This document shows, in pieces, positions 1 through 62,244 of a DNA stretch of 62,244 nucleotides. The notes under the pieces are model-generated. The model saw only the letters and a list, made by a program, of their open reading frames with translations. It ran no database searches and was not told the DNA's origin. The number at the start of each line of letters is the position of its first letter. The stretch's first letter is position 1. The position numbers and the translations under genes are program-made. This DNA comes from Acidobacteriota bacterium. GTDB taxonomy: Bacteria; Acidobacteriota; Vicinamibacteria; Vicinamibacterales; UBA2999. The stretch spans positions 1 through 62,244 of the forward strand of contig JBEGVQ010000090.1 in assembly GCA_041178345.1 (NCBI GenBank). The letters are read 5' to 3'.

Positions 1-344
1 ACGCCCAGCACAAACTTGGGGCTTCGTATTACATCGGGCAGGGCGTCCCGCAGGACTACGCACAAGCGGTGGCGTGGTATCGCAAAGCGGCTGATCAGGG
101 AGACGCAGACTCGCAGTACAACCTTGGCGTGATGTATCGCAACGGGCAGGGCGTGCCGCAGGACTATGTGGAGTCGCATAAATGGCGCAACCTCGCAGCG
201 TCTCGTGCGTCCGCAGAGAACCAGAAGCGATACGCCGAGGGGCGTGATGCGGTGGCGACACAGATGACGCCTGCTCAACTGGCAGAGGCGCAGCAGCGTG
301 CGAGTGCGTGGCTGGCAGCGTTTGAGAAGCGTGGTGGGAAGTAG
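1..344 (+). CDS. Sel1-like repeat (SLR/TPR) protein, 5'-truncated by window edge
   Basis: Frame is open from base 3: AQHKLGASYYIGQGVPQDYAQAVAWYRKAADQGDADSQYNLGVMYRNGQGVPQDY, i.e. Sel1 repeats, followed by the typical MTPAQLAEAQ tail; stop TAG 342-344. Confidence 0.9.
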   Translation, partial: AQHKLGASYYIGQGVPQDYAQAVAWYRKAADQGDADSQYNLGVMYRNGQGVPQDYVESHKWRNLAASRASAENQKRYAEGRDAVATQMTPAQLAEAQQRASAWLAAFEKRGGK

Positions 345-485
345 ATGACGACGTCACTGACGCGCAGACTTCTTGGCGGGATGCTGGCCCTGCTGCTGCT
401 CACAGCGACTGGCTGTTCCTCTCCGTCCAATACGGCGACTCCTGCTTCCGCTGCGGCAACTGCTTCCACTGCGACGAGTGCCTGA
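345..485 (+). pseudogene. Truncated lipoprotein (signal peptide + lipobox), cut off by IS3 remnant
   Basis: ATG immediately after the Sel1 stop; MTTSLTRRLLGGMLALLLLTATGC (lipobox-like ATGC) then an S/T/A-rich linker that runs into IS3 sequence at ~470 and stops. Confidence 0.55.
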
Positions 486-687
486 ACGAGCACTGGTTCA
501 CGAGCCTCGCGCATGCCCAGGTCGTCATTGAGGCCTGGCGTCGTGAGTACAACGAAGAGCGACCGAAGAAGGGGCTCGGCGGGCTGACGCCCGCCGCCTA
601 CGCACAACAGTTGACGGCGAAGACGAAGACGGCGAAAGTAACCGCCGGACTCTAAAGCCGAGTGCTACTCAAACGGGGTGGACGTCA
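470..687 (+). mobile_element. IS3-family remnant 1: transposase C-terminus + right end
   Basis: 473-655 reads DECLNEHWFTSLAHAQVVIEAWRREYNEERPKKGLGGLTPAAYA (integrase-core C-terminus, IS407-group-like); followed by end-like sequence ...CTACTCAAACGGGGTGGACGTCA ending in CA at 687. Confidence 0.85.
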
Positions 688-826
688 GGTCGACTGGTTC
701 AACCACCGGCGGTTGCTGGAGCCGATCGGCTACCTCCCACCCGCCGAGTATGAAGCGCGCTACTATCAGCAGGCCGCAGTGGCCTGAGTCAACAAACAGG
801 CGCTCCGAGATTCCCGGTACGGTTCA
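688..826 (+). mobile_element. IS3-family remnant 2 (IS51-group-like): transposase C-terminus + right end
   Basis: 689-787 reads VDWFNHRRLLEPIGYLPPAEYEARYY; terminal ...CTCCGAGATTCCCGGTACGGTTCA (reverse complement starts TGAACCG, as in IS51-group IRs). Confidence 0.85.
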
Positions 827-922
827 CATGCCATCGTGCCCACGTTTCGGAAGGTGTCCACGGAAGCGGACCAAGCGCAGTGTGCCTCAGTAGTTGTTGA
901 TGAGTGTCAGGGAGAGAAGAAG

Positions 923-1945
923 ATGGGGAAACGGTTGTCGCGGGTGATGATGGTAATGATGTCGGCCATCGGGTCGGTATCGTGCGCGTCGATGGCGCTG
1001 CTGGAGTCAGACCAGCGCATCTCACTCGATGCGTATGCCGAGTTTGAGACCGGCGACTTCTTGATAGTTGGAGGCCAACGGGTCTCTTTCGATGACGCCA
1101 CGGTCTTCAAAGGCAGTCACGCCGACAGTCTAGGAAAGATTGTCCTGGGTGATGAGGTCAAGGTCAAGGGTGTCCGGTTGGATGACGGTACCGTCCGCGC
1201 GATGGAAGTGGAAGCCAAACCAAATGGAGACGCGCTCTTCGAAGCCGAGACGCTCTCGGTCACCGATGAAATCGAAGCCCTCTGGGTGAAAAAGGGGATG
1301 GTGTTCGAGGGAGAAACCGACGATGACGAACCCACCGAGATCGTGGGGAAGCTACTAACCAAGGGGCGCAAGTTTGACCGGGTGGCCCGGATTACGCGTC
1401 GTCTGTTACCACCCTATCTTGACGAGTCGGCCATTCGTGTCTATCTCGTCGATACGGAGGAATGGAATGCCGCGGCGATGGGCAACGGTGCCGTGTGGAT
1501 TTACACCGGGCTGGTCGATGAGATGTCGGATGACGAACTGGCGGTCGTGATTGGTCACGAGCTGGCACATGTCACCCATGAGCATTCGCGCCGCTCGGCC
1601 AAGGCCGATCTGTGGAGCGAGTTGCTCGGCACGGGCGTGTCGGTCGCTGCGGAGGCTATCAAGAATGACGAGCTGCGGACAGCTGTGCAGGTGGCGGCAA
1701 TGGTGGTGACCATGACCAGCCTGAGCAAGTACAGCCGTGGCCACGAGGACCAGGCGGACCGCATCGGTCTACGTTACGTACATGAAGCCGGCTTCGACGT
1801 GACCGCCGGGCCCAGGGTCTGGGCCCGATTCCAGGAGAAGTACGGCGACGACAACCGGGTGCTCAATGTTTTTCTCGGCAGTCACTCCAGATCCGCCGAT
1901 CGCATTCGCAATCTGGAGGCCGAGCTAAAGCTGAACTATCAGTGA
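923..1945 (+). CDS. M48 family Zn metallopeptidase with N-terminal DUF5666-like domain, probable lipoprotein
   Basis: WNAAAMGNG, DDELAVVIGHELAH (HExxH), YSRGHEDQAD, SH motif; N-terminal GDEVKVKG..DG.V.A.EVE beta domain; signal ending SVSC; ATG 923 after GGAGAG. Confidence 0.85.
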   Translation: MGKRLSRVMMVMMSAIGSVSCASMALLESDQRISLDAYAEFETGDFLIVGGQRVSFDDATVFKGSHADSLGKIVLGDEVKVKGVRLDDGTVRAMEVEAKPNGDALFEAETLSVTDEIEALWVKKGMVFEGETDDDEPTEIVGKLLTKGRKFDRVARITRRLLPPYLDESAIRVYLVDTEEWNAAAMGNGAVWIYTGLVDEMSDDELAVVIGHELAHVTHEHSRRSAKADLWSELLGTGVSVAAEAIKNDELRTAVQVAAMVVTMTSLSKYSRGHEDQADRIGLRYVHEAGFDVTAGPRVWARFQEKYGDDNRVLNVFLGSHSRSADRIRNLEAELKLNYQ

Positions 1946-1987
1946 CTCCAGGCATGCAGTTGAGGGGTTAACTCGAAAGGCATCATC

Positions 1988-3022
1988 TTGAAAGACCTGC
2001 CCCGGCCGTCGCCGATCGTCATCGCACTCGCCGACGATCGCGACCGGCAATCAATCTATGCGATTCGCCACGAGGTCTATGGCAGAGAGTTGGGGCAGCA
2101 CGCCGAGAATGCCGACGGCCTGCTGCGCGACACCGCCAGCTGGCCGCCCAGCTGATGTATGCCGCGCTCCGATACGTTGAATCGCAAGGGGCGACCACCA
2201 TTGCCGCGATCGGGAGGCTGGAAATTCTGAGGCTGTACGAACGGGTGGGGCTGCGGCGTCGCGGCCTTCGCGCTCAGGCCGGCGCCGTGACGTACGAGCT
2301 GATGAGCGCCAATGTCCAGGATATCCGGACGCCCCGTCGGGAGGCTATCATCCGGCGCCTGGAGCGGACCGTCGAATGGCGCATTCCCGCCGTATCCTAC
2401 CGCCATCCGGTCTGTTACCACGGGGGCGCGTTCTGGGAGCGGCTCGGCGAAGGATTCGAGCGCCTTGAGCACTCGCGTCTGGATCGACGAGACCTACGTC
2501 GACTATGTCGGCTCCACCGAATCCCTCGAGGCGTACGCGGCGGCCTCGACACAAGTGCTGGTTTGCAAGTCGATGTCCAAGGTGTACGCCTTGTCCGGCG
2601 TGCGGGCCGCTTACCTGGTGGGGCCCGCCGCCCTCATCGACGAACTGCGTCCGCTGGTGCCGCCCTGGGCGGTCAGCCTGCCGGCGCAGATCGCCGCCTG
2701 CGAGGTGCTGTGCGCGACCCATTACTACGAGTCGAAATGGCGGGATACGCATACGTTGCGAGACGAGCTGCTGCGCGGCCTGGAGCGACTGGGCTGGCAC
2801 GTGACGCCGGGGTGCGCGAACTTCCTGCTGTGCCATCTGCCCACCTCCGGACCGACCGCCGCGGAGCTCTTGGAGGCGGCGCGCGCGCGAGACCTGTTCA
2901 TCAGGAAGGCTGGCCCAATGGGGAGCGACCTTGGCCCTCGCGTCGTGCGCATCGCGGTCAAGGATCGGGCGACGAATGCTCGCGCGCTGGCCATACTCAC
3001 CGAGATCGCGCAGCAGCCCTGA
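1988..3022 (+). pseudogene. GNAT + class I/II PLP aminotransferase (HisC/CobC-like) fusion, broken by two internal deletions/frameshifts
   Basis: Three frames: 1988-~2133 IALADDRDRQSIYAIRHEVYGRELGQ; ~2134-2470 LAAQLMYAALRY...CYHGGAFW; ~2470-3022 VWIDETYVDY...KSMSKVYALSGVRAAY (PLP lysine motif)...ANFLL...RIAVK. Confidence 0.75.
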
Positions 3023-3106
3023 CGCGGTCGCCGGGACACCGCCCGCCGCGGCGCGAGGCCAGACCGTCACAGGGCCTGCCAGACGGAATACGCGGCGCCG
3101 GCCGCG

Positions 3107-3838
3107 TCATGATTCGGGCAGCGCTGTCACGATCGCAGCCCGCGCCTGATCACGAAGAGCGGCGGCGCGTCGGACCGCTGAGGGGTCCGCGGTGATCGCC
3201 CCAAGCACGTGAATGGCCAGGGGAGCCGGTTCAAGCAATCTGCGGTCGCGGGGCAGCATTCGACGTGTGCCGTCGATGGCGACCGGCACGACCGGACACG
3301 ACGTCTTCTCGGCCGTCCGAAACGCGCCCATGTGGAAGGGCAGCAATCCGCGCCGGCCGCGCGTTCCTTCGGGAAACAACAGCAATGGCGTGCCCGACTG
3401 GAGTGTCTTGACCATCGCGCGTGCGCAGGCTGCTCGCGAACGCGCCGAGCCCCGGTCGACGACGAGATGGCCGCTCTTGCGAATGACGGTCCCGAGCAGC
3501 GGACGCCGGGCCGCCAGGTGATTGGCGACGAACCGGTAGTCACCGGGGATGGCTGCAAGCAGCACCACCGAATCGAGAAAGCTCGAGTGGTTCGCCACCA
3601 TCACGATGCCCGTGCCGCTCGGAAGGCTCGGCACTCCCGTCACGATCGGACGGCACCCGCAGAGCGTGGCGATGACACGTGCCCAGTGTTGAGTAAGTCG
3701 ATGCGTCCACCGGGCCGGTGCAATCGCGACCAGCACCCAGAACGGCGGCACCGTGAGCGCGAGCGCCGCGCCCACCCTGGCTGAAAACAGGACCGACATC
3801 AGCCTGGTTGCGAGCAATCGTTCATCCGCTCGACTCAT
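3107..3838 (-). CDS. 1-acyl-sn-glycerol-3-phosphate acyltransferase family (PlsC-like)
   Basis: NHSSFLD (HxxxxD) and FPEGTR motifs, PVVPVAIDG. Confidence 0.9.
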   Translation of the reverse strand: MSRADERLLATRLMSVLFSARVGAALALTVPPFWVLVAIAPARWTHRLTQHWARVIATLCGCRPIVTGVPSLPSGTGIVMVANHSSFLDSVVLLAAIPGDYRFVANHLAARRPLLGTVIRKSGHLVVDRGSARSRAACARAMVKTLQSGTPLLLFPEGTRGRRGLLPFHMGAFRTAEKTSCPVVPVAIDGTRRMLPRDRRLLEPAPLAIHVLGAITADPSAVRRAAALRDQARAAIVTALPES

Positions 3839-3987
3839 CGCAGCCCGCCAGACGCGCCAGCCCGGAGCATCTTTTGCCGTTAACAGTTGAGGCCGCTAAT
3901 GCGGTCTATCGTCGGCACGGCCGCGACGCTCCGCAAATGGGGGCGTCAGGCCGAGCGCGACTGCGGCCAGCGTCCCGGGCTGACCGC

Positions 3988-4047
3988 GACGTGCGGCGGC
4001 TGAAGGAGCTGGAGCGCGAGAAAGGGACCAGAAACGCACGACTGAGG
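3988..4047 (+). mobile_element. Possible tiny IS3 OrfA remnant
   Basis: DVRRLKELERE(KGTR)NARLR resembles the OrfA coiled-coil motif; no intact ORF. Confidence 0.35.
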
Positions 4048-4148
4048 TCGCTCGACAGTTGCGTGTTGGCGATTACGGTCGCGTCGAGGTCGCTCGGCGG
4101 CATCGCTCGAGTATAGCAAGCCGGGTACAATGGCCCCCACCCGCCCAC

Positions 4149-5906
4149 ATGCGTTACTTGCGGATGCTATCCAACTCGGTCATCGCCGGTGGCGTTGCTT
4201 CCGGCTACTTGACCGCCCTTGTCCTGCAGCTCAATCCGTCGGTTCCGCTCGATCCCGCCACCCTGCTGCCGTTGGCCCTGGCCCTGGGCGCGGCCTACGG
4301 CACCAACCTCGCGGTGCTGTTCTACGCGCTGATCGTACTGCGGCAGATTCTCGCCGTCGAAGTGCTCTCGCCCGGGTGGCTGAGCGTGCGTCTGCTGTCG
4401 TGGCTGTGTACCATGGCCGCTGGCACGGGCGCCGGCCTGATGTGGATGAACCTGCGCAGCTTTCGCAGCGTGCTCGATCCCGAGACCGCCAGCCGCATGA
4501 GCATGGGCGCCGGCATGGTCTCGGCCGCCGGCGTCGTGTTCCTCGCCATTGCGCTGGCGCATCTCGGGCGCCGAGGCGGCCGCATGAGCGCCGCGCTGCT
4601 GTCGGTGACCATGCTGCTGTCGGTGGTCCTGCCGATGGTCGCCCGCGGTCCGGCCCGTGCGATGCCGCTGCCGGCGCGGCCCACCACCGCGGTCGCCCAG
4701 CCCGAGGCGTCGCGGGCACAGGCCAACGTCACACTGCTGATGTTTGATGGCGCCACCCTCGACATGATCTCGCCGGCGGTCGCCGCCGGGCGGCTGCCGA
4801 ATCTCGGCCGCATCTTCGACCAAGGCGCGGTGCTGCACCTGGCCACGCTCAGGCCGACCCAGGCCGAGCCGGTGTGGAGCGCAATCGCCACCGGCCGCTA
4901 CCCGATGTCCAACGGCGTGCGATCGGCGGAGGTCTACCGAGTGTTCGGCGGCCCGCCCATCCAGTTGTTGCCCGACTACTGCTTCGCGCAGGCGCTCGTG
5001 AGCTTTGGATTCCTGGCGGCCGAGCCGCTGACCGCCAGTGACCTGACGGCGCGGCCGATCTGGAGCATCTTGAGCGACCATGGCGTGCGGGTCGGCGTGA
5101 TCGGCTGGCCGCTCACGCAGCCGGCGCCCCAGGTTGACGGCTTCGTCGTGAGCGAGTCGTTCCACCGGCTGTCGGAAACCGAGCTGGCGTTCGAGGGCGC
5201 CTCGGCGGTGTGGCCGCCGGAGTTGCTCGCCGACCTGCGGGTGGCCCTGCAGACGCCCGCCGAGCCCGATCCGGTGGCGCTCGTCGCGAACATGGGTGCG
5301 CCGCAACCTGTGAACGACTACGATGCGCGGCGCGATCCGGCGCCGGTGGTCGGCGACCGGGTGCACCTCCAGCTGCTGAACGCCCTCGAGGCGCTGGCGC
5401 CGCGCTTCCTGGCGGCGCGATTCCCCGGCATCGACGCCGTCGGCCACATCTTCCTGCGCTATGCCGACCCGTCAGCCTTCGGCGACGTCTCCGAGGAGGA
5501 GCGGCAGCGTTTTGGACGCGTGCTGGACCAGTACTACGGGTTCATGGACACGCTGATCGGCCGTGAGCTCGACCGGCTGGGACCCGATGGGTTGTTGCTG
5601 GTGGTGTCGGCGTTCGGGATGGAGCCGCTCACGCCGGGCAAGCGCGTGCTGGAACTGATTGCCGGCAATCCGCGGATCAGCGGCACGCACGAACGCGCTC
5701 CCGACGGGTTCGTGCTGGCGTTCGGCCAGCCGATTGCCGCGGGCCGGCCGCCGCGTGCCTCGGTCGTGGACCTGGCGCCGACGCTGCTGTATTTCCTGGG
5801 CCTGCCGGTCGGGCGCGACATGGAAGGCTTTGCGCGCATCGACCTGTTCACGCCCGACTTCACGAGCGACAAGCCGGTCACCTACATCCCGACCTACGGA
5901 CGGTAG
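4149..5906 (+). CDS. Membrane-anchored alkaline phosphatase / type I phosphodiesterase superfamily protein
   Basis: ~6 N-terminal TM helices, then FDGAT...GRLPNL, W..IATG, DAVGH, DLAPTLLYFLGLPV..DMEG. Confidence 0.8.
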   Translation: MRYLRMLSNSVIAGGVASGYLTALVLQLNPSVPLDPATLLPLALALGAAYGTNLAVLFYALIVLRQILAVEVLSPGWLSVRLLSWLCTMAAGTGAGLMWMNLRSFRSVLDPETASRMSMGAGMVSAAGVVFLAIALAHLGRRGGRMSAALLSVTMLLSVVLPMVARGPARAMPLPARPTTAVAQPEASRAQANVTLLMFDGATLDMISPAVAAGRLPNLGRIFDQGAVLHLATLRPTQAEPVWSAIATGRYPMSNGVRSAEVYRVFGGPPIQLLPDYCFAQALVSFGFLAAEPLTASDLTARPIWSILSDHGVRVGVIGWPLTQPAPQVDGFVVSESFHRLSETELAFEGASAVWPPELLADLRVALQTPAEPDPVALVANMGAPQPVNDYDARRDPAPVVGDRVHLQLLNALEALAPRFLAARFPGIDAVGHIFLRYADPSAFGDVSEEERQRFGRVLDQYYGFMDTLIGRELDRLGPDGLLLVVSAFGMEPLTPGKRVLELIAGNPRISGTHERAPDGFVLAFGQPIAAGRPPRASVVDLAPTLLYFLGLPVGRDMEGFARIDLFTPDFTSDKPVTYIPTYGR

Positions 5907-6135
5907 TCGCGGGTGAATCGTGATTGCGCCGGCGTGCCGGTTCGGGCGATCATGCCGCGGTCCCCGGCTGATCGCAGACCATGTTCGTCAATTGTGTCGC
6001 CTATCATCGCGGTCAGAAGCAGAAGGGCCATCAGCGCCCCAAGGCCGAGGAATGCGGTTCCTCGCTCTTTGTCGCGGCGGTCGCGTCGATGGTGCTGCTC
6101 GACATCTACCTGGTGTATCGCTTCAGGAAGGCCGG

Positions 6136-7560
6136 GTGGATGTGATCGGCGACGCGCTCTGTTTCACGAGCGCGCGGGAGCTCGCCGGCCTGGTCAGGTC
6201 GCGGCAGGTCTCGGCGCGCGAGGTGATGTCGGCCTTCCTCGGCCAGATCCGCCGCTTCAACCCGTCGCTCAACGCGATTGTCGCCAGGCTCGACGAGGAC
6301 TCGTGCCTGGCGCTGGCCGACCGCGCCGATCGCGAGCTCGGATCCGGCCGGGCCGTCGGCGCCCTGCACGGTCTTCCGATCGCGTTCAAGGATCTTGAAC
6401 CGGCGGTCGGGTTCCCGTTCACGAAGGGATCGCCGATCTTCAAGGACGTGATGCCGTCCGAAGACTCGGTGATCGTCGAGCGGCTGCGACGCGCCGGGAC
6501 CATTCCGATCGGCAAGACCAACGTGCCGGAATTCGGCATGGGCTCGCACACCTACAACAAGGTTTACGGCACCACTTACAATCCGTACGACCGCACCAAG
6601 AGCGCCGGTGGCTCGAGCGGCGGGGCTGGCGCGGCGCTTGCGGCCGGCCTGCTGCCGCTCGCCGACGGCGGCGACCTGGGCGGCTCGCTCCGCAACCCGG
6701 CCAACTTCAACAACATCGTCGCGCTCCGGCCCACGGTCGGCCTGGTGCCGATTGCGCCGGCGGCCTTGCCCCTGGTCGGCGTGTCGGTCAAGGGGCCGAT
6801 GGCGCGGTCGGTGGCCGACGCGGCGTTCATGCTGAGCGTGATCGCCGGCGAAGACGGCCGCGATCCCCAGTCATATCCGTCGAACCCGCAAGATTTCACG
6901 CAGCCGCTCGATCGCGACTGGAAGGGCGTGCGGGTGGCGTGGTCGCCAGACCTGGGCGGGCTGCCCCTCGACCGGCGCGTGCGCGCCGTGCTCGAATCCC
7001 AACGACGCACCTTCGAAGACCTCGGCTGCATCGTCGAAGAGGCCACGCCGGACTTCAGTGATGTGGACGAGATTTTCCTGACCTTGCGGTCGTGGGCGAA
7101 CTGGAACACCAACGGCGCGCTGCTGGCGGAGCATCGCGCGGTGATGAAGCCCGAGGCGATTTGGGATATCGAGGCTGGCGCCCAGTTGAGCGGTGACGAC
7201 GTCGCGAAGGTGATTATCAAGCACGGCGCGTTGCTCGAGCGGATGCGCGTGTTCCAGGAGAAGTATTCGTTCTTGGTGTGCGCGGTTAACCAGGTGCCGC
7301 CATTCGACGCGCACCTGGATTGGCCGAAGTCGATCGAGGGCGTGACGATGGACACCTACGTGGCGTGGATGAAGTCCGCGTATTGGATCTCGACCACGTG
7401 CCGTCCCGCGATCTCGGTGCCGGCGGGATTTACGCCCGAGGGTCTGCCGGTCGGCATCCAGATCGTGGGTCGGCATCGTGACGACCTGGGCGTGTTGCGG
7501 CTAGGACACGCGTTTGAGCAAGCGACAGGCGTCGGGAAGCGGCGACCCGAAGGAGCTTAG
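6136..7560 (+). CDS. Amidase (amidase signature family)
   Basis: GLPIAFKD, GKTNVPEFG, GGSSGG, DLGGSLRNPA, GLPVGIQIVG; start GTG chosen after AGGAAGG (ORF track extends to 5920). Confidence 0.92.
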   Translation: MDVIGDALCFTSARELAGLVRSRQVSAREVMSAFLGQIRRFNPSLNAIVARLDEDSCLALADRADRELGSGRAVGALHGLPIAFKDLEPAVGFPFTKGSPIFKDVMPSEDSVIVERLRRAGTIPIGKTNVPEFGMGSHTYNKVYGTTYNPYDRTKSAGGSSGGAGAALAAGLLPLADGGDLGGSLRNPANFNNIVALRPTVGLVPIAPAALPLVGVSVKGPMARSVADAAFMLSVIAGEDGRDPQSYPSNPQDFTQPLDRDWKGVRVAWSPDLGGLPLDRRVRAVLESQRRTFEDLGCIVEEATPDFSDVDEIFLTLRSWANWNTNGALLAEHRAVMKPEAIWDIEAGAQLSGDDVAKVIIKHGALLERMRVFQEKYSFLVCAVNQVPPFDAHLDWPKSIEGVTMDTYVAWMKSAYWISTTCRPAISVPAGFTPEGLPVGIQIVGRHRDDLGVLRLGHAFEQATGVGKRRPEGA

Positions 7561-7567
7561 CTGGCGG

Positions 7568-7903
7568 TCACGAACCCAGGATGCGCTCCAGCAGCACGTC
7601 CATCAGGTTGCGACGGCCGTCGATGACGCCGTGAATCTCGACGCGATCGCGGCTAGCAATGCGGTAGAGAATCCGCCAAGGGCGTTCCTGTAGCTCTCGC
7701 CAGGTCTGGTCGCCAATCGATCGCAGCTCCGGTGGCGTGCGGCCCCGCTCTGGCAGTCGTCCGAGTGACTCCGCCCGGCTGATGACTCGTTCGAGAATGG
7801 CGTCGGCCCGGCCTGGGGATTCGTCCACCAGGTAAGCCGCCAGCCTCTCCACGTCGGCCAGCGCAACTGCCGTCCACACCACCGTGTAGCGCCGAGCGCT
7901 CAT
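7568..7903 (-). CDS. Type II toxin, RelE/ParE family
   Basis: YTVVWTAVALADVE...LPERGRTPPEL...RELQERPWRILYRI...V.IHGVIDGRR; overlaps the antitoxin stop. Confidence 0.88.
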   Translation of the reverse strand: MSARRYTVVWTAVALADVERLAAYLVDESPGRADAILERVISRAESLGRLPERGRTPPELRSIGDQTWRELQERPWRILYRIASRDRVEIHGVIDGRRNLMDVLLERILGS

Positions 7904-8184
7904 TGCTCCTGGAAGCGTCGCAAGGCCGCCTGGGCGCGGCGCCGTACTTCTGCGGTCGAGTAGGTCTTCTCACCCTTGGCGAGCGAGTCCTGGCTTTGGG
8001 CGAGCAGCTTGAGCATGGCCAACGTGTCCTGGAGCTGGTCGTGCCGGCGAATGTCCATCACGACGACCCGCGGGGTACCGTTCTGGGTGATCACGACGGT
8101 CTCGCCGCTCTCGGCGACCTCCTGCACCAGCTCTTTCGTCCGGTTCTTGAGGTCGGTGATGGGCCTGACGTTCTTGCCTTTCAT
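7900..8184 (-). CDS. Type II antitoxin, Phd/YefM family
   Basis: VRPITDLKNRTKELVQEV...TVVITQNGTPRVVVMD. Confidence 0.9.
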   Translation of the reverse strand: MKGKNVRPITDLKNRTKELVQEVAESGETVVITQNGTPRVVVMDIRRHDQLQDTLAMLKLLAQSQDSLAKGEKTYSTAEVRRRAQAALRRFQEQ

Positions 8185-8250
8185 AGGTCAGAATATAGCA
8201 CTCTATTAAGGCCTTCACGCGACCTTGCCGACCGGCTAGGCTGTGCCGTG

Positions 8251-8367
8251 ATGGCACCCTCGCTCCCGCTCTCTCCCCGATCACCGTCGGCCCAACTGGC
8301 GTCGTTCATCGCGCGCTTCCCGCCGCCGATCCGCCGCTCGATCGCAAGGCCAGGCGCCGGATGCTGA
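8251..8367 (+). pseudogene. Short ORF, possible N-terminal remnant of a DUF1801-like protein
   Basis: SPSAQLASFIARFPPPI resembles the start of DUF1801-type proteins; TAGGCT -10-like hexamer just upstream. Confidence 0.3.
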
Positions 8368-8443
8368 TCAAGCAGGTCTCCAGGGGCACCAAGGTTGGGG
8401 CATGGTGATATAGTTCTCAGCAACCTGCGGAGGCGACTCCGCT

Positions 8444-8479
8444 CTCTTTAAACGCGGACCTGCGAGTTCGCAAAGAGGT
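8444..8479 (+). promoter_or_regulatory. PyrR-binding RNA hairpin overlapping the pyrR ribosome-binding site
   Basis: CTCTTTAA-AC-GCGGAC-CTGCGA-GTTCGC-AAAGAG-GT: CUUUAA element, CNGNGA hexaloop, 3' strand contains the GAGG SD; TGaTATAGT extended -10 at 8406-8414. Confidence 0.8.
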
Positions 8480-8483
8480 GAAT

Positions 8484-9020
8484 ATGCCGGTTGTCATGGA
8501 TGCCGAGCGCATCTCGCGCGCGCTCACCCGCATCGCCCACGAAATTCTCGAGCACAATCGCGGCCTGGCCAACCTCGCCCTCGTTGGCGTCCGCAGCCGC
8601 GGCGTGCCCATCGCGCACCGCATCGCCAGCGACATCCTCCACCTCACGACGGAAGAAGTCGCCGTCGGCGCCCTCGACATCACGCTCTACCGCGACGACC
8701 TGATGGGTGCCTCGGTCGGTATTTCGCCGCTGGTCCGCAAGACCGAGATTCCGTTCTCCATCGACGGCCGCACCATCGTGCTGGTGGACGACGTGCTCTA
8801 CACGGGGAGGACGACGCGGGCGGCGCTCGACGCGCTGACGGACTTTGGCCGCCCCAAGTCGATCCAGCTGGTGGTGCTGGTCGATCGCGGTCACCGCGAG
8901 CTGCCGATCAAGGCCGACTACGTCGGCAAGAACGTGCCGACGTCGCGGCAGGAAAGCGTGCAGGTCCACCTGCGCGAGCTCGACGGCGTGGACGAAGTGC
9001 TGCTCGAGGGGAAGGCCTGA
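8484..9020 (+). CDS. pyrR: Bifunctional pyr operon regulator / uracil phosphoribosyltransferase PyrR
   Basis: [56 protein letters not shown]. Confidence 0.97.
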
Positions 9021-9970
9021 TGCTGACCGCCCTCAAGCACCGGCACCTGCTCGGCATCGCCGACCTGAGCCCGGAAGAGATCGTGCTCGTGCTCGACACC
9101 GCCGAGGCCATGAAAGAAGTGGGGCAGCGCGCCATCAAGAAGGTGCCCACCCTGCGCGGCCGCACGGTGATTAACCTGTTCTTTGAGCCCAGCACGCGCA
9201 CGCGCACCTCGTTCGAGATCGCCGAGAAGCGCCTCAGCGCCGACACGCTCAACGTCGCCATTGCCTCGTCCAGCGTGGTGAAGGGCGAGACGCTGGTTGA
9301 CACCGCCATGAACCTGGAGGCCCTGGCGCCGAGCATGATCGTGCTGCGGCATGCGTCCTCCGGCGCGTGTCACCTGCTGTCGCGCATTTGCAAGGCGGCG
9401 ATCGTCAACGCCGGCGACGGCATGCACGAGCATCCCACCCAGGCGTTGCTCGACGCGTTCACCATCCGCGAACGCAAGCCAAGGCTCGCCGGGCTCAAGA
9501 TCGCCATTGTCGGGGACCTGCTCCACAGCCGCGTGTTGCGGTCGAACGTGCTGTTGTTGACCAAGCTCGGCGCGGATGTCTGGGTGTGCGCGCCGGCGAC
9601 GCTGATTCCGCCGGGGCTGAAGCAGATGGGCGTGACGGTCACGACGCGCGTCGAGGAAGCCGTGGAAGGCGCCGACGTGATCATGATGCTGCGCATCCAG
9701 CTCGAGCGCATGCAGGGGGCCTACTTCCCGTCGCAGCGCGAGTATTTCCGGACTTTCGGCATGACCGAGGCGCGGGTCGCGCGGGCCAAGTCCGACGTCA
9801 TCATCATGCACCCCGGGCCCATCAACCGCGGGGTGGAAATCGCCTCGGAAGTCGCCGATGGCGCCTCGTCGGTCATCCTCGACCAGGTCGCCAACGGGGT
9901 CGCCGTGCGCATGGCGGTGCTCTACCTGCTGGCCGGGGGCGGGGAAGCCGAGGCCGTCCGGGCCGATTGA
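9020..9970 (+). CDS. pyrB: Aspartate carbamoyltransferase catalytic subunit
   Basis: [47 protein letters not shown]. Confidence 0.97.
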
Positions 9971-10031
9971 CACGCCCTTCGTGCCGCCCGTACGATGGGA
10001 GCTTGCCATCCCGTGTTGTCAGGCTGCAGTC

Positions 10032-10682
10032 ATGATCCATTGGTTTCGTGCTCGTACGAGCACTTTGCTCAATCTCGTGCGTCACTGGGCACCCGTCCGC
10101 CGCGTCGCCACCGCGCAGTTGCCGACCGAGTTCGGTGAGTTCACGATTCACGTCTTCGAGAACGGGCTGGGCGGCGGCACCCACGTCGCCATGGTGCGCG
10201 GCGAGATCGGCGACGGCGAGAACGTGCTGGCCCGCGTCCATTCCTCGTGCCTGACCGGCGACATCTTCCACTCGGCGCGATGCGACTGCGGCGAGCAGCT
10301 GCACGCGGCGCTCCAGCGGATCTCGGACGAGGGCCGCGGCGTGCTGCTGTATCTCAACCAGGAGGGCCGCGGCATCGGCCTGGCGAACAAGATTCGCGCC
10401 TACGCCCTGCAGGAGGCCGGCTGCGACACGGTCGAAGCCAACGCCCGCCTCGGCTTTCCGGCCGACCTGCGCGACTACCGCGCGGCCATTCGCATGCTGC
10501 AGGATCTTGGCGTGCGCTCAACCCGCTTGATGAGCAACAACCCGCGCAAGCTGGCGGGCATCACCGGCGAGGGCCTGTCAGTGAGCGAGCGCCTGCCGAT
10601 TGAGATCCTGGCCAACGCGGCCAACCAACGCTACCTGAAGACCAAGAAAGACAAGCTCGGTCACCTGCTCTCATCGGTGTAG
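10032..10682 (+). CDS. ribA: Stand-alone GTP cyclohydrolase II (RibA-like, no DHBP synthase domain)
   Basis: RVHSSCLTGDIFHSARCDCGEQL (Zn cysteines), QEGRGIGLANKI.AY.LQ, D.RDY, SNNPRK, YL.TKK.KLGH. Confidence 0.93.
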   Translation: MIHWFRARTSTLLNLVRHWAPVRRVATAQLPTEFGEFTIHVFENGLGGGTHVAMVRGEIGDGENVLARVHSSCLTGDIFHSARCDCGEQLHAALQRISDEGRGVLLYLNQEGRGIGLANKIRAYALQEAGCDTVEANARLGFPADLRDYRAAIRMLQDLGVRSTRLMSNNPRKLAGITGEGLSVSERLPIEILANAANQRYLKTKKDKLGHLLSSV

Positions 10683-10685
10683 CCG

Positions 10686-12254
10686 GTGTTCGCCGCCGCC
10701 GCCCTGCTGTTGCTGAACGCGTCGCTGACGTTCGGCAATGTCTGGCCCACCCCGAAGATTCGCTGGGAGAATGCGCTGTCGGTGGAACTCGCCGTGTGCG
10801 TACTGCTGCTGGCGGTGGCACACCAACGGGCCGAGCGCCTGGCCCGGCGCCTGCTGCCGGTGCTGTGGGTCCTGCTGGTTGCAGGCCATTACCTCGATGT
10901 GACGGCCCCGGGTCTGTACGGCCGCGACTTCAACCTCTATTGGGATTCCCGCCACCTGGGCAACGTCACCGCCATGCTGGCGCGCGCCGTGCCGGCGTGG
11001 CAGATCGTGGCGGCGGCGGCCGGCCTGGTGACTGTCATCGCGGCCGTGTCCCTGCTGTCCCGGCTCGCCCTCCGGCATCTCGCCGCCGCCGTGCAGCACC
11101 GCCGCGCGCGGCTCGTGCTCGGGTCGGCGGCGGCGCTCGTGATTGCCGCCTTCGCGCTGCAGCAGTTCACGGCGTTCGTGCCGGCCCAGCCGGCGTTTGC
11201 CGATCCCGCGACCGGCGCCTATTTGCGCCAGGCGCGCTACGTCGTGGCCATGGCCGCGACGGGCGGCGCCTCGCCGGTGCTGGGCGACAGCCCTGACTTT
11301 GGCGCCGCTGAGTTGCGCGGCCTCGACGGAGCGGATGTCGTGCTGGTGTTCCTGGAATCCTACGGCGCGGTCACGTTTGACAACCCGGCGTTTGCCGACA
11401 CGCTGGCGGCGACCCGGCGCAACCTGGAAGCCGCGGCCCGCGACGCCGGTCGCGAGTTGCTCTCGGCCTATGTCGAATCGCCCACTTTCGGCGCGTCATC
11501 GTGGCTCGCGCATCTCAGCCTGCTCACCGGCGTGAAGGTCACCGATCAATACGAGTACACCTCGTTGATGGCATCGTCTCGCGACACCATCGTGAAGGCG
11601 TTCGGCCGCGGCGGCTATCGCACCGTGGCGTTGATGCCGGGCATGCGACAACCGTGGCCCGAAGGCGCGTTCTACGGCTTCGACGAAATCTACGGGCGTG
11701 ACCTGCTGGCGTACCAGGGCCCCGAGTTCGGGTGGTGGGGCATTCCCGATCAGTTTGCGCTCGCCCGGCTCGATGCGCTCGCGCGCACCGCTGCGCCACG
11801 GCCACCGCTGTTCGCGGTGTTTCCGACCAGCACCTCGCACGCGCCGTTTGGCCCGGTGCCGCCGTTTCTGCCGGAGTGGTCACGCGCGCTGCAGGCAGAC
11901 GGCTACCGTCCCGAGGACGTCGCGCGTGCCGCAGCGCCCAACCTGACCGACCTGGCGCCGAGCTACTTGAGCGCGATCGCCTACGGCTACGACACGCTGG
12001 CCGGCTACCTCCGCGCCCATGCGGGCGAGAACCTGGTGGTGATTGTGATTGGCGATCACCAGCCGCCAGCGGCGGTGAGCGGCCGCACCGCGGTCCGTGA
12101 TGTGCCAGTGCATGTGATTGCCAGCCAGCCTGGGTTACTGAGCCGTCTGCGCGAGAGCGGCTTCCACGACGGCCTCGCGCCAGGTCGGCCTGGCGCCGGC
12201 GAGATGCACGCGCTGGCGCCACGGTTGTGGGAGGCGTTCAACGCCGGCCGGTGA
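10686..12254 (+). CDS. Membrane-anchored sulfatase / LTA-synthase-like (AlkP superfamily) hydrolase/transferase
   Basis: ~5 N-terminal TM helices; VVLVFLESYG, SPTFGASSWLAH, TSHAPF, GDHQP metal motifs. Confidence 0.8.
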   Translation: MFAAAALLLLNASLTFGNVWPTPKIRWENALSVELAVCVLLLAVAHQRAERLARRLLPVLWVLLVAGHYLDVTAPGLYGRDFNLYWDSRHLGNVTAMLARAVPAWQIVAAAAGLVTVIAAVSLLSRLALRHLAAAVQHRRARLVLGSAAALVIAAFALQQFTAFVPAQPAFADPATGAYLRQARYVVAMAATGGASPVLGDSPDFGAAELRGLDGADVVLVFLESYGAVTFDNPAFADTLAATRRNLEAAARDAGRELLSAYVESPTFGASSWLAHLSLLTGVKVTDQYEYTSLMASSRDTIVKAFGRGGYRTVALMPGMRQPWPEGAFYGFDEIYGRDLLAYQGPEFGWWGIPDQFALARLDALARTAAPRPPLFAVFPTSTSHAPFGPVPPFLPEWSRALQADGYRPEDVARAAAPNLTDLAPSYLSAIAYGYDTLAGYLRAHAGENLVVIVIGDHQPPAAVSGRTAVRDVPVHVIASQPGLLSRLRESGFHDGLAPGRPGAGEMHALAPRLWEAFNAGR

Positions 12255-12314
12255 CCTCGTCGAGACCGTGCCAACCGCGCCGCGAGCCCGGCGGTCGTGC
12301 GCAGCGGCGCCCGG

Positions 12315-12764
12315 TCAGGCTTGCGACTTCGAGTCGCCGAGGCCTGGTGGCGCGTACAGGAACCCGAACGACTGCGCGCCCTGGCGGCTGTGCGTCTTGT
12401 GGTGCACCAGGTGGGCCATGATGATCCGCCGCAGGTAGGCCCACTGCGGGATCCGCCGCAGCGTCACGCGCCTGTGCACGACGATGTCGTGGAAGAGGAA
12501 GTAGATGACGCCGTAGCCGGTCATGCCGAGGCCAACGGGCAGCATCCACGAGCCATCGCGCACGCCGGCGTCGATCAGCAGGATCGACGGCACCGCGAAC
12601 AGCACGCCGAACAGGTCGTTCCACTCGAAGAACCCGCGGTGCGGCACGTGATGCGACCGGTGCAGGAACCAGAGCGGACCATGCATCAGGTACTTGTGCG
12701 CCAGGTAGGCCACCCCCTCCATGGCGAGGAGCGCGGCGAGGAATAAAGCGACGAATCCGATCAT
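12315..12764 (-). CDS. crtZ: Beta-carotene hydroxylase (non-heme di-iron)
   Basis: ME..AY.AHKYLMHG.LW.LH.SHH, FEWNDLF, FHDIVVHRR, HLVHH, SFGFLYA. Confidence 0.92.
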   Translation of the reverse strand: MIGFVALFLAALLAMEGVAYLAHKYLMHGPLWFLHRSHHVPHRGFFEWNDLFGVLFAVPSILLIDAGVRDGSWMLPVGLGMTGYGVIYFLFHDIVVHRRVTLRRIPQWAYLRRIIMAHLVHHKTHSRQGAQSFGFLYAPPGLGDSKSQA

Positions 12765-12787
12765 CTGATCACTGAGGCTAGCACGGT

Positions 12788-13735
12788 TCAGTTGGGCAGC
12801 ACTGGCCGTTGCCAGAGCCCCTCGCGCGCGGCCATCGGGGCGAACCGGGAGACGTGACGTGCCCACGCCGCCTCAACGAACGCCTGCATGAGTCGACGCA
12901 ATTTGTGCCCGCTCGACGTCGACACCCGCTCGTTCCACGCCTGCCCGCGGCGGCGGCGCACTTCATGGCCGATGTCGGCGTAAACATGGCGCGCCGTGGC
13001 AATGGCCCAGGCGCTTCGGAAGGGCAGACGCGGGACGCCCATTGACGCCGACCGGTAGTAACGATCGGCCTCGTCGAGCAACCGGCTGACGACCGCCACA
13101 ACCGCCGCCCGGTTCTCCGGGTTCATCAGGCGCGCGGCGTCGGCGACGCCACCGGCCTGGCGCAACCACTCTCCGGGCAGATAGACCCGGCCGGCGGCCG
13201 CGTCATCACCCACGTCGCGGGCAATGTTCGTGAGCTGGAACGCGAGCCCAAGGTCGCAGCCGCGCACCAGCGTCGGTTCGTCGCGGACGCCCATGAGCCA
13301 CGCCATCATGAGCCCGACGACCCCGGCGACGTGGTAGCAGTATTCCAGGGTGTCGTCGAGCGACCCGTACTCCCGCCTCGCCACGTCCATCGCAAACCCG
13401 TCCAGGTGCGCGTGCACGTAGGCGGCCGGGAGGCCGGTCTCGCGCACCACGTGGGCGAGCCCGGCAAAGGGCGCCAGGTCAGTGGCGCGCCCGGTGAGTG
13501 CCTGCGCGGTCTGCGCGCGCAACGCGGCCAGCGCGGCGCCGCCCTGCGTCCCGGTGGCGATCGCGCCGTGCCCCAGCACCTGCCCGTCCACCACGTCGTC
13601 GCAGTGCCGGCACCAGGCGTAGAGCTGCCAGACGAGGAGGCGGGTGCGGCGGTCGAACAGCTGCGATGCGGCCGCGAAGCTCTTCGACCCCCGCCGGATC
13701 GCCGCATTGGCAAACGGCGGACCCGTCGGGGTCAT
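12788..13735 (-). CDS. crtB: Phytoene synthase
   Basis: GSKSFAAAS.LF, LYAWCRHCDDVVD, YCYHVAGVVGLMMA, LGLAFQLTNIARDV.DDA..GRVYLP; ATGA overlap with crtI. Confidence 0.95.
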   Translation of the reverse strand: MTPTGPPFANAAIRRGSKSFAAASQLFDRRTRLLVWQLYAWCRHCDDVVDGQVLGHGAIATGTQGGAALAALRAQTAQALTGRATDLAPFAGLAHVVRETGLPAAYVHAHLDGFAMDVARREYGSLDDTLEYCYHVAGVVGLMMAWLMGVRDEPTLVRGCDLGLAFQLTNIARDVGDDAAAGRVYLPGEWLRQAGGVADAARLMNPENRAAVVAVVSRLLDEADRYYRSASMGVPRLPFRSAWAIATARHVYADIGHEVRRRRGQAWNERVSTSSGHKLRRLMQAFVEAAWARHVSRFAPMAAREGLWQRPVLPN

Positions 13736-15243
13736 GCTCCGGACCGCTCGGCCGCGAGGTCCGCGATCATCAACCCGGCCGTGGCAATCGCCGAGTTCAC
13801 GACACCGGGTACGCCGGCGCCGGGGTGGGTGCCGGCCCCGACGAAGTACAGGTTCGCAATTCTGTCGTCGCGATTGTGGACGCGGAACCAGGCGCTCTGC
13901 GTCAGGACCGGCTCGAGCGAGAACGCCGACCCATGGTGCGCGTTCAGCTGCTGCTGGAAGTCGAGCGGGGTGAAGATGCGGCTGGTCACCAGGTCGTTGC
14001 GCAGGTTCGGGATATAGCGCGCCTCGAGATACTCGAAGATCCGGTCGCGGTAGCGGGGCCCTTCGACCGCCCAGTCCACGTCGGAGATGCCCAGGTGCGG
14101 GACCGGCGAGAGGACGTAGAACGCCTCGCATCCCTCGGGCGCGAGGGACGGGTCACTGAGCGTCGGGGCGTGGAGGTAGAGCGAGAAGTCGTCGGCCAGC
14201 GTGCCGGCGTCGAAGATGTCGTGCAGCAGTGCTTTGTAGCGCGGCCCGAAGATGACGTTGTGATGGGCCAGGTGCGGGTGGCGTTGCTTGGTCCCGAAGT
14301 AGATCAGGAACAGCGACATGCTGAACTGTCGCCCGGCCATCGAGCGGCCCATCCTCACGCCGCGCGGGTCGTTCCGCATCAGCTTCTGGTAGGTGTGCAC
14401 GACGTCGGCGTTGCTGCCGACCGCGTCGGTGGCGATTTCCTCACCCGCCGCGGTGCGGACCGCCACGACTCGTCCGTCGCGCGTGACGATCTCGTCCACC
14501 GGGGTGTTGAGGCGGATGGTCCCGCCAAGCCGCTCGAACAGCGCGACGAGCGCGCGCACCAGCGCGCCGGTGCCGCCGCGTGGAAAGGTCACGCCCCATC
14601 GCCGCTCGAGGGCGTGAATCAAGGTGTAGATCGATGACGCCGAGAACGGATTCCCGCCGACGAGCAGGGAGTGGAAGCTGAAGGCCTGGCGCAGGTGCTC
14701 GTCCTTGATGTAGCGCGCGACCATCGCGTACACGGAGCGGTAGGCCTCGAGTCGCACCAGCTCCGGCGCCACCCGGATCATGCTCCAGATGTCGAGGAAT
14801 GGCACGTGGGCCAGTTCGGTATAGCCCGCCTTGAAGACCGCCTCGGCGTAGTCCAGGAACTGCACGTAGCCGTCGGCGTCCGAGGGGCTGCGCTCCCGGA
14901 TCTGGCGCAGGACTGACTCGAGGTCGTTCGAGTAATCGAACACGTGCCCGTCTTCCCAGAAGAGGCGATAGAACGGCAGGACCGGGATCAGGTCGACGTG
15001 GTCTGCGAGCTTTTCCCCCGCCAGCGTGAAGAGGTCCTCGAGGCATCCAGGCGCGGTGATGACCGTGGGACCGGCGTCAAAGGTGAAGCCCTGGTCCTCG
15101 AACACGTAGGCCCGCCCGCCCGGCTTGTCGCGCTGCTCGAGGATCGTGGTCGCGATTCCCGCTGCCTGCAGGCGAATCGCCAGCGCGAGGCCGCCGAATC
15201 CGCTGCCAATCACAATCGCTCGTCGTCTCGTCGTCATCGTCAT
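13732..15243 (-). CDS. crtI: Phytoene desaturase (CrtI)
   Basis: VIGSGFGGLALAIRLQAAG, GFTFDAGPTVIT, LLVGGNPF, FYVLSPVPHLG, GAGTHPGAGVPGV. Confidence 0.96.
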   Translation of the reverse strand: MTMTTRRRAIVIGSGFGGLALAIRLQAAGIATTILEQRDKPGGRAYVFEDQGFTFDAGPTVITAPGCLEDLFTLAGEKLADHVDLIPVLPFYRLFWEDGHVFDYSNDLESVLRQIRERSPSDADGYVQFLDYAEAVFKAGYTELAHVPFLDIWSMIRVAPELVRLEAYRSVYAMVARYIKDEHLRQAFSFHSLLVGGNPFSASSIYTLIHALERRWGVTFPRGGTGALVRALVALFERLGGTIRLNTPVDEIVTRDGRVVAVRTAAGEEIATDAVGSNADVVHTYQKLMRNDPRGVRMGRSMAGRQFSMSLFLIYFGTKQRHPHLAHHNVIFGPRYKALLHDIFDAGTLADDFSLYLHAPTLSDPSLAPEGCEAFYVLSPVPHLGISDVDWAVEGPRYRDRIFEYLEARYIPNLRNDLVTSRIFTPLDFQQQLNAHHGSAFSLEPVLTQSAWFRVHNRDDRIANLYFVGAGTHPGAGVPGVVNSAIATAGLMIADLAAERSGA

Positions 15244-16379
15244 CCCATCAGGCGCGGGTCGCGCAGGTGCGCGAGCGCGCGGAGTACCGGCACCGGGGGC
15301 CGGCCGGTCATCAGCCGGACCTGGTCCGAACGCGTCAACTGCGCCGCGTAGAAGCGGGCGATCAGGCCGGCCGGGCGGCGATAGAACTGCTCCAGCACCC
15401 GCACCCGCTCGGCGGGGCGGGCCGCGCGGAACAGCAGTCGATTGAGGAGCCGGAAGAAGCCACGGGCTTTCCACCGGGCGGTCGCGAACCCGCGGAGCGC
15501 GCCGGCAGTCTGGGCCGGGTCGCCGAGCGCAAGCTGCGTCAGCAGGTCAGCCGTGGCCACCGCATCGGGGAGCGAGTAGCCCGTCGTCGGGTGAAAGAGA
15601 CCCGCGCGCATGCCGATGCGCGGCTGCTCGTCTGGCCAGAACGCGTCGATCGAGCCACCGAGCGGCAGCGGCAGGCTCCCGACCTCTTCACGCACGAGCG
15701 CGCGCGGCGGCCAACCGCGGGCTGCCACATAACTCGCGATCGCGGTACGCGCCGTGTCCACGTCCACCGCCGGATGGTCCGCGTAGCAGGTGTCCTCGAC
15801 GAGTAACCGCCGCGGCGTGAACGGCAGCACGTACACGAAGCGGTAGCCGTTGTCCTGCGCCACCGTCGCGTCCATGATCGTCGGCGTGGTGACGCCGTGA
15901 TCCTGCTCGAACTCGAGTTCCTGGCCCAGAAACGTCTGCCAGCCGCACGGCACGCTCACCGGCAAATCGCCACGTCCATCAATCACGACTGACGCCCGCA
16001 GCACGTCTCCGGTTCCCAACACCACATGATCCGGGGCCACATGCGCGATTGGGGTGTCCAGGAGGAGGTTGTCGCCAAGCGCCGGCGCGATCACGTCGTG
16101 AAGGCGCGTGGACGTGATCGACGCGTAGGGCCCGGCGATCGTGCGGGAGTGTCCCGGGAAGCGGACGCTGTGTTCGGGCCAGCGGGCGACGACCAGGCGG
16201 TCAAGCCAGTCGCGTGCAGGGCCTGCGAGGTCGGTGTCGTGGAACGACCAGGTGTGATTGCCACCGAGCGTTGGGCCGCGCTCGATCAGGCGGACGCGCA
16301 CATCGCGCCTGGTGCTGACCAGGCGCCATGCGGCGAGGCTGCCGGCGAGCCCGCCACCTGCGATTACGACCTCGACCAT
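15240..16379 (-). CDS. crtY: Lycopene beta-cyclase (CrtY)
   Basis: IAGGGLAG, GGNHTWSFH, Q.FLGQE, MDATV.Q..GYRFVY.LP, AGLFHPTTGYSLP, LI.RFYA. Confidence 0.95.
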   Translation of the reverse strand: MVEVVIAGGGLAGSLAAWRLVSTRRDVRVRLIERGPTLGGNHTWSFHDTDLAGPARDWLDRLVVARWPEHSVRFPGHSRTIAGPYASITSTRLHDVIAPALGDNLLLDTPIAHVAPDHVVLGTGDVLRASVVIDGRGDLPVSVPCGWQTFLGQELEFEQDHGVTTPTIMDATVAQDNGYRFVYVLPFTPRRLLVEDTCYADHPAVDVDTARTAIASYVAARGWPPRALVREEVGSLPLPLGGSIDAFWPDEQPRIGMRAGLFHPTTGYSLPDAVATADLLTQLALGDPAQTAGALRGFATARWKARGFFRLLNRLLFRAARPAERVRVLEQFYRRPAGLIARFYAAQLTRSDQVRLMTGRPPVPVLRALAHLRDPRLMG

Positions 16380-16443
16380 CTGGACTGGCTAGGGTAGCAC
16401 GCGGGTTCGCCGCGCTCTGTATACTGCCTTGGTAGGGTCCCGC

Positions 16444-17394
16444 ATGGAAGAATCTACTCCACGAGTGCTCGTCGTGCACGAGGCCGCGCGGTGCATCGAC
16501 CGACGCGAGGTGCTGGCCGGTGCGAGCATTCAGGTGCCCCGAGCGGCGATCGTCGGCCTCCTCGGCCCGAATGGCGCAGGCAAGACCTCGCTCCTGCGCG
16601 CGATCGCGGGCCGGCTGCGGCTCGACGCCGGTGAGGTTCGCATCGACGGCCTGCTGCCGCCCGCGGCACGACGGCTGGGGCGTCTCGGGATCGTGCCGCA
16701 GGAGATTGCCCTGTTCGCCCACCTCACGGTCGAAGAGAACCTGTCGGTGCTCGGGCGCCTGGCGGGGGTGCCGCCCGCCGCGCTGCGCGAGCGCGTGCGC
16801 GATGGCCTCGAATGGGCCGGCCTCGCCGATCGCTCGGACGCGATCGTCGCCACGCTGTCCGGGGGCATGAAGCGACGGGTGAATCTCGTCGCAGGCATGC
16901 TCCACCGTCCCGCGCTGCTGCTGCTCGACGAGCCGACCGTCGGCGTGGACGCCGACGCCCGGGCCCGGCTGCACGAACTGCTGCGGGCACTGCGGCACCA
17001 GGGCATCGGCCTGCTCATCGCGACCCACGATGCCGATGAGGCATCGGCGCTCTGCGATGACGTGGCGGTCATGGTCAACGGACGCGTGGTCGCGCAGGCA
17101 CCCATTGCGCACCTGGTGCGCGACGTCTTCGGCGATCGCCGCGAAGTCTCTTTGGTGATCGAACCGCCGGTATCCCCCGCCTGTGACGCGCTGCTGCGCC
17201 ACGAGCGTTTTCAGCCGGCCGGCAGGGGGCGGTGGGTGAGCCGCGGCAGCGCCGCCCACGCGGACCTCGACGTGCTGCTTCGCCGGCTGGCGGCCGCGGG
17301 CGGCCGAGTCGTCGAGACCCGCATCGCCGAGCCGCACCTGCGCGGGGCCGTGGCCCTGCTGGTCGAGCAGCACGGCAGCCGGCAGGCGGCATGA
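16444..17394 (+). CDS. ABC-2 type exporter, ATP-binding subunit
   Basis: GPNGAGKT, VPQEIAL, LSGGMKRR, LLLLDEPTVGVD, ATHD. Confidence 0.92.
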   Translation: MEESTPRVLVVHEAARCIDRREVLAGASIQVPRAAIVGLLGPNGAGKTSLLRAIAGRLRLDAGEVRIDGLLPPAARRLGRLGIVPQEIALFAHLTVEENLSVLGRLAGVPPAALRERVRDGLEWAGLADRSDAIVATLSGGMKRRVNLVAGMLHRPALLLLDEPTVGVDADARARLHELLRALRHQGIGLLIATHDADEASALCDDVAVMVNGRVVAQAPIAHLVRDVFGDRREVSLVIEPPVSPACDALLRHERFQPAGRGRWVSRGSAAHADLDVLLRRLAAAGGRVVETRIAEPHLRGAVALLVEQHGSRQAA

Positions 17395-18638
17395 GGCGGG
17401 CGGTCGTTCGTACTCTCGCCCTGGCGCTCTGGCGGGACCGGGGCGCGCTGGTGATGAGCTTCGTGCTTCCCGTGATTGTGTTCCTCGTGTTCGCCGCCAT
17501 CCTGTCGGGGGCCACGGGGGACGAACTCCGTCTGCGCGTCGTCGTGGCCAACGAGAACGGCGACCCGCTCTCGGCGCGGCTCGCCGCGGCGCTGGCGGGC
17601 GACCGCTCGCTCCGGCTCGTGGCGCCCGTGATGCCGAGCGCGGCCCAGGCGGACGCCGCCGTGGCGGCGGGCACGGCCGACGCCGCCATCGTGGTCCGTC
17701 GCGGCGGGCGGCCGCTCGACGACCTCATCGGTGAAGGTCTGGCGCCAGTGGTGGTGCTCACGCATCCGGCCCGCGCGGTCGCTGGTTCGATCGTGGGTGG
17801 TGCCGTGCAGCGCGCCTACTTCACCGCGATGCCGGACGCGGCGCTCCGCGGGGTGGTCTCGCTCGTGGACAGCGCCATTGTCCAGCTGACCGACGCCCAG
17901 CGAAGCGAGGCCGGCGCTGCCCTCGACGAGATGACCGCCAATCTCGGGACGGGCGGCGCGGAGGCGGATCCTGATTCGGCGGCGCCGTTTGCAGGGTTGG
18001 TGGAGATCCAGCCCTCGGCACGGTCGCGCGGTGCCCTCGACCAGGTGACCTACTACGCGGCCGCCGTCGCCGCGCTCTTCGTCCTGCTGTCGGCCGTGCA
18101 CGGGGCCAGCAGCATCCACGACGATCGCGCGGCCGGGATCGTCGACCGCGTCCTCGCAGGGCCCTCCGGCATGGCCGCGCTCATCGACGGGCGCGCGCTA
18201 TTCCTGGTCGCGCAAGGGATGGCGCAGACGCTGGTCGTCTTCGCCGTGGCCTGGACTACCTACGCACGCCAGTGGCCGGGCGCACTCTGGCCGTGGGGCG
18301 CGATGACCGTTGCGCTTGCGGCCGCCTCGGCGGGGCTGACCCTGCTCGTCGCCTGCAGTTGCCGCAGCACGCGCCAGGCCCAGACCGCCGCCAACGCGCT
18401 GATTCTCGTGGCCGCCGCGGTTGGAGGTAGCATGGTGCCCCGCTACCTGATGCCACCCTGGCTGCAGGCCGTGGGCTGGGCGTCGCCGAACGCGTGGGTC
18501 ATCGAGGGATATTCGCGGGCGCTCGGGCCGGGTCCGCAGAGCCTGGACAGCGTCTTACCGGCGATCGTTCTTCTCGGCGTGGGAGCGGCCGGGTGGATGG
18601 TGGCCCGCAGGAGAGCGGCTGGATGGGAGACCGAGTAG
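17391..18638 (+). CDS. ABC-2 type exporter, permease with large extracytoplasmic loop
   Basis: LWRDRGALVMSFVLP first TM, long loop, 5 further TMs, GGSMVPRYLMP.WLQ..G..SPNAW; ATGA overlap with the ATPase. Confidence 0.88.
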   Translation: MRRAVVRTLALALWRDRGALVMSFVLPVIVFLVFAAILSGATGDELRLRVVVANENGDPLSARLAAALAGDRSLRLVAPVMPSAAQADAAVAAGTADAAIVVRRGGRPLDDLIGEGLAPVVVLTHPARAVAGSIVGGAVQRAYFTAMPDAALRGVVSLVDSAIVQLTDAQRSEAGAALDEMTANLGTGGAEADPDSAAPFAGLVEIQPSARSRGALDQVTYYAAAVAALFVLLSAVHGASSIHDDRAAGIVDRVLAGPSGMAALIDGRALFLVAQGMAQTLVVFAVAWTTYARQWPGALWPWGAMTVALAAASAGLTLLVACSCRSTRQAQTAANALILVAAAVGGSMVPRYLMPPWLQAVGWASPNAWVIEGYSRALGPGPQSLDSVLPAIVLLGVGAAGWMVARRRAAGWETE

Positions 18639-19624
18639 CGCAGGCGGCGGTAACGCCACCTGCAGAATTGTTCGCCGCGTATTGCGCCAGACTCAAGGCT
18701 GAGGTGGAACAGGCGCTTGACGCCGCGCTGCCCGCGCCACCGGTGTGCCCCGTGCTCGTCGCCGAGGCGATGCGCTACAGCATCACCGTCGGCGGCAAGC
18801 GCATCCGGCCCATCCTCACGCTGGCGGCCGCCGAGGCGGTCGCCAGCGCCAATGGGGCGCGGACGGCCGAGGAGTTCGCCGCCGTGCGACGCATCGCCAT
18901 GCCGGCGGCCTGCGCCGTCGAGATGATTCATACCTACTCGCTGGTGCACGACGACCTCCCGGCGATGGACAACGACAGCATGCGCCGCGGCATGCCGACG
19001 CTGCATGTCGTGTACGGCGACGCGCTCGCCATCCTCGCCGGCGACGGCCTGCTGGCCGAAGCCTTCGCCCTGCTCGCGTCGCCCGGACCGGGCGAAGACT
19101 CGCCGGACGTGGGCCTGCGTCGGCTGCGCGTGATCCAGCAGGTCGGCATGGCGGTTGGCGGCGCCGGGATGGTTGGCGGGCAGGCGATTGACCTCGAATG
19201 CGCGGGGCTCGTGAAGCGACCCGACGGCGGCCGTCTGGCGCTGGACGAGGCGGGCTTGCGCGACATGCATGCGCGCAAAACCGGCGTGTTGCTGCGCGCC
19301 GCGGCGGTCTCGGGCGCGATCATGGCCGGCGGCAGCCCCGCGCACGTTGCGGCGCTCGACTCCTATGCCAGTGAGCTCGGGGTCGTGTTCCAGATTGTTG
19401 ACGACATTCTCGACATCGAAGGGACCTCGGACGTGCTTGGCAAGACGGCCGGGAAGGACGTTGCCAACAGCAAGCTCACCTACCCCGCTGTGTACGGACT
19501 GCCACGTTCGCGGGTGCTTGCCGAAGCAGGCACCCGGCACGCCGTCGCCGCGCTCGAGACGGCCGGAATCGACGCCTGGTGGCTTCGTGAACTGGCACAG
19601 TGGGTGCTTCGCCGGGACTGCTAG
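18623..19624 (+). CDS. crtE: Polyprenyl diphosphate synthase (GGPP synthase, CrtE/IspA type)
   Basis: GGKRIRP, EMIHTYSLVHDDLPAMDND..RRG.PT.H, GMVGGQ..D, KTG, FQIVDDILD, GKT.GKD; crtE assigned from context. Confidence 0.85.
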   Translation: MGDRVAQAAVTPPAELFAAYCARLKAEVEQALDAALPAPPVCPVLVAEAMRYSITVGGKRIRPILTLAAAEAVASANGARTAEEFAAVRRIAMPAACAVEMIHTYSLVHDDLPAMDNDSMRRGMPTLHVVYGDALAILAGDGLLAEAFALLASPGPGEDSPDVGLRRLRVIQQVGMAVGGAGMVGGQAIDLECAGLVKRPDGGRLALDEAGLRDMHARKTGVLLRAAAVSGAIMAGGSPAHVAALDSYASELGVVFQIVDDILDIEGTSDVLGKTAGKDVANSKLTYPAVYGLPRSRVLAEAGTRHAVAALETAGIDAWWLRELAQWVLRRDC

Positions 19625-20424
19625 TGCGCATCATCCCTGGGCTGTCCCACACCACGCCGCGACGAACGCTGGCAGCCACGCTGTTCATCCTGACGCTGCT
19701 GGGCGCCGCCCAGGCCTCAGCCACACCAGCGATCACCGCCGCTCAGGCCGAGGACCACCCCGACCGGTTATTCGCGGCACGTGACGGCGAGTCGATCCGC
19801 CAGGCCGCCGCCTGGTGGAGGCGCCGGCTCGTCCAGCACCCGGCGGATGCCGAGTCGGCCTGGAAGCTGTCACGGGCGCTCTACTGGCTCGGCGCCAACG
19901 GTCCCGGGACGCGGGAGGTCCGGCGGCCTCATCTCGAGGAGGGCATCGCCGCCGCGCGGCGGGCGATCGCCATTGCTCCGGCTGAACCACACGGCCACTT
20001 CTGGCTGGCCGCCAACATGGGACTGCTCTCGGAACTGTTCGGACGCCGCGAGGGGTTGCGCCACCGCAGCGACATCAAGCGGGCGCTCGAGGTGGTCATC
20101 GCGGCAGACCCGGCCTATCTCCACGGCTCGGCGCAGCGCGCACTCGGTCGCTGGTATGCGACCGTGCCGGCGATGTTCGGCGGCAACAAGAAAACCGGGG
20201 AGGCGCACCTGCGCCAATCACTCGAACTGAAGCGCGACAGTCCGATCACGCTGGTGCTGCTCGCCGAGTTGTTGCTTGATACCGGGCGCCGGACTGAAGC
20301 CCGCACGCAGTTGACGGCCGCGCTGGCGGCCCCCGTGGATTCTGACTGGGCACCCGAAGACCAGCGCTTCAAGGCGCGCGCGAAGGCGCTCCTCGCCGCG
20401 CTCGAGGCCAAGGCGCCTCGGTAG
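19624..20424 (+). CDS. Secreted alpha-helical repeat (TPR/TatT-like) protein
   Basis: Signal peptide ending AAQA; WKLSRALYWLG, GHFWLAANMG, RALGRWY..VP.MFGG helical repeats. Confidence 0.65.
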   Translation: MRIIPGLSHTTPRRTLAATLFILTLLGAAQASATPAITAAQAEDHPDRLFAARDGESIRQAAAWWRRRLVQHPADAESAWKLSRALYWLGANGPGTREVRRPHLEEGIAAARRAIAIAPAEPHGHFWLAANMGLLSELFGRREGLRHRSDIKRALEVVIAADPAYLHGSAQRALGRWYATVPAMFGGNKKTGEAHLRQSLELKRDSPITLVLLAELLLDTGRRTEARTQLTAALAAPVDSDWAPEDQRFKARAKALLAALEAKAPR

Positions 20425-20465
20425 CAGCGGCTCGGCTCCGTCCGTGGTGGGCGAACAGCAGGGAG

Positions 20466-20693
20466 CTAGTCGACGGTGATGCGCGTCCCCTGATCGTGCC
20501 GCGGGCCACCGGTACGCGCGGCGATCTGCTCGTCGAGCAGTGCGCTCAGTCCCTTCAGGATTTCCAGGTGGGCGTTCTTGAAGTGTTGCGAGACCCGCTC
20601 CGACGGACCGAGGTTGCGAAGGAACTCCGTGAGCACCGGCCCCGCGCCGTTGCAGCCACAATTGCATCCCGCCTTCGTTCCCGTATCACTCAT
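20466..20693 (-). CDS. Small hypothetical protein coupled to the ArsA/Get3 ATPase
   Basis: ATGA overlap with the ATPase stop; CNCGC motif, amphipathic helix HFKNAHLEILKGLSALLDEQI, C-terminal RITVD. Confidence 0.7.
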   Translation of the reverse strand: MSDTGTKAGCNCGCNGAGPVLTEFLRNLGPSERVSQHFKNAHLEILKGLSALLDEQIAARTGGPRHDQGTRITVD

Positions 20694-21880
20694 GCCATGT
20701 CCCCCAGTTCGACGACGAGCGTCTGCTCCTCGAATGTAGCACGTAGCGGCTGCAGCGTGGCGAGGCTGGTCGGCAGCCCGATGTGACGACGGAAGGCGCC
20801 CACTTCGAGGACGAGTTCATCACCCTTCTTGAACAGCCCGACCTCACCTTTTGCCGCGAAGGGCATCGACACGCGGACCTGGTGGCGCCCATCGCGCCGC
20901 TCGAACGAATAGGGGCGCTCGGCGCGCGTGACCGCGGCCGGGTCGGGGTCGAAGGCGTGAAGCACGTCAGCCAGCCGCTCGAGACGATCGAGGCCGACGA
21001 CTTCTTCCTGGAACATGGGCACCTGGCGCACCGGCACCGGGTCGAAGTAGCGCGCCATCTCGCCCAGGATCTGCTGCTGCGAGGCACGCAGCCCGCCGAG
21101 GAACGAGCCGTCCGCCTCTGGAGGCAGCACGCGATTGACGATCACCGAGTCCACGCACAGGCCGTGCAGCAGGAAATAGACGTAGGCCCGCTGGGTCTCC
21201 CGGAGGACCATCCGCTCGGCGTTCGACACCAGCCGCACGCTCGTCGCGCCAGGGTCTTGCAGGATCGTGTCGATGCCGTCGAGCTTGCTGAACAGGTCCT
21301 TGATATTTGCGAAGTACGAGTCGGACGGCAGTTCCACCGGTGACATGCGATTGACGAGCGGCCGCACGGCGTTGAAGACGCGGCGTTCCATCGGGAACAC
21401 GTGCTTCATGTACCAGTCCAGGGTCGTCGGCATCGCGATGAACCGCAGCGACTCCGCCGTCGGCGCGCAATCGAGCACAATCACGTCGTAGGCGCCCTGC
21501 TGGCGGTACTGGTTGACGTACATCAGCGCGCTCAGTTCCTCCATGCCCGGGAGGATGGCCATCTCCTCGGCCTCGACATCGCCCAGGCCGGACGTGCGAA
21601 GCACGGTGGTCAGATAGCCGGCGATCTCGCGCCAGTGCCGCTTCAGCTCGACCTGGATGTTGACTTCCTGGACGTGCAGGCAACTGGACACGGCATACGG
21701 ATCGGCCGTCTTTGAGTCAAACAGGCCGGCCTTGAGCGCAAAGGCGTCGGCCAGGCTGTGCGCGGGGTCGACGCTCATGACGAGCGTCTTGAGCCCCTGT
21801 CGCGCCAGTTGCACACCGGTGGCAGCCGCGACGCTGGTCTTTCCGACGCCGCCCTTGCCGCTATACAGCAGAATTCGCAT
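20690..21880 (-). CDS. Single-domain ArsA/Get3 family ATPase with C-terminal HSP20-like domain
   Basis: GKGGVGKTS, SVDPAHSLAD, LPGMEEL, DCAPTAE, VNRVLP; C-terminal GDELVLEVG.FRRHIGLP..L alpha-crystallin-like tail. Confidence 0.9.
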   Translation of the reverse strand: MRILLYSGKGGVGKTSVAAATGVQLARQGLKTLVMSVDPAHSLADAFALKAGLFDSKTADPYAVSSCLHVQEVNIQVELKRHWREIAGYLTTVLRTSGLGDVEAEEMAILPGMEELSALMYVNQYRQQGAYDVIVLDCAPTAESLRFIAMPTTLDWYMKHVFPMERRVFNAVRPLVNRMSPVELPSDSYFANIKDLFSKLDGIDTILQDPGATSVRLVSNAERMVLRETQRAYVYFLLHGLCVDSVIVNRVLPPEADGSFLGGLRASQQQILGEMARYFDPVPVRQVPMFQEEVVGLDRLERLADVLHAFDPDPAAVTRAERPYSFERRDGRHQVRVSMPFAAKGEVGLFKKGDELVLEVGAFRRHIGLPTSLATLQPLRATFEEQTLVVELGDMA

Positions 21881-21884
21881 GGTT

Positions 21885-21921
21885 GTCAGTCGTCAGTCGT
21901 TGATGGTTAGTCGTTGGCCGT
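21885..21921. repeat. Degenerate heptamer tandem repeat (GTYAGTC-like x5)
   Basis: GTCAGTC GTCAGTC GTTGATG GTTAGTC GTTGGCC in the intergenic gap. Confidence 0.6.
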
Positions 21922-21930
21922 TTCGCCGGG

Positions 21931-23172
21931 TCAGCGCAGGTCGGCGAGGCAGGCCTCGGCGGCGCGGCGGCCGGCCGCGATCGCGCCATTGATGGACCCG
22001 TTCTCGCGGTGGTCGCCGCTGACGTAGAGGCCGGGCTTGATGCGCACCGGACGCGCGGCCGGGCTCAACGCCGGCGGCCGCTGGTCCGGCTGCGCGTAGG
22101 CGATCTGGTAGGTGCGCAGGTGCGTCCAATCGCCCACTTGCGGGCCGAACCACCCGGTCATCTGCTTGCGGATGCGGCTCACGAGCTGGTCGGTCGGACC
22201 CGCGACGGCGCCAATCAGCGTGGCCGCAATCAGCGCCTGCCCCGCCGGTGCGTAGCTCGGCGACACGTTGCTCATCACCGCGACGTTGTTCACGAGGCCC
22301 GAACGCTCCCCGTCGAGGAGGAGCACGGGCTCGGCGATCGGCGCCCTGGGCGCGGCAAAGTACACGCAGGTGCACGCGCGGGGCTGCGGCGGCGCCGGCT
22401 GACCCAGCAGGGCGGCGGCAGCGGAGCCTTCGGTGGCGACGACGACGGCGCGCGCCTCGAGGCGATCACCGCCCCATGTCTGGACCGCGGTGCCGTCGAT
22501 GCCCGCGACACGGCAGTTCCGCCGGATGGCCTCGGCCGGCAGGGTCGCGGCAAGCTGCGCCGGAATGGCCCCCATCCCCGCCGCCGGCACCACGCTGTCG
22601 CCGAGGGCGAACATCCGGAAGGTGAACTCGAACATGCGGCTCGAGGTGTCGAGTTCCGGGTCGAACAGCACGCCCCCGAAGAACGGCTGGAAGAACCGCG
22701 CCATCATTTGCGCGGAGAATCCCTCGGCGGCCAGCAGGTCGCGGGTGCGCTGCTCGGGGCGGGCCCACAGATCGTCCAGGGTGCCCGACAAGATGCGCCG
22801 GCGCAGCCGGGCCACGCGCGCCTTGTCGGCCAGCGACCCGACCGGCGCGAGCGCATTGAGCGCGGCCTCGATCGGCCGGCGCCACGGATCGACGACACGA
22901 TGGAACCTGCCGTCGACGCGGATGAGCGCCCCCGGGAGAAGCGGCTTCAGGTCGAGTGCGGCGTAGTCGAGTTCCCGCTGCGCGTCGGGGTAGGCGGTCA
23001 GCAGCACCTGGAAGCCGCGGTCGAGCAGGAATCCGTCGACGCGGTCCGTCCGCACGCGCCCGCCCACATCGTCCGACGCTTCGAGCAGCTGCACCGGGAT
23101 CCCGGCGGCATGCAGATACTTTGCACACGTCAGCCCTGCCAGCCCTCCGCCAATCACCACTACGGGCGCCAT
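21931..23172 (-). CDS. FAD-dependent oxidoreductase (amine oxidase / protoporphyrinogen oxidase-like)
   Basis: VIGGGLAGL, LEASDDVGGRVRTD, GFLLDRGFQVLLTAYP, SGDHRE.GSINGA..AGRRAA. Confidence 0.88.
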   Translation of the reverse strand: MAPVVVIGGGLAGLTCAKYLHAAGIPVQLLEASDDVGGRVRTDRVDGFLLDRGFQVLLTAYPDAQRELDYAALDLKPLLPGALIRVDGRFHRVVDPWRRPIEAALNALAPVGSLADKARVARLRRRILSGTLDDLWARPEQRTRDLLAAEGFSAQMMARFFQPFFGGVLFDPELDTSSRMFEFTFRMFALGDSVVPAAGMGAIPAQLAATLPAEAIRRNCRVAGIDGTAVQTWGGDRLEARAVVVATEGSAAAALLGQPAPPQPRACTCVYFAAPRAPIAEPVLLLDGERSGLVNNVAVMSNVSPSYAPAGQALIAATLIGAVAGPTDQLVSRIRKQMTGWFGPQVGDWTHLRTYQIAYAQPDQRPPALSPAARPVRIKPGLYVSGDHRENGSINGAIAAGRRAAEACLADLR

Positions 23173-23328
23173 CAATGTTTCCCTCGAGGCATGTTGTCCG
23201 AGCGTAAGACGCCCCGGACCCCGGGGCGGGTCCGAGACCAGCGCGGCCGGGGAACAGTGGAGCGGCCGTCATCCGGCCGCTGCGACGCTTCACCTCGGCC
23301 TCATGCCCCTCCCGGCGAGTTCAACACC

Positions 23329-23496
23329 TCAGCCATGTTGCTCGAGCATCGCCAGCTCGAGAAGATCCTGTGGCCGCGCGCCGGCAGCCTTGTTCCGGAT
23401 CGACTCCGCGCGGCCGATGATCCAGACATCGAGATCTTTCGTAGAGCGCGGCTCGGCGTAGAACGCCACGGCGTGGGCGCCGCCGACGAGGTCGTT
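23329..23496 (-). pseudogene. Internally deleted nucleotidyltransferase (DUF6036-like) remnant
   Basis: N-terminal motif VGGAHAVAFYAEPRSTKDLDVWI joined directly to C-terminal motif IRNK..ARPQDLLEL..LE. Confidence 0.6.
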
Positions 23497-23643
23497 ACGC
23501 TGGCTGGACCGCACTGGAAAAGCGTTCCCCGACGCCAAAGGCGCGACCGGAGGAGCGACGTGCCGTCCGTGACGGTGATCGTCAACTGGCAGTCGGGGTT
23601 GAAGGCCGCCGGCGGGCGGTAGCTGGGGCGGCACGCCGGCTGG

Positions 23644-24345
23644 CTATGCGCCCTGCCGTCGCCACAACCGCCGCACATCGATCCCGAATGACCACACCAA
23701 CGCCGCCAGCGTGATGGCCGCGACGATGGCACTGGCCGGGAAGGAGACGGCCGGGGCGAGGGCCAGGCCGAGCCCGGCGAACTGCCCGACGGCGACGCTC
23801 TTGCCGCGAAGGGTTGGCTTCAGCGGACCGTTCATCCACGGCATCGCCCACCCGGCCGCGACGAACGCGTAGCGCATCAAACCACAGGCCAGCACCCATG
23901 CCCCGGCCTTGTCGTACCGCCACACAAACAGCGACAGCACCAGGATCAGCGAGGCATCGACCTCGACGTCGAAGCGGGCACCGAACGTGCTGGCCAGACC
24001 GGTTCGCCGCGCGAGCCAGCCGTCGACGCCGTCAAGCGCCGCCAGGCAGGCGGTGGCCCCCACCACGAACCACGCGAGTCTCTCGCTCGGCGGGTCCAGG
24101 AGACGGGTTGCCGCCAGCGCGACCACCGCCGCGCGGAGCATCGTGACGTAGTTGGCCGGCCCGAATCGCTCGAAGGGGTGATGGGCGCCGGCCGTGGCGA
24201 CGACGACCGCCATCATGACGGCGAACACCGCAGCCGCCTCAACCGAGGCGACGGACAGGGCGGCGGCGCCGAAACCGCTCGCGAGCAGGACCTGAATACG
24301 AAGAGGCAAGGGCGGCATTGTAACTGGGAGAGAATGGGAGACCAC
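23644..24345 (-). CDS. CDP-alcohol phosphatidyltransferase family protein
   Basis: GPANYVTMLR and signature DGVDGWLARRTGLASTFGARFDVEVD; multiple TMs; start may be ATG 24318. Confidence 0.92.
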   Translation of the reverse strand: MVSHSLPVTMPPLPLRIQVLLASGFGAAALSVASVEAAAVFAVMMAVVVATAGAHHPFERFGPANYVTMLRAAVVALAATRLLDPPSERLAWFVVGATACLAALDGVDGWLARRTGLASTFGARFDVEVDASLILVLSLFVWRYDKAGAWVLACGLMRYAFVAAGWAMPWMNGPLKPTLRGKSVAVGQFAGLGLALAPAVSFPASAIVAAITLAALVWSFGIDVRRLWRRQGA

Positions 24346-24358
24346 GAATCTGGCAAGC

Positions 24359-24389
24359 TGGTGATTTGGTGATTTGGTGATTTGGCGAT
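24359..24389. repeat. Octamer tandem repeat TGGTGATT x3 + partial
   Basis: TGGTGATT TGGTGATT TGGTGATT TGGCGAT in the short divergent intergenic gap. Confidence 0.8.
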
Positions 24390-25359
24390 GAGTAGGGACG
24401 CGAAGGCGTTCTGGGTGGCTGAACCAGGACGCGGTGAGATCAGGGCGGAAGAACTGCCGGCGCCCGCCCGCGACGAGGTCGTCGTGCGCGCGCTGTTTAG
24501 CGGCATCAGCCGCGGCACCGAGGCGCTGGTCTTCGGCGGCCGCGTCCCGCCCAGCGAGTGGGCGCGCATGCGCGCGCCCTTCCAGGCGGGCGAGTTTCCG
24601 GGGCCGGTGAAGTACGGCTACTCCATGGTGGGCATCGTCGAGGAAGGCCCCGCGGAACTAGCGGGGCGCCACGTGTTCGTGCTGCATCCGCACCAGGACC
24701 GGTTCGTCGTGCCGGCGGGGGCCGTGAGCGTTCTGGCCGTCGGCGTGCCTCCGGCGCGAGCGGTGCTGGCCGCCAACCTCGAAACCGCGCTCAACGGCAT
24801 CTGGGATGCCCGGCCGCACATCGGCGATCGCATCGCCGTGATCGGCGCCGGCACGGTCGGCCTGCTGACGGCGTGGCTCGCCAGCCGGTTGCCCGAGTGC
24901 GTCGTGGAACTCGTCGACATCAATCCCAATCGCGCCCGTGTCGCGCAAGCGCTGGGTGTTGCTTTCGCGATACCATCGACCGCCGCCGGCGACGCGGACA
25001 TCGTGATTCACGCCAGCGGGTCGCCGTCAGGACTGGAGCTGGCGCTGGACCTGGCCGCGAGCGAAGCGACGATCGTCGAGATGAGCTGGTTTGGCGATCA
25101 AGTTGTCTCGCTGCCGCTGGGCGGAGCATTTCACTCGAAGCGCCTGACCCTGGCGTCGTCACAGGTCGGCCGCATCGCCCCGGCCCAGCGCGCCCGGTGG
25201 GACCATGGCCGCCGGATGCAACTGGCGCTCGGGATGCTGCGCGAACCGGCGCTCGACGCCGTAATCACGGGCGAGAGTCCATTCGACCAGTTGCCGGAAG
25301 TCATGGCCGGCCTGGCGCGAACCCCAGGCGAGACGCTGTGTCACCGCATCCGCTACTAG
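24388..25359 (+). CDS. MDR (zinc-binding dehydrogenase family) oxidoreductase lacking canonical Zn ligands
   Basis: EVVVRALFSGISRGTE, PVKYGYS.VG.VE, VIGAGTVG nucleotide-binding motif. Confidence 0.85.
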   Translation: MSRDAKAFWVAEPGRGEIRAEELPAPARDEVVVRALFSGISRGTEALVFGGRVPPSEWARMRAPFQAGEFPGPVKYGYSMVGIVEEGPAELAGRHVFVLHPHQDRFVVPAGAVSVLAVGVPPARAVLAANLETALNGIWDARPHIGDRIAVIGAGTVGLLTAWLASRLPECVVELVDINPNRARVAQALGVAFAIPSTAAGDADIVIHASGSPSGLELALDLAASEATIVEMSWFGDQVVSLPLGGAFHSKRLTLASSQVGRIAPAQRARWDHGRRMQLALGMLREPALDAVITGESPFDQLPEVMAGLARTPGETLCHRIRY

Positions 25360-25431
25360 CACCCCACCGCGCAAAGTCCGCGCGGCGGGGATCCCGCGAT
25401 TGACCCTTGGCGACGACAGAAGGAGACCTCG

Positions 25432-25842
25432 ATGTATTACGTGACGGTGCGCGACCACATCATGATCGCGCATAGCTTCCGGGGCGACGTGTTCGGCCCG
25501 GCCCAGCGTCTGCACGGCGCCACCTATGTGGTCGATGCCGAGTTCCGCCGCCCCGATCTCGATGCCGACGGCATTGTCGTCGACATCGGCCGCGCCGGCG
25601 AGGCGCTGAAGAAGGTGCTGGCCGACTTGAACTTCCGCAACCTGGACGAGGTGCCGGAGTTCAAGGGCAAGAACACCACCACCGAGTTCATTGCGCGAAC
25701 CGTGTTCGACCGGATGGCGGCGGCGATCCACCGCGGTGACCTGGGGCCCTGCGCCGGGGCCGTGGAGAGCTTGCGTGTGACGCTGCAGGAATCGCACGTG
25801 GCGTCCGCGGCGTACGAAGGCCGCATCGGCGGCGCTGCCTGA
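25432..25842 (+). CDS. Atypical 6-pyruvoyl-tetrahydropterin synthase / QueD-fold protein (COG0720)
   Basis: [40 protein letters not shown]; no CxxxHGH motif. Confidence 0.88.
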
Positions 25843-25844
25843 CC

Positions 25845-26900
25845 ATGCCGTCGGCCGTGTTCATGGTGCCTGGGTCGATCGACGCCAGAACCGGCGGTTC
25901 GATCTACGACCGGCGCATGGCTGACGGCTTGCGCCGGCGGGGCTGGGACCTCACGGTCGTGGAACTCGCGGGCGACTTTCCGCAGCCTGCGGCGGTCGCG
26001 GTGGCTGATGCTGCCCAGGCGCTGGCGGCGCTGCCAGACGGCACGCTGGTGGTGATGGATGGGCTCGCGCTCAGTGCGATGCCGGAGCTTATCGAACACG
26101 AGGCCTCGCGCTTGCGCGTCATCGCGCTCGTGCACCTGCCGCTTGCGGCTGATGTGAGCATTGATGCCGCATCCCGCGCCCGGCTGGCGGCCGGGGAGCG
26201 GCGCGCGCTCGCCGCTTCGACATTGGTCGTGGTCACCGGGGCGGCCACACTGGGCCTGCTCGAGCCCTACGCGCTGCCGCGCGATCGCGTGGCCGTGGTC
26301 GAACCCGGCACTGACCCGGCACCGCCGGCCAGGGGCGCTGACGGCACTCGCGTGCACCTGCTGTGCGTGGCGACGGTCAACGCCGGGAAGGGACACGACG
26401 TGTTGCTCGAGGCGCTGGCAGCCGTGCCGAATCGCGCGTGGCGCCTCACGTGCGCCGGAAGCCTCACGCGCGATCGCGCGGCCGCCGCCCGCATGCGCGC
26501 GCTCGTTGGCCAGCTGGAGCTCGACGATCGCGTGACCCTCGCGGGAGAGTTGAACGCGACCAGGCTGGCATCCTGTTACGACACCGCCGACGTCTTTGTG
26601 CTGGCCACGCGCCGCGAGACCTACGGCATGGCCGTGGCCGAGGCGCTGGCTCGTGGCCTGCCGGTAGTGAGCACGACGACAGGAGCGATTCCCGAGCTCG
26701 TGGGCGCCGACGCCGGAGTGGTGGTGCCGCCGGGCGAGGCGGCTCCACTTGCGGAAGCGCTGTCACGCGTCATCGGCGACGCGGACCTTCGCGCCCGGCT
26801 GGCAGCCGGCGCGCGCGCGGTTCGCGATCGCCTGCAAGGATGGGAGGTGGCCGCCGCCCGCATGGACGCTGCTCTCCAGGGACTCAATACCCATGCCTGA
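25845..26900 (+). CDS. Glycosyltransferase family 4
   Basis: TGGSIYDRR, KGHDVLLEAL, ETYGMAVAEALARGLPVV.T..GAIPE. Confidence 0.92.
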   Translation: MPSAVFMVPGSIDARTGGSIYDRRMADGLRRRGWDLTVVELAGDFPQPAAVAVADAAQALAALPDGTLVVMDGLALSAMPELIEHEASRLRVIALVHLPLAADVSIDAASRARLAAGERRALAASTLVVVTGAATLGLLEPYALPRDRVAVVEPGTDPAPPARGADGTRVHLLCVATVNAGKGHDVLLEALAAVPNRAWRLTCAGSLTRDRAAAARMRALVGQLELDDRVTLAGELNATRLASCYDTADVFVLATRRETYGMAVAEALARGLPVVSTTTGAIPELVGADAGVVVPPGEAAPLAEALSRVIGDADLRARLAAGARAVRDRLQGWEVAAARMDAALQGLNTHA

Positions 26901-27771
26901 CACTCTTGGTGACTGGTTGAAACTGCGCGAGGCGGCCGATTGGGAGGCGCGGTCGTCGCGGCTCGTGCAGCAGGTTGTCGGTGCGGCGCCCCATCCAGGG
27001 GCGCCTTACCACGTGTTGGACCTCGGAACCGGCACGGGTTCCAACGTTCGCTACCTGGCGGAACGCCTGCCGGGCCGCCAGCGGTGGCTGGTGGTTGACC
27101 GGAACCCTGAGGTGCTCGCCCTGGTGACCGAGCGTAGCGCGTCCTGGGCCGCGGCGCGCGGCTACCAATGCCACGCCCACGCGACGGCCCTTCACGTTCG
27201 ACACGCGCGGCTCGACTGCGAAATCGAGACGCGACAGCGCGACCTGTGTCGGCTGGACGACACCAGGCTCTTCGAGGGGCGGCACCTGGTCACGGCTTCG
27301 GCGCTGCTGGATCTCGTGTCCGAGTCGTGGCTCCAGTCGCTCGCCGCGCATTGCCGCGACGCGGGGGCGGCCGTGCTGTTTGCCCTCACCTATAACGGCG
27401 AATCATCCTGCTGGCCGGCGGAGCCAGAGGACGAGCTGATCCGGGAGTTGTTGAACCGGCACCAGCACACCGACAAGGGGCTGGGCGGCATCGCCGCCGG
27501 ACCGGATGCGGTGGCCTGCGCCGAACGCAGCTTCGTCGAGGCCGGCTACCAGGTGCACATCGAGCCGACCGACTGGAGCCTCGGGCCGCCGCACGCCGAC
27601 ATGCAGCGCTACCTGATTCGCGACTGGGCGGGTGCCGCGGGTGAACTTGCGCCCGACTTGCTGCCGCGCATCGCCAGTTGGCGCGATCGCCGGCTCGCAC
27701 ACATCGATGCCGGACGATCACGCATCATCGTTCGCCACCACGATCTCGCCGCTCGGCCGGCGACACCATGA
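26893..27771 (+). CDS. Class I SAM-dependent methyltransferase
   Basis: DWL.LREAAD..ARS, VLDLGTGTGSN.RYL, LVTASALLDLVS, HQ..DKGLG. Confidence 0.85.
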   Translation: MPDTLGDWLKLREAADWEARSSRLVQQVVGAAPHPGAPYHVLDLGTGTGSNVRYLAERLPGRQRWLVVDRNPEVLALVTERSASWAAARGYQCHAHATALHVRHARLDCEIETRQRDLCRLDDTRLFEGRHLVTASALLDLVSESWLQSLAAHCRDAGAAVLFALTYNGESSCWPAEPEDELIRELLNRHQHTDKGLGGIAAGPDAVACAERSFVEAGYQVHIEPTDWSLGPPHADMQRYLIRDWAGAAGELAPDLLPRIASWRDRRLAHIDAGRSRIIVRHHDLAARPATP

Positions 27772-28628
27772 CCGCGCCACCGGCACCCCGATTCGACCCC
27801 GCGCAGGTCCGCGATTACTACGATCGTCACTCAGCCACCTTTGTGTCCCGCGGCCAGGGTGGCGGCGCCATCCATCGCGCCGTGTGGGGGCCAGGGGTCC
27901 GCCACCGTGCGCAGGCGTTTCACTACGTCGAGGATCGCATCGCCGAGATCGCGCAGTCTTTGGCCGCGCCCGCAGGACACCCGCTCCACATTGTCGACCT
28001 CGGTTGCGGCGTGGCAGGAAGTGCGTGCTACCTGGCCCAGCGTCTGCCAGTACGGGTCACCGGCATCACGCTCAGCCCGGTGCAGGCCCGAATCGCTCAA
28101 ACCCGCATCCGCGACGCAGGCTTATCGGATCGTGTGGCATGCCTGGTCGGTGACTACAACGACCTCCAGGTGGAGGTCGGCACCGCGGATCTCGCGTATG
28201 CCATTGAGTCGTTCGTGCACGGCCCCGCGCCCGACCGCTTCTTCGCGCAGTGCCGGCGGTTGTTGAGACCAGGTGGGGTGCTGGTGATCTGCGACGACTT
28301 CCGCCGTCCCACCACCGATCCGCGAGCGGCCCTGGCCATCGAGCGGTTCTGCCGCGGCTGGCATGTCAACGCGCTGCTGGATCGAGAGGCGCTGCAGGCG
28401 CTGGCCGGCCACCCCAGCCTCGTCCATGACTCGACGGTGGACTTGACGGAGTACCTGGAACTCGGCCGCCCCCGCGACCGCGCCTTGAAGGCCTTGCTGC
28501 CGCTTCTCAATCTACTGCCGCTCGCCGCCGGCCGATTCGACTACCTGAGTGGCGGCAGCGCCTTGCAGGAATGCCTGGCGCAGGGCTGGGTGGGATACGA
28601 CTTCGTCGTCTTTCGAAGTGAGAAGTGA
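27768..28628 (+). CDS. Class I SAM-dependent methyltransferase (sterol/tocopherol/CFA-like)
   Basis: VRDYYD, IVDLGCGVAG, VTGITLSPVQ, AIESFVH, LRPGGVLVICD. Confidence 0.88.
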   Translation: MTAPPAPRFDPAQVRDYYDRHSATFVSRGQGGGAIHRAVWGPGVRHRAQAFHYVEDRIAEIAQSLAAPAGHPLHIVDLGCGVAGSACYLAQRLPVRVTGITLSPVQARIAQTRIRDAGLSDRVACLVGDYNDLQVEVGTADLAYAIESFVHGPAPDRFFAQCRRLLRPGGVLVICDDFRRPTTDPRAALAIERFCRGWHVNALLDREALQALAGHPSLVHDSTVDLTEYLELGRPRDRALKALLPLLNLLPLAAGRFDYLSGGSALQECLAQGWVGYDFVVFRSEK

Positions 28629-28634
28629 GAAGGG

Positions 28635-29597
28635 TTAGATCACTCGCGTGACGACCGGAGCGCGGTTGTCGGCGTGCTCGGTGTTGGTCCGCGAATTCAA
28701 CTCGCAGTCGAACAGCACGTCGCCGCCCATCCGGAACACCCGGTAGCCGGGACGCAGGCAGTCGCGCAGGCGCGCCTGTGGCGCCAGCCGAATGGCGGGG
28801 CGGCCATCGCCGATCAACACCGGCGCGATCGCCAGCTGCAGGCGATCCAGCAGGTCCGCCGCCAGAAACGCCGACACCGTCACGCCACCGCCTTCAACGA
28901 ACACGCGCGCACAGCCGTGCGCTCGCAGCCGTGCCAGCAATGCCCCGACCCCACCCGGGCCCTCGGCAATGCCGATGGCACGGGCATCGCCCACGTGTGT
29001 TTCGCCCGGCGCCAGCCGTGACTGCTCGCACACATACAGCGTCGGGGCCGCTGCGTCGGTGAAGAGCTTGAAGGCCGGCGCGAGCCGCCGGCCCGGATCG
29101 TAGATCACACGCAGCGGGTGTGGCCCGCTCACGTGGCGGGTCGTCAACTGCGGATCGTCAGCGGCCACCGTGCCGGCGCCGACGACGACCGCGTCGCACA
29201 GCGCGCGCATGCGATGCAGATGAACGATGTTGCCGCTGCCGGTGACGAACTGCGAATCGCCAGTGTGGGTGGCGATGAATCCGTCGAGGCTCTGGCCAAG
29301 GTGTCCCACGGTGATTGGCCGTGATGTCGTGGCGCTGCAAAGCGGCAGGTACAGATCGAGCAGGTCTGCCAGAGGGCTGCCGGCCGGCAGCCGCGAGTGC
29401 CAACCGGAGCCCGGCTGCCAATCGAGTACGGCGCCGTTGCTGTCTCCGCTCACCGGTTGCAGCGCCGAGCCGTCAAACGCGAGCAACCGTGCCCGACCAT
29501 CGCGTTCCAGCTCGCCGGCCATGGCACTTGCGGCGAGCAGCAGGGGCCAGGCGGCGTCGGCCAACGTCGATGGCGACGAAATGCTTTCTGGCGACAC
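28635..29597 (-). CDS. RibD C-terminal (reductase-only) family protein with unrelated N-terminal extension
   Basis: GQSLDGFIA, HRMRALCDAVVVGAGTV.ADDPQLT.R, VFVEGGG.TVS.FL, IAPVLIG.G; no HAE/PCxxC deaminase motifs. Confidence 0.88.
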   Translation of the reverse strand: MSPESISSPSTLADAAWPLLLAASAMAGELERDGRARLLAFDGSALQPVSGDSNGAVLDWQPGSGWHSRLPAGSPLADLLDLYLPLCSATTSRPITVGHLGQSLDGFIATHTGDSQFVTGSGNIVHLHRMRALCDAVVVGAGTVAADDPQLTTRHVSGPHPLRVIYDPGRRLAPAFKLFTDAAAPTLYVCEQSRLAPGETHVGDARAIGIAEGPGGVGALLARLRAHGCARVFVEGGGVTVSAFLAADLLDRLQLAIAPVLIGDGRPAIRLAPQARLRDCLRPGYRVFRMGGDVLFDCELNSRTNTEHADNRAPVVTRVI

Positions 29598-29627
29598 CTC
29601 CCATCACTATGCCATACTCACCAGCGT

Positions 29628-29662
29628 CTCTTTAACGCGGGCCGGCGAGCCCGAGAAGAGGT
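29628..29662 (+). promoter_or_regulatory. Second PyrR-binding hairpin, upstream of the pyrC leader ORF
   Basis: CTCTTTAA-CG-CGGGC-CGGCGA-GCCCG-AGAAGAG-GT; same CUUUAA + CNGNGA architecture as 8444-8479; CATACT -10-like hexamer at 29613-29618. Confidence 0.75.
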
Positions 29663-29666
29663 GTCC

Positions 29667-29726
29667 ATGACCACTGTCCTGTCACCCGGCCGGCGTGCGC
29701 CGCACATGTTCCTCACACACCTATGA
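29667..29726 (+). CDS. Putative 19-aa leader peptide translationally coupled to pyrC
   Basis: GAGGTG SD then ATG 29667; MTTVLSPGRRAPHMFLTHL; TGA overlaps the pyrC ATG (ATGA); pyrC itself has no obvious SD. Confidence 0.55.
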   Translation: MTTVLSPGRRAPHMFLTHL

Positions 29727-31027
29727 AACGCTTGCTCAAGGGTGGCCGGGTCGTCGACCCGGCCAACGGACGCGATGGCCTCTTCGATGTGCTGATCGAC
29801 GGCGATCGTATTGCCGAGGTCGGCACCAACCTGACGGCCGGCGGCGCCGAGGTGATCACCATTCCGGCCGGGCTGGTCGTGTGCCCGGGCTTGATTGACA
29901 TGCACGTGCACTTGCGCGAACCCGGCCAGGAGCACAAGGAAACCGTCGCGACCGGCGTGGCCTCGGCCGTGGCCGGTGGCTTCACGGCGGTGGCCTGCAT
30001 GCCCAACACGAAACCGGTCAATGACAATGCCGGTGTCACCAGGCTGATCCTGCAGAAAGCCGCCGAGGCGAACCTGGCCCGGGTCTATCCCATTGGCGCC
30101 GTCTCGCGCGGGCAAAAGGGCGAAGAGCTGGCGGATATCGCCGAACTGAAAGAGGCGGGCTGCGTCGCGGTGACCGACGATGGTTTGCCGGTGGCGACGG
30201 CGCTGCTGGCGCGGCGGGCGCTCGAGTACACCAGCATGTTCAACATGCCGGTGATCGAGCACTGCGAGGACCAGACGCTGAAAGGCGATGGCGTGGCGCA
30301 CGAGGGACCCGTGGCGGCCTCCCTGGGCCTGCGCGGCATTCCTGGCGTCGCCGAAGCGATTACCGCCGGCCGCGACATCCTGCTGGCCGAAATGACGGGC
30401 GGCCACATCCACATCGCGCACATGAGCGCGTGGACCACCATCGAAGCGGTCCGCCAGGGCAAGAGCCGTGGCGTGAAAGTGACCTGCGAGGTGTGCCCGC
30501 ACCACTTCACCTTGACCGACGACCTGCTGGCCGCGCCGGTGGCGTACGACACCAACACCAAGATGAACCCGCCGCTGCGCGAGGCGCGCGACCGCGATGC
30601 CATGATCGCCGGCATCGTCGACGGCACCGTGGACGTGATTTCGACCGATCACGCGCCGCACCACTACGACGAGAAGAACGTCGAGTACGATCGCGCGCCG
30701 TTCGGCATTGTCGGCCTCGAAACCGCGGTGCCGATCACGCTCGACAAGCTGGTGCACACCGGCCTGATCACGCTGTCGCGCATGGTCGAACTGATGTCGG
30801 TGAACCCGGCGAGGATCCTGAACGTGCCCGGCGGATCCCTGTCGGCGGGCGCGCCGGCCGACATCACCATCCTGGCCCTCGAATTGCCCGTGACGATCGA
30901 CAAGACCAAGCTGGTAAGCAAGTCGCAGAACACCCCGTACCACGGCTGGTCCTTCAAGGGCGGCGTCGCCGCCACCATCGTCGGCGGACGCACGGTCTAC
31001 GCCAACCCCGCGGCAGGACTCAAATGA
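29723..31027 (+). CDS. pyrC: Dihydroorotase (type I, long form)
   Basis: PGLIDMHVHLREPG, MPNTKP, EHCED, HIAHMS, EVCPHH, KMNPPLR, TDHAPH. Confidence 0.96.
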   Translation: MKRLLKGGRVVDPANGRDGLFDVLIDGDRIAEVGTNLTAGGAEVITIPAGLVVCPGLIDMHVHLREPGQEHKETVATGVASAVAGGFTAVACMPNTKPVNDNAGVTRLILQKAAEANLARVYPIGAVSRGQKGEELADIAELKEAGCVAVTDDGLPVATALLARRALEYTSMFNMPVIEHCEDQTLKGDGVAHEGPVAASLGLRGIPGVAEAITAGRDILLAEMTGGHIHIAHMSAWTTIEAVRQGKSRGVKVTCEVCPHHFTLTDDLLAAPVAYDTNTKMNPPLREARDRDAMIAGIVDGTVDVISTDHAPHHYDEKNVEYDRAPFGIVGLETAVPITLDKLVHTGLITLSRMVELMSVNPARILNVPGGSLSAGAPADITILALELPVTIDKTKLVSKSQNTPYHGWSFKGGVAATIVGGRTVYANPAAGLK

Positions 31028-31650
31028 CCTCATCGGGAAACGCCCGTCACGACGGTGTCCGGGCGCGCGCGCTCGACGACATGCGCCGCTTTGAAGTGGT
31101 CATGGAAGGCCACTTCGACTACGGCAACGGCTTTCACGGCAGGCTCTACCTGAATCCCCACAAGCTGTTGCAGTGGCCGTCGACGATCTGGCGCGTTGCG
31201 CAGGATCTGATCGACATCATGCCCACGGACTTTGCCGAGGCCGAGGTGATTGCCGGTCCGGCGACCGGCGGCGCGGTGCTGGCCCACACGGTGGCCGGCC
31301 TGCTCGACGGCCGGCGGCCGATGACGCATCCCCCGTACTCGTTCGCACCGTTTGGCGACGAGGCCGGCGACCCGGTCCTCAGCCCCTTCTACGCGACCAG
31401 CATGCGCGGCAAGCGCGTGTTGATCGTGGACGACGTGCGCAACACCGGGACGACCTTCCGCAAGTGCGCCGACCTGGTCGCCGGGGCCGGCGGCACCGTC
31501 ATCGGCACGATGCAGATCGTTGACCGCTGCGAGGCGTGCGTCACCGTGGACGTGCCGAACGTGGCGCTGGTGGCATACACCGCGCCGCCGAACTTCGCCG
31601 CCGCGTCCTGCCCGATGTGCGCGGCCCAGGTGCCGATCACCAGCTTCTGA
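31024..31650 (+). CDS. Divergent orotate phosphoribosyltransferase-like PRTase
   Basis: EGHFDYGNGFHGRLYLN, GPATGG, VLIVDDVRNTGTT PRPP loop, CPMC tail; ATGA overlap with pyrC. Confidence 0.8.
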   Translation: MTSSGNARHDGVRARALDDMRRFEVVMEGHFDYGNGFHGRLYLNPHKLLQWPSTIWRVAQDLIDIMPTDFAEAEVIAGPATGGAVLAHTVAGLLDGRRPMTHPPYSFAPFGDEAGDPVLSPFYATSMRGKRVLIVDDVRNTGTTFRKCADLVAGAGGTVIGTMQIVDRCEACVTVDVPNVALVAYTAPPNFAAASCPMCAAQVPITSF

Positions 31651-31655
31651 AGACG

Positions 31656-32498
31656 GTGGCCGGGCTCCGTTCGGCGCTGGACACGCTCTACCTCACGTTC
31701 AACGCGGATCACGTGGTGACCGATCCGATCTGGATCGTGCACCGCTACGAGCCGCCCGCCGATCGCGAGGTGGTGGCGTTCATCGCCGCGGCGCTCGCCT
31801 TCGGGCGCGTGCAGAGCGTCCTCAATTCCATCGACGGCATGCTGCAGGTGATGGGGCCGTCGCCGGCGGCGTTCGTCCACGCGTTCGAGCCGGCTCGCGA
31901 TCGCCGCAGGTTCGATCACCTGGTGCACCGCTGGACCAAGGGCATCGACATGGCGGCGCTGGTGTGGGTGATGCACCAGATGATCCGCGATTTCGGGTCG
32001 ATCGAGGGTTTCTTTGCCGCCGGGTTGCCGGCGGAGGCCGTAGACGTCGGCGAGGGGCTGCAGTCATTCTCGACCCGCGCGCTGGCGCTCGATCAGACGG
32101 CGGTCTACGGCCGCGCGAAGCCGAAGCCCGGCGTCGGCTACTTCTTCTCCCGTCCTTCGTCCGGGGGCGCGTGCAAGCGGCTGAACCTGTTCCTGCGCTG
32201 GATGGTGCGTCGCGACCAGGTCGACCTCGGCGTCTGGACGCGCGTGCGGCCGAGTCAGTTGATCGTGCCGCTCGACACGCACGTGATCCGGGTCGGGCAG
32301 TGCCTGCGGCTGACGAAGCTCAAGAGCCCAGGCTGGCGAATGGCGGCGGACATCACCACAGCCCTGCGCGCACTGGACCCGGTTGATCCCGTGAAGTTCG
32401 ACTTTTCCATCTGCCACCTGGGGATGATGAACGCGTGCGGGTTCGGCAAGAAACAGCGCGATTCACAGTGTCCACTCAAGGGGTGCTGCCGGCCGTGA
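31656..32498 (+). CDS. TIGR02757 / DUF2400 family protein
   Basis: DPI..VHRY, AALAFG, ACKRLNLFLRWMVR.D.VDLGVW, PLDTHV, DP.DPVKFDF. Confidence 0.88.
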   Translation: MAGLRSALDTLYLTFNADHVVTDPIWIVHRYEPPADREVVAFIAAALAFGRVQSVLNSIDGMLQVMGPSPAAFVHAFEPARDRRRFDHLVHRWTKGIDMAALVWVMHQMIRDFGSIEGFFAAGLPAEAVDVGEGLQSFSTRALALDQTAVYGRAKPKPGVGYFFSRPSSGGACKRLNLFLRWMVRRDQVDLGVWTRVRPSQLIVPLDTHVIRVGQCLRLTKLKSPGWRMAADITTALRALDPVDPVKFDFSICHLGMMNACGFGKKQRDSQCPLKGCCRP

Positions 32499-33883
32499 TT
32501 GACGATGTGGTTGTCCTGGGCGGCGGTCCCGCGGGTGCCGCCGCCGCCAAGCTCCTCGCGGAGTGGGGCCATTCGGTCCGCCTGATCACGCGCCCGGCTC
32601 CCGACGCTCGCCTGGCCGTGTCGGTTCCCCCCAGCACCGGCAAGCTGTTCGAGGCCGTTGGCATCAGCGACGCCATCGAGCGCGCCGGTTTCATCCGCGC
32701 CACGGGCAATACCGTCTGGTGGGGACAGTCACAGCCGCGCGTCGAACCGTTTGCCGGCGGCTCCCAGGGATGGCAGGTCCCGCTGCCGCGCCTGGACGAC
32801 GTGATGCTGGCGGCGGCGACGGCCGCCGGCGTGGCCGTTGAGCGCCGGCTGGTCGTCGCGGCCGACCTGGCGGCATCGGCCGGTCAGTTCCTGGTCGACG
32901 CCACTGGTCGATCGGGACTGCTGGCTCGCGCCAAAGGAGTGCGCGTCCATGCGGACGGACCGCGCACAGTGGCGCTGGTTGCCGAATGGCAACGTGCCGG
33001 GGCGTGGCCCGTGCCCGACGACACGCATACCCTGATCGAATCCTACGAATCGGGGTGGGCCTGGTCGGTGCCAACCTCGCCCGGCATTCGGCATGTGGCC
33101 GTGATGGTCGACCCGCAACGGTCCACGCTTGCCCGCGGCGCCTCGGCCCGCGAGCTCTACCTGGCGGAGATCGACAAGACCGTGACCTTGCGGCGGCTGA
33201 CCGCCGCCGCTGAATGCGTGGACGGCCCGAAGGGCTGGGACGCGTCCGAGTATCGCGCCGAGCAATACGCGGGCGACGATTGGCTGCTGGCGGGCGATGC
33301 CGGCTCCTTCATTGATCCGCTGTCGTCGGCAGGCGTGAAGAAGGCGCTGGCGTCGGGCTGGCTGGCGGCAGTCGTGGTGCACACGTGCCTGCGCACGCCG
33401 GCCATGCGCCCGCACGCGCTGGCGTTCTTCACCAGCCGCGAGCAGGAGATCGAGCGCCACTATTCGCGCACGAGCCGTGCCTTCCTGGCCGAGGCCGCGC
33501 CCAATCACCCGGAAGCGTTCTGGCGCGACCGCGCCGACGCGCCCGACGCGCCGGGCACTGATGCTTTCGTTCTGCGGGAGGCGCTCGAGGCGCTGCGGGC
33601 GGCGCCGCGCCTGGCCCTTCGTCGCGGCGACGCCACCATCGAGCCGCGCCCGGCCGTTCGTGGTCACGAAATCGTGCTTCAACCCCACCTCGTCAGCGGC
33701 CACGAATCGATTCGATTCGTGCGGGGCGTTGACGTGATCGCCCTGAGGGAACTCGCGCCGCAGTACTCGCAGGTCCCCGACCTGTTCGAGGCATACGGCC
33801 GGTTGCACGGCCGGGTGTCCCTGCACGATTTCCTGTTTGCGATCGCCACTGCGGTTGCGCGACGCTGGCTTGTGTCACAATGA
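32495..33883 (+). CDS. qhpG: FAD-dependent monooxygenase, QhpG-like (tryptophan hydroxylase for CTQ)
   Basis: VLGGGPAG, DATGR, GWAW..P, GDA.SFIDPLSS.G; directly precedes qhpA. Confidence 0.75.
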   Translation: MIDDVVVLGGGPAGAAAAKLLAEWGHSVRLITRPAPDARLAVSVPPSTGKLFEAVGISDAIERAGFIRATGNTVWWGQSQPRVEPFAGGSQGWQVPLPRLDDVMLAAATAAGVAVERRLVVAADLAASAGQFLVDATGRSGLLARAKGVRVHADGPRTVALVAEWQRAGAWPVPDDTHTLIESYESGWAWSVPTSPGIRHVAVMVDPQRSTLARGASARELYLAEIDKTVTLRRLTAAAECVDGPKGWDASEYRAEQYAGDDWLLAGDAGSFIDPLSSAGVKKALASGWLAAVVVHTCLRTPAMRPHALAFFTSREQEIERHYSRTSRAFLAEAAPNHPEAFWRDRADAPDAPGTDAFVLREALEALRAAPRLALRRGDATIEPRPAVRGHEIVLQPHLVSGHESIRFVRGVDVIALRELAPQYSQVPDLFEAYGRLHGRVSLHDFLFAIATAVARRWLVSQ

Positions 33884-35637
33884 GCGCCAAATTGAGGTCA
33901 GACGTGACGAAAGCCACCCGTGCACTCGCCGTCGTGGCGACCCTGCTGGCCACCTCGCTGGCGGGCGTCGTCTTCAGCCAACAGCCGCCCGCCGCCGCCC
34001 CGACGGCCAAGCCGGACGAGGGCATCCCGGTGACGGACGCCGCGGTCCAGAAGGCGTGCGGCGCCTGCCACCGGCCTGACGCCAAGGGCCAGATGTCGCG
34101 CATTTCGTTCCAGCGCAACACGCCCGAGGGCTGGCAGTCCACCATCCAGAGAATGGCCGCGCTCAACGGCCTGAGCATCGACCCGGCCACGGCGCGCCAG
34201 GTGGTCAAGTATTTGTCCAACCATCACGGCCTCGCGCCCGAGGAGGCCAAGCCGGCGGCGTGGGAAGCCGAACGGCGGCTGATTGACTTCAAATACACCG
34301 CCAGTGCCGACGCCGAGTCCACCTGCATCCGCTGCCACACGATGGGCCGGGTGATCTCGCAGCGGCGCACCCGCGGCGAGTGGGAGCTCCTGATAGCGAT
34401 GCACCGCGGCTGGTATCCCCTGGTGGATAACCAGGCCTTCCGCCGCAACGGTCCGCCGCCACGCGACCCCTCGGCCGATGGCCGTCCGCCGGACCTGCGG
34501 CACCCGGTGGAGAAGGCCGTCGATCATCTCTCGCGCGCGTTCCCCCTCAAGACCCCGGAATGGGCGGCGTGGTCGGCCACCATGCGCGCGGCCCGGCTCG
34601 AGGGCACGTGGACGCTGAGCGGCTGGGACGCCGGCAAGGGCGCCATCTTCGGCCGCGTCACCATCAGCGCCGATCCGGCGGCGCCCGACGAGTTCACGAC
34701 CGCCACGACCTACCGCGTCGCCCGCACCGGCGAAACCGTGACGCGCACCGGCCGGGCGCTCGTCTACACCGGCTTCCAGTGGCGCGGCCGCTCGACGACT
34801 GCCGCCGGCGCCGATTCGGCGATGCGGGAAGTGATGTTCGTGGACCGCGACTGGCGCCAGATCGAGGGCCGCTGGTTCAACGGCGGTTACGACGAGGTGG
34901 GCCTCGACGTGCGACTCGACCGGGTCGCCGCCGACCCGCGCGTGCTTGGCACCGACCGCACGGCGCTCAAGCAGGGCGCCACCGGGCAGGAGTTGAAGAT
35001 CTACGGCGCCAACTTTCCCGCCGGCCTCCGTCCCGCTGAGGTCGATCTCGGCCCCGGCCTCACCGTCACGCGCATCGTTACTGTCACGCCCGACGTGGCC
35101 ACTGTCGCGCTCGACGTGGCGGCGACCGCGCCGCTCGGCGCCCGTGACCTGTTCGTGGCCGGCGCGTCGAAGCCAAAGGCGCTCGTGGTGTTCGATCGCG
35201 TCGACACGATCAAGGTCAAGCCCGACTGGGCGATGGCCCGCGTCGGCGGCACGACGTTCCCGAAGATGCTGGCGCAGTTCGAGGCGTGGGCGTTCCACAA
35301 CGGCGCCGACGGCCGGCCCGACACGCCCGACGACCTCAGCCTCGGGCTGGTCAATGCCGCCTGGAGCATGGAAGAGTTCGCGGCGACCTACGACGATGAC
35401 GACGTGAAGTTTGTCGGCACGCTGGATGCGGCGAGCGGGCGTTTCACGCCGAACGTCGATGGTCCCAATGCGGCTCGCAAGGGCAGCCGCAACAACATTG
35501 GCGACGTGTGGGTGGTGGCGACCTACGCCGCCGAGGCCGGCGGCGGAAAGCCGGCGGCCAGCATTCGTGCCAGGGCCCACTTGCTGGTCACCGTGCCGCT
35601 CTATATGCGTTTTGATCCGACCGTGGGGGTTCCGTGA
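33880..35637 (+). CDS. qhpA: Quinohemoprotein amine dehydrogenase alpha subunit (di-heme c)
   Basis: Signal peptide; CGACH and CIRCH heme motifs; RISFQR.TPEGW..T..RM, VKYLS..HGLAPEE, ARVGG, NN.GD. Confidence 0.93.
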   Translation: MSAKLRSDVTKATRALAVVATLLATSLAGVVFSQQPPAAAPTAKPDEGIPVTDAAVQKACGACHRPDAKGQMSRISFQRNTPEGWQSTIQRMAALNGLSIDPATARQVVKYLSNHHGLAPEEAKPAAWEAERRLIDFKYTASADAESTCIRCHTMGRVISQRRTRGEWELLIAMHRGWYPLVDNQAFRRNGPPPRDPSADGRPPDLRHPVEKAVDHLSRAFPLKTPEWAAWSATMRAARLEGTWTLSGWDAGKGAIFGRVTISADPAAPDEFTTATTYRVARTGETVTRTGRALVYTGFQWRGRSTTAAGADSAMREVMFVDRDWRQIEGRWFNGGYDEVGLDVRLDRVAADPRVLGTDRTALKQGATGQELKIYGANFPAGLRPAEVDLGPGLTVTRIVTVTPDVATVALDVAATAPLGARDLFVAGASKPKALVVFDRVDTIKVKPDWAMARVGGTTFPKMLAQFEAWAFHNGADGRPDTPDDLSLGLVNAAWSMEEFAATYDDDDVKFVGTLDAASGRFTPNVDGPNAARKGSRNNIGDVWVVATYAAEAGGGKPAASIRARAHLLVTVPLYMRFDPTVGVP

Positions 35638-37094
35638 CCCTCGGCCTGCGCGAGTTCCACTCGTTTGAGGCGGCCGGCCGGCGCTACCTCTACCTCGTGC
35701 CCAGCGCAGCGGTGTTCGCGCTGGACGATTGCTCCGAGGCGGTCCTGCAGGAATTGAGCCGCGGCCCGCAGCCGGTGGACGATGTGACCCGCAGCCTGGC
35801 GAGTCGATTCGCCGCCGCCGCAGTCACCGATACGATCGCCGAACTGCAGCGCGTCCGCGCGCTCGGCGAGATCGCCGGCAACCCTGAAGGGTCGCCTCCA
35901 CCAAAGCTGCCGAAGATCGTCCCGTTGCGCCCGGTCCCGCTCCAGACCCTGGTCGTGAACGTCACCAACCAGTGCAACCTGGCCTGCACTTACTGCTACG
36001 AGTACGGCGAAGACAAGATTGTCGACACTGCCAACGGCCAGCAACCGAAGTTCATGAGCGAAGAGACCGCTCGCGAAAGTGTTGAGTTCGCGCTGCGGGA
36101 GTCGCGCGAGAACAAGCACGCGCACATCACCTTCTTCGGCGGCGAGACGCTGATGAATTTCCCCGTGCTCAAGGCGACCATTGCCTACGCCCGCCGGCGG
36201 GCGGCCGAGGTGGGCAAGGACATTGACTTCAGCCTCACCACCAATGCCACGCTGCTGCAGCCGGACGTGATTGAATTCCTCGCCAACGAGCGGGTCGGCG
36301 TCACGATCTCGATCGACGGCCCGGAAGAGATGCAGGACAAGTTCCGCGTCTTCAACAACGGCCAGGGCAGCTACGCAATGGCCGCGCCGAAGATCAAGGC
36401 GCTGCTGCAACGGCACCGCACGCGGCCGGTGGGCGCCCGCGTCACGCTGACACGCCAGACGCTCGACGTCCGCCGCATCTATCACCACCTGACCGAGGAG
36501 CTGGGATTCTGGGAAGTCGGGTTTGCGCCGGTGACCACTGCGCCCGGCCGCGACTACGCCATTTCAGACGGCGGCTTCGACCACCTGCTCGAGCAGTTCC
36601 GCGCGCTGGCCGCCGACTACCTGGCGGCCTCGCTGCAGAACCGGCATCACGGTTTTTCCAACGTGCGCGAGACGCTGCAGGAGATCCATCACGGCCACGC
36701 CAAGGCCTATCCGTGCGGCGCCGGCATCGGCCTGATGGGCGTGTCCACCGACGGCCGCGTGGCCTTGTGTCATCGCTTCGCCGGTTCCGACGACCACGGC
36801 CTCGGCACCGTCTCCGGCGGCATCTCGTGGGACAAGCAGCAGGCGTTTCTCGACACGCACCACGTCGCCAACAAGACCGATTGCCAGACCTGCTGGGCGC
36901 GCCCCATCTGCGCCGGCGGCTGTTACCACGAAGCCAACACGCGCTACGGCTCGACCCAGTCGCCGAACCTGCACTACTGCGAGTGGATTCGCGGCTGGAC
37001 GCACACCTGCCTCGAGATCTACGGCGAGCTCGCCGCTCGCAACCCGGAATTCCTGACGCAGTTCGACGACGAAGCGACGGAGAAGATTTCATGA
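35634..37094 (+). CDS. qhpD: Radical SAM/SPASM thioether-forming maturase of QHNDH gamma subunit
   Basis: N-terminal RRE-like region; CNLACTYC, FFGGE, SIDGP, PCGAG, CHRF, C..CWAR.ICAGGCYHE...HYC. Confidence 0.93.
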   Translation: MTLGLREFHSFEAAGRRYLYLVPSAAVFALDDCSEAVLQELSRGPQPVDDVTRSLASRFAAAAVTDTIAELQRVRALGEIAGNPEGSPPPKLPKIVPLRPVPLQTLVVNVTNQCNLACTYCYEYGEDKIVDTANGQQPKFMSEETARESVEFALRESRENKHAHITFFGGETLMNFPVLKATIAYARRRAAEVGKDIDFSLTTNATLLQPDVIEFLANERVGVTISIDGPEEMQDKFRVFNNGQGSYAMAAPKIKALLQRHRTRPVGARVTLTRQTLDVRRIYHHLTEELGFWEVGFAPVTTAPGRDYAISDGGFDHLLEQFRALAADYLAASLQNRHHGFSNVRETLQEIHHGHAKAYPCGAGIGLMGVSTDGRVALCHRFAGSDDHGLGTVSGGISWDKQQAFLDTHHVANKTDCQTCWARPICAGGCYHEANTRYGSTQSPNLHYCEWIRGWTHTCLEIYGELAARNPEFLTQFDDEATEKIS

Positions 37095-37435
37095 AGCATC
37101 TCACTGCCATCAACCGCAAGGCCGCGCGCATGGAGGAGGTCACCAAGGACGTGGTGGCCCTGCAGCAGGGGCCGCCGCAGCAACCCGAGCCGCCGCATAT
37201 TCCGAACGGGTGCTCGCTCGTGTTCTCGCCCGGCTGGGAAGCCGACCGCAACGGCGGCACCGCCGGGTTGTGCCAGCCGGTCGAGCGCGACCTGTTCGAC
37301 TGCCACATGGGTTGCTTCTGGCCGGCGCAGGTGCCCGACCAGTTGAACCACGCGCCCGACTGGACGGCCAAGTGCGCCGCCGCCCAAAAGGACTGGCGCA
37401 AGATTGACCTGATCTTCCCGGACGAGAAGAAGTGA
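37091..37435 (+). CDS. qhpC: Quinohemoprotein amine dehydrogenase gamma subunit (CTQ precursor peptide)
   Basis: Leader MKHL..IN.KA; core GCSLVFSPGWEAD...LCQPVERDLFDCHMGCFWPAQVPD...DWRK with the Cys/Glu/Asp/Trp spacing of the known crosslinks. Confidence 0.93.
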   Translation: MKHLTAINRKAARMEEVTKDVVALQQGPPQQPEPPHIPNGCSLVFSPGWEADRNGGTAGLCQPVERDLFDCHMGCFWPAQVPDQLNHAPDWTAKCAAAQKDWRKIDLIFPDEKK

Positions 37436-38553
37436 TGGCGATGCGCCGGCGATTCGTGTTCGCGGTGATCGCGCTGGCCCTGGCGGTGGGCGCCAGCGCC
37501 ACGTCGGCGCAGCGGCCGGCGCGCGTCGGAGCGCCAATCGCCGGAGGCGGCGACCAGCTGCTGTATATCGGCGCCTACGACGGCGCCATTCACATCTTTG
37601 ACGAGGCGACCGACCGGCAGGTCGGCGCGATCAAGCTGGCGACCGGCATACCCCGCTCGCTGACCTTGTCGCAGTCGCACCGCAAGTTCTACGTGCTCGA
37701 CTCGACGCTCGAGAAGATCGAAGTGGTCGATATTGCGACGCGGACCACGGATTCGACCTTCACTCTCAGCGAAGGCAACAAGCAGGTCCGCATCCGCGGC
37801 CTGCAGGTCGACCCGCTCGAGCGGTTCCTGATTCTGCTGACCCGGTCCGCCACCAAGCAGATCGATCGGTGGGAGATCGGCGACATCTCGCTCCAGCTAT
37901 ACGACCTCGCCCAGAAGAAGATCACCCGCACGATTCCGTGGCCGCGGGGCGAGGAACGCGAGGGCGTCAACATCCGCTTCTCGCCAGACGGCAAGCTGCT
38001 CTACTTCTTCGGCGACGATGTGCTGATCCTGGAGACGCAGAACTTCACCGAGGTTGACACCTGGGCGCTCAGCCGGCCCATCGAGCCCGGCCTCGGCCGG
38101 ATCAGCTTCGGGCAGGTCGATGACTTCAACGACGACCCCGGCTTCTTCACCGGCCTGTTCACCATCCAGGATCCGGTGCAGAACCGCCGCATCATGGGCC
38201 TCGGCCGCGTCAACCTGGTCGGCAAGAGCATTGACTTCACGCCGATCGGGCCCGCCGAAGGCGTGGGCTTCGCGATGGCGCCCGACCGCAAGCGCGGCTT
38301 TGGGTTGATGCAGCAGGTCGGCCGCTACGAGTTCTGGGCGTTCGACGTGGCCGCGCGAAAGCTGATTAGCCGCACGCCGTTCGAAGGGCGGCCGCGCATG
38401 GCCATGCGCGTGTCGTCGAACGGACGGCTGCTCTATGTCTTCCAGGCCGGCGAGACCATCGACGTCTACGACTCGACGTCGTACCAGCTGCTGCGCACCA
38501 TCGAGATGACCGCCGACCAGACGACGAACCTGTTCATCCTGCCAAAGCCGTAG
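37435..38553 (+). CDS. qhpB: Quinohemoprotein amine dehydrogenase beta subunit (beta-propeller)
   Basis: Signal peptide, YVTN-like propeller repeats (FSPDGKLLY, SSNGRLLYV, IDVYD); position after qhpC. Confidence 0.82.
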   Translation: MAMRRRFVFAVIALALAVGASATSAQRPARVGAPIAGGGDQLLYIGAYDGAIHIFDEATDRQVGAIKLATGIPRSLTLSQSHRKFYVLDSTLEKIEVVDIATRTTDSTFTLSEGNKQVRIRGLQVDPLERFLILLTRSATKQIDRWEIGDISLQLYDLAQKKITRTIPWPRGEEREGVNIRFSPDGKLLYFFGDDVLILETQNFTEVDTWALSRPIEPGLGRISFGQVDDFNDDPGFFTGLFTIQDPVQNRRIMGLGRVNLVGKSIDFTPIGPAEGVGFAMAPDRKRGFGLMQQVGRYEFWAFDVAARKLISRTPFEGRPRMAMRVSSNGRLLYVFQAGETIDVYDSTSYQLLRTIEMTADQTTNLFILPKP

Positions 38554-38556
38554 CAC

Positions 38557-40284
38557 GTGGACCGACGCGCGTTCGCCTATCTCGTTCCATACTGGCGGCG
38601 CCTTGTCCTGGTGCTCGTCATCAGCCTGATCAGCACGGCCGCCACCCTGGCGATGCCGTACTTGTCGAAGGATCTCATCGACCACGCGCTCATTGGCCGC
38701 GACGCCGACGCCCTTCGCCGCATCGTCCTGATGTTCGCGGGGCTCGGGGTGGTGGGCTTTGGGTTGAACGTGGTGAGCGGCCTGCGCTACACCCGGGTCT
38801 CGGCGGAGATCCTGTTCGACATGCGGCTGTCGATGTACGCGCATCTCCAGCGGCTCTCGCCCCGCTTCTACGCCCGCACCCGTCTGGGCGACATCGTGTC
38901 GCGCCTGAACAACGACATCAGCGAGATCCAGCGGGTCGCGGCCGAGGCGGCGCTGGCCTGGGTCGGCAACGTGCTGTTCCTGGCCGGCAGCCTGGTGATG
39001 ATGGTCTGGCTCGATTGGCGGCTGTCGCTGGTTGCGCTGGCGCCCCTGCCGATCAGCCTGATCGCCCTCGGCTTTTACCGTCGCCGGCTCGAAGGCCGCA
39101 TCGCCGATCTGCGACAGCGCAGCAGCGACATCGGCAGCTTCCTGATCGAGACGCTGCAGGCGACGTCGCTGGTGGTCGCCTCCAACGCCCAGGCCCGCGA
39201 GCGCGCGCGCTTCGGCGGGCTGAACGGCGCCTTCATCGACGCGCTGATGCGCATGCAGCGCGTGACCTACTTTGCCGGCGGCCTGCCCGGCACGGTGCTG
39301 TCCATCGGCTCAGCGATCGCGTTCTTCTATGGCGGCATGCGCGTGATTGACGGCACGTTGACGCTGGGCACGATGGGAGCCTTCCTGGCCTACCAGATGC
39401 GGGTGTTCGCGCCGGCGCAGGCCCTGATGGGGCTCTACGCCAGTCTCACCACAGCCAAGGTGTCGTGGAACCGGGTGCGCGAGATCCTCGATGCGCCGGT
39501 GGACGTGCAAGAGCGGCAGGACGCCCGGGCCCTGCCACACTGCCGGGGCGAGGTGCAGTTCGAGTCCGTGACGCTCGGGACCGATCGCCAGTCGGTCGTT
39601 CTTGATGCGGTGGCGTTCACGGCGCGGCCGGGTGAGTGCGTGGCGCTGGTCGGCGGCAGTGGTGTCGGCAAGAGCACCCTGGCTTACCTCGCCACCCGGC
39701 TGCTCGATCCAGACAGCGGTGTGGTGCGCCTCGATGGGCACGACCTGCGCGATCTGCAACTCGACGACCTCCGCCGGCACGTCGTCCTGGTGGAGCAGGA
39801 ACCGACGCTGTTCCATGCCAGCGTCGCCGACAACATCCGCTACGTCAGGCCGGCGGCGACCGACGCCGAAGTGATGCGGGCGGCCGAGGCCTCGGGCATT
39901 GCCCGGTTCATCGCCGCGCTGCCCAACGGGTTTGCGACGCTGGTGGGCGAACGCGGGCTCGCCCTGTCGGCCGGCGAACGGCAGCGCATTGCGCTGGCGC
40001 GGGCGTTTCTGGCCGACCCGGCAGTCCTGGTCCTGGACGAACCAACCGCGGCGCTTGACGCGATCGCCCAGCGCCAGGTCATCGAGGGCTACCAGGCGGT
40101 GATGAAGGGCCGCACGACGCTGCTGATCACGCATCGCCGCGAGCTGGCGATGGCCGCCGATCGCGTGGTCGTGCTCGAGGGCGCCCGGGTGGCAGACGAG
40201 GGCCGGCCTCAGGAACTGGCCGGCCGGTCCGGGGTGTTCGCGCGGCTGTTCGAGATCGATCACCCGGCGGGCATCGACGCATGA
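38557..40284 (+). CDS. qhpF: ABC transporter (fused TMD-NBD), QhpF-like exporter of the gamma subunit
   Basis: 6-TM domain + GGSGVGKS, LSAGERQRIALAR, VLDEPT; cluster context. Confidence 0.85.
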   Translation: MDRRAFAYLVPYWRRLVLVLVISLISTAATLAMPYLSKDLIDHALIGRDADALRRIVLMFAGLGVVGFGLNVVSGLRYTRVSAEILFDMRLSMYAHLQRLSPRFYARTRLGDIVSRLNNDISEIQRVAAEAALAWVGNVLFLAGSLVMMVWLDWRLSLVALAPLPISLIALGFYRRRLEGRIADLRQRSSDIGSFLIETLQATSLVVASNAQARERARFGGLNGAFIDALMRMQRVTYFAGGLPGTVLSIGSAIAFFYGGMRVIDGTLTLGTMGAFLAYQMRVFAPAQALMGLYASLTTAKVSWNRVREILDAPVDVQERQDARALPHCRGEVQFESVTLGTDRQSVVLDAVAFTARPGECVALVGGSGVGKSTLAYLATRLLDPDSGVVRLDGHDLRDLQLDDLRRHVVLVEQEPTLFHASVADNIRYVRPAATDAEVMRAAEASGIARFIAALPNGFATLVGERGLALSAGERQRIALARAFLADPAVLVLDEPTAALDAIAQRQVIEGYQAVMKGRTTLLITHRRELAMAADRVVVLEGARVADEGRPQELAGRSGVFARLFEIDHPAGIDA

Positions 40285-40964
40285 CCCGGCTGGTCAGGGT
40301 CGTCCTGATCGACAGCGGCGTGCACGCGGCCCATCCCCACGTGGGTGGTGTCAGCGGCGGGGTTGGGATCGATTCAGCGGGAGAGTTGCACGCCGACTTC
40401 GTCGATCGCCTGGGCCACGGCACGGCGGTGGCGGCGGTCGTGCGCGAGAAGGCGCCGGCGGCCGAGATCCTGGTCGCCAAGGTGTTCGATCGCGAGTTGG
40501 CCGCCACCGGGCCGGCGCTCGTGTCCGCGTGCGAGTGGGCGCTCCAGCAACGCGCCGACGTCGTGAACCTCAGTCTTGGCACCACCAACACGCAACACGA
40601 AGGCGCGCTGGCCTCGGTGGTCAGCCGGCTGCGCGAGTCCGGTGCGGCCATCATCGCGGCGGGCCCGCAAGACGGTGTCGCGTGGCTGCCCGGGAGCTTG
40701 CCCCGCGTCTGGAGCGTGACCCTTGACTGGGCCCTGCCGCGAGAGCACTGCCGTGTGGTCGTGAGTCCGGCCCGTGAGGTGTCCTTCGCGGCCTCGGGCT
40801 TTCCGCGGCCGATTCCTGGCGTGCCGCCGGAGAAGAACCTGAAGGGCCTGAGCTTCGCCGTCGCCAACGTCAGCGGCCTGGTCGCGGAGTTATTGGCGAC
40901 CGGCGAGGGCGCCGATCCGGTCGATGTGCTCACGCGAGCGGTATCGAGCGGATGGATGGGCTGA
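40281..40964 (+). CDS. qhpE: Small S8 subtilisin-like protease, QhpE-like leader peptidase
   Basis: IDSG (Asp), GHGTAV (His), GLSFA (Ser), VVNLSLG; no signal or propeptide. Confidence 0.85.
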   Translation: MTRLVRVVLIDSGVHAAHPHVGGVSGGVGIDSAGELHADFVDRLGHGTAVAAVVREKAPAAEILVAKVFDRELAATGPALVSACEWALQQRADVVNLSLGTTNTQHEGALASVVSRLRESGAAIIAAGPQDGVAWLPGSLPRVWSVTLDWALPREHCRVVVSPAREVSFAASGFPRPIPGVPPEKNLKGLSFAVANVSGLVAELLATGEGADPVDVLTRAVSSGWMG

Positions 40965-40971
40965 CGCCGGT

Positions 40972-43194
40972 ATGCCACTCGTTCTCGTTCTTTTGATGCT
41001 GAGTCTCGCCCGCTCCGCTGACGCCCAGACCGCCGCCGGCCCCGCCATTGTCAGCCGCACGGCAAACGACAACGTGACGGTGCGCGCCGTGCGCGTCACC
41101 GAGCCATTACGCATCGACGGCCGCCTCGACGAACGCGTTTATGCCGGCGTGGAGTCGATCACCGGCTTCATCCAGCAGGAACCGCAGGAAGGCCAGCCGG
41201 CCACCGAGAAGACCGAGGCGTGGATCCTGTTTGACGATGTGAACCTGTACATCAGCGCGAGGAACTGGAACTCGCAGCAAGAACGCGAGATCGCCAACGA
41301 GCTGCGCCGCGACAACAGCAATATCCTCGGCAACGACAACTTCACGTTCGTGATCGACCCGCTGCACGATCGCCGCAACGGCTACCTGTTTCAGACCAAC
41401 CCCCTCGGCGCCTTGCGCGACATGACGGTCACCGACGACCAGCAGAACTCGGCGTGGAATGGCATCTGGTACGTGAAGACCGGCCATTTCGAGAACGGCT
41501 GGACCATGGAAGTGGCCATCCCCTTCAAGTCGCTGCGCTACAGCGGCAGCGGACCGCAGACCTGGGGCATCAACCTGCGCCGCCTGGTGAAATGGAAGAA
41601 CGAGTTCTCGTACCTGTCGCTCGTGCCGGCGGCGCTTGGCACGGTCGGGGTGAGCCGCATGGCGTCGGCCGCGACGGTGGTCGGCATCGAGACGCCGGCA
41701 GAATCCAAGAACATCGAGCTCAAGCCGTATGCGGTCGCTTCGTCCACCACCAACCGGACCGCGACGCGGCCGTTCGACAACGACGGCGACTTCAACGCCG
41801 GCCTGGACTTCAAGTACGGCCTGACGCGCAGCCTGATTCTCGACGCGACCTATCGCACGGACTTTGCGCAGGTGGAGGAGGACCTCCAGCAGATCAACCT
41901 CACGCGCTTCAGCGTCTTCTTTCCCGAGAAGCGGGACTTCTTCATCGAGGGGCAGGGCATCTTCGACTTCGGCGGCGTGCAGGCGGGCAACAGTCCTGGC
42001 GACGTGCCGCTGCTGTTTTTCAGCCGCCAGATCGGGATCAGCCGGGGCCAGGCGGTGCCCGTGCTCGGCGGCGCGCGGCTGACCGGCCGCCAGGGTCCCT
42101 TCAGCATTGGTGTCCTCAACATCCAGACCGACGACGAGCCGTCGGCGCGGGCGGTGTCGACCAACTTTTCGGCCCTGCGCGTGAAGCGCAACCTGCTGCG
42201 GCGCAGCAACGTGGGCGTGATGGCGACGCGCCGTGGTCCGGCCATCGGCGGCACCGGCGCGCCCAGCTACACCTTTGGCGCGGATGCCACGCTGTTGTTC
42301 TTCAAGAGCATCAACGTGACCAGCTATTACGCCATGACCAGCGTGCCGGGCCGGACCGGCGGCGCCGTGACCGGCACGAGCTATCGCGGCCGCTTCGACT
42401 ACACCGACGATCGCTATGGTGCATCCGCCGAGCACATGTTGATCGACAAGACCTTCGCGCCAGAGGTCGGTTACGTCAGGCGCACCGACGTGCGGCGAAG
42501 CTTGGGCCAGGCGCGCTTCAGTCCGCGGCCTCGCGCGAGCACACTCGTTCGCAAGTACACGTGGCAGGGCAGCGTGGACTACGTCACCGATGCGTCGGCG
42601 ACCACCCTGCAAAGCCGCGAAGTGTCGGGCTTGTTTCGGATCGACTTTCAGTCGAGCGACCAGGCCAGCGTGGACGTATCGCGCGAGTACGAGCTGCTGC
42701 CCGCCCCGTTTGTCATCTCGCCGGGTGTCGTCGTGCCGGCGGGCGGCTACACCTATGGTGCGGTGCGGCTGGGTTACACGCTGGGGCAGCAGCGCAAGGT
42801 CTCGGGCCGGCTGTCGGCCGCCACCGGCACGTTGTATGGCGGGACGAAGTCGGACGTGTCGTACAGCGGGCGCTGGGGCGTCTCGCCACGGTTCTCGCTC
42901 GAGCCGAGCGTCGCGCTCAATTGGGTCCGTTTGCCGTACGGCAACTTCACCGCCCGGTTGGTGAGCTCGCGCTTCACCATCACGCCGGGCGCGCGGATGC
43001 TGATCAGCAGCCTGGTCCAGTTCAATGTTGATACCGAGACCCTGAGCTCAAGTGCGCGGTTGCGGTGGGAATACACCGGTGGCAGCGAAGTGTTCGTGGT
43101 CTACAGCGACGGCCGCGACACCGCGGCCGCCGGCTTTCCGCTGCTGCAGAACCGGACCGTGGCGGTCAAGGCGACGCGGCTCCTGCGGTTCTAG
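40972..43194 (+). CDS. DUF5916-like outer-membrane protein with N-terminal CBM9-like domain
   Basis: Signal peptide, IDGRLDE, GWTMEVAIPFKSLRY, DFAQVE, NLTRFS.FFPEKRDFF, LFFSR.IG; alternating beta-strands; C-terminal Phe. Confidence 0.82.
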   Translation: MPLVLVLLMLSLARSADAQTAAGPAIVSRTANDNVTVRAVRVTEPLRIDGRLDERVYAGVESITGFIQQEPQEGQPATEKTEAWILFDDVNLYISARNWNSQQEREIANELRRDNSNILGNDNFTFVIDPLHDRRNGYLFQTNPLGALRDMTVTDDQQNSAWNGIWYVKTGHFENGWTMEVAIPFKSLRYSGSGPQTWGINLRRLVKWKNEFSYLSLVPAALGTVGVSRMASAATVVGIETPAESKNIELKPYAVASSTTNRTATRPFDNDGDFNAGLDFKYGLTRSLILDATYRTDFAQVEEDLQQINLTRFSVFFPEKRDFFIEGQGIFDFGGVQAGNSPGDVPLLFFSRQIGISRGQAVPVLGGARLTGRQGPFSIGVLNIQTDDEPSARAVSTNFSALRVKRNLLRRSNVGVMATRRGPAIGGTGAPSYTFGADATLLFFKSINVTSYYAMTSVPGRTGGAVTGTSYRGRFDYTDDRYGASAEHMLIDKTFAPEVGYVRRTDVRRSLGQARFSPRPRASTLVRKYTWQGSVDYVTDASATTLQSREVSGLFRIDFQSSDQASVDVSREYELLPAPFVISPGVVVPAGGYTYGAVRLGYTLGQQRKVSGRLSAATGTLYGGTKSDVSYSGRWGVSPRFSLEPSVALNWVRLPYGNFTARLVSSRFTITPGARMLISSLVQFNVDTETLSSSARLRWEYTGGSEVFVVYSDGRDTAAAGFPLLQNRTVAVKATRLLRF

Positions 43195-43253
43195 CCCGAG
43201 ACACCGTTACCGAGAAACTGGCCGCAGGGCTCCCGTGGGTTACCATCCCGTGC

Positions 43254-43763
43254 ATGACCATCCGCCGTGGCACAGCCGCGGATGCCCCGGCCCTGGCCAT
43301 CCTGGCGCGCGACACGTTCTTCGACACGTTTGCGTCCACCAACGACGCGACCGACATGGCCCTTCACCTGCAACGGGCCTACGGCGTCGAGCAGCAAACC
43401 GCCGAGCTGACCGACCCGGGCGTGATCACGCTGCTCGTTGACGAGGGCGAGCGGGCCGTCGCCTATGCGCAGTTGAGGACCGGCGATCAGCCCGAATGCG
43501 TCACCGGCCCGCGGCCCATGGAGTTGTGGCGGTTCTACGTCGATCGGGACTGGCACGGCCAGGGCGTGGCCCAGCAGTTGATGGCGCGCGTGGTGGCCGA
43601 GGCCGGCCAGGCGGGCGCCCAGACCCTGTGGCTCGGCGTGTGGGAGCGCAACCCGCGGGCGCTGGCGTTCTACGGTAAATGGGGTTTCGCTGACGTTGGC
43701 GAGCACGTATTCTTGTTCGGCACCGATCCGCAGACCGATCGCGTCATGACCAGGCCCTTATGA
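43254..43763 (+). CDS. GNAT N-acetyltransferase (PaiA/spermidine acetyltransferase-like)
   Basis: TF.DTF, EL.RFYV...WHGQGVAQQLM, WLGVWERN.RA.AFY.KWGF, F.FG.D.QTD. Confidence 0.9.
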   Translation: MTIRRGTAADAPALAILARDTFFDTFASTNDATDMALHLQRAYGVEQQTAELTDPGVITLLVDEGERAVAYAQLRTGDQPECVTGPRPMELWRFYVDRDWHGQGVAQQLMARVVAEAGQAGAQTLWLGVWERNPRALAFYGKWGFADVGEHVFLFGTDPQTDRVMTRPL

Positions 43764-44779
43764 AGACACGCCGAGCAACCCGCAGAATCGTGGTGTTGAG
43801 CATTGTCGCCACCGGCGTCATCTGGTTCCAGGTCGCGGGGCGGTTCGAGGCGAGTCGCATTGATGATCAGCGCGAATCGCGTCCGGCGACCCAGGCCCGT
43901 ACGGCGAGCCTGCGCGTCGACAGCGACCGGCTGATGGAGGTGGTGACGACCCTGTCGGATCCGAAGTTCGAGGGGCGGGCCGCCGGGTCCCCGGGCGGGA
44001 TCGCCGCGCGCGCCTGGGTCCTGGAACGGTTCAAGGCCATTGGCCTGCAGCCGGTGTCGGGCAGCTACGTGTTTCCCTTCACGTTCACGCGCATGACCGC
44101 GAAGGGCCGCGTCGACGGCAGCGGCGCCAACGTGGTTGGCCAATGCGTGGGCACCGACACCAAGGCCCCGATCTTCGTCGTCTCCGCGCACTACGATCAT
44201 CTCGGGGTGCGCGACGGCGTGATTCATCCCGGCGCCGATGACGACGCGTCGGGCGTGGCGGTGATGATGGCGGTGGCGGAATACTGCCGCAAGACGCCGT
44301 TCCGGCGGACCGTGGTCTTTGCCGCGTTCGATGCGGAGGAAGCCGGGCTGCAGGGCGCCAAGGTGTTTGTCGCGTCGCCGCCATTCCCGAAAGAGCGCAT
44401 CGTCCTCAACGTCAACCTCGACATGGTGAGCCGCAACGACCAGCGGGAAATCTTCATTGCCGGGACGTATCCATGGCCGCAGTTGAAGGCGCCGCTCGAG
44501 CAGGTCGCGAAGCGCGCCCCGATCACCGTGTTGTTCGGCCACGACAAGCCGGTGGCGATTGCGGGTGGCGTCGATGATTGGACCAACCAGTCGGACCACG
44601 GCCCCTTCAACGCCGCGAAGATTCCGTTCGTGTACTTCGGCGTCGAGGACCACGCCGACTATCACCAGCCGACCGACACCGCCGACAAGATCAATCGCGG
44701 GTTCTTTGTGGATGTGGCCGAGACGGTGCTCGACGCGGTGCTGCAGCTGGATGCGGCCTTTGCTGCGCCACCGAAGTAG
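43760..44779 (+). CDS. M28 family metallopeptidase
   Basis: SAHYDHLG, GADDDASG, DAEE.GL.G, NLDMV, SDH, DYH.PTD. Confidence 0.92.
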   Translation: MKTRRATRRIVVLSIVATGVIWFQVAGRFEASRIDDQRESRPATQARTASLRVDSDRLMEVVTTLSDPKFEGRAAGSPGGIAARAWVLERFKAIGLQPVSGSYVFPFTFTRMTAKGRVDGSGANVVGQCVGTDTKAPIFVVSAHYDHLGVRDGVIHPGADDDASGVAVMMAVAEYCRKTPFRRTVVFAAFDAEEAGLQGAKVFVASPPFPKERIVLNVNLDMVSRNDQREIFIAGTYPWPQLKAPLEQVAKRAPITVLFGHDKPVAIAGGVDDWTNQSDHGPFNAAKIPFVYFGVEDHADYHQPTDTADKINRGFFVDVAETVLDAVLQLDAAFAAPPK

Positions 44780-44796
44780 GCGGAACAGGAGCGCGC

Positions 44797-45441
44797 ATGG
44801 AGGCCTTGTTCGATGCCATCAAGAAGGGGCAGGTCGAGGAGGTCCGGCGCCTGGTCGCCGCCACGCCGGCGTTGGCCGGGGCGCGCGATGCCAATGGCGT
44901 GTCGGCCATCCTGATCGCGGCCTATCACGGGAAGCGCGACGTGGCCGCGGCACTGGTCGAGATGGGTGCGCCGGTCGACATCTTCGAGGCCAGCGCGCTC
45001 GGCCTGGTGGACCACATCACCGCGCTTGTGGCCGCCGCCCCGGGCCTGGCCTCGGCGTACGCCCAGGATGGGTTTTATCCGCTCGGCCTGGCCGCGTTCT
45101 TTGGGCACCTCGACGCCGTCCGCGCCCTGATCGCCGCCGGGGCCGATGTCCGGGCCACGGCGAAGAATCCGTTCAAGGTGCAGCCCGTTCATGCCGCCGC
45201 GGCCAGCCGCAACCTGGACATCCTGCGCGCGGTGCTCGAAGCGGGCGGGGACCCCAACGTCCCCCAGCAACAGGGCTTCGTCCCCCTGCACGAGGCCGCC
45301 ACCAACGGGAATCGCAAGATGGCGGAACTGTTGATCAAGCACGGCGCAGATCCGCGCCTGGCCAACGAAGCCGGCAAGACGAGCATCGACCTGGCCCACG
45401 AAAAAGGCCACCCCGAACTTGCCGAATGGATGATTGGATGA
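44797..45441 (+). CDS. Ankyrin repeat protein
   Basis: DG.YPL.LAAFFGH, QPVHAAAA, G.VPLHEAA.NG repeats. Confidence 0.9.
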   Translation: MEALFDAIKKGQVEEVRRLVAATPALAGARDANGVSAILIAAYHGKRDVAAALVEMGAPVDIFEASALGLVDHITALVAAAPGLASAYAQDGFYPLGLAAFFGHLDAVRALIAAGADVRATAKNPFKVQPVHAAAASRNLDILRAVLEAGGDPNVPQQQGFVPLHEAATNGNRKMAELLIKHGADPRLANEAGKTSIDLAHEKGHPELAEWMIG

Positions 45442-45466
45442 TTGGGGCCAGGCCCCCAAATTCACC
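45440..45466 (+). repeat. Left REP-like inverted repeat of RAYT element
   Basis: GATTGGGGCCAGGCCCCCAAATTCACC; internal GGGGCC/GGCCCC palindrome; exact reverse complement of 46450-46476. Confidence 0.9.
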
Positions 45467-45470
45467 GATC

Positions 45471-46319
45471 CTAACAACTGCGCTTCTTCAGCGCTCGAAC
45501 GATCCGGCTCAGGGTGTTGGGATGGACGCGAATTGCATGTGCAATCTCGGACAAGCGGTAACCATGCACGACGTGGGCGCGTACCACCTGCTCGTCGCGT
45601 TCGGTCTTTGTTAGCGGTGGTTCGAAGATCTCCGAAAGATTTGGACGGGCAAGTGCCTTGTAAGACCGCGGGAGCCGGACCTGGTGATGCCGCGCCCCAA
45701 GCTCACTGCGAATCGTCGCCTCGAGCTGCGGGCTGCCGAACACGTCTGCCTCGGTGATCTCCGACATTGCGGTTGGCGCCGTCAGCAGGTCGCGATAACG
45801 GCGTTGCGACTCGTGCCGGGTCTTGCCACCTAGCGCCCAATCTAGCCATTCGAGGCGAAGCAAGGCAGGAGGCTCGTCGAGTCCGGCCGTCGCCCGAAAG
45901 CTACTCCATGGCCATTCCGCAGGATGGCTGACTAGGCCGGCGGCGACCGGGTTCAGAACGACATAAAGGTTGGCATTCCAGAGGTAAATATCGTTGTCGA
46001 TGACGATCGACCTGAACCGCCCTTCCAGCACATGTCCGGTTCGGCCGTGGCGCAGGTTCGACGCTTGCGCAAACACGCCGTTGACGAAATGCATGGCGTC
46101 GGAGAGGTTGCGGTCTGCCGTCTCAATGACTGCGTGATAGTGGTTGCCCATAAGGCAATAGGACAAGCACCCAAGTCGATAGCGTTCCGATGCCTCGGTC
46201 AACACCTCTAGAAACCGCCGGCGATCGATGTCGTCATCAAAGATGATCCCCTTTCGATTTCCTCTGGCCATGACGTGGTAGATAGCGCCGGTCAACTGGA
46301 TGCGTGGAGGTCGAGCCAT
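45471..46319 (-). mobile_element. REP-associated tyrosine transposase (RAYT, Y1 HUH) with C-terminal HTH
   Basis: MARPPR, YHVMARGN, YCLMGNHYH (HUH), GHV..GRF.S, YVVLNPV.AG, WPWSS, C-terminal GYRLSEIA..I.VH..TLSR; visibly more AT-rich than flanks. Confidence 0.92.
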
Positions 46320-46449
46320 GCTGCGGAGACATTCAAAGCGCGGGCCTGCTTCAAAGTCTCGAATTCAGGAGGGTTTCAGCGACCGGGTTGTGCCAAGGAT
46401 GCAGAAATATCGACAGCCAACGCAATCCGACATCTCAATAATTGCGCGT

Positions 46450-46536
46450 GGTGAATTTGGGGGCCTGGCCCCAATCCACCATTTGGTGAAAATGGGGGTC
46501 AGGCCCCCAGGCGGTGATCAGGCCCCCAGGCGGTGA
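46450..46536. repeat. Right REP-like repeats of RAYT element plus 19-bp tandem duplication
   Basis: GGTGAATTTGGGGGCCTGGCCCCAATC (46450-46476), variant GGTGAAAATGGGGGTCAGGCCCCCA (46485-46509), TCAGGCCCCCAGGCGGTGA x2 (46499-46536). Confidence 0.88.
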
Positions 46537-47606
46537 TAGGCGGCGAGGGTGCCGGAGACGAGGTGTTCGACGTCGAACTGCTTCGCGACGCGCTGGCGTC
46601 CGGCCTCTCCATAGGTTCGCCGCAACGGGGCGTCCTTGAGCAGCTTCACCAGGGCAGCCGCCAGCGGCTTTGGCTCGCCAGGTTCCACGAGTTCGCCGGT
46701 TTCGCCCGGCACGACCGCCTCGGGGATGCCGCCGGCGCGCGTGCCGACCACAGGCAGGGCCATCGCCATGGCGTCGAGTACTGCCGAGCCGAGCCCCTCG
46801 GTGATCGAGCTCATCACGAACAGGTCGGCCGACTTCATCAACGACAGGACGTCTTCCCGGAATCCCGGGAGCAGCACGTGCTTGTCGAGCGACAGGTGCT
46901 TGACCTGCCGTTCGAGCGACGGCCGCAACTCGCCTTCGCCGAAGATCACCAGGCGCGCGTCGGGCACCTCGTGCAGGACGAAGGGCATGGCGTCGATCAG
47001 GAACTTCTGCCCCTTGTGCGCCACCAGCGCGCCGACGTTGACGATGACCGGGACCCCGTGCGGCAGCCAGTACTCCGCATGCAGATCGGCCGCCTCGCGA
47101 CGCGCGATCTTCCCGACGTCGATGCCGTCGTGCACGACGCTGATGCGGCCGGCCGGAATCCCGTCGTGAACCAGGATGTCGCGGATGGCCCCCGAGGCGG
47201 CGATGAACCCGTCCACCTGCCGGTACTTCCACTGCGAAAACGCGTTGCCCTGCAGGTGGAAGTCCACCCGCCGCGACGTGACGATCTTCGGCCGCGGCGC
47301 CGGCGCGCCATACGACAGGCCGAGCGCCGCCATGGCGACGGCATGCGGATCGTGGGCATGGACGATCGCGGGTCGCCACTTCCGCACCACCCGCGACAGC
47401 TTCCATGCCGCCGACAGGTCGACCTCGTTCATCGACGCAATCGGCACCAGGTCGGGCCCCTCCACGGCGCGTCGATAGAGCTCTCCCTCCGGGTGCGCGA
47501 CGAGCACCGCCCGATGGCCCCTGGCCCGCAGCCCGAGCACGGTCAGGAGGACTTGTTGCTGTCCTCCGCGCCACGTGCGCGCGGTGTCGATGTGGAGGGA
47601 GAACAC
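46518..47606 (-). CDS. Glycosyltransferase family 4 (LPS/envelope type)
   Basis: TWRGGQQQV, VGALV.HKG, EGLG..VLDAMA..LPVV.T.AGGIPE. Confidence 0.92.
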   Translation of the reverse strand: MFSLHIDTARTWRGGQQQVLLTVLGLRARGHRAVLVAHPEGELYRRAVEGPDLVPIASMNEVDLSAAWKLSRVVRKWRPAIVHAHDPHAVAMAALGLSYGAPAPRPKIVTSRRVDFHLQGNAFSQWKYRQVDGFIAASGAIRDILVHDGIPAGRISVVHDGIDVGKIARREAADLHAEYWLPHGVPVIVNVGALVAHKGQKFLIDAMPFVLHEVPDARLVIFGEGELRPSLERQVKHLSLDKHVLLPGFREDVLSLMKSADLFVMSSITEGLGSAVLDAMAMALPVVGTRAGGIPEAVVPGETGELVEPGEPKPLAAALVKLLKDAPLRRTYGEAGRQRVAKQFDVEHLVSGTLAAYHRLGA

Positions 47607-48337
47607 AGTTCCCAGAGTTTGGCGAATTTGAGGCCGACGTATCGCGCGTTCATCGCCGACACGATCAGCCCGGGCACTCCGTCGCGAAAGCCGCCGCGGA
47701 GCAGGTAGTTGCGGAGAAACGCCGCCGGCGGATGCACGGCGAGATCGACCCAGCCGGCCCGCCGGCCCTCCTCGAACATCTGGCGCGCCGCGAGCGACGT
47801 GTAGCGGTCCATGGTCTGGATGTGATGGGCGAGGCCGCGGTAGGCGTAATGCTGCAGCTCACCGCGCAGGTCGATCACGGGCCCATCCGCCTTCACCGAC
47901 TCGTGCACCAGCCGTCCAGTCCACCGCGCGCGCCGCCGATCGTAAAAGCGCAACTGGTAGTCCGGATACCAATCGGTCGAGCGAATCCATCGCCCCAGGT
48001 GGAACGTGACCCGCGGGACGCGATACCCCGGCGCCGCCGCCCCGCTCGTGGCGAGCGCGGTGATCTCCCCGGCCAGCGCCGGCGTGACGCGCTCGTCGGC
48101 ATCAAGCGAGAAGATCCAGTCATGGCTCGCCTGGGCCGCGGCGAAGTTCTTTTGTGCCACGTAGCCCGGCCACTCCCGCACGAACACCTTGTCGGTGAAC
48201 TCCCGGGCGATCGCCACGGTGGCGTCGGTGCTCTGGCTGTCGACGACGATGATCTCGTCGGCCCACGAGAGGGACTCGAGGGCGGCCCGCAGGTTGGCGG
48301 CTTCGTTCAGGGTGATGACGGTGGCCGTGACAGGCAC
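47543..48337 (-). CDS. Glycosyltransferase family 2 (WaaE/KdtX-like)
   Basis: VITLNEA, IIVVDS.STD, QKNFA, WIFSLDADE, VHE, GFRDG. Confidence 0.92.
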   Translation of the reverse strand: MPVTATVITLNEAANLRAALESLSWADEIIVVDSQSTDATVAIAREFTDKVFVREWPGYVAQKNFAAAQASHDWIFSLDADERVTPALAGEITALATSGAAAPGYRVPRVTFHLGRWIRSTDWYPDYQLRFYDRRRARWTGRLVHESVKADGPVIDLRGELQHYAYRGLAHHIQTMDRYTSLAARQMFEEGRRAGWVDLAVHPPAAFLRNYLLRGGFRDGVPGLIVSAMNARYVGLKFAKLWELCSPSTSTPRARGAEDSNKSS

Positions 48338-48353
48338 GGCCTCATCATACTGA

Positions 48354-48430
48354 AGGTTAGAAGTGAGAAGTGAGAAGTGAGAAGTTAGACGAATAGCCTT
48401 CTAGCCTCTAACTTCTCTCTTCTCACTTCT
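48354..48430. repeat. Inverted heptamer repeat array (AAGTGAG)n / (CTCACTT)n, possible terminator hairpin after TolC
   Basis: AGGTTAG AAGTGAG x3 AAGTTAG ... CTAACTT CTCTCTT CTCACTT; the same heptamer also occurs at 28616-28637. Confidence 0.75.
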
Positions 48431-50032
48431 TCAGAAGAGCGGCGCCTGCTGGACGGCGGTGTAGTTCACCACCGACTTGGCGTATTCGATCAGCGCCAGC
48501 AGCTCGCTGTTGCGCGCGATGTTCAAGTCGCGCTGGGCCTGCAGCACGAAGAAGCTGCTGGTCATACCGGCCTGGTATTTCTTCTCTTCCGCTTCGAGGC
48601 GGCGCTCGGCGAGCACGCGCGACGACCGGGTGGCATCCACGCGCTTGGCGTTGGTCTGCACCTGGCGGCCGTACTCGCGGACCTGGGTCGCGACCTGGAG
48701 CTCGAGGCTCTGAATCTGCCGCTCGGCCTGCGTGTTCTGCAGCCGCGCCCGTGCCAGCTGCGCCTCCTGCGTCGACTTGCCGATCGGGTAGGCAAGGTCG
48801 ACCTGCAGTGTCCAGCCCGGAAAATCGCCGGCGAAGGTCTTGCCGAGGGTGTTGAAGTAGCTTTGCTCGACGCTCGAGATGATGTCGCCGGTGGGAAGGC
48901 CGGTGATCGGATCGCGGGCGCGGCTCACCTGCAGACCGCCGGTGGCACGGGCGTTGTAGTTGACCGACGCGGTCACGTCCGGCAACGACTGGTTGCGGAA
49001 GTAACGGATGTTCACGTCGTTGATCTCGAGGTTCTTCCGCGCGTTGACGACGTCGGTCCGCTGCCCGAGCGCGTTCTTGACCGCGCCCTCGATATCGACG
49101 GTGGCCGGCTGAAAGGTCACCGCCTCGGTCGGTTCGATGCGCGCCGACCAGAAGTCGGCGCTGCCCGGGTTGAAGACCAGCGCGCGCAGCGTGTCCTGGG
49201 CGCGGTCGATGGCGGCCTCGGCGAGAATCACCGACTCCTCGCGGGTCGCGACTTCGGCTTCGGCCTGGACGATGTCGAGCGGCGCCATGGTGCCAATTTC
49301 GACGCGGGCCCGATTGTCCTTGAGCGACTGCTGCGCGAGGTCGAGCGACTGCCGCTGCACGGCGAGATTGCCGAGTGCATAGGTCAGGTCGTAGTAGGCG
49401 TTGCGCACATTGCGCACCGTCACCGAGACCGACTGCTGCAACTGGACGTCGGAGATTTCCTTGTTCTTCTGGCTGACCAGCAGTTGCTGGCGGGTGCCGT
49501 CGATCTTGAAGTTACGCAACAGCGGCTGGGTGTAGGTCGCGCTCAGCGACGAGTTCAACTGCGGGTTGAACGTCGAGAACTGGTTGTTGGTGGTATTGCG
49601 GCCGTTGTTCCAGCGGACGTCGTAACTGCCCCCTCCCCAGTGGGTCAGCGAAGCCACCCCAAAATTGAACAGCGACTGGCCGGTCGCGATGCCTCTCGCG
49701 GTGCCGCCCGAGAGGATGTTGGTGGAGGGCTGGGTCGAATCCGAGGTGCTGACCGTCGACACGAAGTTGGGCGTGTACGCCGCCTTGAACTGGTCGGTCG
49801 AAAGGTCCTGCAACTGCGGGTTATAGCGCTGGACCTGCAGGTCCAGGTTCTGCTCGATCGCCGTCGCCACCGCATCGTCGATGCTCATCCGCCGGACCGG
49901 ACCGCCTTGCGCCGGAGGCGTAGTGGCCGATGTCTGGGCGTGGACAGGCGTCAGCCCAAAACCGGACACTATCGTTGCCGCGAGGCCGGCGGTAACCACG
50001 GCCCGGGCGCAAAAACGCTGGTCAAAACGCAT
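48431..50032 (-). CDS. TolC family outer-membrane efflux protein
   Basis: Signal peptide; S.DDAV..A..QNLDL, TQPLLRNF, VRNAYYDL, AE.KKY..G.TS.F.VLQAQ. Confidence 0.9.
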   Translation of the reverse strand: MRFDQRFCARAVVTAGLAATIVSGFGLTPVHAQTSATTPPAQGGPVRRMSIDDAVATAIEQNLDLQVQRYNPQLQDLSTDQFKAAYTPNFVSTVSTSDSTQPSTNILSGGTARGIATGQSLFNFGVASLTHWGGGSYDVRWNNGRNTTNNQFSTFNPQLNSSLSATYTQPLLRNFKIDGTRQQLLVSQKNKEISDVQLQQSVSVTVRNVRNAYYDLTYALGNLAVQRQSLDLAQQSLKDNRARVEIGTMAPLDIVQAEAEVATREESVILAEAAIDRAQDTLRALVFNPGSADFWSARIEPTEAVTFQPATVDIEGAVKNALGQRTDVVNARKNLEINDVNIRYFRNQSLPDVTASVNYNARATGGLQVSRARDPITGLPTGDIISSVEQSYFNTLGKTFAGDFPGWTLQVDLAYPIGKSTQEAQLARARLQNTQAERQIQSLELQVATQVREYGRQVQTNAKRVDATRSSRVLAERRLEAEEKKYQAGMTSSFFVLQAQRDLNIARNSELLALIEYAKSVVNYTAVQQAPLF

Positions 50033-50180
50033 CACACTGCTACTCCAATCGAAGGTAATTCGCGGGTCTGGCTTGAGGGTCAGCAAAAGCGGTGCCGCTG
50101 GCCGACACGTCCGTCCTCCATCATAGACGTCACGGGGCGAGCAAGGGTTCGGTCGACGGGCGTCGTTATACTACCGTTTG

Positions 50181-50753
50181 ATGACCGAAACCGACCTCCT
50201 GACCTTGTTCCGCCGCTCGGGCGCGCTGCACGACGGCCATTTTCGCCTGTCCTCAGGGCTGCATAGTCCCGGTTACCTGCAATGCGCGCTGGTCTTGCAG
50301 CATCCAGCCGATGCCGAGGCCCTCGGTGCAGCGCTGGGCAATGCCGTGCGCTCGCTTGGCGCTGTCACCGTTTTATCACCAGCCCTTGGCGGCATCGTCA
50401 TCGGCCAGGAGGTCGCCCGCGCCTTGGGCGTCCGTGCCATCTTTGCCGAGCGCCAGGACAGCACGCTGACCCTGCGCCGCGGCTTCGCGCTGGAGCCCGG
50501 CGAGAAGGTCCTGGTCGTCGAAGACGTGGTGACGACCGGCGGATCCACCCGCGAGACGATGGCCGTCGCCCGCGCGGCCGGCGCCGTGGTGGTCGGCGCC
50601 TGCGCCGTGGTCGACCGCAGCGGCGGCAAGCAGGGACTCGACGTGCCGTTCCACGCGCTGTTGCCCATGGTCGTGCCGACGTATCAGCCGGACGACTGCC
50701 CGCTCTGCAATCAGGGCCTGCCGATCGTCAAGCCCGGTTCGCGCAGCAAGTAA
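50181..50753 (+). CDS. pyrE: Orotate phosphoribosyltransferase
   Basis: GHFRLSSGLHS..YLQC, SPALGG, FAER, LRRGF, VVEDVVTTGGS, VDRS. Confidence 0.95.
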   Translation: MTETDLLTLFRRSGALHDGHFRLSSGLHSPGYLQCALVLQHPADAEALGAALGNAVRSLGAVTVLSPALGGIVIGQEVARALGVRAIFAERQDSTLTLRRGFALEPGEKVLVVEDVVTTGGSTRETMAVARAAGAVVVGACAVVDRSGGKQGLDVPFHALLPMVVPTYQPDDCPLCNQGLPIVKPGSRSK

Positions 50754-50756
50754 GCC

Positions 50757-51560
50757 GTGCCTCGCACCCTGAAGCTGACGATCGCCTACGACGGATCGGC
50801 CTATTCAGGATGGCAGCGGCAGGCCAACGCGCCCAGCATCCAGGCGGTCATCGAGGACGAGATCGCGACCATCGTCGGCGCGCCCAATCCGCTGGTGGCC
50901 GCCGGACGCACCGACGCGGGCGTGCACGCGGCGGCGCAGGTGGCGAGCATCACGATCGACCACCCGATCGCCTGCGACGAGTTGCTGAAGGCCCTCAATG
51001 CGCGGTTGACGGCCGGCGACATCCGCATTCGCGCGATCGAGGAGACGTCCGAGCGTTTCGACGCGCGAATTTTCGCGAAGACCAAGACCTACCGCTATGC
51101 CATCTGGAACGGCGGCGTGCCCAACCCGTTCATTCGCCACGTGGTCTGGCACGTGCCGTACGTCCTGGATCTGCCGCGGATGGTGGACGCCGCGCGCGCG
51201 CTCGTTGGGGAGCAGGACTTTGCCGCGTTTCAAGGGCGCGGCAGCGACGTCAAGACCACGGTCCGCCGCGTGCTGTCGGCGGAACTCCGCGAGCTGGAGG
51301 TGGATAGCGATCAGCCGGTTGCGGTGTCGCCCCTGGCGGCCACCGCGCCGCAGCGCGATGGACGGCTGCTTCGTCTCGAGATTTCCGGGACCGGGTTCCT
51401 GCGGCACATGGTCCGGACGATTGCCGGGACCCTGGTCGATATTGGCCGGGGGCAACTGGCGCCCGACGACCTGCGCCGGATCATCGACTCGCGCGACCGC
51501 GCCGAGGCGGGGCAGACCGCGCCGCCGCAGGGCTTGATGCTGTGGCGCGTTGAGTACTGA
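50757..51560 (+). CDS. truA: tRNA pseudouridine(38-40) synthase
   Basis: IAYDGS.Y.GWQ.Q, AGRTDAGVHA, K.YRY, GFLRHMVR, TAPPQGL. Confidence 0.95.
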   Translation: MPRTLKLTIAYDGSAYSGWQRQANAPSIQAVIEDEIATIVGAPNPLVAAGRTDAGVHAAAQVASITIDHPIACDELLKALNARLTAGDIRIRAIEETSERFDARIFAKTKTYRYAIWNGGVPNPFIRHVVWHVPYVLDLPRMVDAARALVGEQDFAAFQGRGSDVKTTVRRVLSAELRELEVDSDQPVAVSPLAATAPQRDGRLLRLEISGTGFLRHMVRTIAGTLVDIGRGQLAPDDLRRIIDSRDRAEAGQTAPPQGLMLWRVEY

Positions 51561-51593
51561 CCGCGCGTACTGACCGCGCGCAGAGCGACGGCT

Positions 51594-52991
51594 TTAGCCG
51601 TCGCTGGACCGGCGAGGGCTGACGCCCTCGCCCTCCGCAGACGGCCTCGGTTTTCCCATCCACAACGACAGCAACCACATCACGAATGCGGCGGCGACGA
51701 TGACCATGGCCAGGCGCAGGAGCTGTGACAGGTCGACGGCGGTGAACTCCGGCCAGCGGTAGCTCACCAACACGCTGCCGCGCTCGGTGGCCCAGTGCCA
51801 GGCCGTGTGCGCCACGAGCGCCGACAGCAGGATGGTGCCGATGCGTTCGGCGACCACGTAGCGGAACGTCAGCGTCAGCAGCGGCACGGCGAGGATCAAC
51901 ACGAACACCTGGCCGAGCTCGACGCCGACGTTGAACGCCAGCAGTGACGCGACCAGGTGCTCACCCGCGAACTGCATGCGCTCGCGCAACAGGAACGAGA
52001 ACCCAAACCCGTGGATGAGGCCGAAGCCGAAGGTCACCATCCAGCGGCGGCTGAGTTGCGCGCCGACGATGTTCTCGAACGCCATGTACACGATCGAGAT
52101 CGCGATCAGCGTTTCAATGAGCGGCGCGAACCACAGCCCATCGGGCGCCATGCCGTAGGCCGACGCGATCAGGGTCACCGAATGCGCGATCGTGAACGAG
52201 GTGACCACCACCACCAGTCCGCGCAGCTTGCGGAACGGAACCACCAGGCACAACAGGAACAGCAGGTGATCGGTGCCGTCGAGGATGTGGAAGAACCCCT
52301 CCCGGGCGAACAGGTAGGACGCCTGGTGCCAGCGTGGATCGAGGTGGACAATGCCGGTCTCGGCGTGGATGTCGAACGCGCGCTCGGGCTTGCCGGGCTG
52401 CGCGAAGCGCAGCACGACGTTGACCTGGAGTCCCAGTCGCGACAGCCCGGGGCGCACGGCAAAGTCCGACTGTTCGGAAGCGATCGCGTAGTCGAGCGCG
52501 AGGTCGAGCATGCCCTGTTCCCAGTAGATCTGGGTCTCCTGGCCGAGGCGAGGGCCGGTCAGGATGTTTTCGAGCGCGGTGCCGTAGGCGTCGAACGACC
52601 GGTCGCCCGGTAGCGATACCCGCAGCGCCTTGATCGCGGGCGACGCCAGGCGCTGGCCGTTCTCGTAGATCTCGACGTAGTCGCGAATCCACAGGTTGGT
52701 GGCGTCGGTCAGGGCGCGATCGACCCGGCTGAAGTCCAGGAATCCGGTGGTGTAGGTCGGGATGTCCAAGTCCCTGAGTGACTTAAGAGGCACCCGCAAC
52801 AACAGGGTCAGGGTCTCGGCCTGGGGCCGGACGAAGCCGAACACGGTGACCTCGTTGGGCACGTCGTGCGCGCCGGCGCGCGGCGCCAGCAGGACCAGGA
52901 GCAGGACCACGACGGCCAATCGAGTCAATAACTTGCTGGGATTGGTGGCGCTCGACACGGTAATCGGTCCCAAGTATACTGGCGCCCGCAA
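51594..52991 (-). CDS. HupE/UreJ family membrane protein with N-terminal soluble domain
   Basis: Signal AGA-HD; GFFHILDGTDHLLF, FTIAHSVTL, FGLIHGFGF, FNVGVELGQ; true start probably downstream (GTG 52958 or TTG 52928). Confidence 0.85.
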   Translation of the reverse strand: MRAPVYLGPITVSSATNPSKLLTRLAVVVLLLVLLAPRAGAHDVPNEVTVFGFVRPQAETLTLLLRVPLKSLRDLDIPTYTTGFLDFSRVDRALTDATNLWIRDYVEIYENGQRLASPAIKALRVSLPGDRSFDAYGTALENILTGPRLGQETQIYWEQGMLDLALDYAIASEQSDFAVRPGLSRLGLQVNVVLRFAQPGKPERAFDIHAETGIVHLDPRWHQASYLFAREGFFHILDGTDHLLFLLCLVVPFRKLRGLVVVVTSFTIAHSVTLIASAYGMAPDGLWFAPLIETLIAISIVYMAFENIVGAQLSRRWMVTFGFGLIHGFGFSFLLRERMQFAGEHLVASLLAFNVGVELGQVFVLILAVPLLTLTFRYVVAERIGTILLSALVAHTAWHWATERGSVLVSYRWPEFTAVDLSQLLRLAMVIVAAAFVMWLLSLWMGKPRPSAEGEGVSPRRSSDG

Positions 52992-53020
52992 AGACAGGCA
53001 CTTCTTGAGAGGGAGCCAAG

Positions 53021-54259
53021 ATGGACCGGGTTAAGAGAAACAGCAAGCTTTATGTAGGCGCGGCGTTTGTCGCAGTTCTGCTCGCACTCGGTGCGGGCCA
53101 GGCCCTGCTCGAGAACACCTCCGCTCAGGCCAAGCAGGCCCCGCGATTCGAGGTCGATCCGTTCTGGCCGAAACCCATGCCCAACAACTGGGTCATGGGC
53201 ATGACCATCGGCCTGGGCGTGTCGGCCGACGACCACGTGTGGGTCATTCACCGCGGCAACGATCCCGGCAACCTCGATCGCACCGAACTCGCTGTCGTCA
53301 AGGAAGGCGCGCCGCGGGTTGGCGAGTGCTGTAACCCGGCGCCGCCGGTGCTCGAGTTCGACGCGGCCGGCAACCTGGTCGGCAGCTGGGGCGGCCAGCC
53401 CAAGGACAATTCCTACGACTGGCCCGAGAGCAACCACGGCATTGTCGTGGACCACAAGGGCTTCGTGTGGATTGGCGGCAACGGCGGTCCCGACGCCCAC
53501 ATCCTGAAGTTCACGCGCGACGGCAAGTTCGTGGCGCAATACGGCAAGAAGAACGCCCGCCTGAAGGAGGGCGCGCCCGGCTCCAAGCCGACGTTCGTGC
53601 CCAACAGCATGGACATGGACAACTTCGGCCGCGTGGCGAAGATCTTCATCGATCCGAAGGCCAACGAAGGCTACGTGGCCGATGGCTACTTCAACAAGCG
53701 GGTCGCGGTGATCGACCTCGACAGCGGCAAGATCAAGCGGTTCTGGGGCGCCTATGGACAGCCGCCCGATGACGCGCCGCTTGGCCCGTACGACCCGGCC
53801 GCGCCGGTGGCCAAGCAGTTCCGCACCCCGGTGCACTGCGCCGAAGTCTCGAACGACGGTTTCGTGTATGTCTGCGACCGTCCCAACGACCGCCTCCAGA
53901 TCTTCACGAGAGAAGGCAAGTTCGTGAAGGAAGTGTTCGTCGCGAAGGAAACCCGCGCCGACGGTTCGGTGTGGGACGTGGCCTTCTCGAAGGACCCCGC
54001 CCAGAAGTACCTCTACATGGCTGACGGCGTGAACGAGCACGTGCGCGTGTTCGACCGCCAGTCGATGGAAGAACTCTACAACTTCGGCTACGGTGGCCGC
54101 CAGCCCGGCATGTTCCTGGGCGTGCACAGCATTGCCACCGACTCGAAGGGCAATATCTACACCACCGAAACCTACACCGGCAAGCGCCTGCAGAAGTTCA
54201 CGCTGAAGGGTGAAGGCGCCATTCCGAAGTCGGCGACCCCGCCCTGGCCGGGCATGTAA
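53021..54259 (+). CDS. Secreted NHL-repeat beta-propeller (peptidyl-alpha-hydroxyglycine lyase-like)
   Basis: FEVDPFWPKP, HGI.VD, ILKFT.DGKF, YVADGY.N.R, YVCDR.NDR.Q.F, HSIATDSKGNIY. Confidence 0.85.
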   Translation: MDRVKRNSKLYVGAAFVAVLLALGAGQALLENTSAQAKQAPRFEVDPFWPKPMPNNWVMGMTIGLGVSADDHVWVIHRGNDPGNLDRTELAVVKEGAPRVGECCNPAPPVLEFDAAGNLVGSWGGQPKDNSYDWPESNHGIVVDHKGFVWIGGNGGPDAHILKFTRDGKFVAQYGKKNARLKEGAPGSKPTFVPNSMDMDNFGRVAKIFIDPKANEGYVADGYFNKRVAVIDLDSGKIKRFWGAYGQPPDDAPLGPYDPAAPVAKQFRTPVHCAEVSNDGFVYVCDRPNDRLQIFTREGKFVKEVFVAKETRADGSVWDVAFSKDPAQKYLYMADGVNEHVRVFDRQSMEELYNFGYGGRQPGMFLGVHSIATDSKGNIYTTETYTGKRLQKFTLKGEGAIPKSATPPWPGM

Positions 54260-54309
54260 AAGGGTGGGCCGCACTAAAGTGCTGCCCCTCCTGGCACGGC
54301 AAGCTCAAG

Positions 54310-54342
54310 CGCCGGTTCGGACCACGTCCGAACCGGCGTTTT
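54310..54342 (+). terminator. Rho-independent terminator
   Basis: CGCCGGTTCGGAC-cac-GTCCGAACCGGCG (13-bp perfect stem) followed by TTTT. Confidence 0.85.
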
Positions 54343-54367
54343 CGTTGTACTATCGAAGACCGACTCC

Positions 54368-55156
54368 ATGAGCCTGGACCAATTGCTGGAGTGGATTCCG
54401 CCGGGCGGGGCTGACGAGGCCCTGGCCCGTCAAGTCGAGATGGACCGCCTGCCGCGGCACGTCGCGATCATCATGGACGGCAACGGCCGCTGGGCCGGCC
54501 AGCGGCACCTGCCGCGCGTCGAGGGCCATCGCGCCGGCATCGACTCGGTCCGCGACGTTGTCGAAACCTCCGCTCGCCTGGGTCTGGACGTGCTGACGCT
54601 CTACGCCTTCTCGGTCGAGAACTGGAAGCGGCCGGCCTCCGAAGTCAGCACCTTGATGATGCTGCTCAAGCGCTACCTGCGGCTCGAGCTGTCGACGCTG
54701 CTGCGCAACAACATTCGCTTCAAGGTAATTGGCCGCACCGAGGCGCTGGCGCCCGACGTGCTCGAAGAGCTGCACGCCGCCGAGGCGAAGACCTCGACCA
54801 GCACCGGCATGCTGTTCAACATCGCGCTCAATTACGGCGGCCGCACCGAGATCATTGACGCCGCGCGGCGCGCCATGGCCTCGGGTCTCGACCCACAGGA
54901 CCTCGACGAGGACCGATTCGCGAGTTTCCTCTACACGGCGGGCCAGCCCGATCCCGACCTGCTGATTCGCACCAGCGGCGAGATGCGCGTGAGCAATTTT
55001 CTGCTGTGGCAGATTGCCTACGCCGAAATCTGGGTCACCGACACGCTGTGGCCCGACTTCCGCTGCCGGCACCTGCTCGAAGGCGTGCTGGCCTACCAGA
55101 AGCGCGACCGCCGCTTTGGCGGCATCGCGCCGCCGGTCGCCGCGGGAGTGAAGTAG
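54368..55156 (+). CDS. uppS: Undecaprenyl diphosphate synthase
   Basis: HVAIIMDGNGRWA, YAFS.ENWKRP, ALNYGGR.EI, DLLIRTSGE.R.SNFLLWQ. Confidence 0.97.
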   Translation: MSLDQLLEWIPPGGADEALARQVEMDRLPRHVAIIMDGNGRWAGQRHLPRVEGHRAGIDSVRDVVETSARLGLDVLTLYAFSVENWKRPASEVSTLMMLLKRYLRLELSTLLRNNIRFKVIGRTEALAPDVLEELHAAEAKTSTSTGMLFNIALNYGGRTEIIDAARRAMASGLDPQDLDEDRFASFLYTAGQPDPDLLIRTSGEMRVSNFLLWQIAYAEIWVTDTLWPDFRCRHLLEGVLAYQKRDRRFGGIAPPVAAGVK

Positions 55157-55163
55157 TCCCCGC

Positions 55164-55946
55164 ATGACCCGTGTCCTTAGCGGCGTCGTCCTCGGCGCCG
55201 TAGCCCTGGCGCTGATCTGGTTCCTGAGCTCAATCGCGTTGCTCGGCGTGGCCCTGGCCGTGGCGGCGCTGGCCTTCACGGAATACGAGAAGATCGTCGA
55301 CGCGATTGGCGCGAAGGTGCCGTTCTGGACGTCGCTGCTGGTCACGTTGCTGGCCTGCGCGATGGTGCCGTTCCAGTGGGTCGACATCGAGTCGGTGCTC
55401 GCGGCGTCGCTGCTGCTCGTCGCCTTCGAGGTGCTGGTGTCGGACCGGGTCGGGCCGCCGCTACTTGCCGACACGACTGCGGCCGTGCTGGCGCCCATCT
55501 ATATCGGCCTGCCGCTCGGTTCGCTGGTGGGGGTCCACGCCATTGCGGGACGTGAAGCGGTGCTGCTGTTGATTGCCACGGTCGCGGTCAGCGACACGGC
55601 ACAGTACTACGCGGGCCGCACCCTTGGCCGCACGCCGCTGGCGCCGCGACGCAGCCCGAACAAGACGCGCGAGGGCGCCATCGGCGGCTTCATCGTCGCG
55701 CCGATCTTCCTGGCGGTGGCGGGTTCGTACTGGCTGCCGGGCGCCCCGGCGTGGTGGCTGGCGGCCCTCGGCGTGGGCATCGTGATTGCGGGGATCATCG
55801 GCGACCTGTTCGAGTCGATGCTCAAGCGCGCGGCCGACATGAAGGACAGCGGCGCGCTGATTCCCGGCCACGGCGGCGTGCTCGACCGGATTGACGCGCT
55901 GCTCTTCGCGGCGCCGGTGTTCTATTTCTTCCTGCGCGCGCTGTGA
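55164..55946 (+). CDS. cdsA: Phosphatidate cytidylyltransferase
   Basis: SDT.QY..G, SPNKT.EG, GDLFES.LKR...KDSG.LIPGHGGVLDR.D. Confidence 0.95.
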   Translation: MTRVLSGVVLGAVALALIWFLSSIALLGVALAVAALAFTEYEKIVDAIGAKVPFWTSLLVTLLACAMVPFQWVDIESVLAASLLLVAFEVLVSDRVGPPLLADTTAAVLAPIYIGLPLGSLVGVHAIAGREAVLLLIATVAVSDTAQYYAGRTLGRTPLAPRRSPNKTREGAIGGFIVAPIFLAVAGSYWLPGAPAWWLAALGVGIVIAGIIGDLFESMLKRAADMKDSGALIPGHGGVLDRIDALLFAAPVFYFFLRAL

Positions 55947-55972
55947 TTAAAAACGCGGCCGCCCATAAACGC

Positions 55973-57145
55973 ATGACGCGCATCGCCATCCTCGGCTCAA
56001 CCGGATCGATCGGCACGAGCGCGTTGGACGTGGCGCGCACGCATGCCGATCGCATCGAAGTGGTCGGGATTGCCGCGGCCACCAATGCCGCGCTCATGGC
56101 GAAGCAGGTGCTCGAGTTCCGGCCGCGCGCCGTCGGCATGGCCAGCGGCGACGCCATGGACAAGCTGCGCGCCGTGCTGGGCGGGTCGCCGGCCGAGATC
56201 TGCGGCGTCGGCAACGACGGCCTGATCGAACTGGCGACGCATCCTGACGTCGATGTCGTGCTGTGCGCGTCGTCTGGTACCGCTGCACTTGATGCCGTGC
56301 TGGCCGCGATTGAGGCCGGCAAGACCATTGCCCTGGCCAACAAGGAAGTGCTGGTCATGGCCGGCGGCATCGTCATGGACGCGGCCCGGCGCAAGGGTGT
56401 CGCGGTGTTGCCGGTCGACAGCGAGCACAACGCCATTCACCAGTGCCTGCATGGCCGCGCGGCCGGCGAGTGGCGGCGGCTGATTCTGACTGCGTCGGGC
56501 GGCCCCTTCCGCGGCCATTCGCGCGAGGCGCTGGCAACCGTCACGGCGGCCGATGCGCTGAAGCATCCCACGTGGCTGATGGGCCAGAAGATCACCATCG
56601 ACTCGGCCACGCTGATGAACAAGGGCCTCGAGGTGATCGAGGCGCACTGGCTGTTCGGCGCTCCCGCGGCCCAGATCGGCGTCGTCGTGCATCCGCAGTC
56701 GATCGTCCACTCCATGGTCGAGCTGAAGGACGGATCGACCATCGCCCAGATGGGCATCACCGACATGCGGCTGCCGATCCAATATGCGTTCGCGTACCCG
56801 GAGCGGTGGGACGCGCCGGTGCCGTTCCTGGACCTGACCACCGTTGGGCCGCTCGAGTTCCAGGAGCCTCGCTGGGACGACTTCCCCTGCCTGCGCCTGG
56901 CGTTCCGGGCCCTTGAGGCAGAGCGCAGCCTGCCGATCGTGTTGAACGCGGCCAACGAGGTCGCCGTATCGTCTTTCTTAGCGGGCCGCCTGGCGTTCAC
57001 CAGCATTCCGGTGGTGATCGAGCAGGCCATGGACGCCCACGCCCCCGAGGCCGCGGCCACACTGGCCGAGGTCCGGCGGGTCGATGCCTGGGCCCGGCAA
57101 CATGCCGCGGAAACGGCCGGGGAGTTAGAATTGAATCTGCAATGA
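55973..57145 (+). CDS. dxr: 1-deoxy-D-xylulose 5-phosphate reductoisomerase
   Basis: ILGSTGSIG, LANKE, PVDSEH, LTASGGPF, HPTW.MG.KITIDSATLMNKGLE, NAANE. Confidence 0.97.
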   Translation: MTRIAILGSTGSIGTSALDVARTHADRIEVVGIAAATNAALMAKQVLEFRPRAVGMASGDAMDKLRAVLGGSPAEICGVGNDGLIELATHPDVDVVLCASSGTAALDAVLAAIEAGKTIALANKEVLVMAGGIVMDAARRKGVAVLPVDSEHNAIHQCLHGRAAGEWRRLILTASGGPFRGHSREALATVTAADALKHPTWLMGQKITIDSATLMNKGLEVIEAHWLFGAPAAQIGVVVHPQSIVHSMVELKDGSTIAQMGITDMRLPIQYAFAYPERWDAPVPFLDLTTVGPLEFQEPRWDDFPCLRLAFRALEAERSLPIVLNAANEVAVSSFLAGRLAFTSIPVVIEQAMDAHAPEAAATLAEVRRVDAWARQHAAETAGELELNLQ

Positions 57146-58479
57146 CGACGTTATTGGCGTTCCTGTTCGTGCTTGGTGTGCTCGTGTTCATCCACGAGCT
57201 GGGTCATTTCCTGCTGGCCCGCTACAACGGCGTCAAGGTCCTGACGTTCTCGCTTGGCTTCGGCCCGAAGATCCTGAAGTTCCAGCGGGGCGATACCGAG
57301 TACTGCATCAGCATCATCCCGCTTGGCGGCTACGTGAAGATGGCCGGCGAGAACCCGGACGACCCGAAGACCGGCGCGGACGATGAGTTCCTGTCGAAGT
57401 CGAAGTGGCAGCGCTTCCAGATCCTGATCGCCGGCCCGGTGATGAACCTGATCCTGGCCGTCGTGCTGCTGGCCATTGTCCTGATGCAGGGGGCCGACGT
57501 GCTGGCGTACCTCGATCAGCCGGCCATCGTCGGCGCGGTGCAGGAAGGGTCGCCGGCCGACCGGGCGGGCATTCGCCCCGGCGACACGATCATCAAGCTC
57601 GGCTCCGCCGACATCAGCACCTGGGAGCACCTCGACATGGCCGTGGCGGCGCGCCCCGAGCGCGAGGTCGCGGCCGTGGTGGTTCGCGACGGCCGCGAAG
57701 AGCGGCTCACGATCACTCCCGATCTCACCGAACTGCGGACGCGCGGCAACGCGCGGTTCGAGGTCGGCACCATCGGCGTGCTGCCCGACGTGAACCCCAG
57801 CGTCCAGTCGCTGCAGGGCGGCTCGCCGGCTGAAGCGGCCGGCTTCCAGCCCGGCGACCTGATTCTCGCCGTCGATGGCCGGCGCATGGTGTTCAGCTCG
57901 ATGGTGATCGAGGCGATCACCATCAAGAAGGGCGAACCGGTCGAGTTCCGGCTCCGCCGCGACGGCGTCGAACAGTCGATCACCGTGACGCCGAGGATGG
58001 AAGGCGACTCGCCGCGCATCGGCATGTTCATGAGCAACGCCACGCGGCCGTTCACGCCGACGCCGATCGAGGCCATTGGCCTCAGCTTCGAGCGCAACTG
58101 GGAGATGGCCGGCCAGATCCTGGCCACGCTGCGCGACCTGGCCACCGGCGAGGCGTCGCCCAAGCAGCTGATGGGGCCGGTGGGCATCGCCCAGTTGTCG
58201 GGTGAGTCCGCGCAGCAGGGCTGGATTTCGCTGCTCATGCTGATGGCCGGCATCAGCCTGAACCTCGGGCTGCTCAACCTGCTGCCAATCCCGATTCTCG
58301 ACGGCGGCCACATCTTCATCATGGGCATCGAGACGATCTCGCGCCGCGACTTCAGCCTCCAGGTGAAGGAGAAGATGCTGTTCGTGGGCTTCGTGCTGCT
58401 GATGACGCTGATGGTGACGGTGATCTACAACGACCTCACGCGCATCACGTGGATCGAAAACCTGATGCCCTGGCGCTAA
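57142..58479 (+). CDS. rseP: RIP metalloprotease RseP (two PDZ domains)
   Basis: HELGH, FSLGFGP, PLGGYVKM, AGPVMN, NLLPIPILDGGH. Confidence 0.95.
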   Translation: MTTLLAFLFVLGVLVFIHELGHFLLARYNGVKVLTFSLGFGPKILKFQRGDTEYCISIIPLGGYVKMAGENPDDPKTGADDEFLSKSKWQRFQILIAGPVMNLILAVVLLAIVLMQGADVLAYLDQPAIVGAVQEGSPADRAGIRPGDTIIKLGSADISTWEHLDMAVAARPEREVAAVVVRDGREERLTITPDLTELRTRGNARFEVGTIGVLPDVNPSVQSLQGGSPAEAAGFQPGDLILAVDGRRMVFSSMVIEAITIKKGEPVEFRLRRDGVEQSITVTPRMEGDSPRIGMFMSNATRPFTPTPIEAIGLSFERNWEMAGQILATLRDLATGEASPKQLMGPVGIAQLSGESAQQGWISLLMLMAGISLNLGLLNLLPIPILDGGHIFIMGIETISRRDFSLQVKEKMLFVGFVLLMTLMVTVIYNDLTRITWIENLMPWR

Positions 58480-58492
58480 CGCGCCAAGGTGC

Positions 58493-59602
58493 CTAGTTGC
58501 TCTTGAAGTAGGCGGCGATTGCCTCGGCGAACGCCGCCAGCGAACCACCCGGCAACTGAATCGCCGGCGTCACGTGGGCCCGGGTCACGGCGTCCGCCGC
58601 CGCGGGCCCCAGGGTCGCCACCGCCGTGTGCGCGAGCAGGTCCGAGGCCTGGTCGGCGCCCACGCTGGCCAGGAATCCCAGCACTGCCGACGCGCTGGTG
58701 AACGTGACCACGTCGACCTTCCGCTCGAGCAACTGCCGATACACGTCGATGCCGGCATCGGTGTCGAGCACCACCGCGGCGCCCTGCTGTTCCAGCAGCG
58801 CGGCCACATCGTCGGGCTGCTCCTTCGAGTGCATGACCAGGGCACGGCGCCCGAACAGCGGCCGTGAATCGAACCAGCGCAGGTGTTGGCGGAAGTTGAC
58901 GACGCGTCCGACGATCAGGATGGCCGCCCCGACCGGATTCTCCTCGACCGCCCTGGCGAGCTCGGCCAGCGTGCCGGTAATGGTGCGCTGCGACGGGAGG
59001 GTGCCGTTGACGATGATGGCCGCCGACTCGTCGGCCGGCCGGCCGTGCGCGACGAGCGCCTCGATCATCTTCGGCAGCTGCTTCGGGCCGGCGTTGCAGA
59101 CCATGGTGCCGCCGAGGCCGGCGAGGTGGTCCCAGTCGAGCCGCGTCCGCTCGCGGCCATCGTCATCGAAGCCGCGCACGAAGGTGACGGTATCGCCGCC
59201 GCCAGGATAGGTGATGGGAATGCCCGCATACGCCGCGGCACCAATCGCCGACGGCACGCCCGGCACCACCTCGAACGGGATGCCCTGCTCGTGCAGAAAC
59301 AGCGCCTCTTCACCACCGTGGTCGAACAGGAAGGAGTCGCCGCGCTTGAGGCGGGCCACGACCTTGCCCTCGCGCGCCTTCTCGGCAATCAGGTAGCAAA
59401 TGGCATCCTGCGCGCTGGCATCGGGCGCGGCGCCACCCACGTCGATTCGCTCTGCCTGGGCGGGCGCGTACTGCAGCACGTCGGCGTGGACGCGGTGGTC
59501 GTAGATCACCACGCCGGCCCGCTGCAGGCAGTGAAAGCCGCGCAGCGTGATCAGATCCGGCGCGCCCGGGCCGGCGCCAATCAGGTAGACCATCGATCGC
59601 AC
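58493..59602 (-). CDS. cobA: Uroporphyrinogen-III C-methyltransferase fused to a shortened HemD domain
   Basis: VYLIGAGPG.PDLIT.RG, VARLK.GD, EVVPGV.S, AGIP.T; then PLFGRR...FTS.S.V HemD pieces totalling only ~120 aa. Confidence 0.85.
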   Translation of the reverse strand: MRSMVYLIGAGPGAPDLITLRGFHCLQRAGVVIYDHRVHADVLQYAPAQAERIDVGGAAPDASAQDAICYLIAEKAREGKVVARLKRGDSFLFDHGGEEALFLHEQGIPFEVVPGVPSAIGAAAYAGIPITYPGGGDTVTFVRGFDDDGRERTRLDWDHLAGLGGTMVCNAGPKQLPKMIEALVAHGRPADESAAIIVNGTLPSQRTITGTLAELARAVEENPVGAAILIVGRVVNFRQHLRWFDSRPLFGRRALVMHSKEQPDDVAALLEQQGAAVVLDTDAGIDVYRQLLERKVDVVTFTSASAVLGFLASVGADQASDLLAHTAVATLGPAAADAVTRAHVTPAIQLPGGSLAAFAEAIAAYFKSN

Positions 59603-59630
59603 GCGCTGATACTAGCGCAGAAGCGTGATG

Positions 59631-60611
59631 CTAGTGCGACGTGGGGCCGTAGTAACCGCGCTTGGTGCGGGCGGTCACGTTGGGCCGGCTGATCTGGACG
59701 ACCAGGCGGCGGAAGGCGCCGTCGCGCTTGGCGTTTCGCGACGAGTAGCCCATCGAGTACTGGCTCGACAGCTCGTCGGCAATCTGGCCATAGACGTCCT
59801 TCAGGTCTTCGACTTTCTGTGCAAAAAACGCCCGCCCGCCGGTTTCCTGCGCCAGCTGGCGCAACACGAACTCGGCTTCGCGGAACCCGCGCAATGCCGT
59901 GGTTTCGCGCGGCTGCAGGCCAATGGTGTAGATCGCCGTCTCGGACCGCTTCGCCAGCTCGAGCACTTCTTCAAAGCTGACCAGGCTCGAGGTGTCTTCG
60001 CCGTCGGACAGCACGACAATGGCCTGGCGACGCACCTCCTCCGTGTTCTTCGCCCTGATCTTGGCCAGTTCCTTCAGCGAGATGTAGACGGCGTTGTGCA
60101 GCGCGGTCGAGCCGCCCGGCGAGGTGTTGCGAATGGCGCGCTCGAGCTGGTCGAGCTGGTTCGAAAACGTCTGGCGAATCTCGACCCGGCTGTCGAAGTC
60201 GATGACCTGGGCGAGGTCCTGCGGCCGGATCTTCTGGGCAAAGCCGATCGCGGCCTCCTGCGCGTGTTCCATCCGCTGTTCCATGCTCGCGCTCGAATCG
60301 ATCAGCAACGACAGGGCAATCGGCAGGTTGCTGCGGTTGAAGTACGACAGCTCCTGCCTGGCGCCGTCCTCGAACACGCCGAAGTCCTCTTGCGCCAGGT
60401 CGGTGACATACCGGCCCTGGCTGTCGACCACGGTGACGTTGAGCGACACCATCTCGACGCCGGCGCGGAATACCTGGTTCTTGTCTTGGGCGGGTAGGGC
60501 TTGCAAGGCGGGTGGGACCGCGGCTGCGGAAGCCGACAAGCGCGCGTGCTGCGGCATCAGGGTCGCCACGGCGACGGCAACGACGACGGCTGCGCGCAGG
60601 GTTTGCGACAT
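59631..60611 (-). CDS. Secreted VWA domain protein (acidobacterial type)
   Basis: FRAGVE.V.L.VTV.D..GR.VTDL...DF.V.EDG, DSSAS (MIDAS), T.L..A, SDGED, LA.ETGG, QY..GY. Confidence 0.9.
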   Translation of the reverse strand: MSQTLRAAVVVAVAVATLMPQHARLSASAAAVPPALQALPAQDKNQVFRAGVEMVSLNVTVVDSQGRYVTDLAQEDFGVFEDGARQELSYFNRSNLPIALSLLIDSSASMEQRMEHAQEAAIGFAQKIRPQDLAQVIDFDSRVEIRQTFSNQLDQLERAIRNTSPGGSTALHNAVYISLKELAKIRAKNTEEVRRQAIVVLSDGEDTSSLVSFEEVLELAKRSETAIYTIGLQPRETTALRGFREAEFVLRQLAQETGGRAFFAQKVEDLKDVYGQIADELSSQYSMGYSSRNAKRDGAFRRLVVQISRPNVTARTKRGYYGPTSH

Positions 60612-60615
60612 CGGC

Positions 60616-61506
60616 TTACCGGGCGGCCTGGCCTCGGGCCGGCGCCCCGCTGGCGACCTGGCCTGGCTTGGCCGCCGAGACCGCGACCTTCTCCGGCGGA
60701 ATCAGGGTTTGCGGACGGGCGTAGACCACGCGGTGCTGGCTCTTGAGAATGGCCGCCAGTTCCTGCAGCTTCACTTCGAACGCCTGGCTGGTCAGGATAT
60801 CTTCGCGGGTGCCGCCGCTGGCCTTGGGGCCGAGGTCGAGCACCGACGCGCGATTGCGCGCCTCGTCATCGAGCGCCGTGCCGCCCGGCCCGCTGAGCAC
60901 CAGCGCATGCATCATCGCGCCGCCCCTGGCGAACTCCTCCAGCACCTCGCGGTAGTGCCGGTTGCTGAACTCGCGATTCTCGCCGGTGATGATCACCATC
61001 GCCGCGCGATCGGTCTCGCGCTTGGCCAGGCCCTTGCTCACCTCGACGACGGCGTCGAGCAGGGTGGCGCCCGAACCGGGCATCGCGAAGACGCGGCCCA
61101 CGGCATCCTGGAGCTGCTTCTGGTCGGTGGTGTAGTCGCGCAGGATCGTCGGCCGGTCAGCGACGCTGACGAGGGCGACCGGTCCCAGGCCGTCGAGCGA
61201 CTTGACGAAGGCCGCGAGCGCCCGGCGCAGGTCGGCAATGGTGGGCGTGGCGGCCTGCGAGTTGTCGACGACGACAGCAATCGACATGGGCGAGGTCGCG
61301 GGCGTGACGCGCAACACCTCGCGGGCCAGCCCGTCTTCGCGGACCGCGAAGGCGTCGGGGCCGAGGCCGGTGATGGGGGCGCGGGTCTTCTCGTCCCACA
61401 CGCTGACGTAGAGCACGCGCTCCACCGACTGGGCGAGCACGGCCGAGGAAATGAACAGGGCGACGGCGCCCCCGGCTGCGAGACGAACGATCGGATGTCG
61501 ACTCAT
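60616..61506 (-). CDS. Secreted VWA-like domain protein with degenerate MIDAS
   Basis: Signal peptide; YVSV.D...PI.GL...F.V.EDG, VVDNS, LLDAV.E. Confidence 0.75.
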   Translation of the reverse strand: MSRHPIVRLAAGGAVALFISSAVLAQSVERVLYVSVWDEKTRAPITGLGPDAFAVREDGLAREVLRVTPATSPMSIAVVVDNSQAATPTIADLRRALAAFVKSLDGLGPVALVSVADRPTILRDYTTDQKQLQDAVGRVFAMPGSGATLLDAVVEVSKGLAKRETDRAAMVIITGENREFSNRHYREVLEEFARGGAMMHALVLSGPGGTALDDEARNRASVLDLGPKASGGTREDILTSQAFEVKLQELAAILKSQHRVVYARPQTLIPPEKVAVSAAKPGQVASGAPARGQAAR

Positions 61507-61569
61507 GAGATCCTCACCGAACTGCGGCCGAGGCGCATCGGGCAGCTGTCTGCAGCTTACACTAGACCC

Positions 61570-61791
61570 ATGGCGCCGACGTCTCCGTCCACCTGGCAGC
61601 TCATCGGTCAATTGAGCACGATCGGGATGTCGTTCGTGTTTGCGTTGGTGCTGGGCTTTGGCGGCGGGTACTGGCTGGATGGCTGGCTGGGCACGACGCC
61701 CTGGTTGTCCTTCCTGGGGTTCTTCCTGGGGCTGGCCGCCGGCATCTTGAACGTCTACCGCGTGATGCAGCTCGCCAACCGCCAGCCGTGA
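61570..61791 (+). CDS. AtpZ/AtpI (ATPase gene 1) family small membrane protein
   Basis: IG.SFV.A..LG..GGYWLD.WLGT.PW....G..LG..AG..N. Confidence 0.88.
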   Translation: MAPTSPSTWQLIGQLSTIGMSFVFALVLGFGGGYWLDGWLGTTPWLSFLGFFLGLAAGILNVYRVMQLANRQP

Positions 61792-62165
61792 TCGCGCGCA
61801 TCAGCCGTGACACGGCGCTTGTGTGCGGCGTCCTGGCGCTGGTCGCGGCGCTGTGGTTCCGCAACACCGCCGTGCCCTTTGGGGTACTTGGGGGCGGGCT
61901 GCTGATTGGGCTGTCGTTCTGGGCCATCCGGGGAAGTCTCGAGGCCTTCGTCGGGGTTCGATCCGGTGGCGAAACCGGTGGAAAAACGGCACGTTTCCAC
62001 TTAGTGAAGTTTTTCACAAGGCATGCTATGCTGGCTCTCGCCGCCTACGGTATGATGGTGCGTTTGCAGCTTGACCCGGTGGCCATGCTTGTAGGTGTGA
62101 CGTCGCTAGGCGTTGCCGTAGCCGTAGAAGCGGTGAGAAGTCTGAGATGGAGGCGTTTTCCGTGA
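61788..62165 (+). CDS. atpI: ATP synthase subunit I-like membrane protein
   Basis: 4 TM helices, GVLGG motif, position between gene 1 and the F0 genes. Confidence 0.7.
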   Translation: MIARISRDTALVCGVLALVAALWFRNTAVPFGVLGGGLLIGLSFWAIRGSLEAFVGVRSGGETGGKTARFHLVKFFTRHAMLALAAYGMMVRLQLDPVAMLVGVTSLGVAVAVEAVRSLRWRRFP

Positions 62166-62244
62166 GAACAAGTCGGTTTGTGCTGTCGTTGATGTTCGGG
62201 TTCGTGGTCCTCGGTCTGGCCTCACCGGTCTATGCCCAGGAAGC
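62162..62244 (+). CDS. Start of next F0 ATP synthase gene (subunit c or a), truncated by window edge
   Basis: GTGA overlap; MRTSRFVLSLMFGFVVLGLASPVYAQE signal-like N-terminus; assigned from operon context only. Confidence 0.5.
   Translation, partial: MRTSRFVLSLMFGFVVLGLASPVYAQE

What the first reader, a model, noticed from the sequence alone, without database searches (positions are those of the whole stretch)
10032..29597. Uncharacterised GTP-derived pathway: GCH II + reductase-only RibD + atypical PTPS + MDR + GT4 + 2 MTases + CDP-alcohol transferase + LTA-synthase-like enzyme
Seen: nine genes in two blocks (10032-12254 and 23644-29597) with no ribB, ribE, ribH, folE, queC or queE in the window. 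Established: GCH II makes 2,5-diamino-6-ribosylamino-pyrimidinone 5'-phosphate, RibD reductase reduces its ribosyl chain, and toxoflavin synthesis reuses GCH II, RibD and a methyltransferase; no ToxC/ToxD-like genes are present here. From memory, a COG0720 subgroup ('PTPS-IV') clusters with such genes and has no known product. Inference: the cluster builds a methylated/glycosylated pterin- or pyrimidine-type headgroup, loads it on a lipid via the CDP-alcohol transferase and transfers or displays it outside the cell via the AlkP-family enzyme. That would be an unknown envelope modification or photoprotective pigment.
Basis: partly seen in the sequence, partly recalled or inferred. Interest (0 to 1): 0.85.

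Follow-up and report, generated by a model that had tools for sequence, protein, structure and literature searches.

The report
Orphan GTP-derived envelope lipid gene cluster
A nine-gene set, conserved from soil bacteria to salt-loving archaea, seems to turn GTP into an unknown sugar- and methyl-decorated head group that is put on a membrane lipid and passed to the cell envelope; its product has never been identified.

Summary
All nine genes are at the stated coordinates. The genome has a separate ribD-ribE-ribBA operon, a FolE and a true QueD elsewhere. The set is not a chance neighbourhood. In 48 full 20-kb loci around homologues of the PTPS gene, MDR occurs in 47, GT4 in 45, MT1 in 44, RibD_C in 44, the CDP-alcohol transferase in 39, the AlkP-like enzyme in 27 and GCH II in 21. 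These loci come from Acidobacteriota, Alpha-, Beta- and Gammaproteobacteria, Polyangiaceae and Gemmatimonadota. Related clusters lie on Streptomyces plasmids, and a diverged form on a Haloarcula plasmid.

The PTPS carries the published PTPS-IV signature FGPAQ. Its closest solved structure is the uncharacterised SCO6650. It lacks the QueD/PTPS catalytic Cys, Asp-His pair and third zinc His.

The AlkP-like protein has five N-terminal hydrophobic segments and an LtaS/MCR-1/GacH-like fold. Other clusters add an MprF-type flippase-like gene or an MdoH-like gene.

The 11-kb carotenoid/ABC block between the two halves is a strain-specific insert, so the pigment link fails.

Best reading (about 0.5): a GTP-derived polyol or pterin head group is joined to a lipid, glycosylated, methylated and used in the envelope. 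My ten literature searches found no described product.

The parts
10032..10682 (+). GTP cyclohydrolase II, an extra paralogue and the first step of the pathway
   Evidence: PF00925 scores 230 bits and TIGR00505 scores 241.7 against a cut-off of 205.85. The Cys triad and the Tyr matching E. coli RibA Y105 are kept in the alignment to 2BZ0. It is 60% identical to the housekeeping RibBA on C178. The stop lies 3 nt before the AlkP start.
10686..12254 (+). Membrane-anchored AlkP-superfamily enzyme, LtaS/EptA-like (putative phospho-head-group transferase)
   Evidence: Pfam Sulfatase scores 31.7 bits against a cut-off of 25. Hydropathy shows five N-terminal hydrophobic segments. The AF2 model built from 23 sequences has pLDDT 88.6. 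Top Foldseek matches are LtaP, LtaS, 3LXQ, MCR-1, PbgA, GacH, EptC and BcsG. E224, S272 and H385 are invariant, and D457 and H458 nearly invariant (at least 90%).
12315..23175 (.). Not part of the pathway: inserted block with a CrtZ-like gene, crtB, crtI, a lycopene cyclase, an ABC-2 transporter, a polyprenyl synthase, a TPR/TAtT protein, an ArsA-like ATPase and a second amine-oxidase/desaturase
   Evidence: Pfam. These genes are in 0 of 80 related loci, apart from weak ~30% ABC ATPase hits in 10. Same-genus genome G248 has other genes at this position. L009 has no insert.
23644..24345 (-). CDP-alcohol phosphatidyltransferase family membrane enzyme, divergent from the MDR gene
   Evidence: PF01066 scores 56.7 bits. 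The motif DGVDGWLAR...G...D...D is present and its Asp, Gly, Ala and Arg positions are invariant in 37 orthologues. It scores below the PgsA and AIP-synthase equivalog cut-offs.
24388..25359 (+). MDR-like NAD(P) dehydrogenase of an uncharacterised subfamily
   Evidence: ADH_zinc_N scores 26.2 bits, below the 31.8 cut-off, and no ADH_N domain was found. Only weak matches to BchC and polyol-phosphate dehydrogenases. Present in 47 of 48 full loci, next to PTPS.
25432..25842 (+). PTPS-IV type T-fold protein (SCO6650 family)
   Evidence: PF01242 scores 85.8 bits. The FGPAQ motif is present. 3D7J, 'Uncharacterized protein SCO6650', matches at E 7.5e-49. Homologues in other phyla are 60-76% identical.
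25845..26900 (+). GT4 glycosyltransferase
   Evidence: Glycos_transf_1 scores 98.8 bits. Nearest solved structures are Tll1590, MshA, PimB' and BshA. Present in 45 of 48 full loci.
26893..27771 (+). MT1, a class I SAM methyltransferase of an uncharacterised family
   Evidence: Methyltransf_25 scores 30.5 bits. No significant solved relative; best E is 0.005. Its Atlas clusters are labelled 'hypothetical protein'. Present in 44 of 48 full loci.
27768..28628 (+). MT2, a second class I methyltransferase (lineage-restricted accessory)
   Evidence: Methyltransf_11 scores 67.1 bits. Nearest solved structures are MitM, D-glucose O-MT and a sarcosine/dimethylglycine MT-like protein. Present in 6 of 48 full loci, all labelled Vicinamibacterales or Vicinamibacteraceae in the loci whose gene order one search printed. 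ATGA overlap with the MT1 stop.
28635..29597 (-). RibD_C-only pyrimidine reductase with a conserved N-terminal extension of about 90 aa
   Evidence: PF01872 scores 118.2 bits and no deaminase domain was found. The best solved match is 6P8C, a 2,5-diamino-6-ribosylamino-4(3H)-pyrimidinone 5'-phosphate reductase, at E 5.3e-26. Present in 44 of 48 full loci.

Best explanation
The nine genes form one accessory pathway, spread patchily and probably by horizontal transfer. I propose that it converts GTP into a polar head group, fixes it to a membrane lipid and uses it in the cell envelope.

Step 1 (well founded). The extra GCH II, with its catalytic residues intact, makes 2,5-diamino-6-(5-phosphoribosylamino)-pyrimidinone.

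Step 2 (inferred). The deaminase-less RibD_C reductase, closest to a solved enzyme that acts before deamination, reduces the ribosyl chain to ribityl and keeps the 2-amino group.

Step 3 (speculative). The MDR dehydrogenase and the PTPS-IV T-fold protein remodel this intermediate. These three genes form the minimal conserved triad. My favoured chemistry is oxidation of the 2'-OH to the Amadori-type ketone, which closes to a dihydroneopterin-3'-phosphate-like pterin that PTPS-IV binds and processes. PTPS-IV cannot work as a PTPS or QueD, because the Cys, the Asp-His pair and the third zinc His are missing.

Step 4 (inferred from the families). The CDP-alcohol transferase couples the polyol(-phosphate) to CDP-diacylglycerol, the GT4 adds a sugar and MT1/MT2 methylate it. 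This is the logic of phosphatidylinositol mannoside synthesis.

Step 5 (inferred from fold and topology). After flipping, the LtaS/EptA-like enzyme transfers or polymerises the phospho-head group on an envelope acceptor.
For: Co-conservation. Of 48 full 20-kb loci: MDR 47, GT4 45, MT1 44, RibD_C 44, CDP-OH 39, AlkP 27, any GCH II 21. The gene order CDP-OH(-) MDR PTPS GT4 MT1 ... RibD_C(-) is fixed. Polyangiaceae loci keep only RibD_C-MDR-PTPS.

GCH II. The Zn Cys triad and the Tyr are intact. All 29 cluster-linked GCH II genes keep the Tyr.

Reductase. It is nearest to the DARP reductase 6P8C and no deaminase domain was found.

PTPS-IV. It has FGPAQ. In the alignment to E. coli QueD chains it has Ala at the Cys position, HGA for HGH and N-F for D-H, while the T-x-E anchor is kept (residue roles recalled).

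Membrane and envelope signals. The CDP-OH motif is intact. The AlkP protein has five hydrophobic segments and an LtaP/LtaS/MCR-1/GacH/EptC-like fold. LPG_synthase_TM flippase-like genes occur in 7 of 48 loci and in Streptomyces. YceI occurs in 9 of 48 loci. MdoH-like genes occur in 10 of 80 loci and never within 10 kb of AlkP.

Operon signs. GCH II and AlkP are 3 nt apart, and PTPS/GT4/MT1/MT2 abut or overlap.

Housekeeping genes. rib, folE and queD lie elsewhere.

RNA libraries. Contigs from RNA libraries of 4 studies match the genes with 0-2 mismatches and bridge the GCH II/AlkP and PTPS/GT4 junctions. DNA carry-over is not excluded.
Against: CDP-OH is missing within 10 kb in 9 of 48 full loci, AlkP in 21 of 48 and GCH II in 27 of 48, so the lipid and envelope parts are not universal neighbours. 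A profile of the CDP-OH family matches solved enzymes only through the shared motif (best E 9e-6, cholinephosphotransferases) and does not show which substrates it joins. Some family members, such as DIPP synthase, join two soluble molecules (recalled). The AlkP fold match is modest, with TM-scores of 0.3-0.5 and 12-15% identity. Its invariant candidate nucleophile is Ser272, whereas as I recall LtaS and EptA use Thr. The reduce-then-oxidise route to a pterin seems redundant in a genome that has FolE. Creatininase-family genes occur in 19 of 48 loci and have no role in my scheme when GCH II keeps Tyr. A review states, from unpublished work, that PTPS-IV serves F420 synthesis (PMC5041015).
Confidence: 0.5

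Rival explanations
1. The product is a soluble pterin or pyrimidine glycoside or cofactor, in the manner of cyanobacterial pteridine glycosides or a methanopterin/F420-like molecule. The CDP-alcohol transferase would make an internal phosphodiester between two soluble parts, and the AlkP-like enzyme would have a separate role.
For: The minimal clusters hold only RibD_C-MDR-PTPS. The nearest solved relatives of the GT4 act on soluble sugar- or polyol-phosphates: Tll1590, which I recall to be a sucrose-phosphate synthase, plus MshA and BshA. The CDP-OH profile does not identify a lipid substrate. AlkP is absent within 10 kb in 21 of 48 loci. PMC5041015 (passage) links PTPS-IV to a cofactor, F420.
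Against: The CDP-OH gene is divergently paired with the MDR gene in 39 of 48 loci. MprF-type flippase-like, YceI, LtaS-like and MdoH-like membrane or periplasmic genes recur in the clusters. GCH II is translationally coupled to the LtaS-like gene here. No CofH above cut-off was found in this genome: 290 bits against a cut-off of 374.
Confidence: 0.2
2. The pathway uses GTP only as a source of ribitylamine. The head group would be an aminopentanetetrol (APT), N-methylated by MT1/MT2, as in the APT lipids of Methanomicrobiales, some haloalkaliphilic methanogens and Aquificales.
For: APT lipids with mono-, di- and trimethyl-amino and O-methyl forms exist in Archaea (PMC6423904, passages; PMC2686161, passage). 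They are also reported for Aquificales (search listing). None of the 12 papers holding the word deals with their biosynthesis. The cluster holds a CDP-alcohol transferase and up to three methyltransferases. MT1 has a weak hit to an ornithine-lipid N-methyltransferase, and MT2 to sarcosine/dimethylglycine N-methyltransferases. A diverged cluster exists in Archaea.
Against: No cluster enzyme is of a kind known to cleave the pyrimidine-N bond. The T-fold protein keeps the residue that anchors the 2-amino-4-oxo ring, which suggests the ring is retained. The scheme does not explain the GT4 or the MDR. As far as I recall, APT lipids are not reported from carriers such as Streptomyces, Halomonas or Variovorax. 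I could not check whether known APT producers carry the cluster: the archaeal search returned only haloarchaeal names.
Confidence: 0.1
3. The cluster is a redundant or condition-specific supply line for riboflavin or F420 precursors.
For: GCH II and the RibD-type reductase are the first riboflavin enzymes. PMC5041015 (passage) assigns PTPS-IV to F420 synthesis from unpublished work. ribH was not found elsewhere in the assembly.
Against: The window has no deaminase, ribB, ribH or ribE. A ribD-ribE-ribBA operon exists on C178. The tight linkage to GT4, MT1 and CDP-OH has no place in flavin synthesis. CofH scores below cut-off. The cluster is in only 17 of 301 sampled Acidobacteriota genomes.
Confidence: 0.05
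4. The genes are unrelated neighbours that only look like a pathway.
For: In the window the two blocks are 11 kb apart, and the set sits inside a pyr operon.
Against: The same genes stay together in conserved order in 80 loci from several phyla, on Streptomyces plasmids and, in diverged form, in Haloarcula. In L009 the two blocks are contiguous.
Confidence: 0.02

Closest known systems
SCO6650-type PTPS-IV cluster of Streptomyces (PDB 3D7J 'Uncharacterized protein SCO6650'; PTPS-IV of the COG0720 classification)
   Same: The PTPS matches 3D7J at E 7.5e-49 and has the FGPAQ signature (PMC5445326). A Streptomyces plasmid carries CDP-OH, MDR, PTPS, GT4, MT1, a flippase-like gene, a creatininase and GCH II in the same order.
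   Different: The Streptomyces GCH II has Met where the window has Tyr. As I recall, that change makes a formamido-pyrimidine product. Streptomyces has a creatininase-family gene and no RibD_C or AlkP gene within 10 kb. The window adds MT2 and the LtaS-like gene. The function of the Streptomyces cluster is also unknown.
Phosphatidylinositol / PIM pathway (PIP synthase of the CDP-alcohol family plus GT4 mannosyltransferases PimA/PimB')
   Same: A CDP-alcohol transferase is paired with a GT4 enzyme. PimB' and MshA are among the GT4's solved relatives. A polyol phosphate would be the acceptor.
   Different: The polyol would be GTP-derived, not inositol. The CDP-OH enzyme scores far below the PgsA and AIP-synthase cut-offs, and PIP synthase matches its profile only at E 0.019. 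Methyltransferases and an LtaS-like enzyme are added.
LtaS/LtaP, GacH, EptA/MCR-1/EptC, BcsG, OpgB-type phospho-head-group transferases
   Same: It has five N-terminal hydrophobic segments and an extracytoplasmic AlkP-fold domain. These enzymes are the top Foldseek matches. The Glu and Asp-His positions are conserved.
   Different: Identity is 12-15% and TM-scores are 0.3-0.5. No sequence-level PDB hit was found. The invariant Ser272 stands where I recall a Thr nucleophile. Donor and acceptor are unknown.
Archaeal/fungal early riboflavin steps (GCH II/III, ArfB deformylase, ArfC/Rib7 reductase acting before deamination)
   Same: GCH II is followed by a stand-alone reductase closest to a DARP reductase. 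Creatininase-family (ArfB-like) genes lie in many related clusters.
   Different: There is no deaminase, lumazine synthase or riboflavin synthase. The creatininase co-occurs with Tyr-type GCH II in 20 of 29 loci, so a deformylase role is not required. Its ArfB match is weak, at 26 bits against a cut-off of 180.
Toxoflavin cluster (ToxA methyltransferase, ToxB GCH II, ToxE RibD, ToxC, ToxD); composition recalled
   Same: It has a dedicated GCH II, a RibD homologue and a methyltransferase.
   Different: The reductase has no deaminase domain. No ToxC/ToxD-like genes were seen among the scanned ORFs. PTPS-IV, MDR, GT4, CDP-OH and the LtaS-like gene are foreign to toxoflavin synthesis.
Pteridine glycoside pathways of cyanobacteria and Chlorobium (PTPS + reductase + glycosyltransferase); recalled
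   Same: It has a PTPS-family protein, a dehydrogenase/reductase and a glycosyltransferase.
   Different: These pathways start from GCH I. This PTPS lacks the catalytic residues. No pteridine glycosyltransferase appeared among the 12 solved relatives of the GT4 at E <= 1e-6. Membrane enzymes are attached to the cluster.

Membership tests
PTPS/QueD (PF01242, COG0720) | Profile match over the curated cut-off | tested here: met
   PF01242 scores 85.8 bits against a cut-off of 22.4.
PTPS/QueD (PF01242, COG0720) | Catalytic Cys in CxxxHGH/CxxxxxHGH and the full zinc His triad | tested here: not met
   The sequence reads [10 protein letters not shown]. In the alignment to E. coli QueD chains, Ala24 aligns with the Cys position and HGA replaces HGH. 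The motifs are from PMC5041015 and PMC5445326; residue roles are recalled.
PTPS/QueD (PF01242, COG0720) | Asp-His of the catalytic triad | tested here: not met
   N67-F68 align with the D-H of QueD; the role is recalled.
PTPS/QueD (PF01242, COG0720) | T-fold Glu that anchors the 2-amino-4-oxo ring (T-x-E) | tested here: met
   TTE85 aligns with the TSE of QueD and is invariant in 10 homologues.
PTPS-IV subgroup | FGPAQ signature, with PF00925 and PF01872 in the neighbourhood | tested here: met
   The criteria are from PMC5445326 (passages read).
GTP cyclohydrolase II (RibA) | Equivalog-domain score, zinc Cys triad and the Tyr matching E. coli Y105 | tested here: met
   TIGR00505 scores 241.7 against 205.85. 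The role of the Tyr is recalled.
Bifunctional RibD / riboflavin operon | Deaminase domain on RibD, with ribB, ribH and ribE alongside | tested here: not met
   Only RibD_C was found. TIGR00326 scores 93 against a cut-off of 156. No rib genes were found among the scanned window ORFs. The ribD-ribE-ribBA operon is on C178.
DARP reductase (archaeal/fungal type) | Equivalog score; acts before deamination | tested here: inconclusive
   TIGR01508 scores 89.6 against a cut-off of 186, yet the best solved match is the DARP reductase 6P8C at E 5.3e-26. Substrate not testable here.
CDP-alcohol phosphatidyltransferase | Profile match and the D-x2-D-G-x2-A-R...G-x3-D-x3-D motif | tested here: met
   PF01066 scores 56.7 against 22. 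The motif is found and is invariant in 37 orthologues. The consensus is recalled.
PgsA / PIP synthase / AIP synthase equivalogs | Score over the equivalog cut-off | tested here: not met
   pgsA scores 25 against 109, and AIP synthase 20 against 180. A profile against the PDB matches only the motif region.
LtaS/EptA-type head-group transferases | N-terminal multi-pass membrane domain plus an extracytoplasmic AlkP-fold domain | tested here: met
   Five hydrophobic segments. The model has pLDDT 88.6. Top folds are LtaP, LtaS, MCR-1, GacH and EptC.
LtaS/EptA-type head-group transferases | Thr nucleophile with metal-binding Glu and Asp-His; a phospholipid donor | tested here: inconclusive
   E224, D457 and H458 are conserved, but the invariant hydroxyl residue is Ser272, and T267 is nearly invariant. 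I did not superpose the active sites. The donor is not testable here.
Zinc-dependent MDR alcohol dehydrogenase | ADH_N domain with zinc ligands and ADH_zinc_N over cut-off | tested here: not met
   ADH_zinc_N scores 26.2 against 31.8, and no ADH_N hit was found. PDB hits cover only the Rossmann part.
GT4 glycosyltransferase | Glycos_transf_1 profile | tested here: met
   98.8 bits against 26.4. No equivalog was reached.
F420 biosynthesis context | Fo synthase (CofH) in the genome | tested here: not met
   The best TIGR03551 match scores 290 bits against a cut-off of 374. The assembly is 93.7% complete.

The most novel reading that the evidence does not exclude
A new class of membrane lipid shared by Bacteria and Archaea, whose head group is a GTP-derived, ring-retaining ribityl-diaminopyrimidine or pterin glycoside. 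It would be flipped outward and used by an LtaS-like enzyme to decorate an envelope component, or to polymerise into a teichoic-acid-like polyol-phosphate chain. This would also give PTPS-IV its first function.
Probability: 0.3. Interest if true: 0.9.

Novelty: new variant of a known kind. Interest (0 to 1): 0.7.

Why it matters
PTPS-IV/SCO6650 has had a crystal structure but no published function, and its link to GCH II and RibD_C homologues was noted in 2017. This analysis extends that link to a fixed eight-to-ten-gene module. The module includes a CDP-alcohol transferase, a GT4, methyltransferases, a flippase-like protein and an LtaS/EptA-like enzyme. If the reading is right, purine-derived heterocycles would be a previously unseen kind of lipid head group or envelope decoration. 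That could bear on membrane charge, UV and redox chemistry, and on lipid biomarkers of Acidobacteria. The question is now directly testable by knock-out plus lipidomics in existing strains.

Tried and rejected
1. Carotenoid/pigment link. Rejected: carotenoid genes are in 0 of 80 loci, and same-genus G248 has a 1362-aa ORF, an M28 peptidase and two-component genes at that position.

2. Creatininase as an ArfB-like deformylase tied to a Tyr-to-Met change in GCH II. All 29 cluster GCH II genes from the 80 loci keep Tyr, 20 with and 9 without a creatininase. Only the Streptomyces plasmid copy has Met. The idea fails as a general rule.

3. F420 link. The PF01933 search was uninformative, because that family also matches in E. 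coli and B. subtilis. CofH scores below cut-off.

4. Riboswitch or other RNA. No Rfam match at gathering score in the whole window.

5. Single-sequence AF2 of the AlkP protein was useless, with pLDDT 40. It was redone with alignment A2.

6. The profile of the CDP-OH family against the PDB did not separate lipid from soluble substrates.

7. ESM Atlas searches for MT1 and the MDR returned only unnamed or generic clusters.

8. PPOX-family neighbours seen in Streptomyces and Haloarcula are in none of the 80 loci.

9. APT-lipid idea. The search with the Haloarcula PTPS-like protein listed only haloarchaeal names among its best 120 of 1281 hits. Carriage by known APT producers could not be checked.

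10. Literature. One search returned only noise. Phillips et al. 2012 (PMC3262898) and the SCO6650 structure paper (DOI tried from memory) are not held. What I say about their content is recalled. Supplements, such as Figure S4 of PMC5445326, were not opened and may hold more on PTPS-IV.

11. RNA-library contigs. Some bins of the stretch had no cover in some runs. I draw nothing from that.

13. Complex prediction, the search of protein representatives and the RNA-model tools were not used.

Full report
**What is in the window**

The window is contig C90 of a 3.46-Mb, 210-contig, 93.7%-complete genome with about 68% G+C. The closest homologues of its proteins are labelled Acidobacteriota or Vicinamibacterales. 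I called genes by third-position GC and scanned them against Pfam and NCBIfam. The nine genes of the finding are present:
- GCH II, 10032-10682
- a 522-aa Sulfatase/AlkP-family protein, 10686-12254
- a CDP-alcohol phosphatidyltransferase, 23644-24345 (minus strand)
- an MDR-like dehydrogenase, 24388-25359
- a PTPS-family protein, 25432-25842
- a GT4 glycosyltransferase, 25845-26900
- two class I methyltransferases, 26893-27771 and 27768-28628
- a RibD_C-only reductase, 28635-29597 (minus strand)

GCH II and the AlkP gene are 3 nt apart. PTPS, GT4, MT1 and MT2 abut or overlap, as expected in operons.

The whole stretch sits between pyrR-pyrB (8478-9970) and a dihydroorotase-like gene (29723-31027). 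None of the 50 ORFs I scanned matched ribB, ribE, ribH, folE or queC.

**It is an extra copy, not the housekeeping route**

A second GCH II (RibBA), a full-length RibD and a riboflavin synthase lie together on contig C178. FolE is on C1. A second PTPS-family gene with the QueD motif CxxxHGH is on C163. Lumazine synthase was not found anywhere in the assembly, which for a 93.7%-complete draft shows nothing. The window's GCH II is 60% identical to the C178 copy.

**It is a conserved module, and the carotenoid genes are not part of it**

Of these, 591 encoded a relative, and the best 80 loci were kept.

I ran tblastn with the window's 22 proteins on these 80 loci. The counts were PTPS 80, MDR 76, GT4 74, MT1 64, CDP-OH 57, RibD_C 55, AlkP 33, GCH II 29 and MT2 9. 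The ABC ATPase gave weak hits in 10 loci. Every carotenoid gene, every pyr gene and every other gene of the middle block scored 0. Many of these loci are short contigs.

Among the 48 loci with the full 20 kb, the counts were MDR 47, GT4 45, MT1 44, RibD_C 44, CDP-OH 39, AlkP 27, any GCH II 21, an FkbM-type methyltransferase 21, a creatininase-family gene 19, YceI 9, an LPG_synthase_TM (MprF flippase-like) gene 7 and MT2 6.

The gene order is fixed: CDP-OH(-) MDR PTPS GT4 MT1 [MT2 or flippase-like] RibD_C(-), often followed by GCH II, creatininase, further methyltransferases and AlkP. Polyangiaceae loci keep only RibD_C, MDR and PTPS.

The carriers are labelled Vicinamibacterales, Terriglobia, Variovorax, Hydrogenophaga, Halomonas/Vreelandella, Chromohalobacter, Inquilinus, Steroidobacteraceae, Polyangiaceae, Gemmatimonadetes and others. 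The same module lies on plasmids of Streptomyces, Methylosinus trichosporium OB3b and rhizobia. A diverged form (PTPS-like protein 33% identical) lies on a Haloarcula plasmid.

Within Acidobacteriota the module is patchy. It was found in 17 of 301 sampled genomes, in 6 of 9 genomes of the window's own family.

In relative L009 the GCH II-AlkP pair directly adjoins CDP-OH. In the same-genus genome G248 the pyrB/pyrC flanks are the same, but the gap between AlkP and CDP-OH holds a 1362-aa ORF, an M28 peptidase and two-component genes instead of carotenoid genes. The 11-kb block 12315-23175 is therefore a strain-level insert at a variable spot.

**The individual enzymes**

- **GCH II.** It keeps the Cys triad and the Tyr that aligns with E. 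coli RibA Y105. All 29 cluster-linked GCH II genes in the 80 loci keep the Tyr. The Streptomyces plasmid copy has Met. As I recall, that change makes the enzyme stop at the formamido-pyrimidine.
- **Reductase.** It has no deaminase domain. Its best solved match is a 2,5-diamino-6-ribosylamino-pyrimidinone 5'-phosphate reductase, 6P8C, at E 5.3e-26. This fits reduction without prior deamination.
- **PTPS.** It carries FGPAQ, the PTPS-IV signature given in PMC5445326. That paper also reports PF00925 and PF01872 in the PTPS-IV neighbourhood (passages read). Its nearest solved structure is 3D7J, 'Uncharacterized protein SCO6650', at E 7.5e-49. In the alignment to E. coli QueD chains, Ala stands at the Cys position, HGA replaces HGH and N-F replaces D-H. 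The T-x-E that anchors the 2-amino-4-oxo ring is kept (residue roles recalled). So it is a PTPS-family fold that fails the catalytic criteria of PTPS and QueD. It is also the most conserved gene of the module, at 60-76% identity across phyla.
- **MDR.** It scores below the ADH_zinc_N cut-off, lacks a detectable ADH_N domain, and has only remote matches to BchC and polyol(-phosphate) dehydrogenases.
- **GT4.** It is nearest to Tll1590 (a sucrose-phosphate synthase, as I recall), MshA, PimB' and BshA.
- **Methyltransferases.** MT1 has no characterised relative. MT2 resembles small-molecule O- and N-methyltransferases.
- **CDP-OH enzyme.** It has the family motif, invariant in 37 orthologues, but reaches no equivalog cut-off. 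It matches solved members only through the motif.
- **AlkP-like protein.** It has five N-terminal hydrophobic segments. A model built from a 23-sequence alignment has pLDDT 88.6. Its best structural matches are LtaP/LtaS, the Vibrio AlkP-family protein 3LXQ, full-length MCR-1, PbgA, GacH, EptC and BcsG, with TM-scores of 0.3-0.5 and 12-15% identity. E224, S272 and H385 are invariant, and D457 and H458 are nearly invariant.

**Further envelope signals**

MprF-type flippase-like genes sit between MT1 and RibD_C in Halomonadaceae and after MT1 in Streptomyces. YceI-domain genes accompany the Variovorax clusters. MdoH/OpgH-like genes occur in 10 of 80 loci and next to the Methylosinus cluster. In the 48 full loci they are never within 10 kb of the AlkP gene: 27 loci have AlkP only, 5 have MdoH only and 16 have neither. 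The window's genome has no MdoH homologue.

**Expression**

Contigs from four metatranscriptome libraries, each from a different study, match GCH II, AlkP, CDP-OH, PTPS/GT4, MT2 and RibD_C with 0-2 mismatches. They bridge the GCH II/AlkP and PTPS/GT4 junctions. DNA carry-over in such libraries cannot be excluded, so this is only a hint of transcription.

**How it most likely works**

The steps run from well founded to speculative.
1. GCH II opens GTP to the diaminopyrimidinone ribosyl phosphate. This follows from the family and the intact catalytic residues.
2. The reductase makes the ribityl form with the 2-amino group kept. This follows from the nearest solved enzyme and the absence of a deaminase.
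3. The MDR and PTPS-IV act next, because these three genes are the minimal conserved set. Oxidation of the 2'-hydroxyl would give the same Amadori-type ketone that GCH I forms, and it would close to a dihydroneopterin-3'-phosphate-like pterin. The T-fold protein, with its ring-anchoring Glu, could bind and process that product. This step is chemical inference.
4. The CDP-alcohol transferase joins the polyol(-phosphate) to CDP-diacylglycerol (CDP-archaeol in Haloarcula). The GT4 glycosylates it and the methyltransferases methylate it, as in PI/PIM synthesis. This is inferred from the families and the linkage.
5. After flipping, the LtaS/EptA-like enzyme moves the phospho-head group to an envelope acceptor or polymerises it. 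This is inferred from fold and topology.

I put about 0.5 on the general scheme and much less on the specific chemistry of step 3.

**Rivals**

- A soluble pterin or pyrimidine glycoside or cofactor (0.2).
- An aminopentanetetrol-type lipid that keeps only the ribitylamine (0.1). APT lipids are documented in PMC6423904 and PMC2686161, passages read, and none of the 12 papers holding the word deals with their biosynthesis.
- A spare flavin/F420 precursor line (0.05). PMC5041015 cites unpublished work linking PTPS-IV to F420, but this genome has no CofH above cut-off.
- Chance neighbours (0.02).

**Comparison and novelty**

The module is the counterpart of the Streptomyces SCO6650 region, whose function is also unknown. 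The association of PTPS-IV with GCH II and RibD_C was already in print in 2017. What appears in none of the papers I could search or read is the extended, cross-domain module with its lipid and envelope enzymes, and the mechanistic reading that follows from it. It works like known head-group pathways (PI/PIM, LtaS/EptA) but with a head group of a kind not described. I therefore rate it a new variant of a known kind, with a categorically new lipid class as the boldest reading still open. My ten literature searches found no product. Two key papers and all supplements could not be read.

Noticed in passing
window 12315-23175: A zeaxanthin-type carotenoid set: a 183-aa protein with CrtZ-like His motifs but no Pfam hit, crtB, crtI, a lycopene cyclase, a polyprenyl synthase and a second amine-oxidase/desaturase. 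It is mixed with an ABC-2 transporter, a TAtT/TPR protein and an ArsA-like ATPase. The block is inserted between the two halves of the cluster and is absent from that position in a same-genus genome.
   Followed up: partly
window 8478-9970 and 29723-31027; L102/L103: pyrR-pyrB and a dihydroorotase-like gene are split by the whole 20-kb block. The same flanks occur in same-genus genome G248, but pyr genes were found in none of the 80 other loci. GCH II starts 61 nt after pyrB on the same strand, so it may be read through from the pyr promoter.
   Followed up: partly
L075, L050, L069, L084 and others; L088: A second form of the cluster has a long GCH II of about 400 aa, a creatininase-family gene, an FkbM methyltransferase and, in Halomonadaceae and Streptomyces, an MprF-type flippase-like gene. 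The long GCH II has a RibB-like N-terminal part and best matches NCBIfam PRK08815. The creatininase has no obvious role, since GCH II keeps Tyr in 20 of 20 such loci.
   Followed up: partly
L087 7079-8881; L050, L069, L060, L045, L078, L024, L067, L072, L080, L033: MdoH/OpgH-like glucan synthase genes adjoin the cluster in 10 of 80 loci and on the Methylosinus plasmid. Within 10 kb they are mutually exclusive with the LtaS-like gene. This may be an alternative envelope acceptor or exporter.
   Followed up: partly
L089 (Haloarcula sinaiiensis plasmid) 2213-11335: An archaeal variant has a creatininase, CDP-OH, MDR, a PTPS-like protein with PGPEG...HSHH instead of FGPAQ, a GT4 and an MT1-like gene. 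The PTPS-like family has 1281 database relatives, and those with names are haloarchaeal.
   Followed up: partly
L088 14479-15138: The GCH II of the Streptomyces plasmid cluster has Met at the position of the catalytic Tyr (KLRAMAL), unlike all 29 copies in the 80 loci.
   Followed up: yes
window 33880-40964: A quinohemoprotein amine dehydrogenase cluster: the alpha subunit with all four domains, a radical-SAM maturase-like gene, an unassigned 373-aa ORF, an ABC exporter and a subtilase fragment.
   Followed up: no
window 54368-58479: The conserved row uppS - cdsA (CDP-diglyceride synthase) - dxr - rseP. cdsA would supply the CDP-diacylglycerol that the cluster's transferase is proposed to use, but the proximity (25 kb away) is probably coincidental.
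   Followed up: no
genome G000, contig C178 and elsewhere: Lumazine synthase (PF00885) was not found anywhere in the assembly, although ribD, ribE and ribBA are present. ffh follows ribBA where ribH is often found.
   Followed up: partly
window 7900-8184 (-), 4059-7560 (+): A Phd/YefM antitoxin gene lies upstream of pyrR. A type I phosphodiesterase-family protein and an amidase lie further upstream.
   Followed up: no
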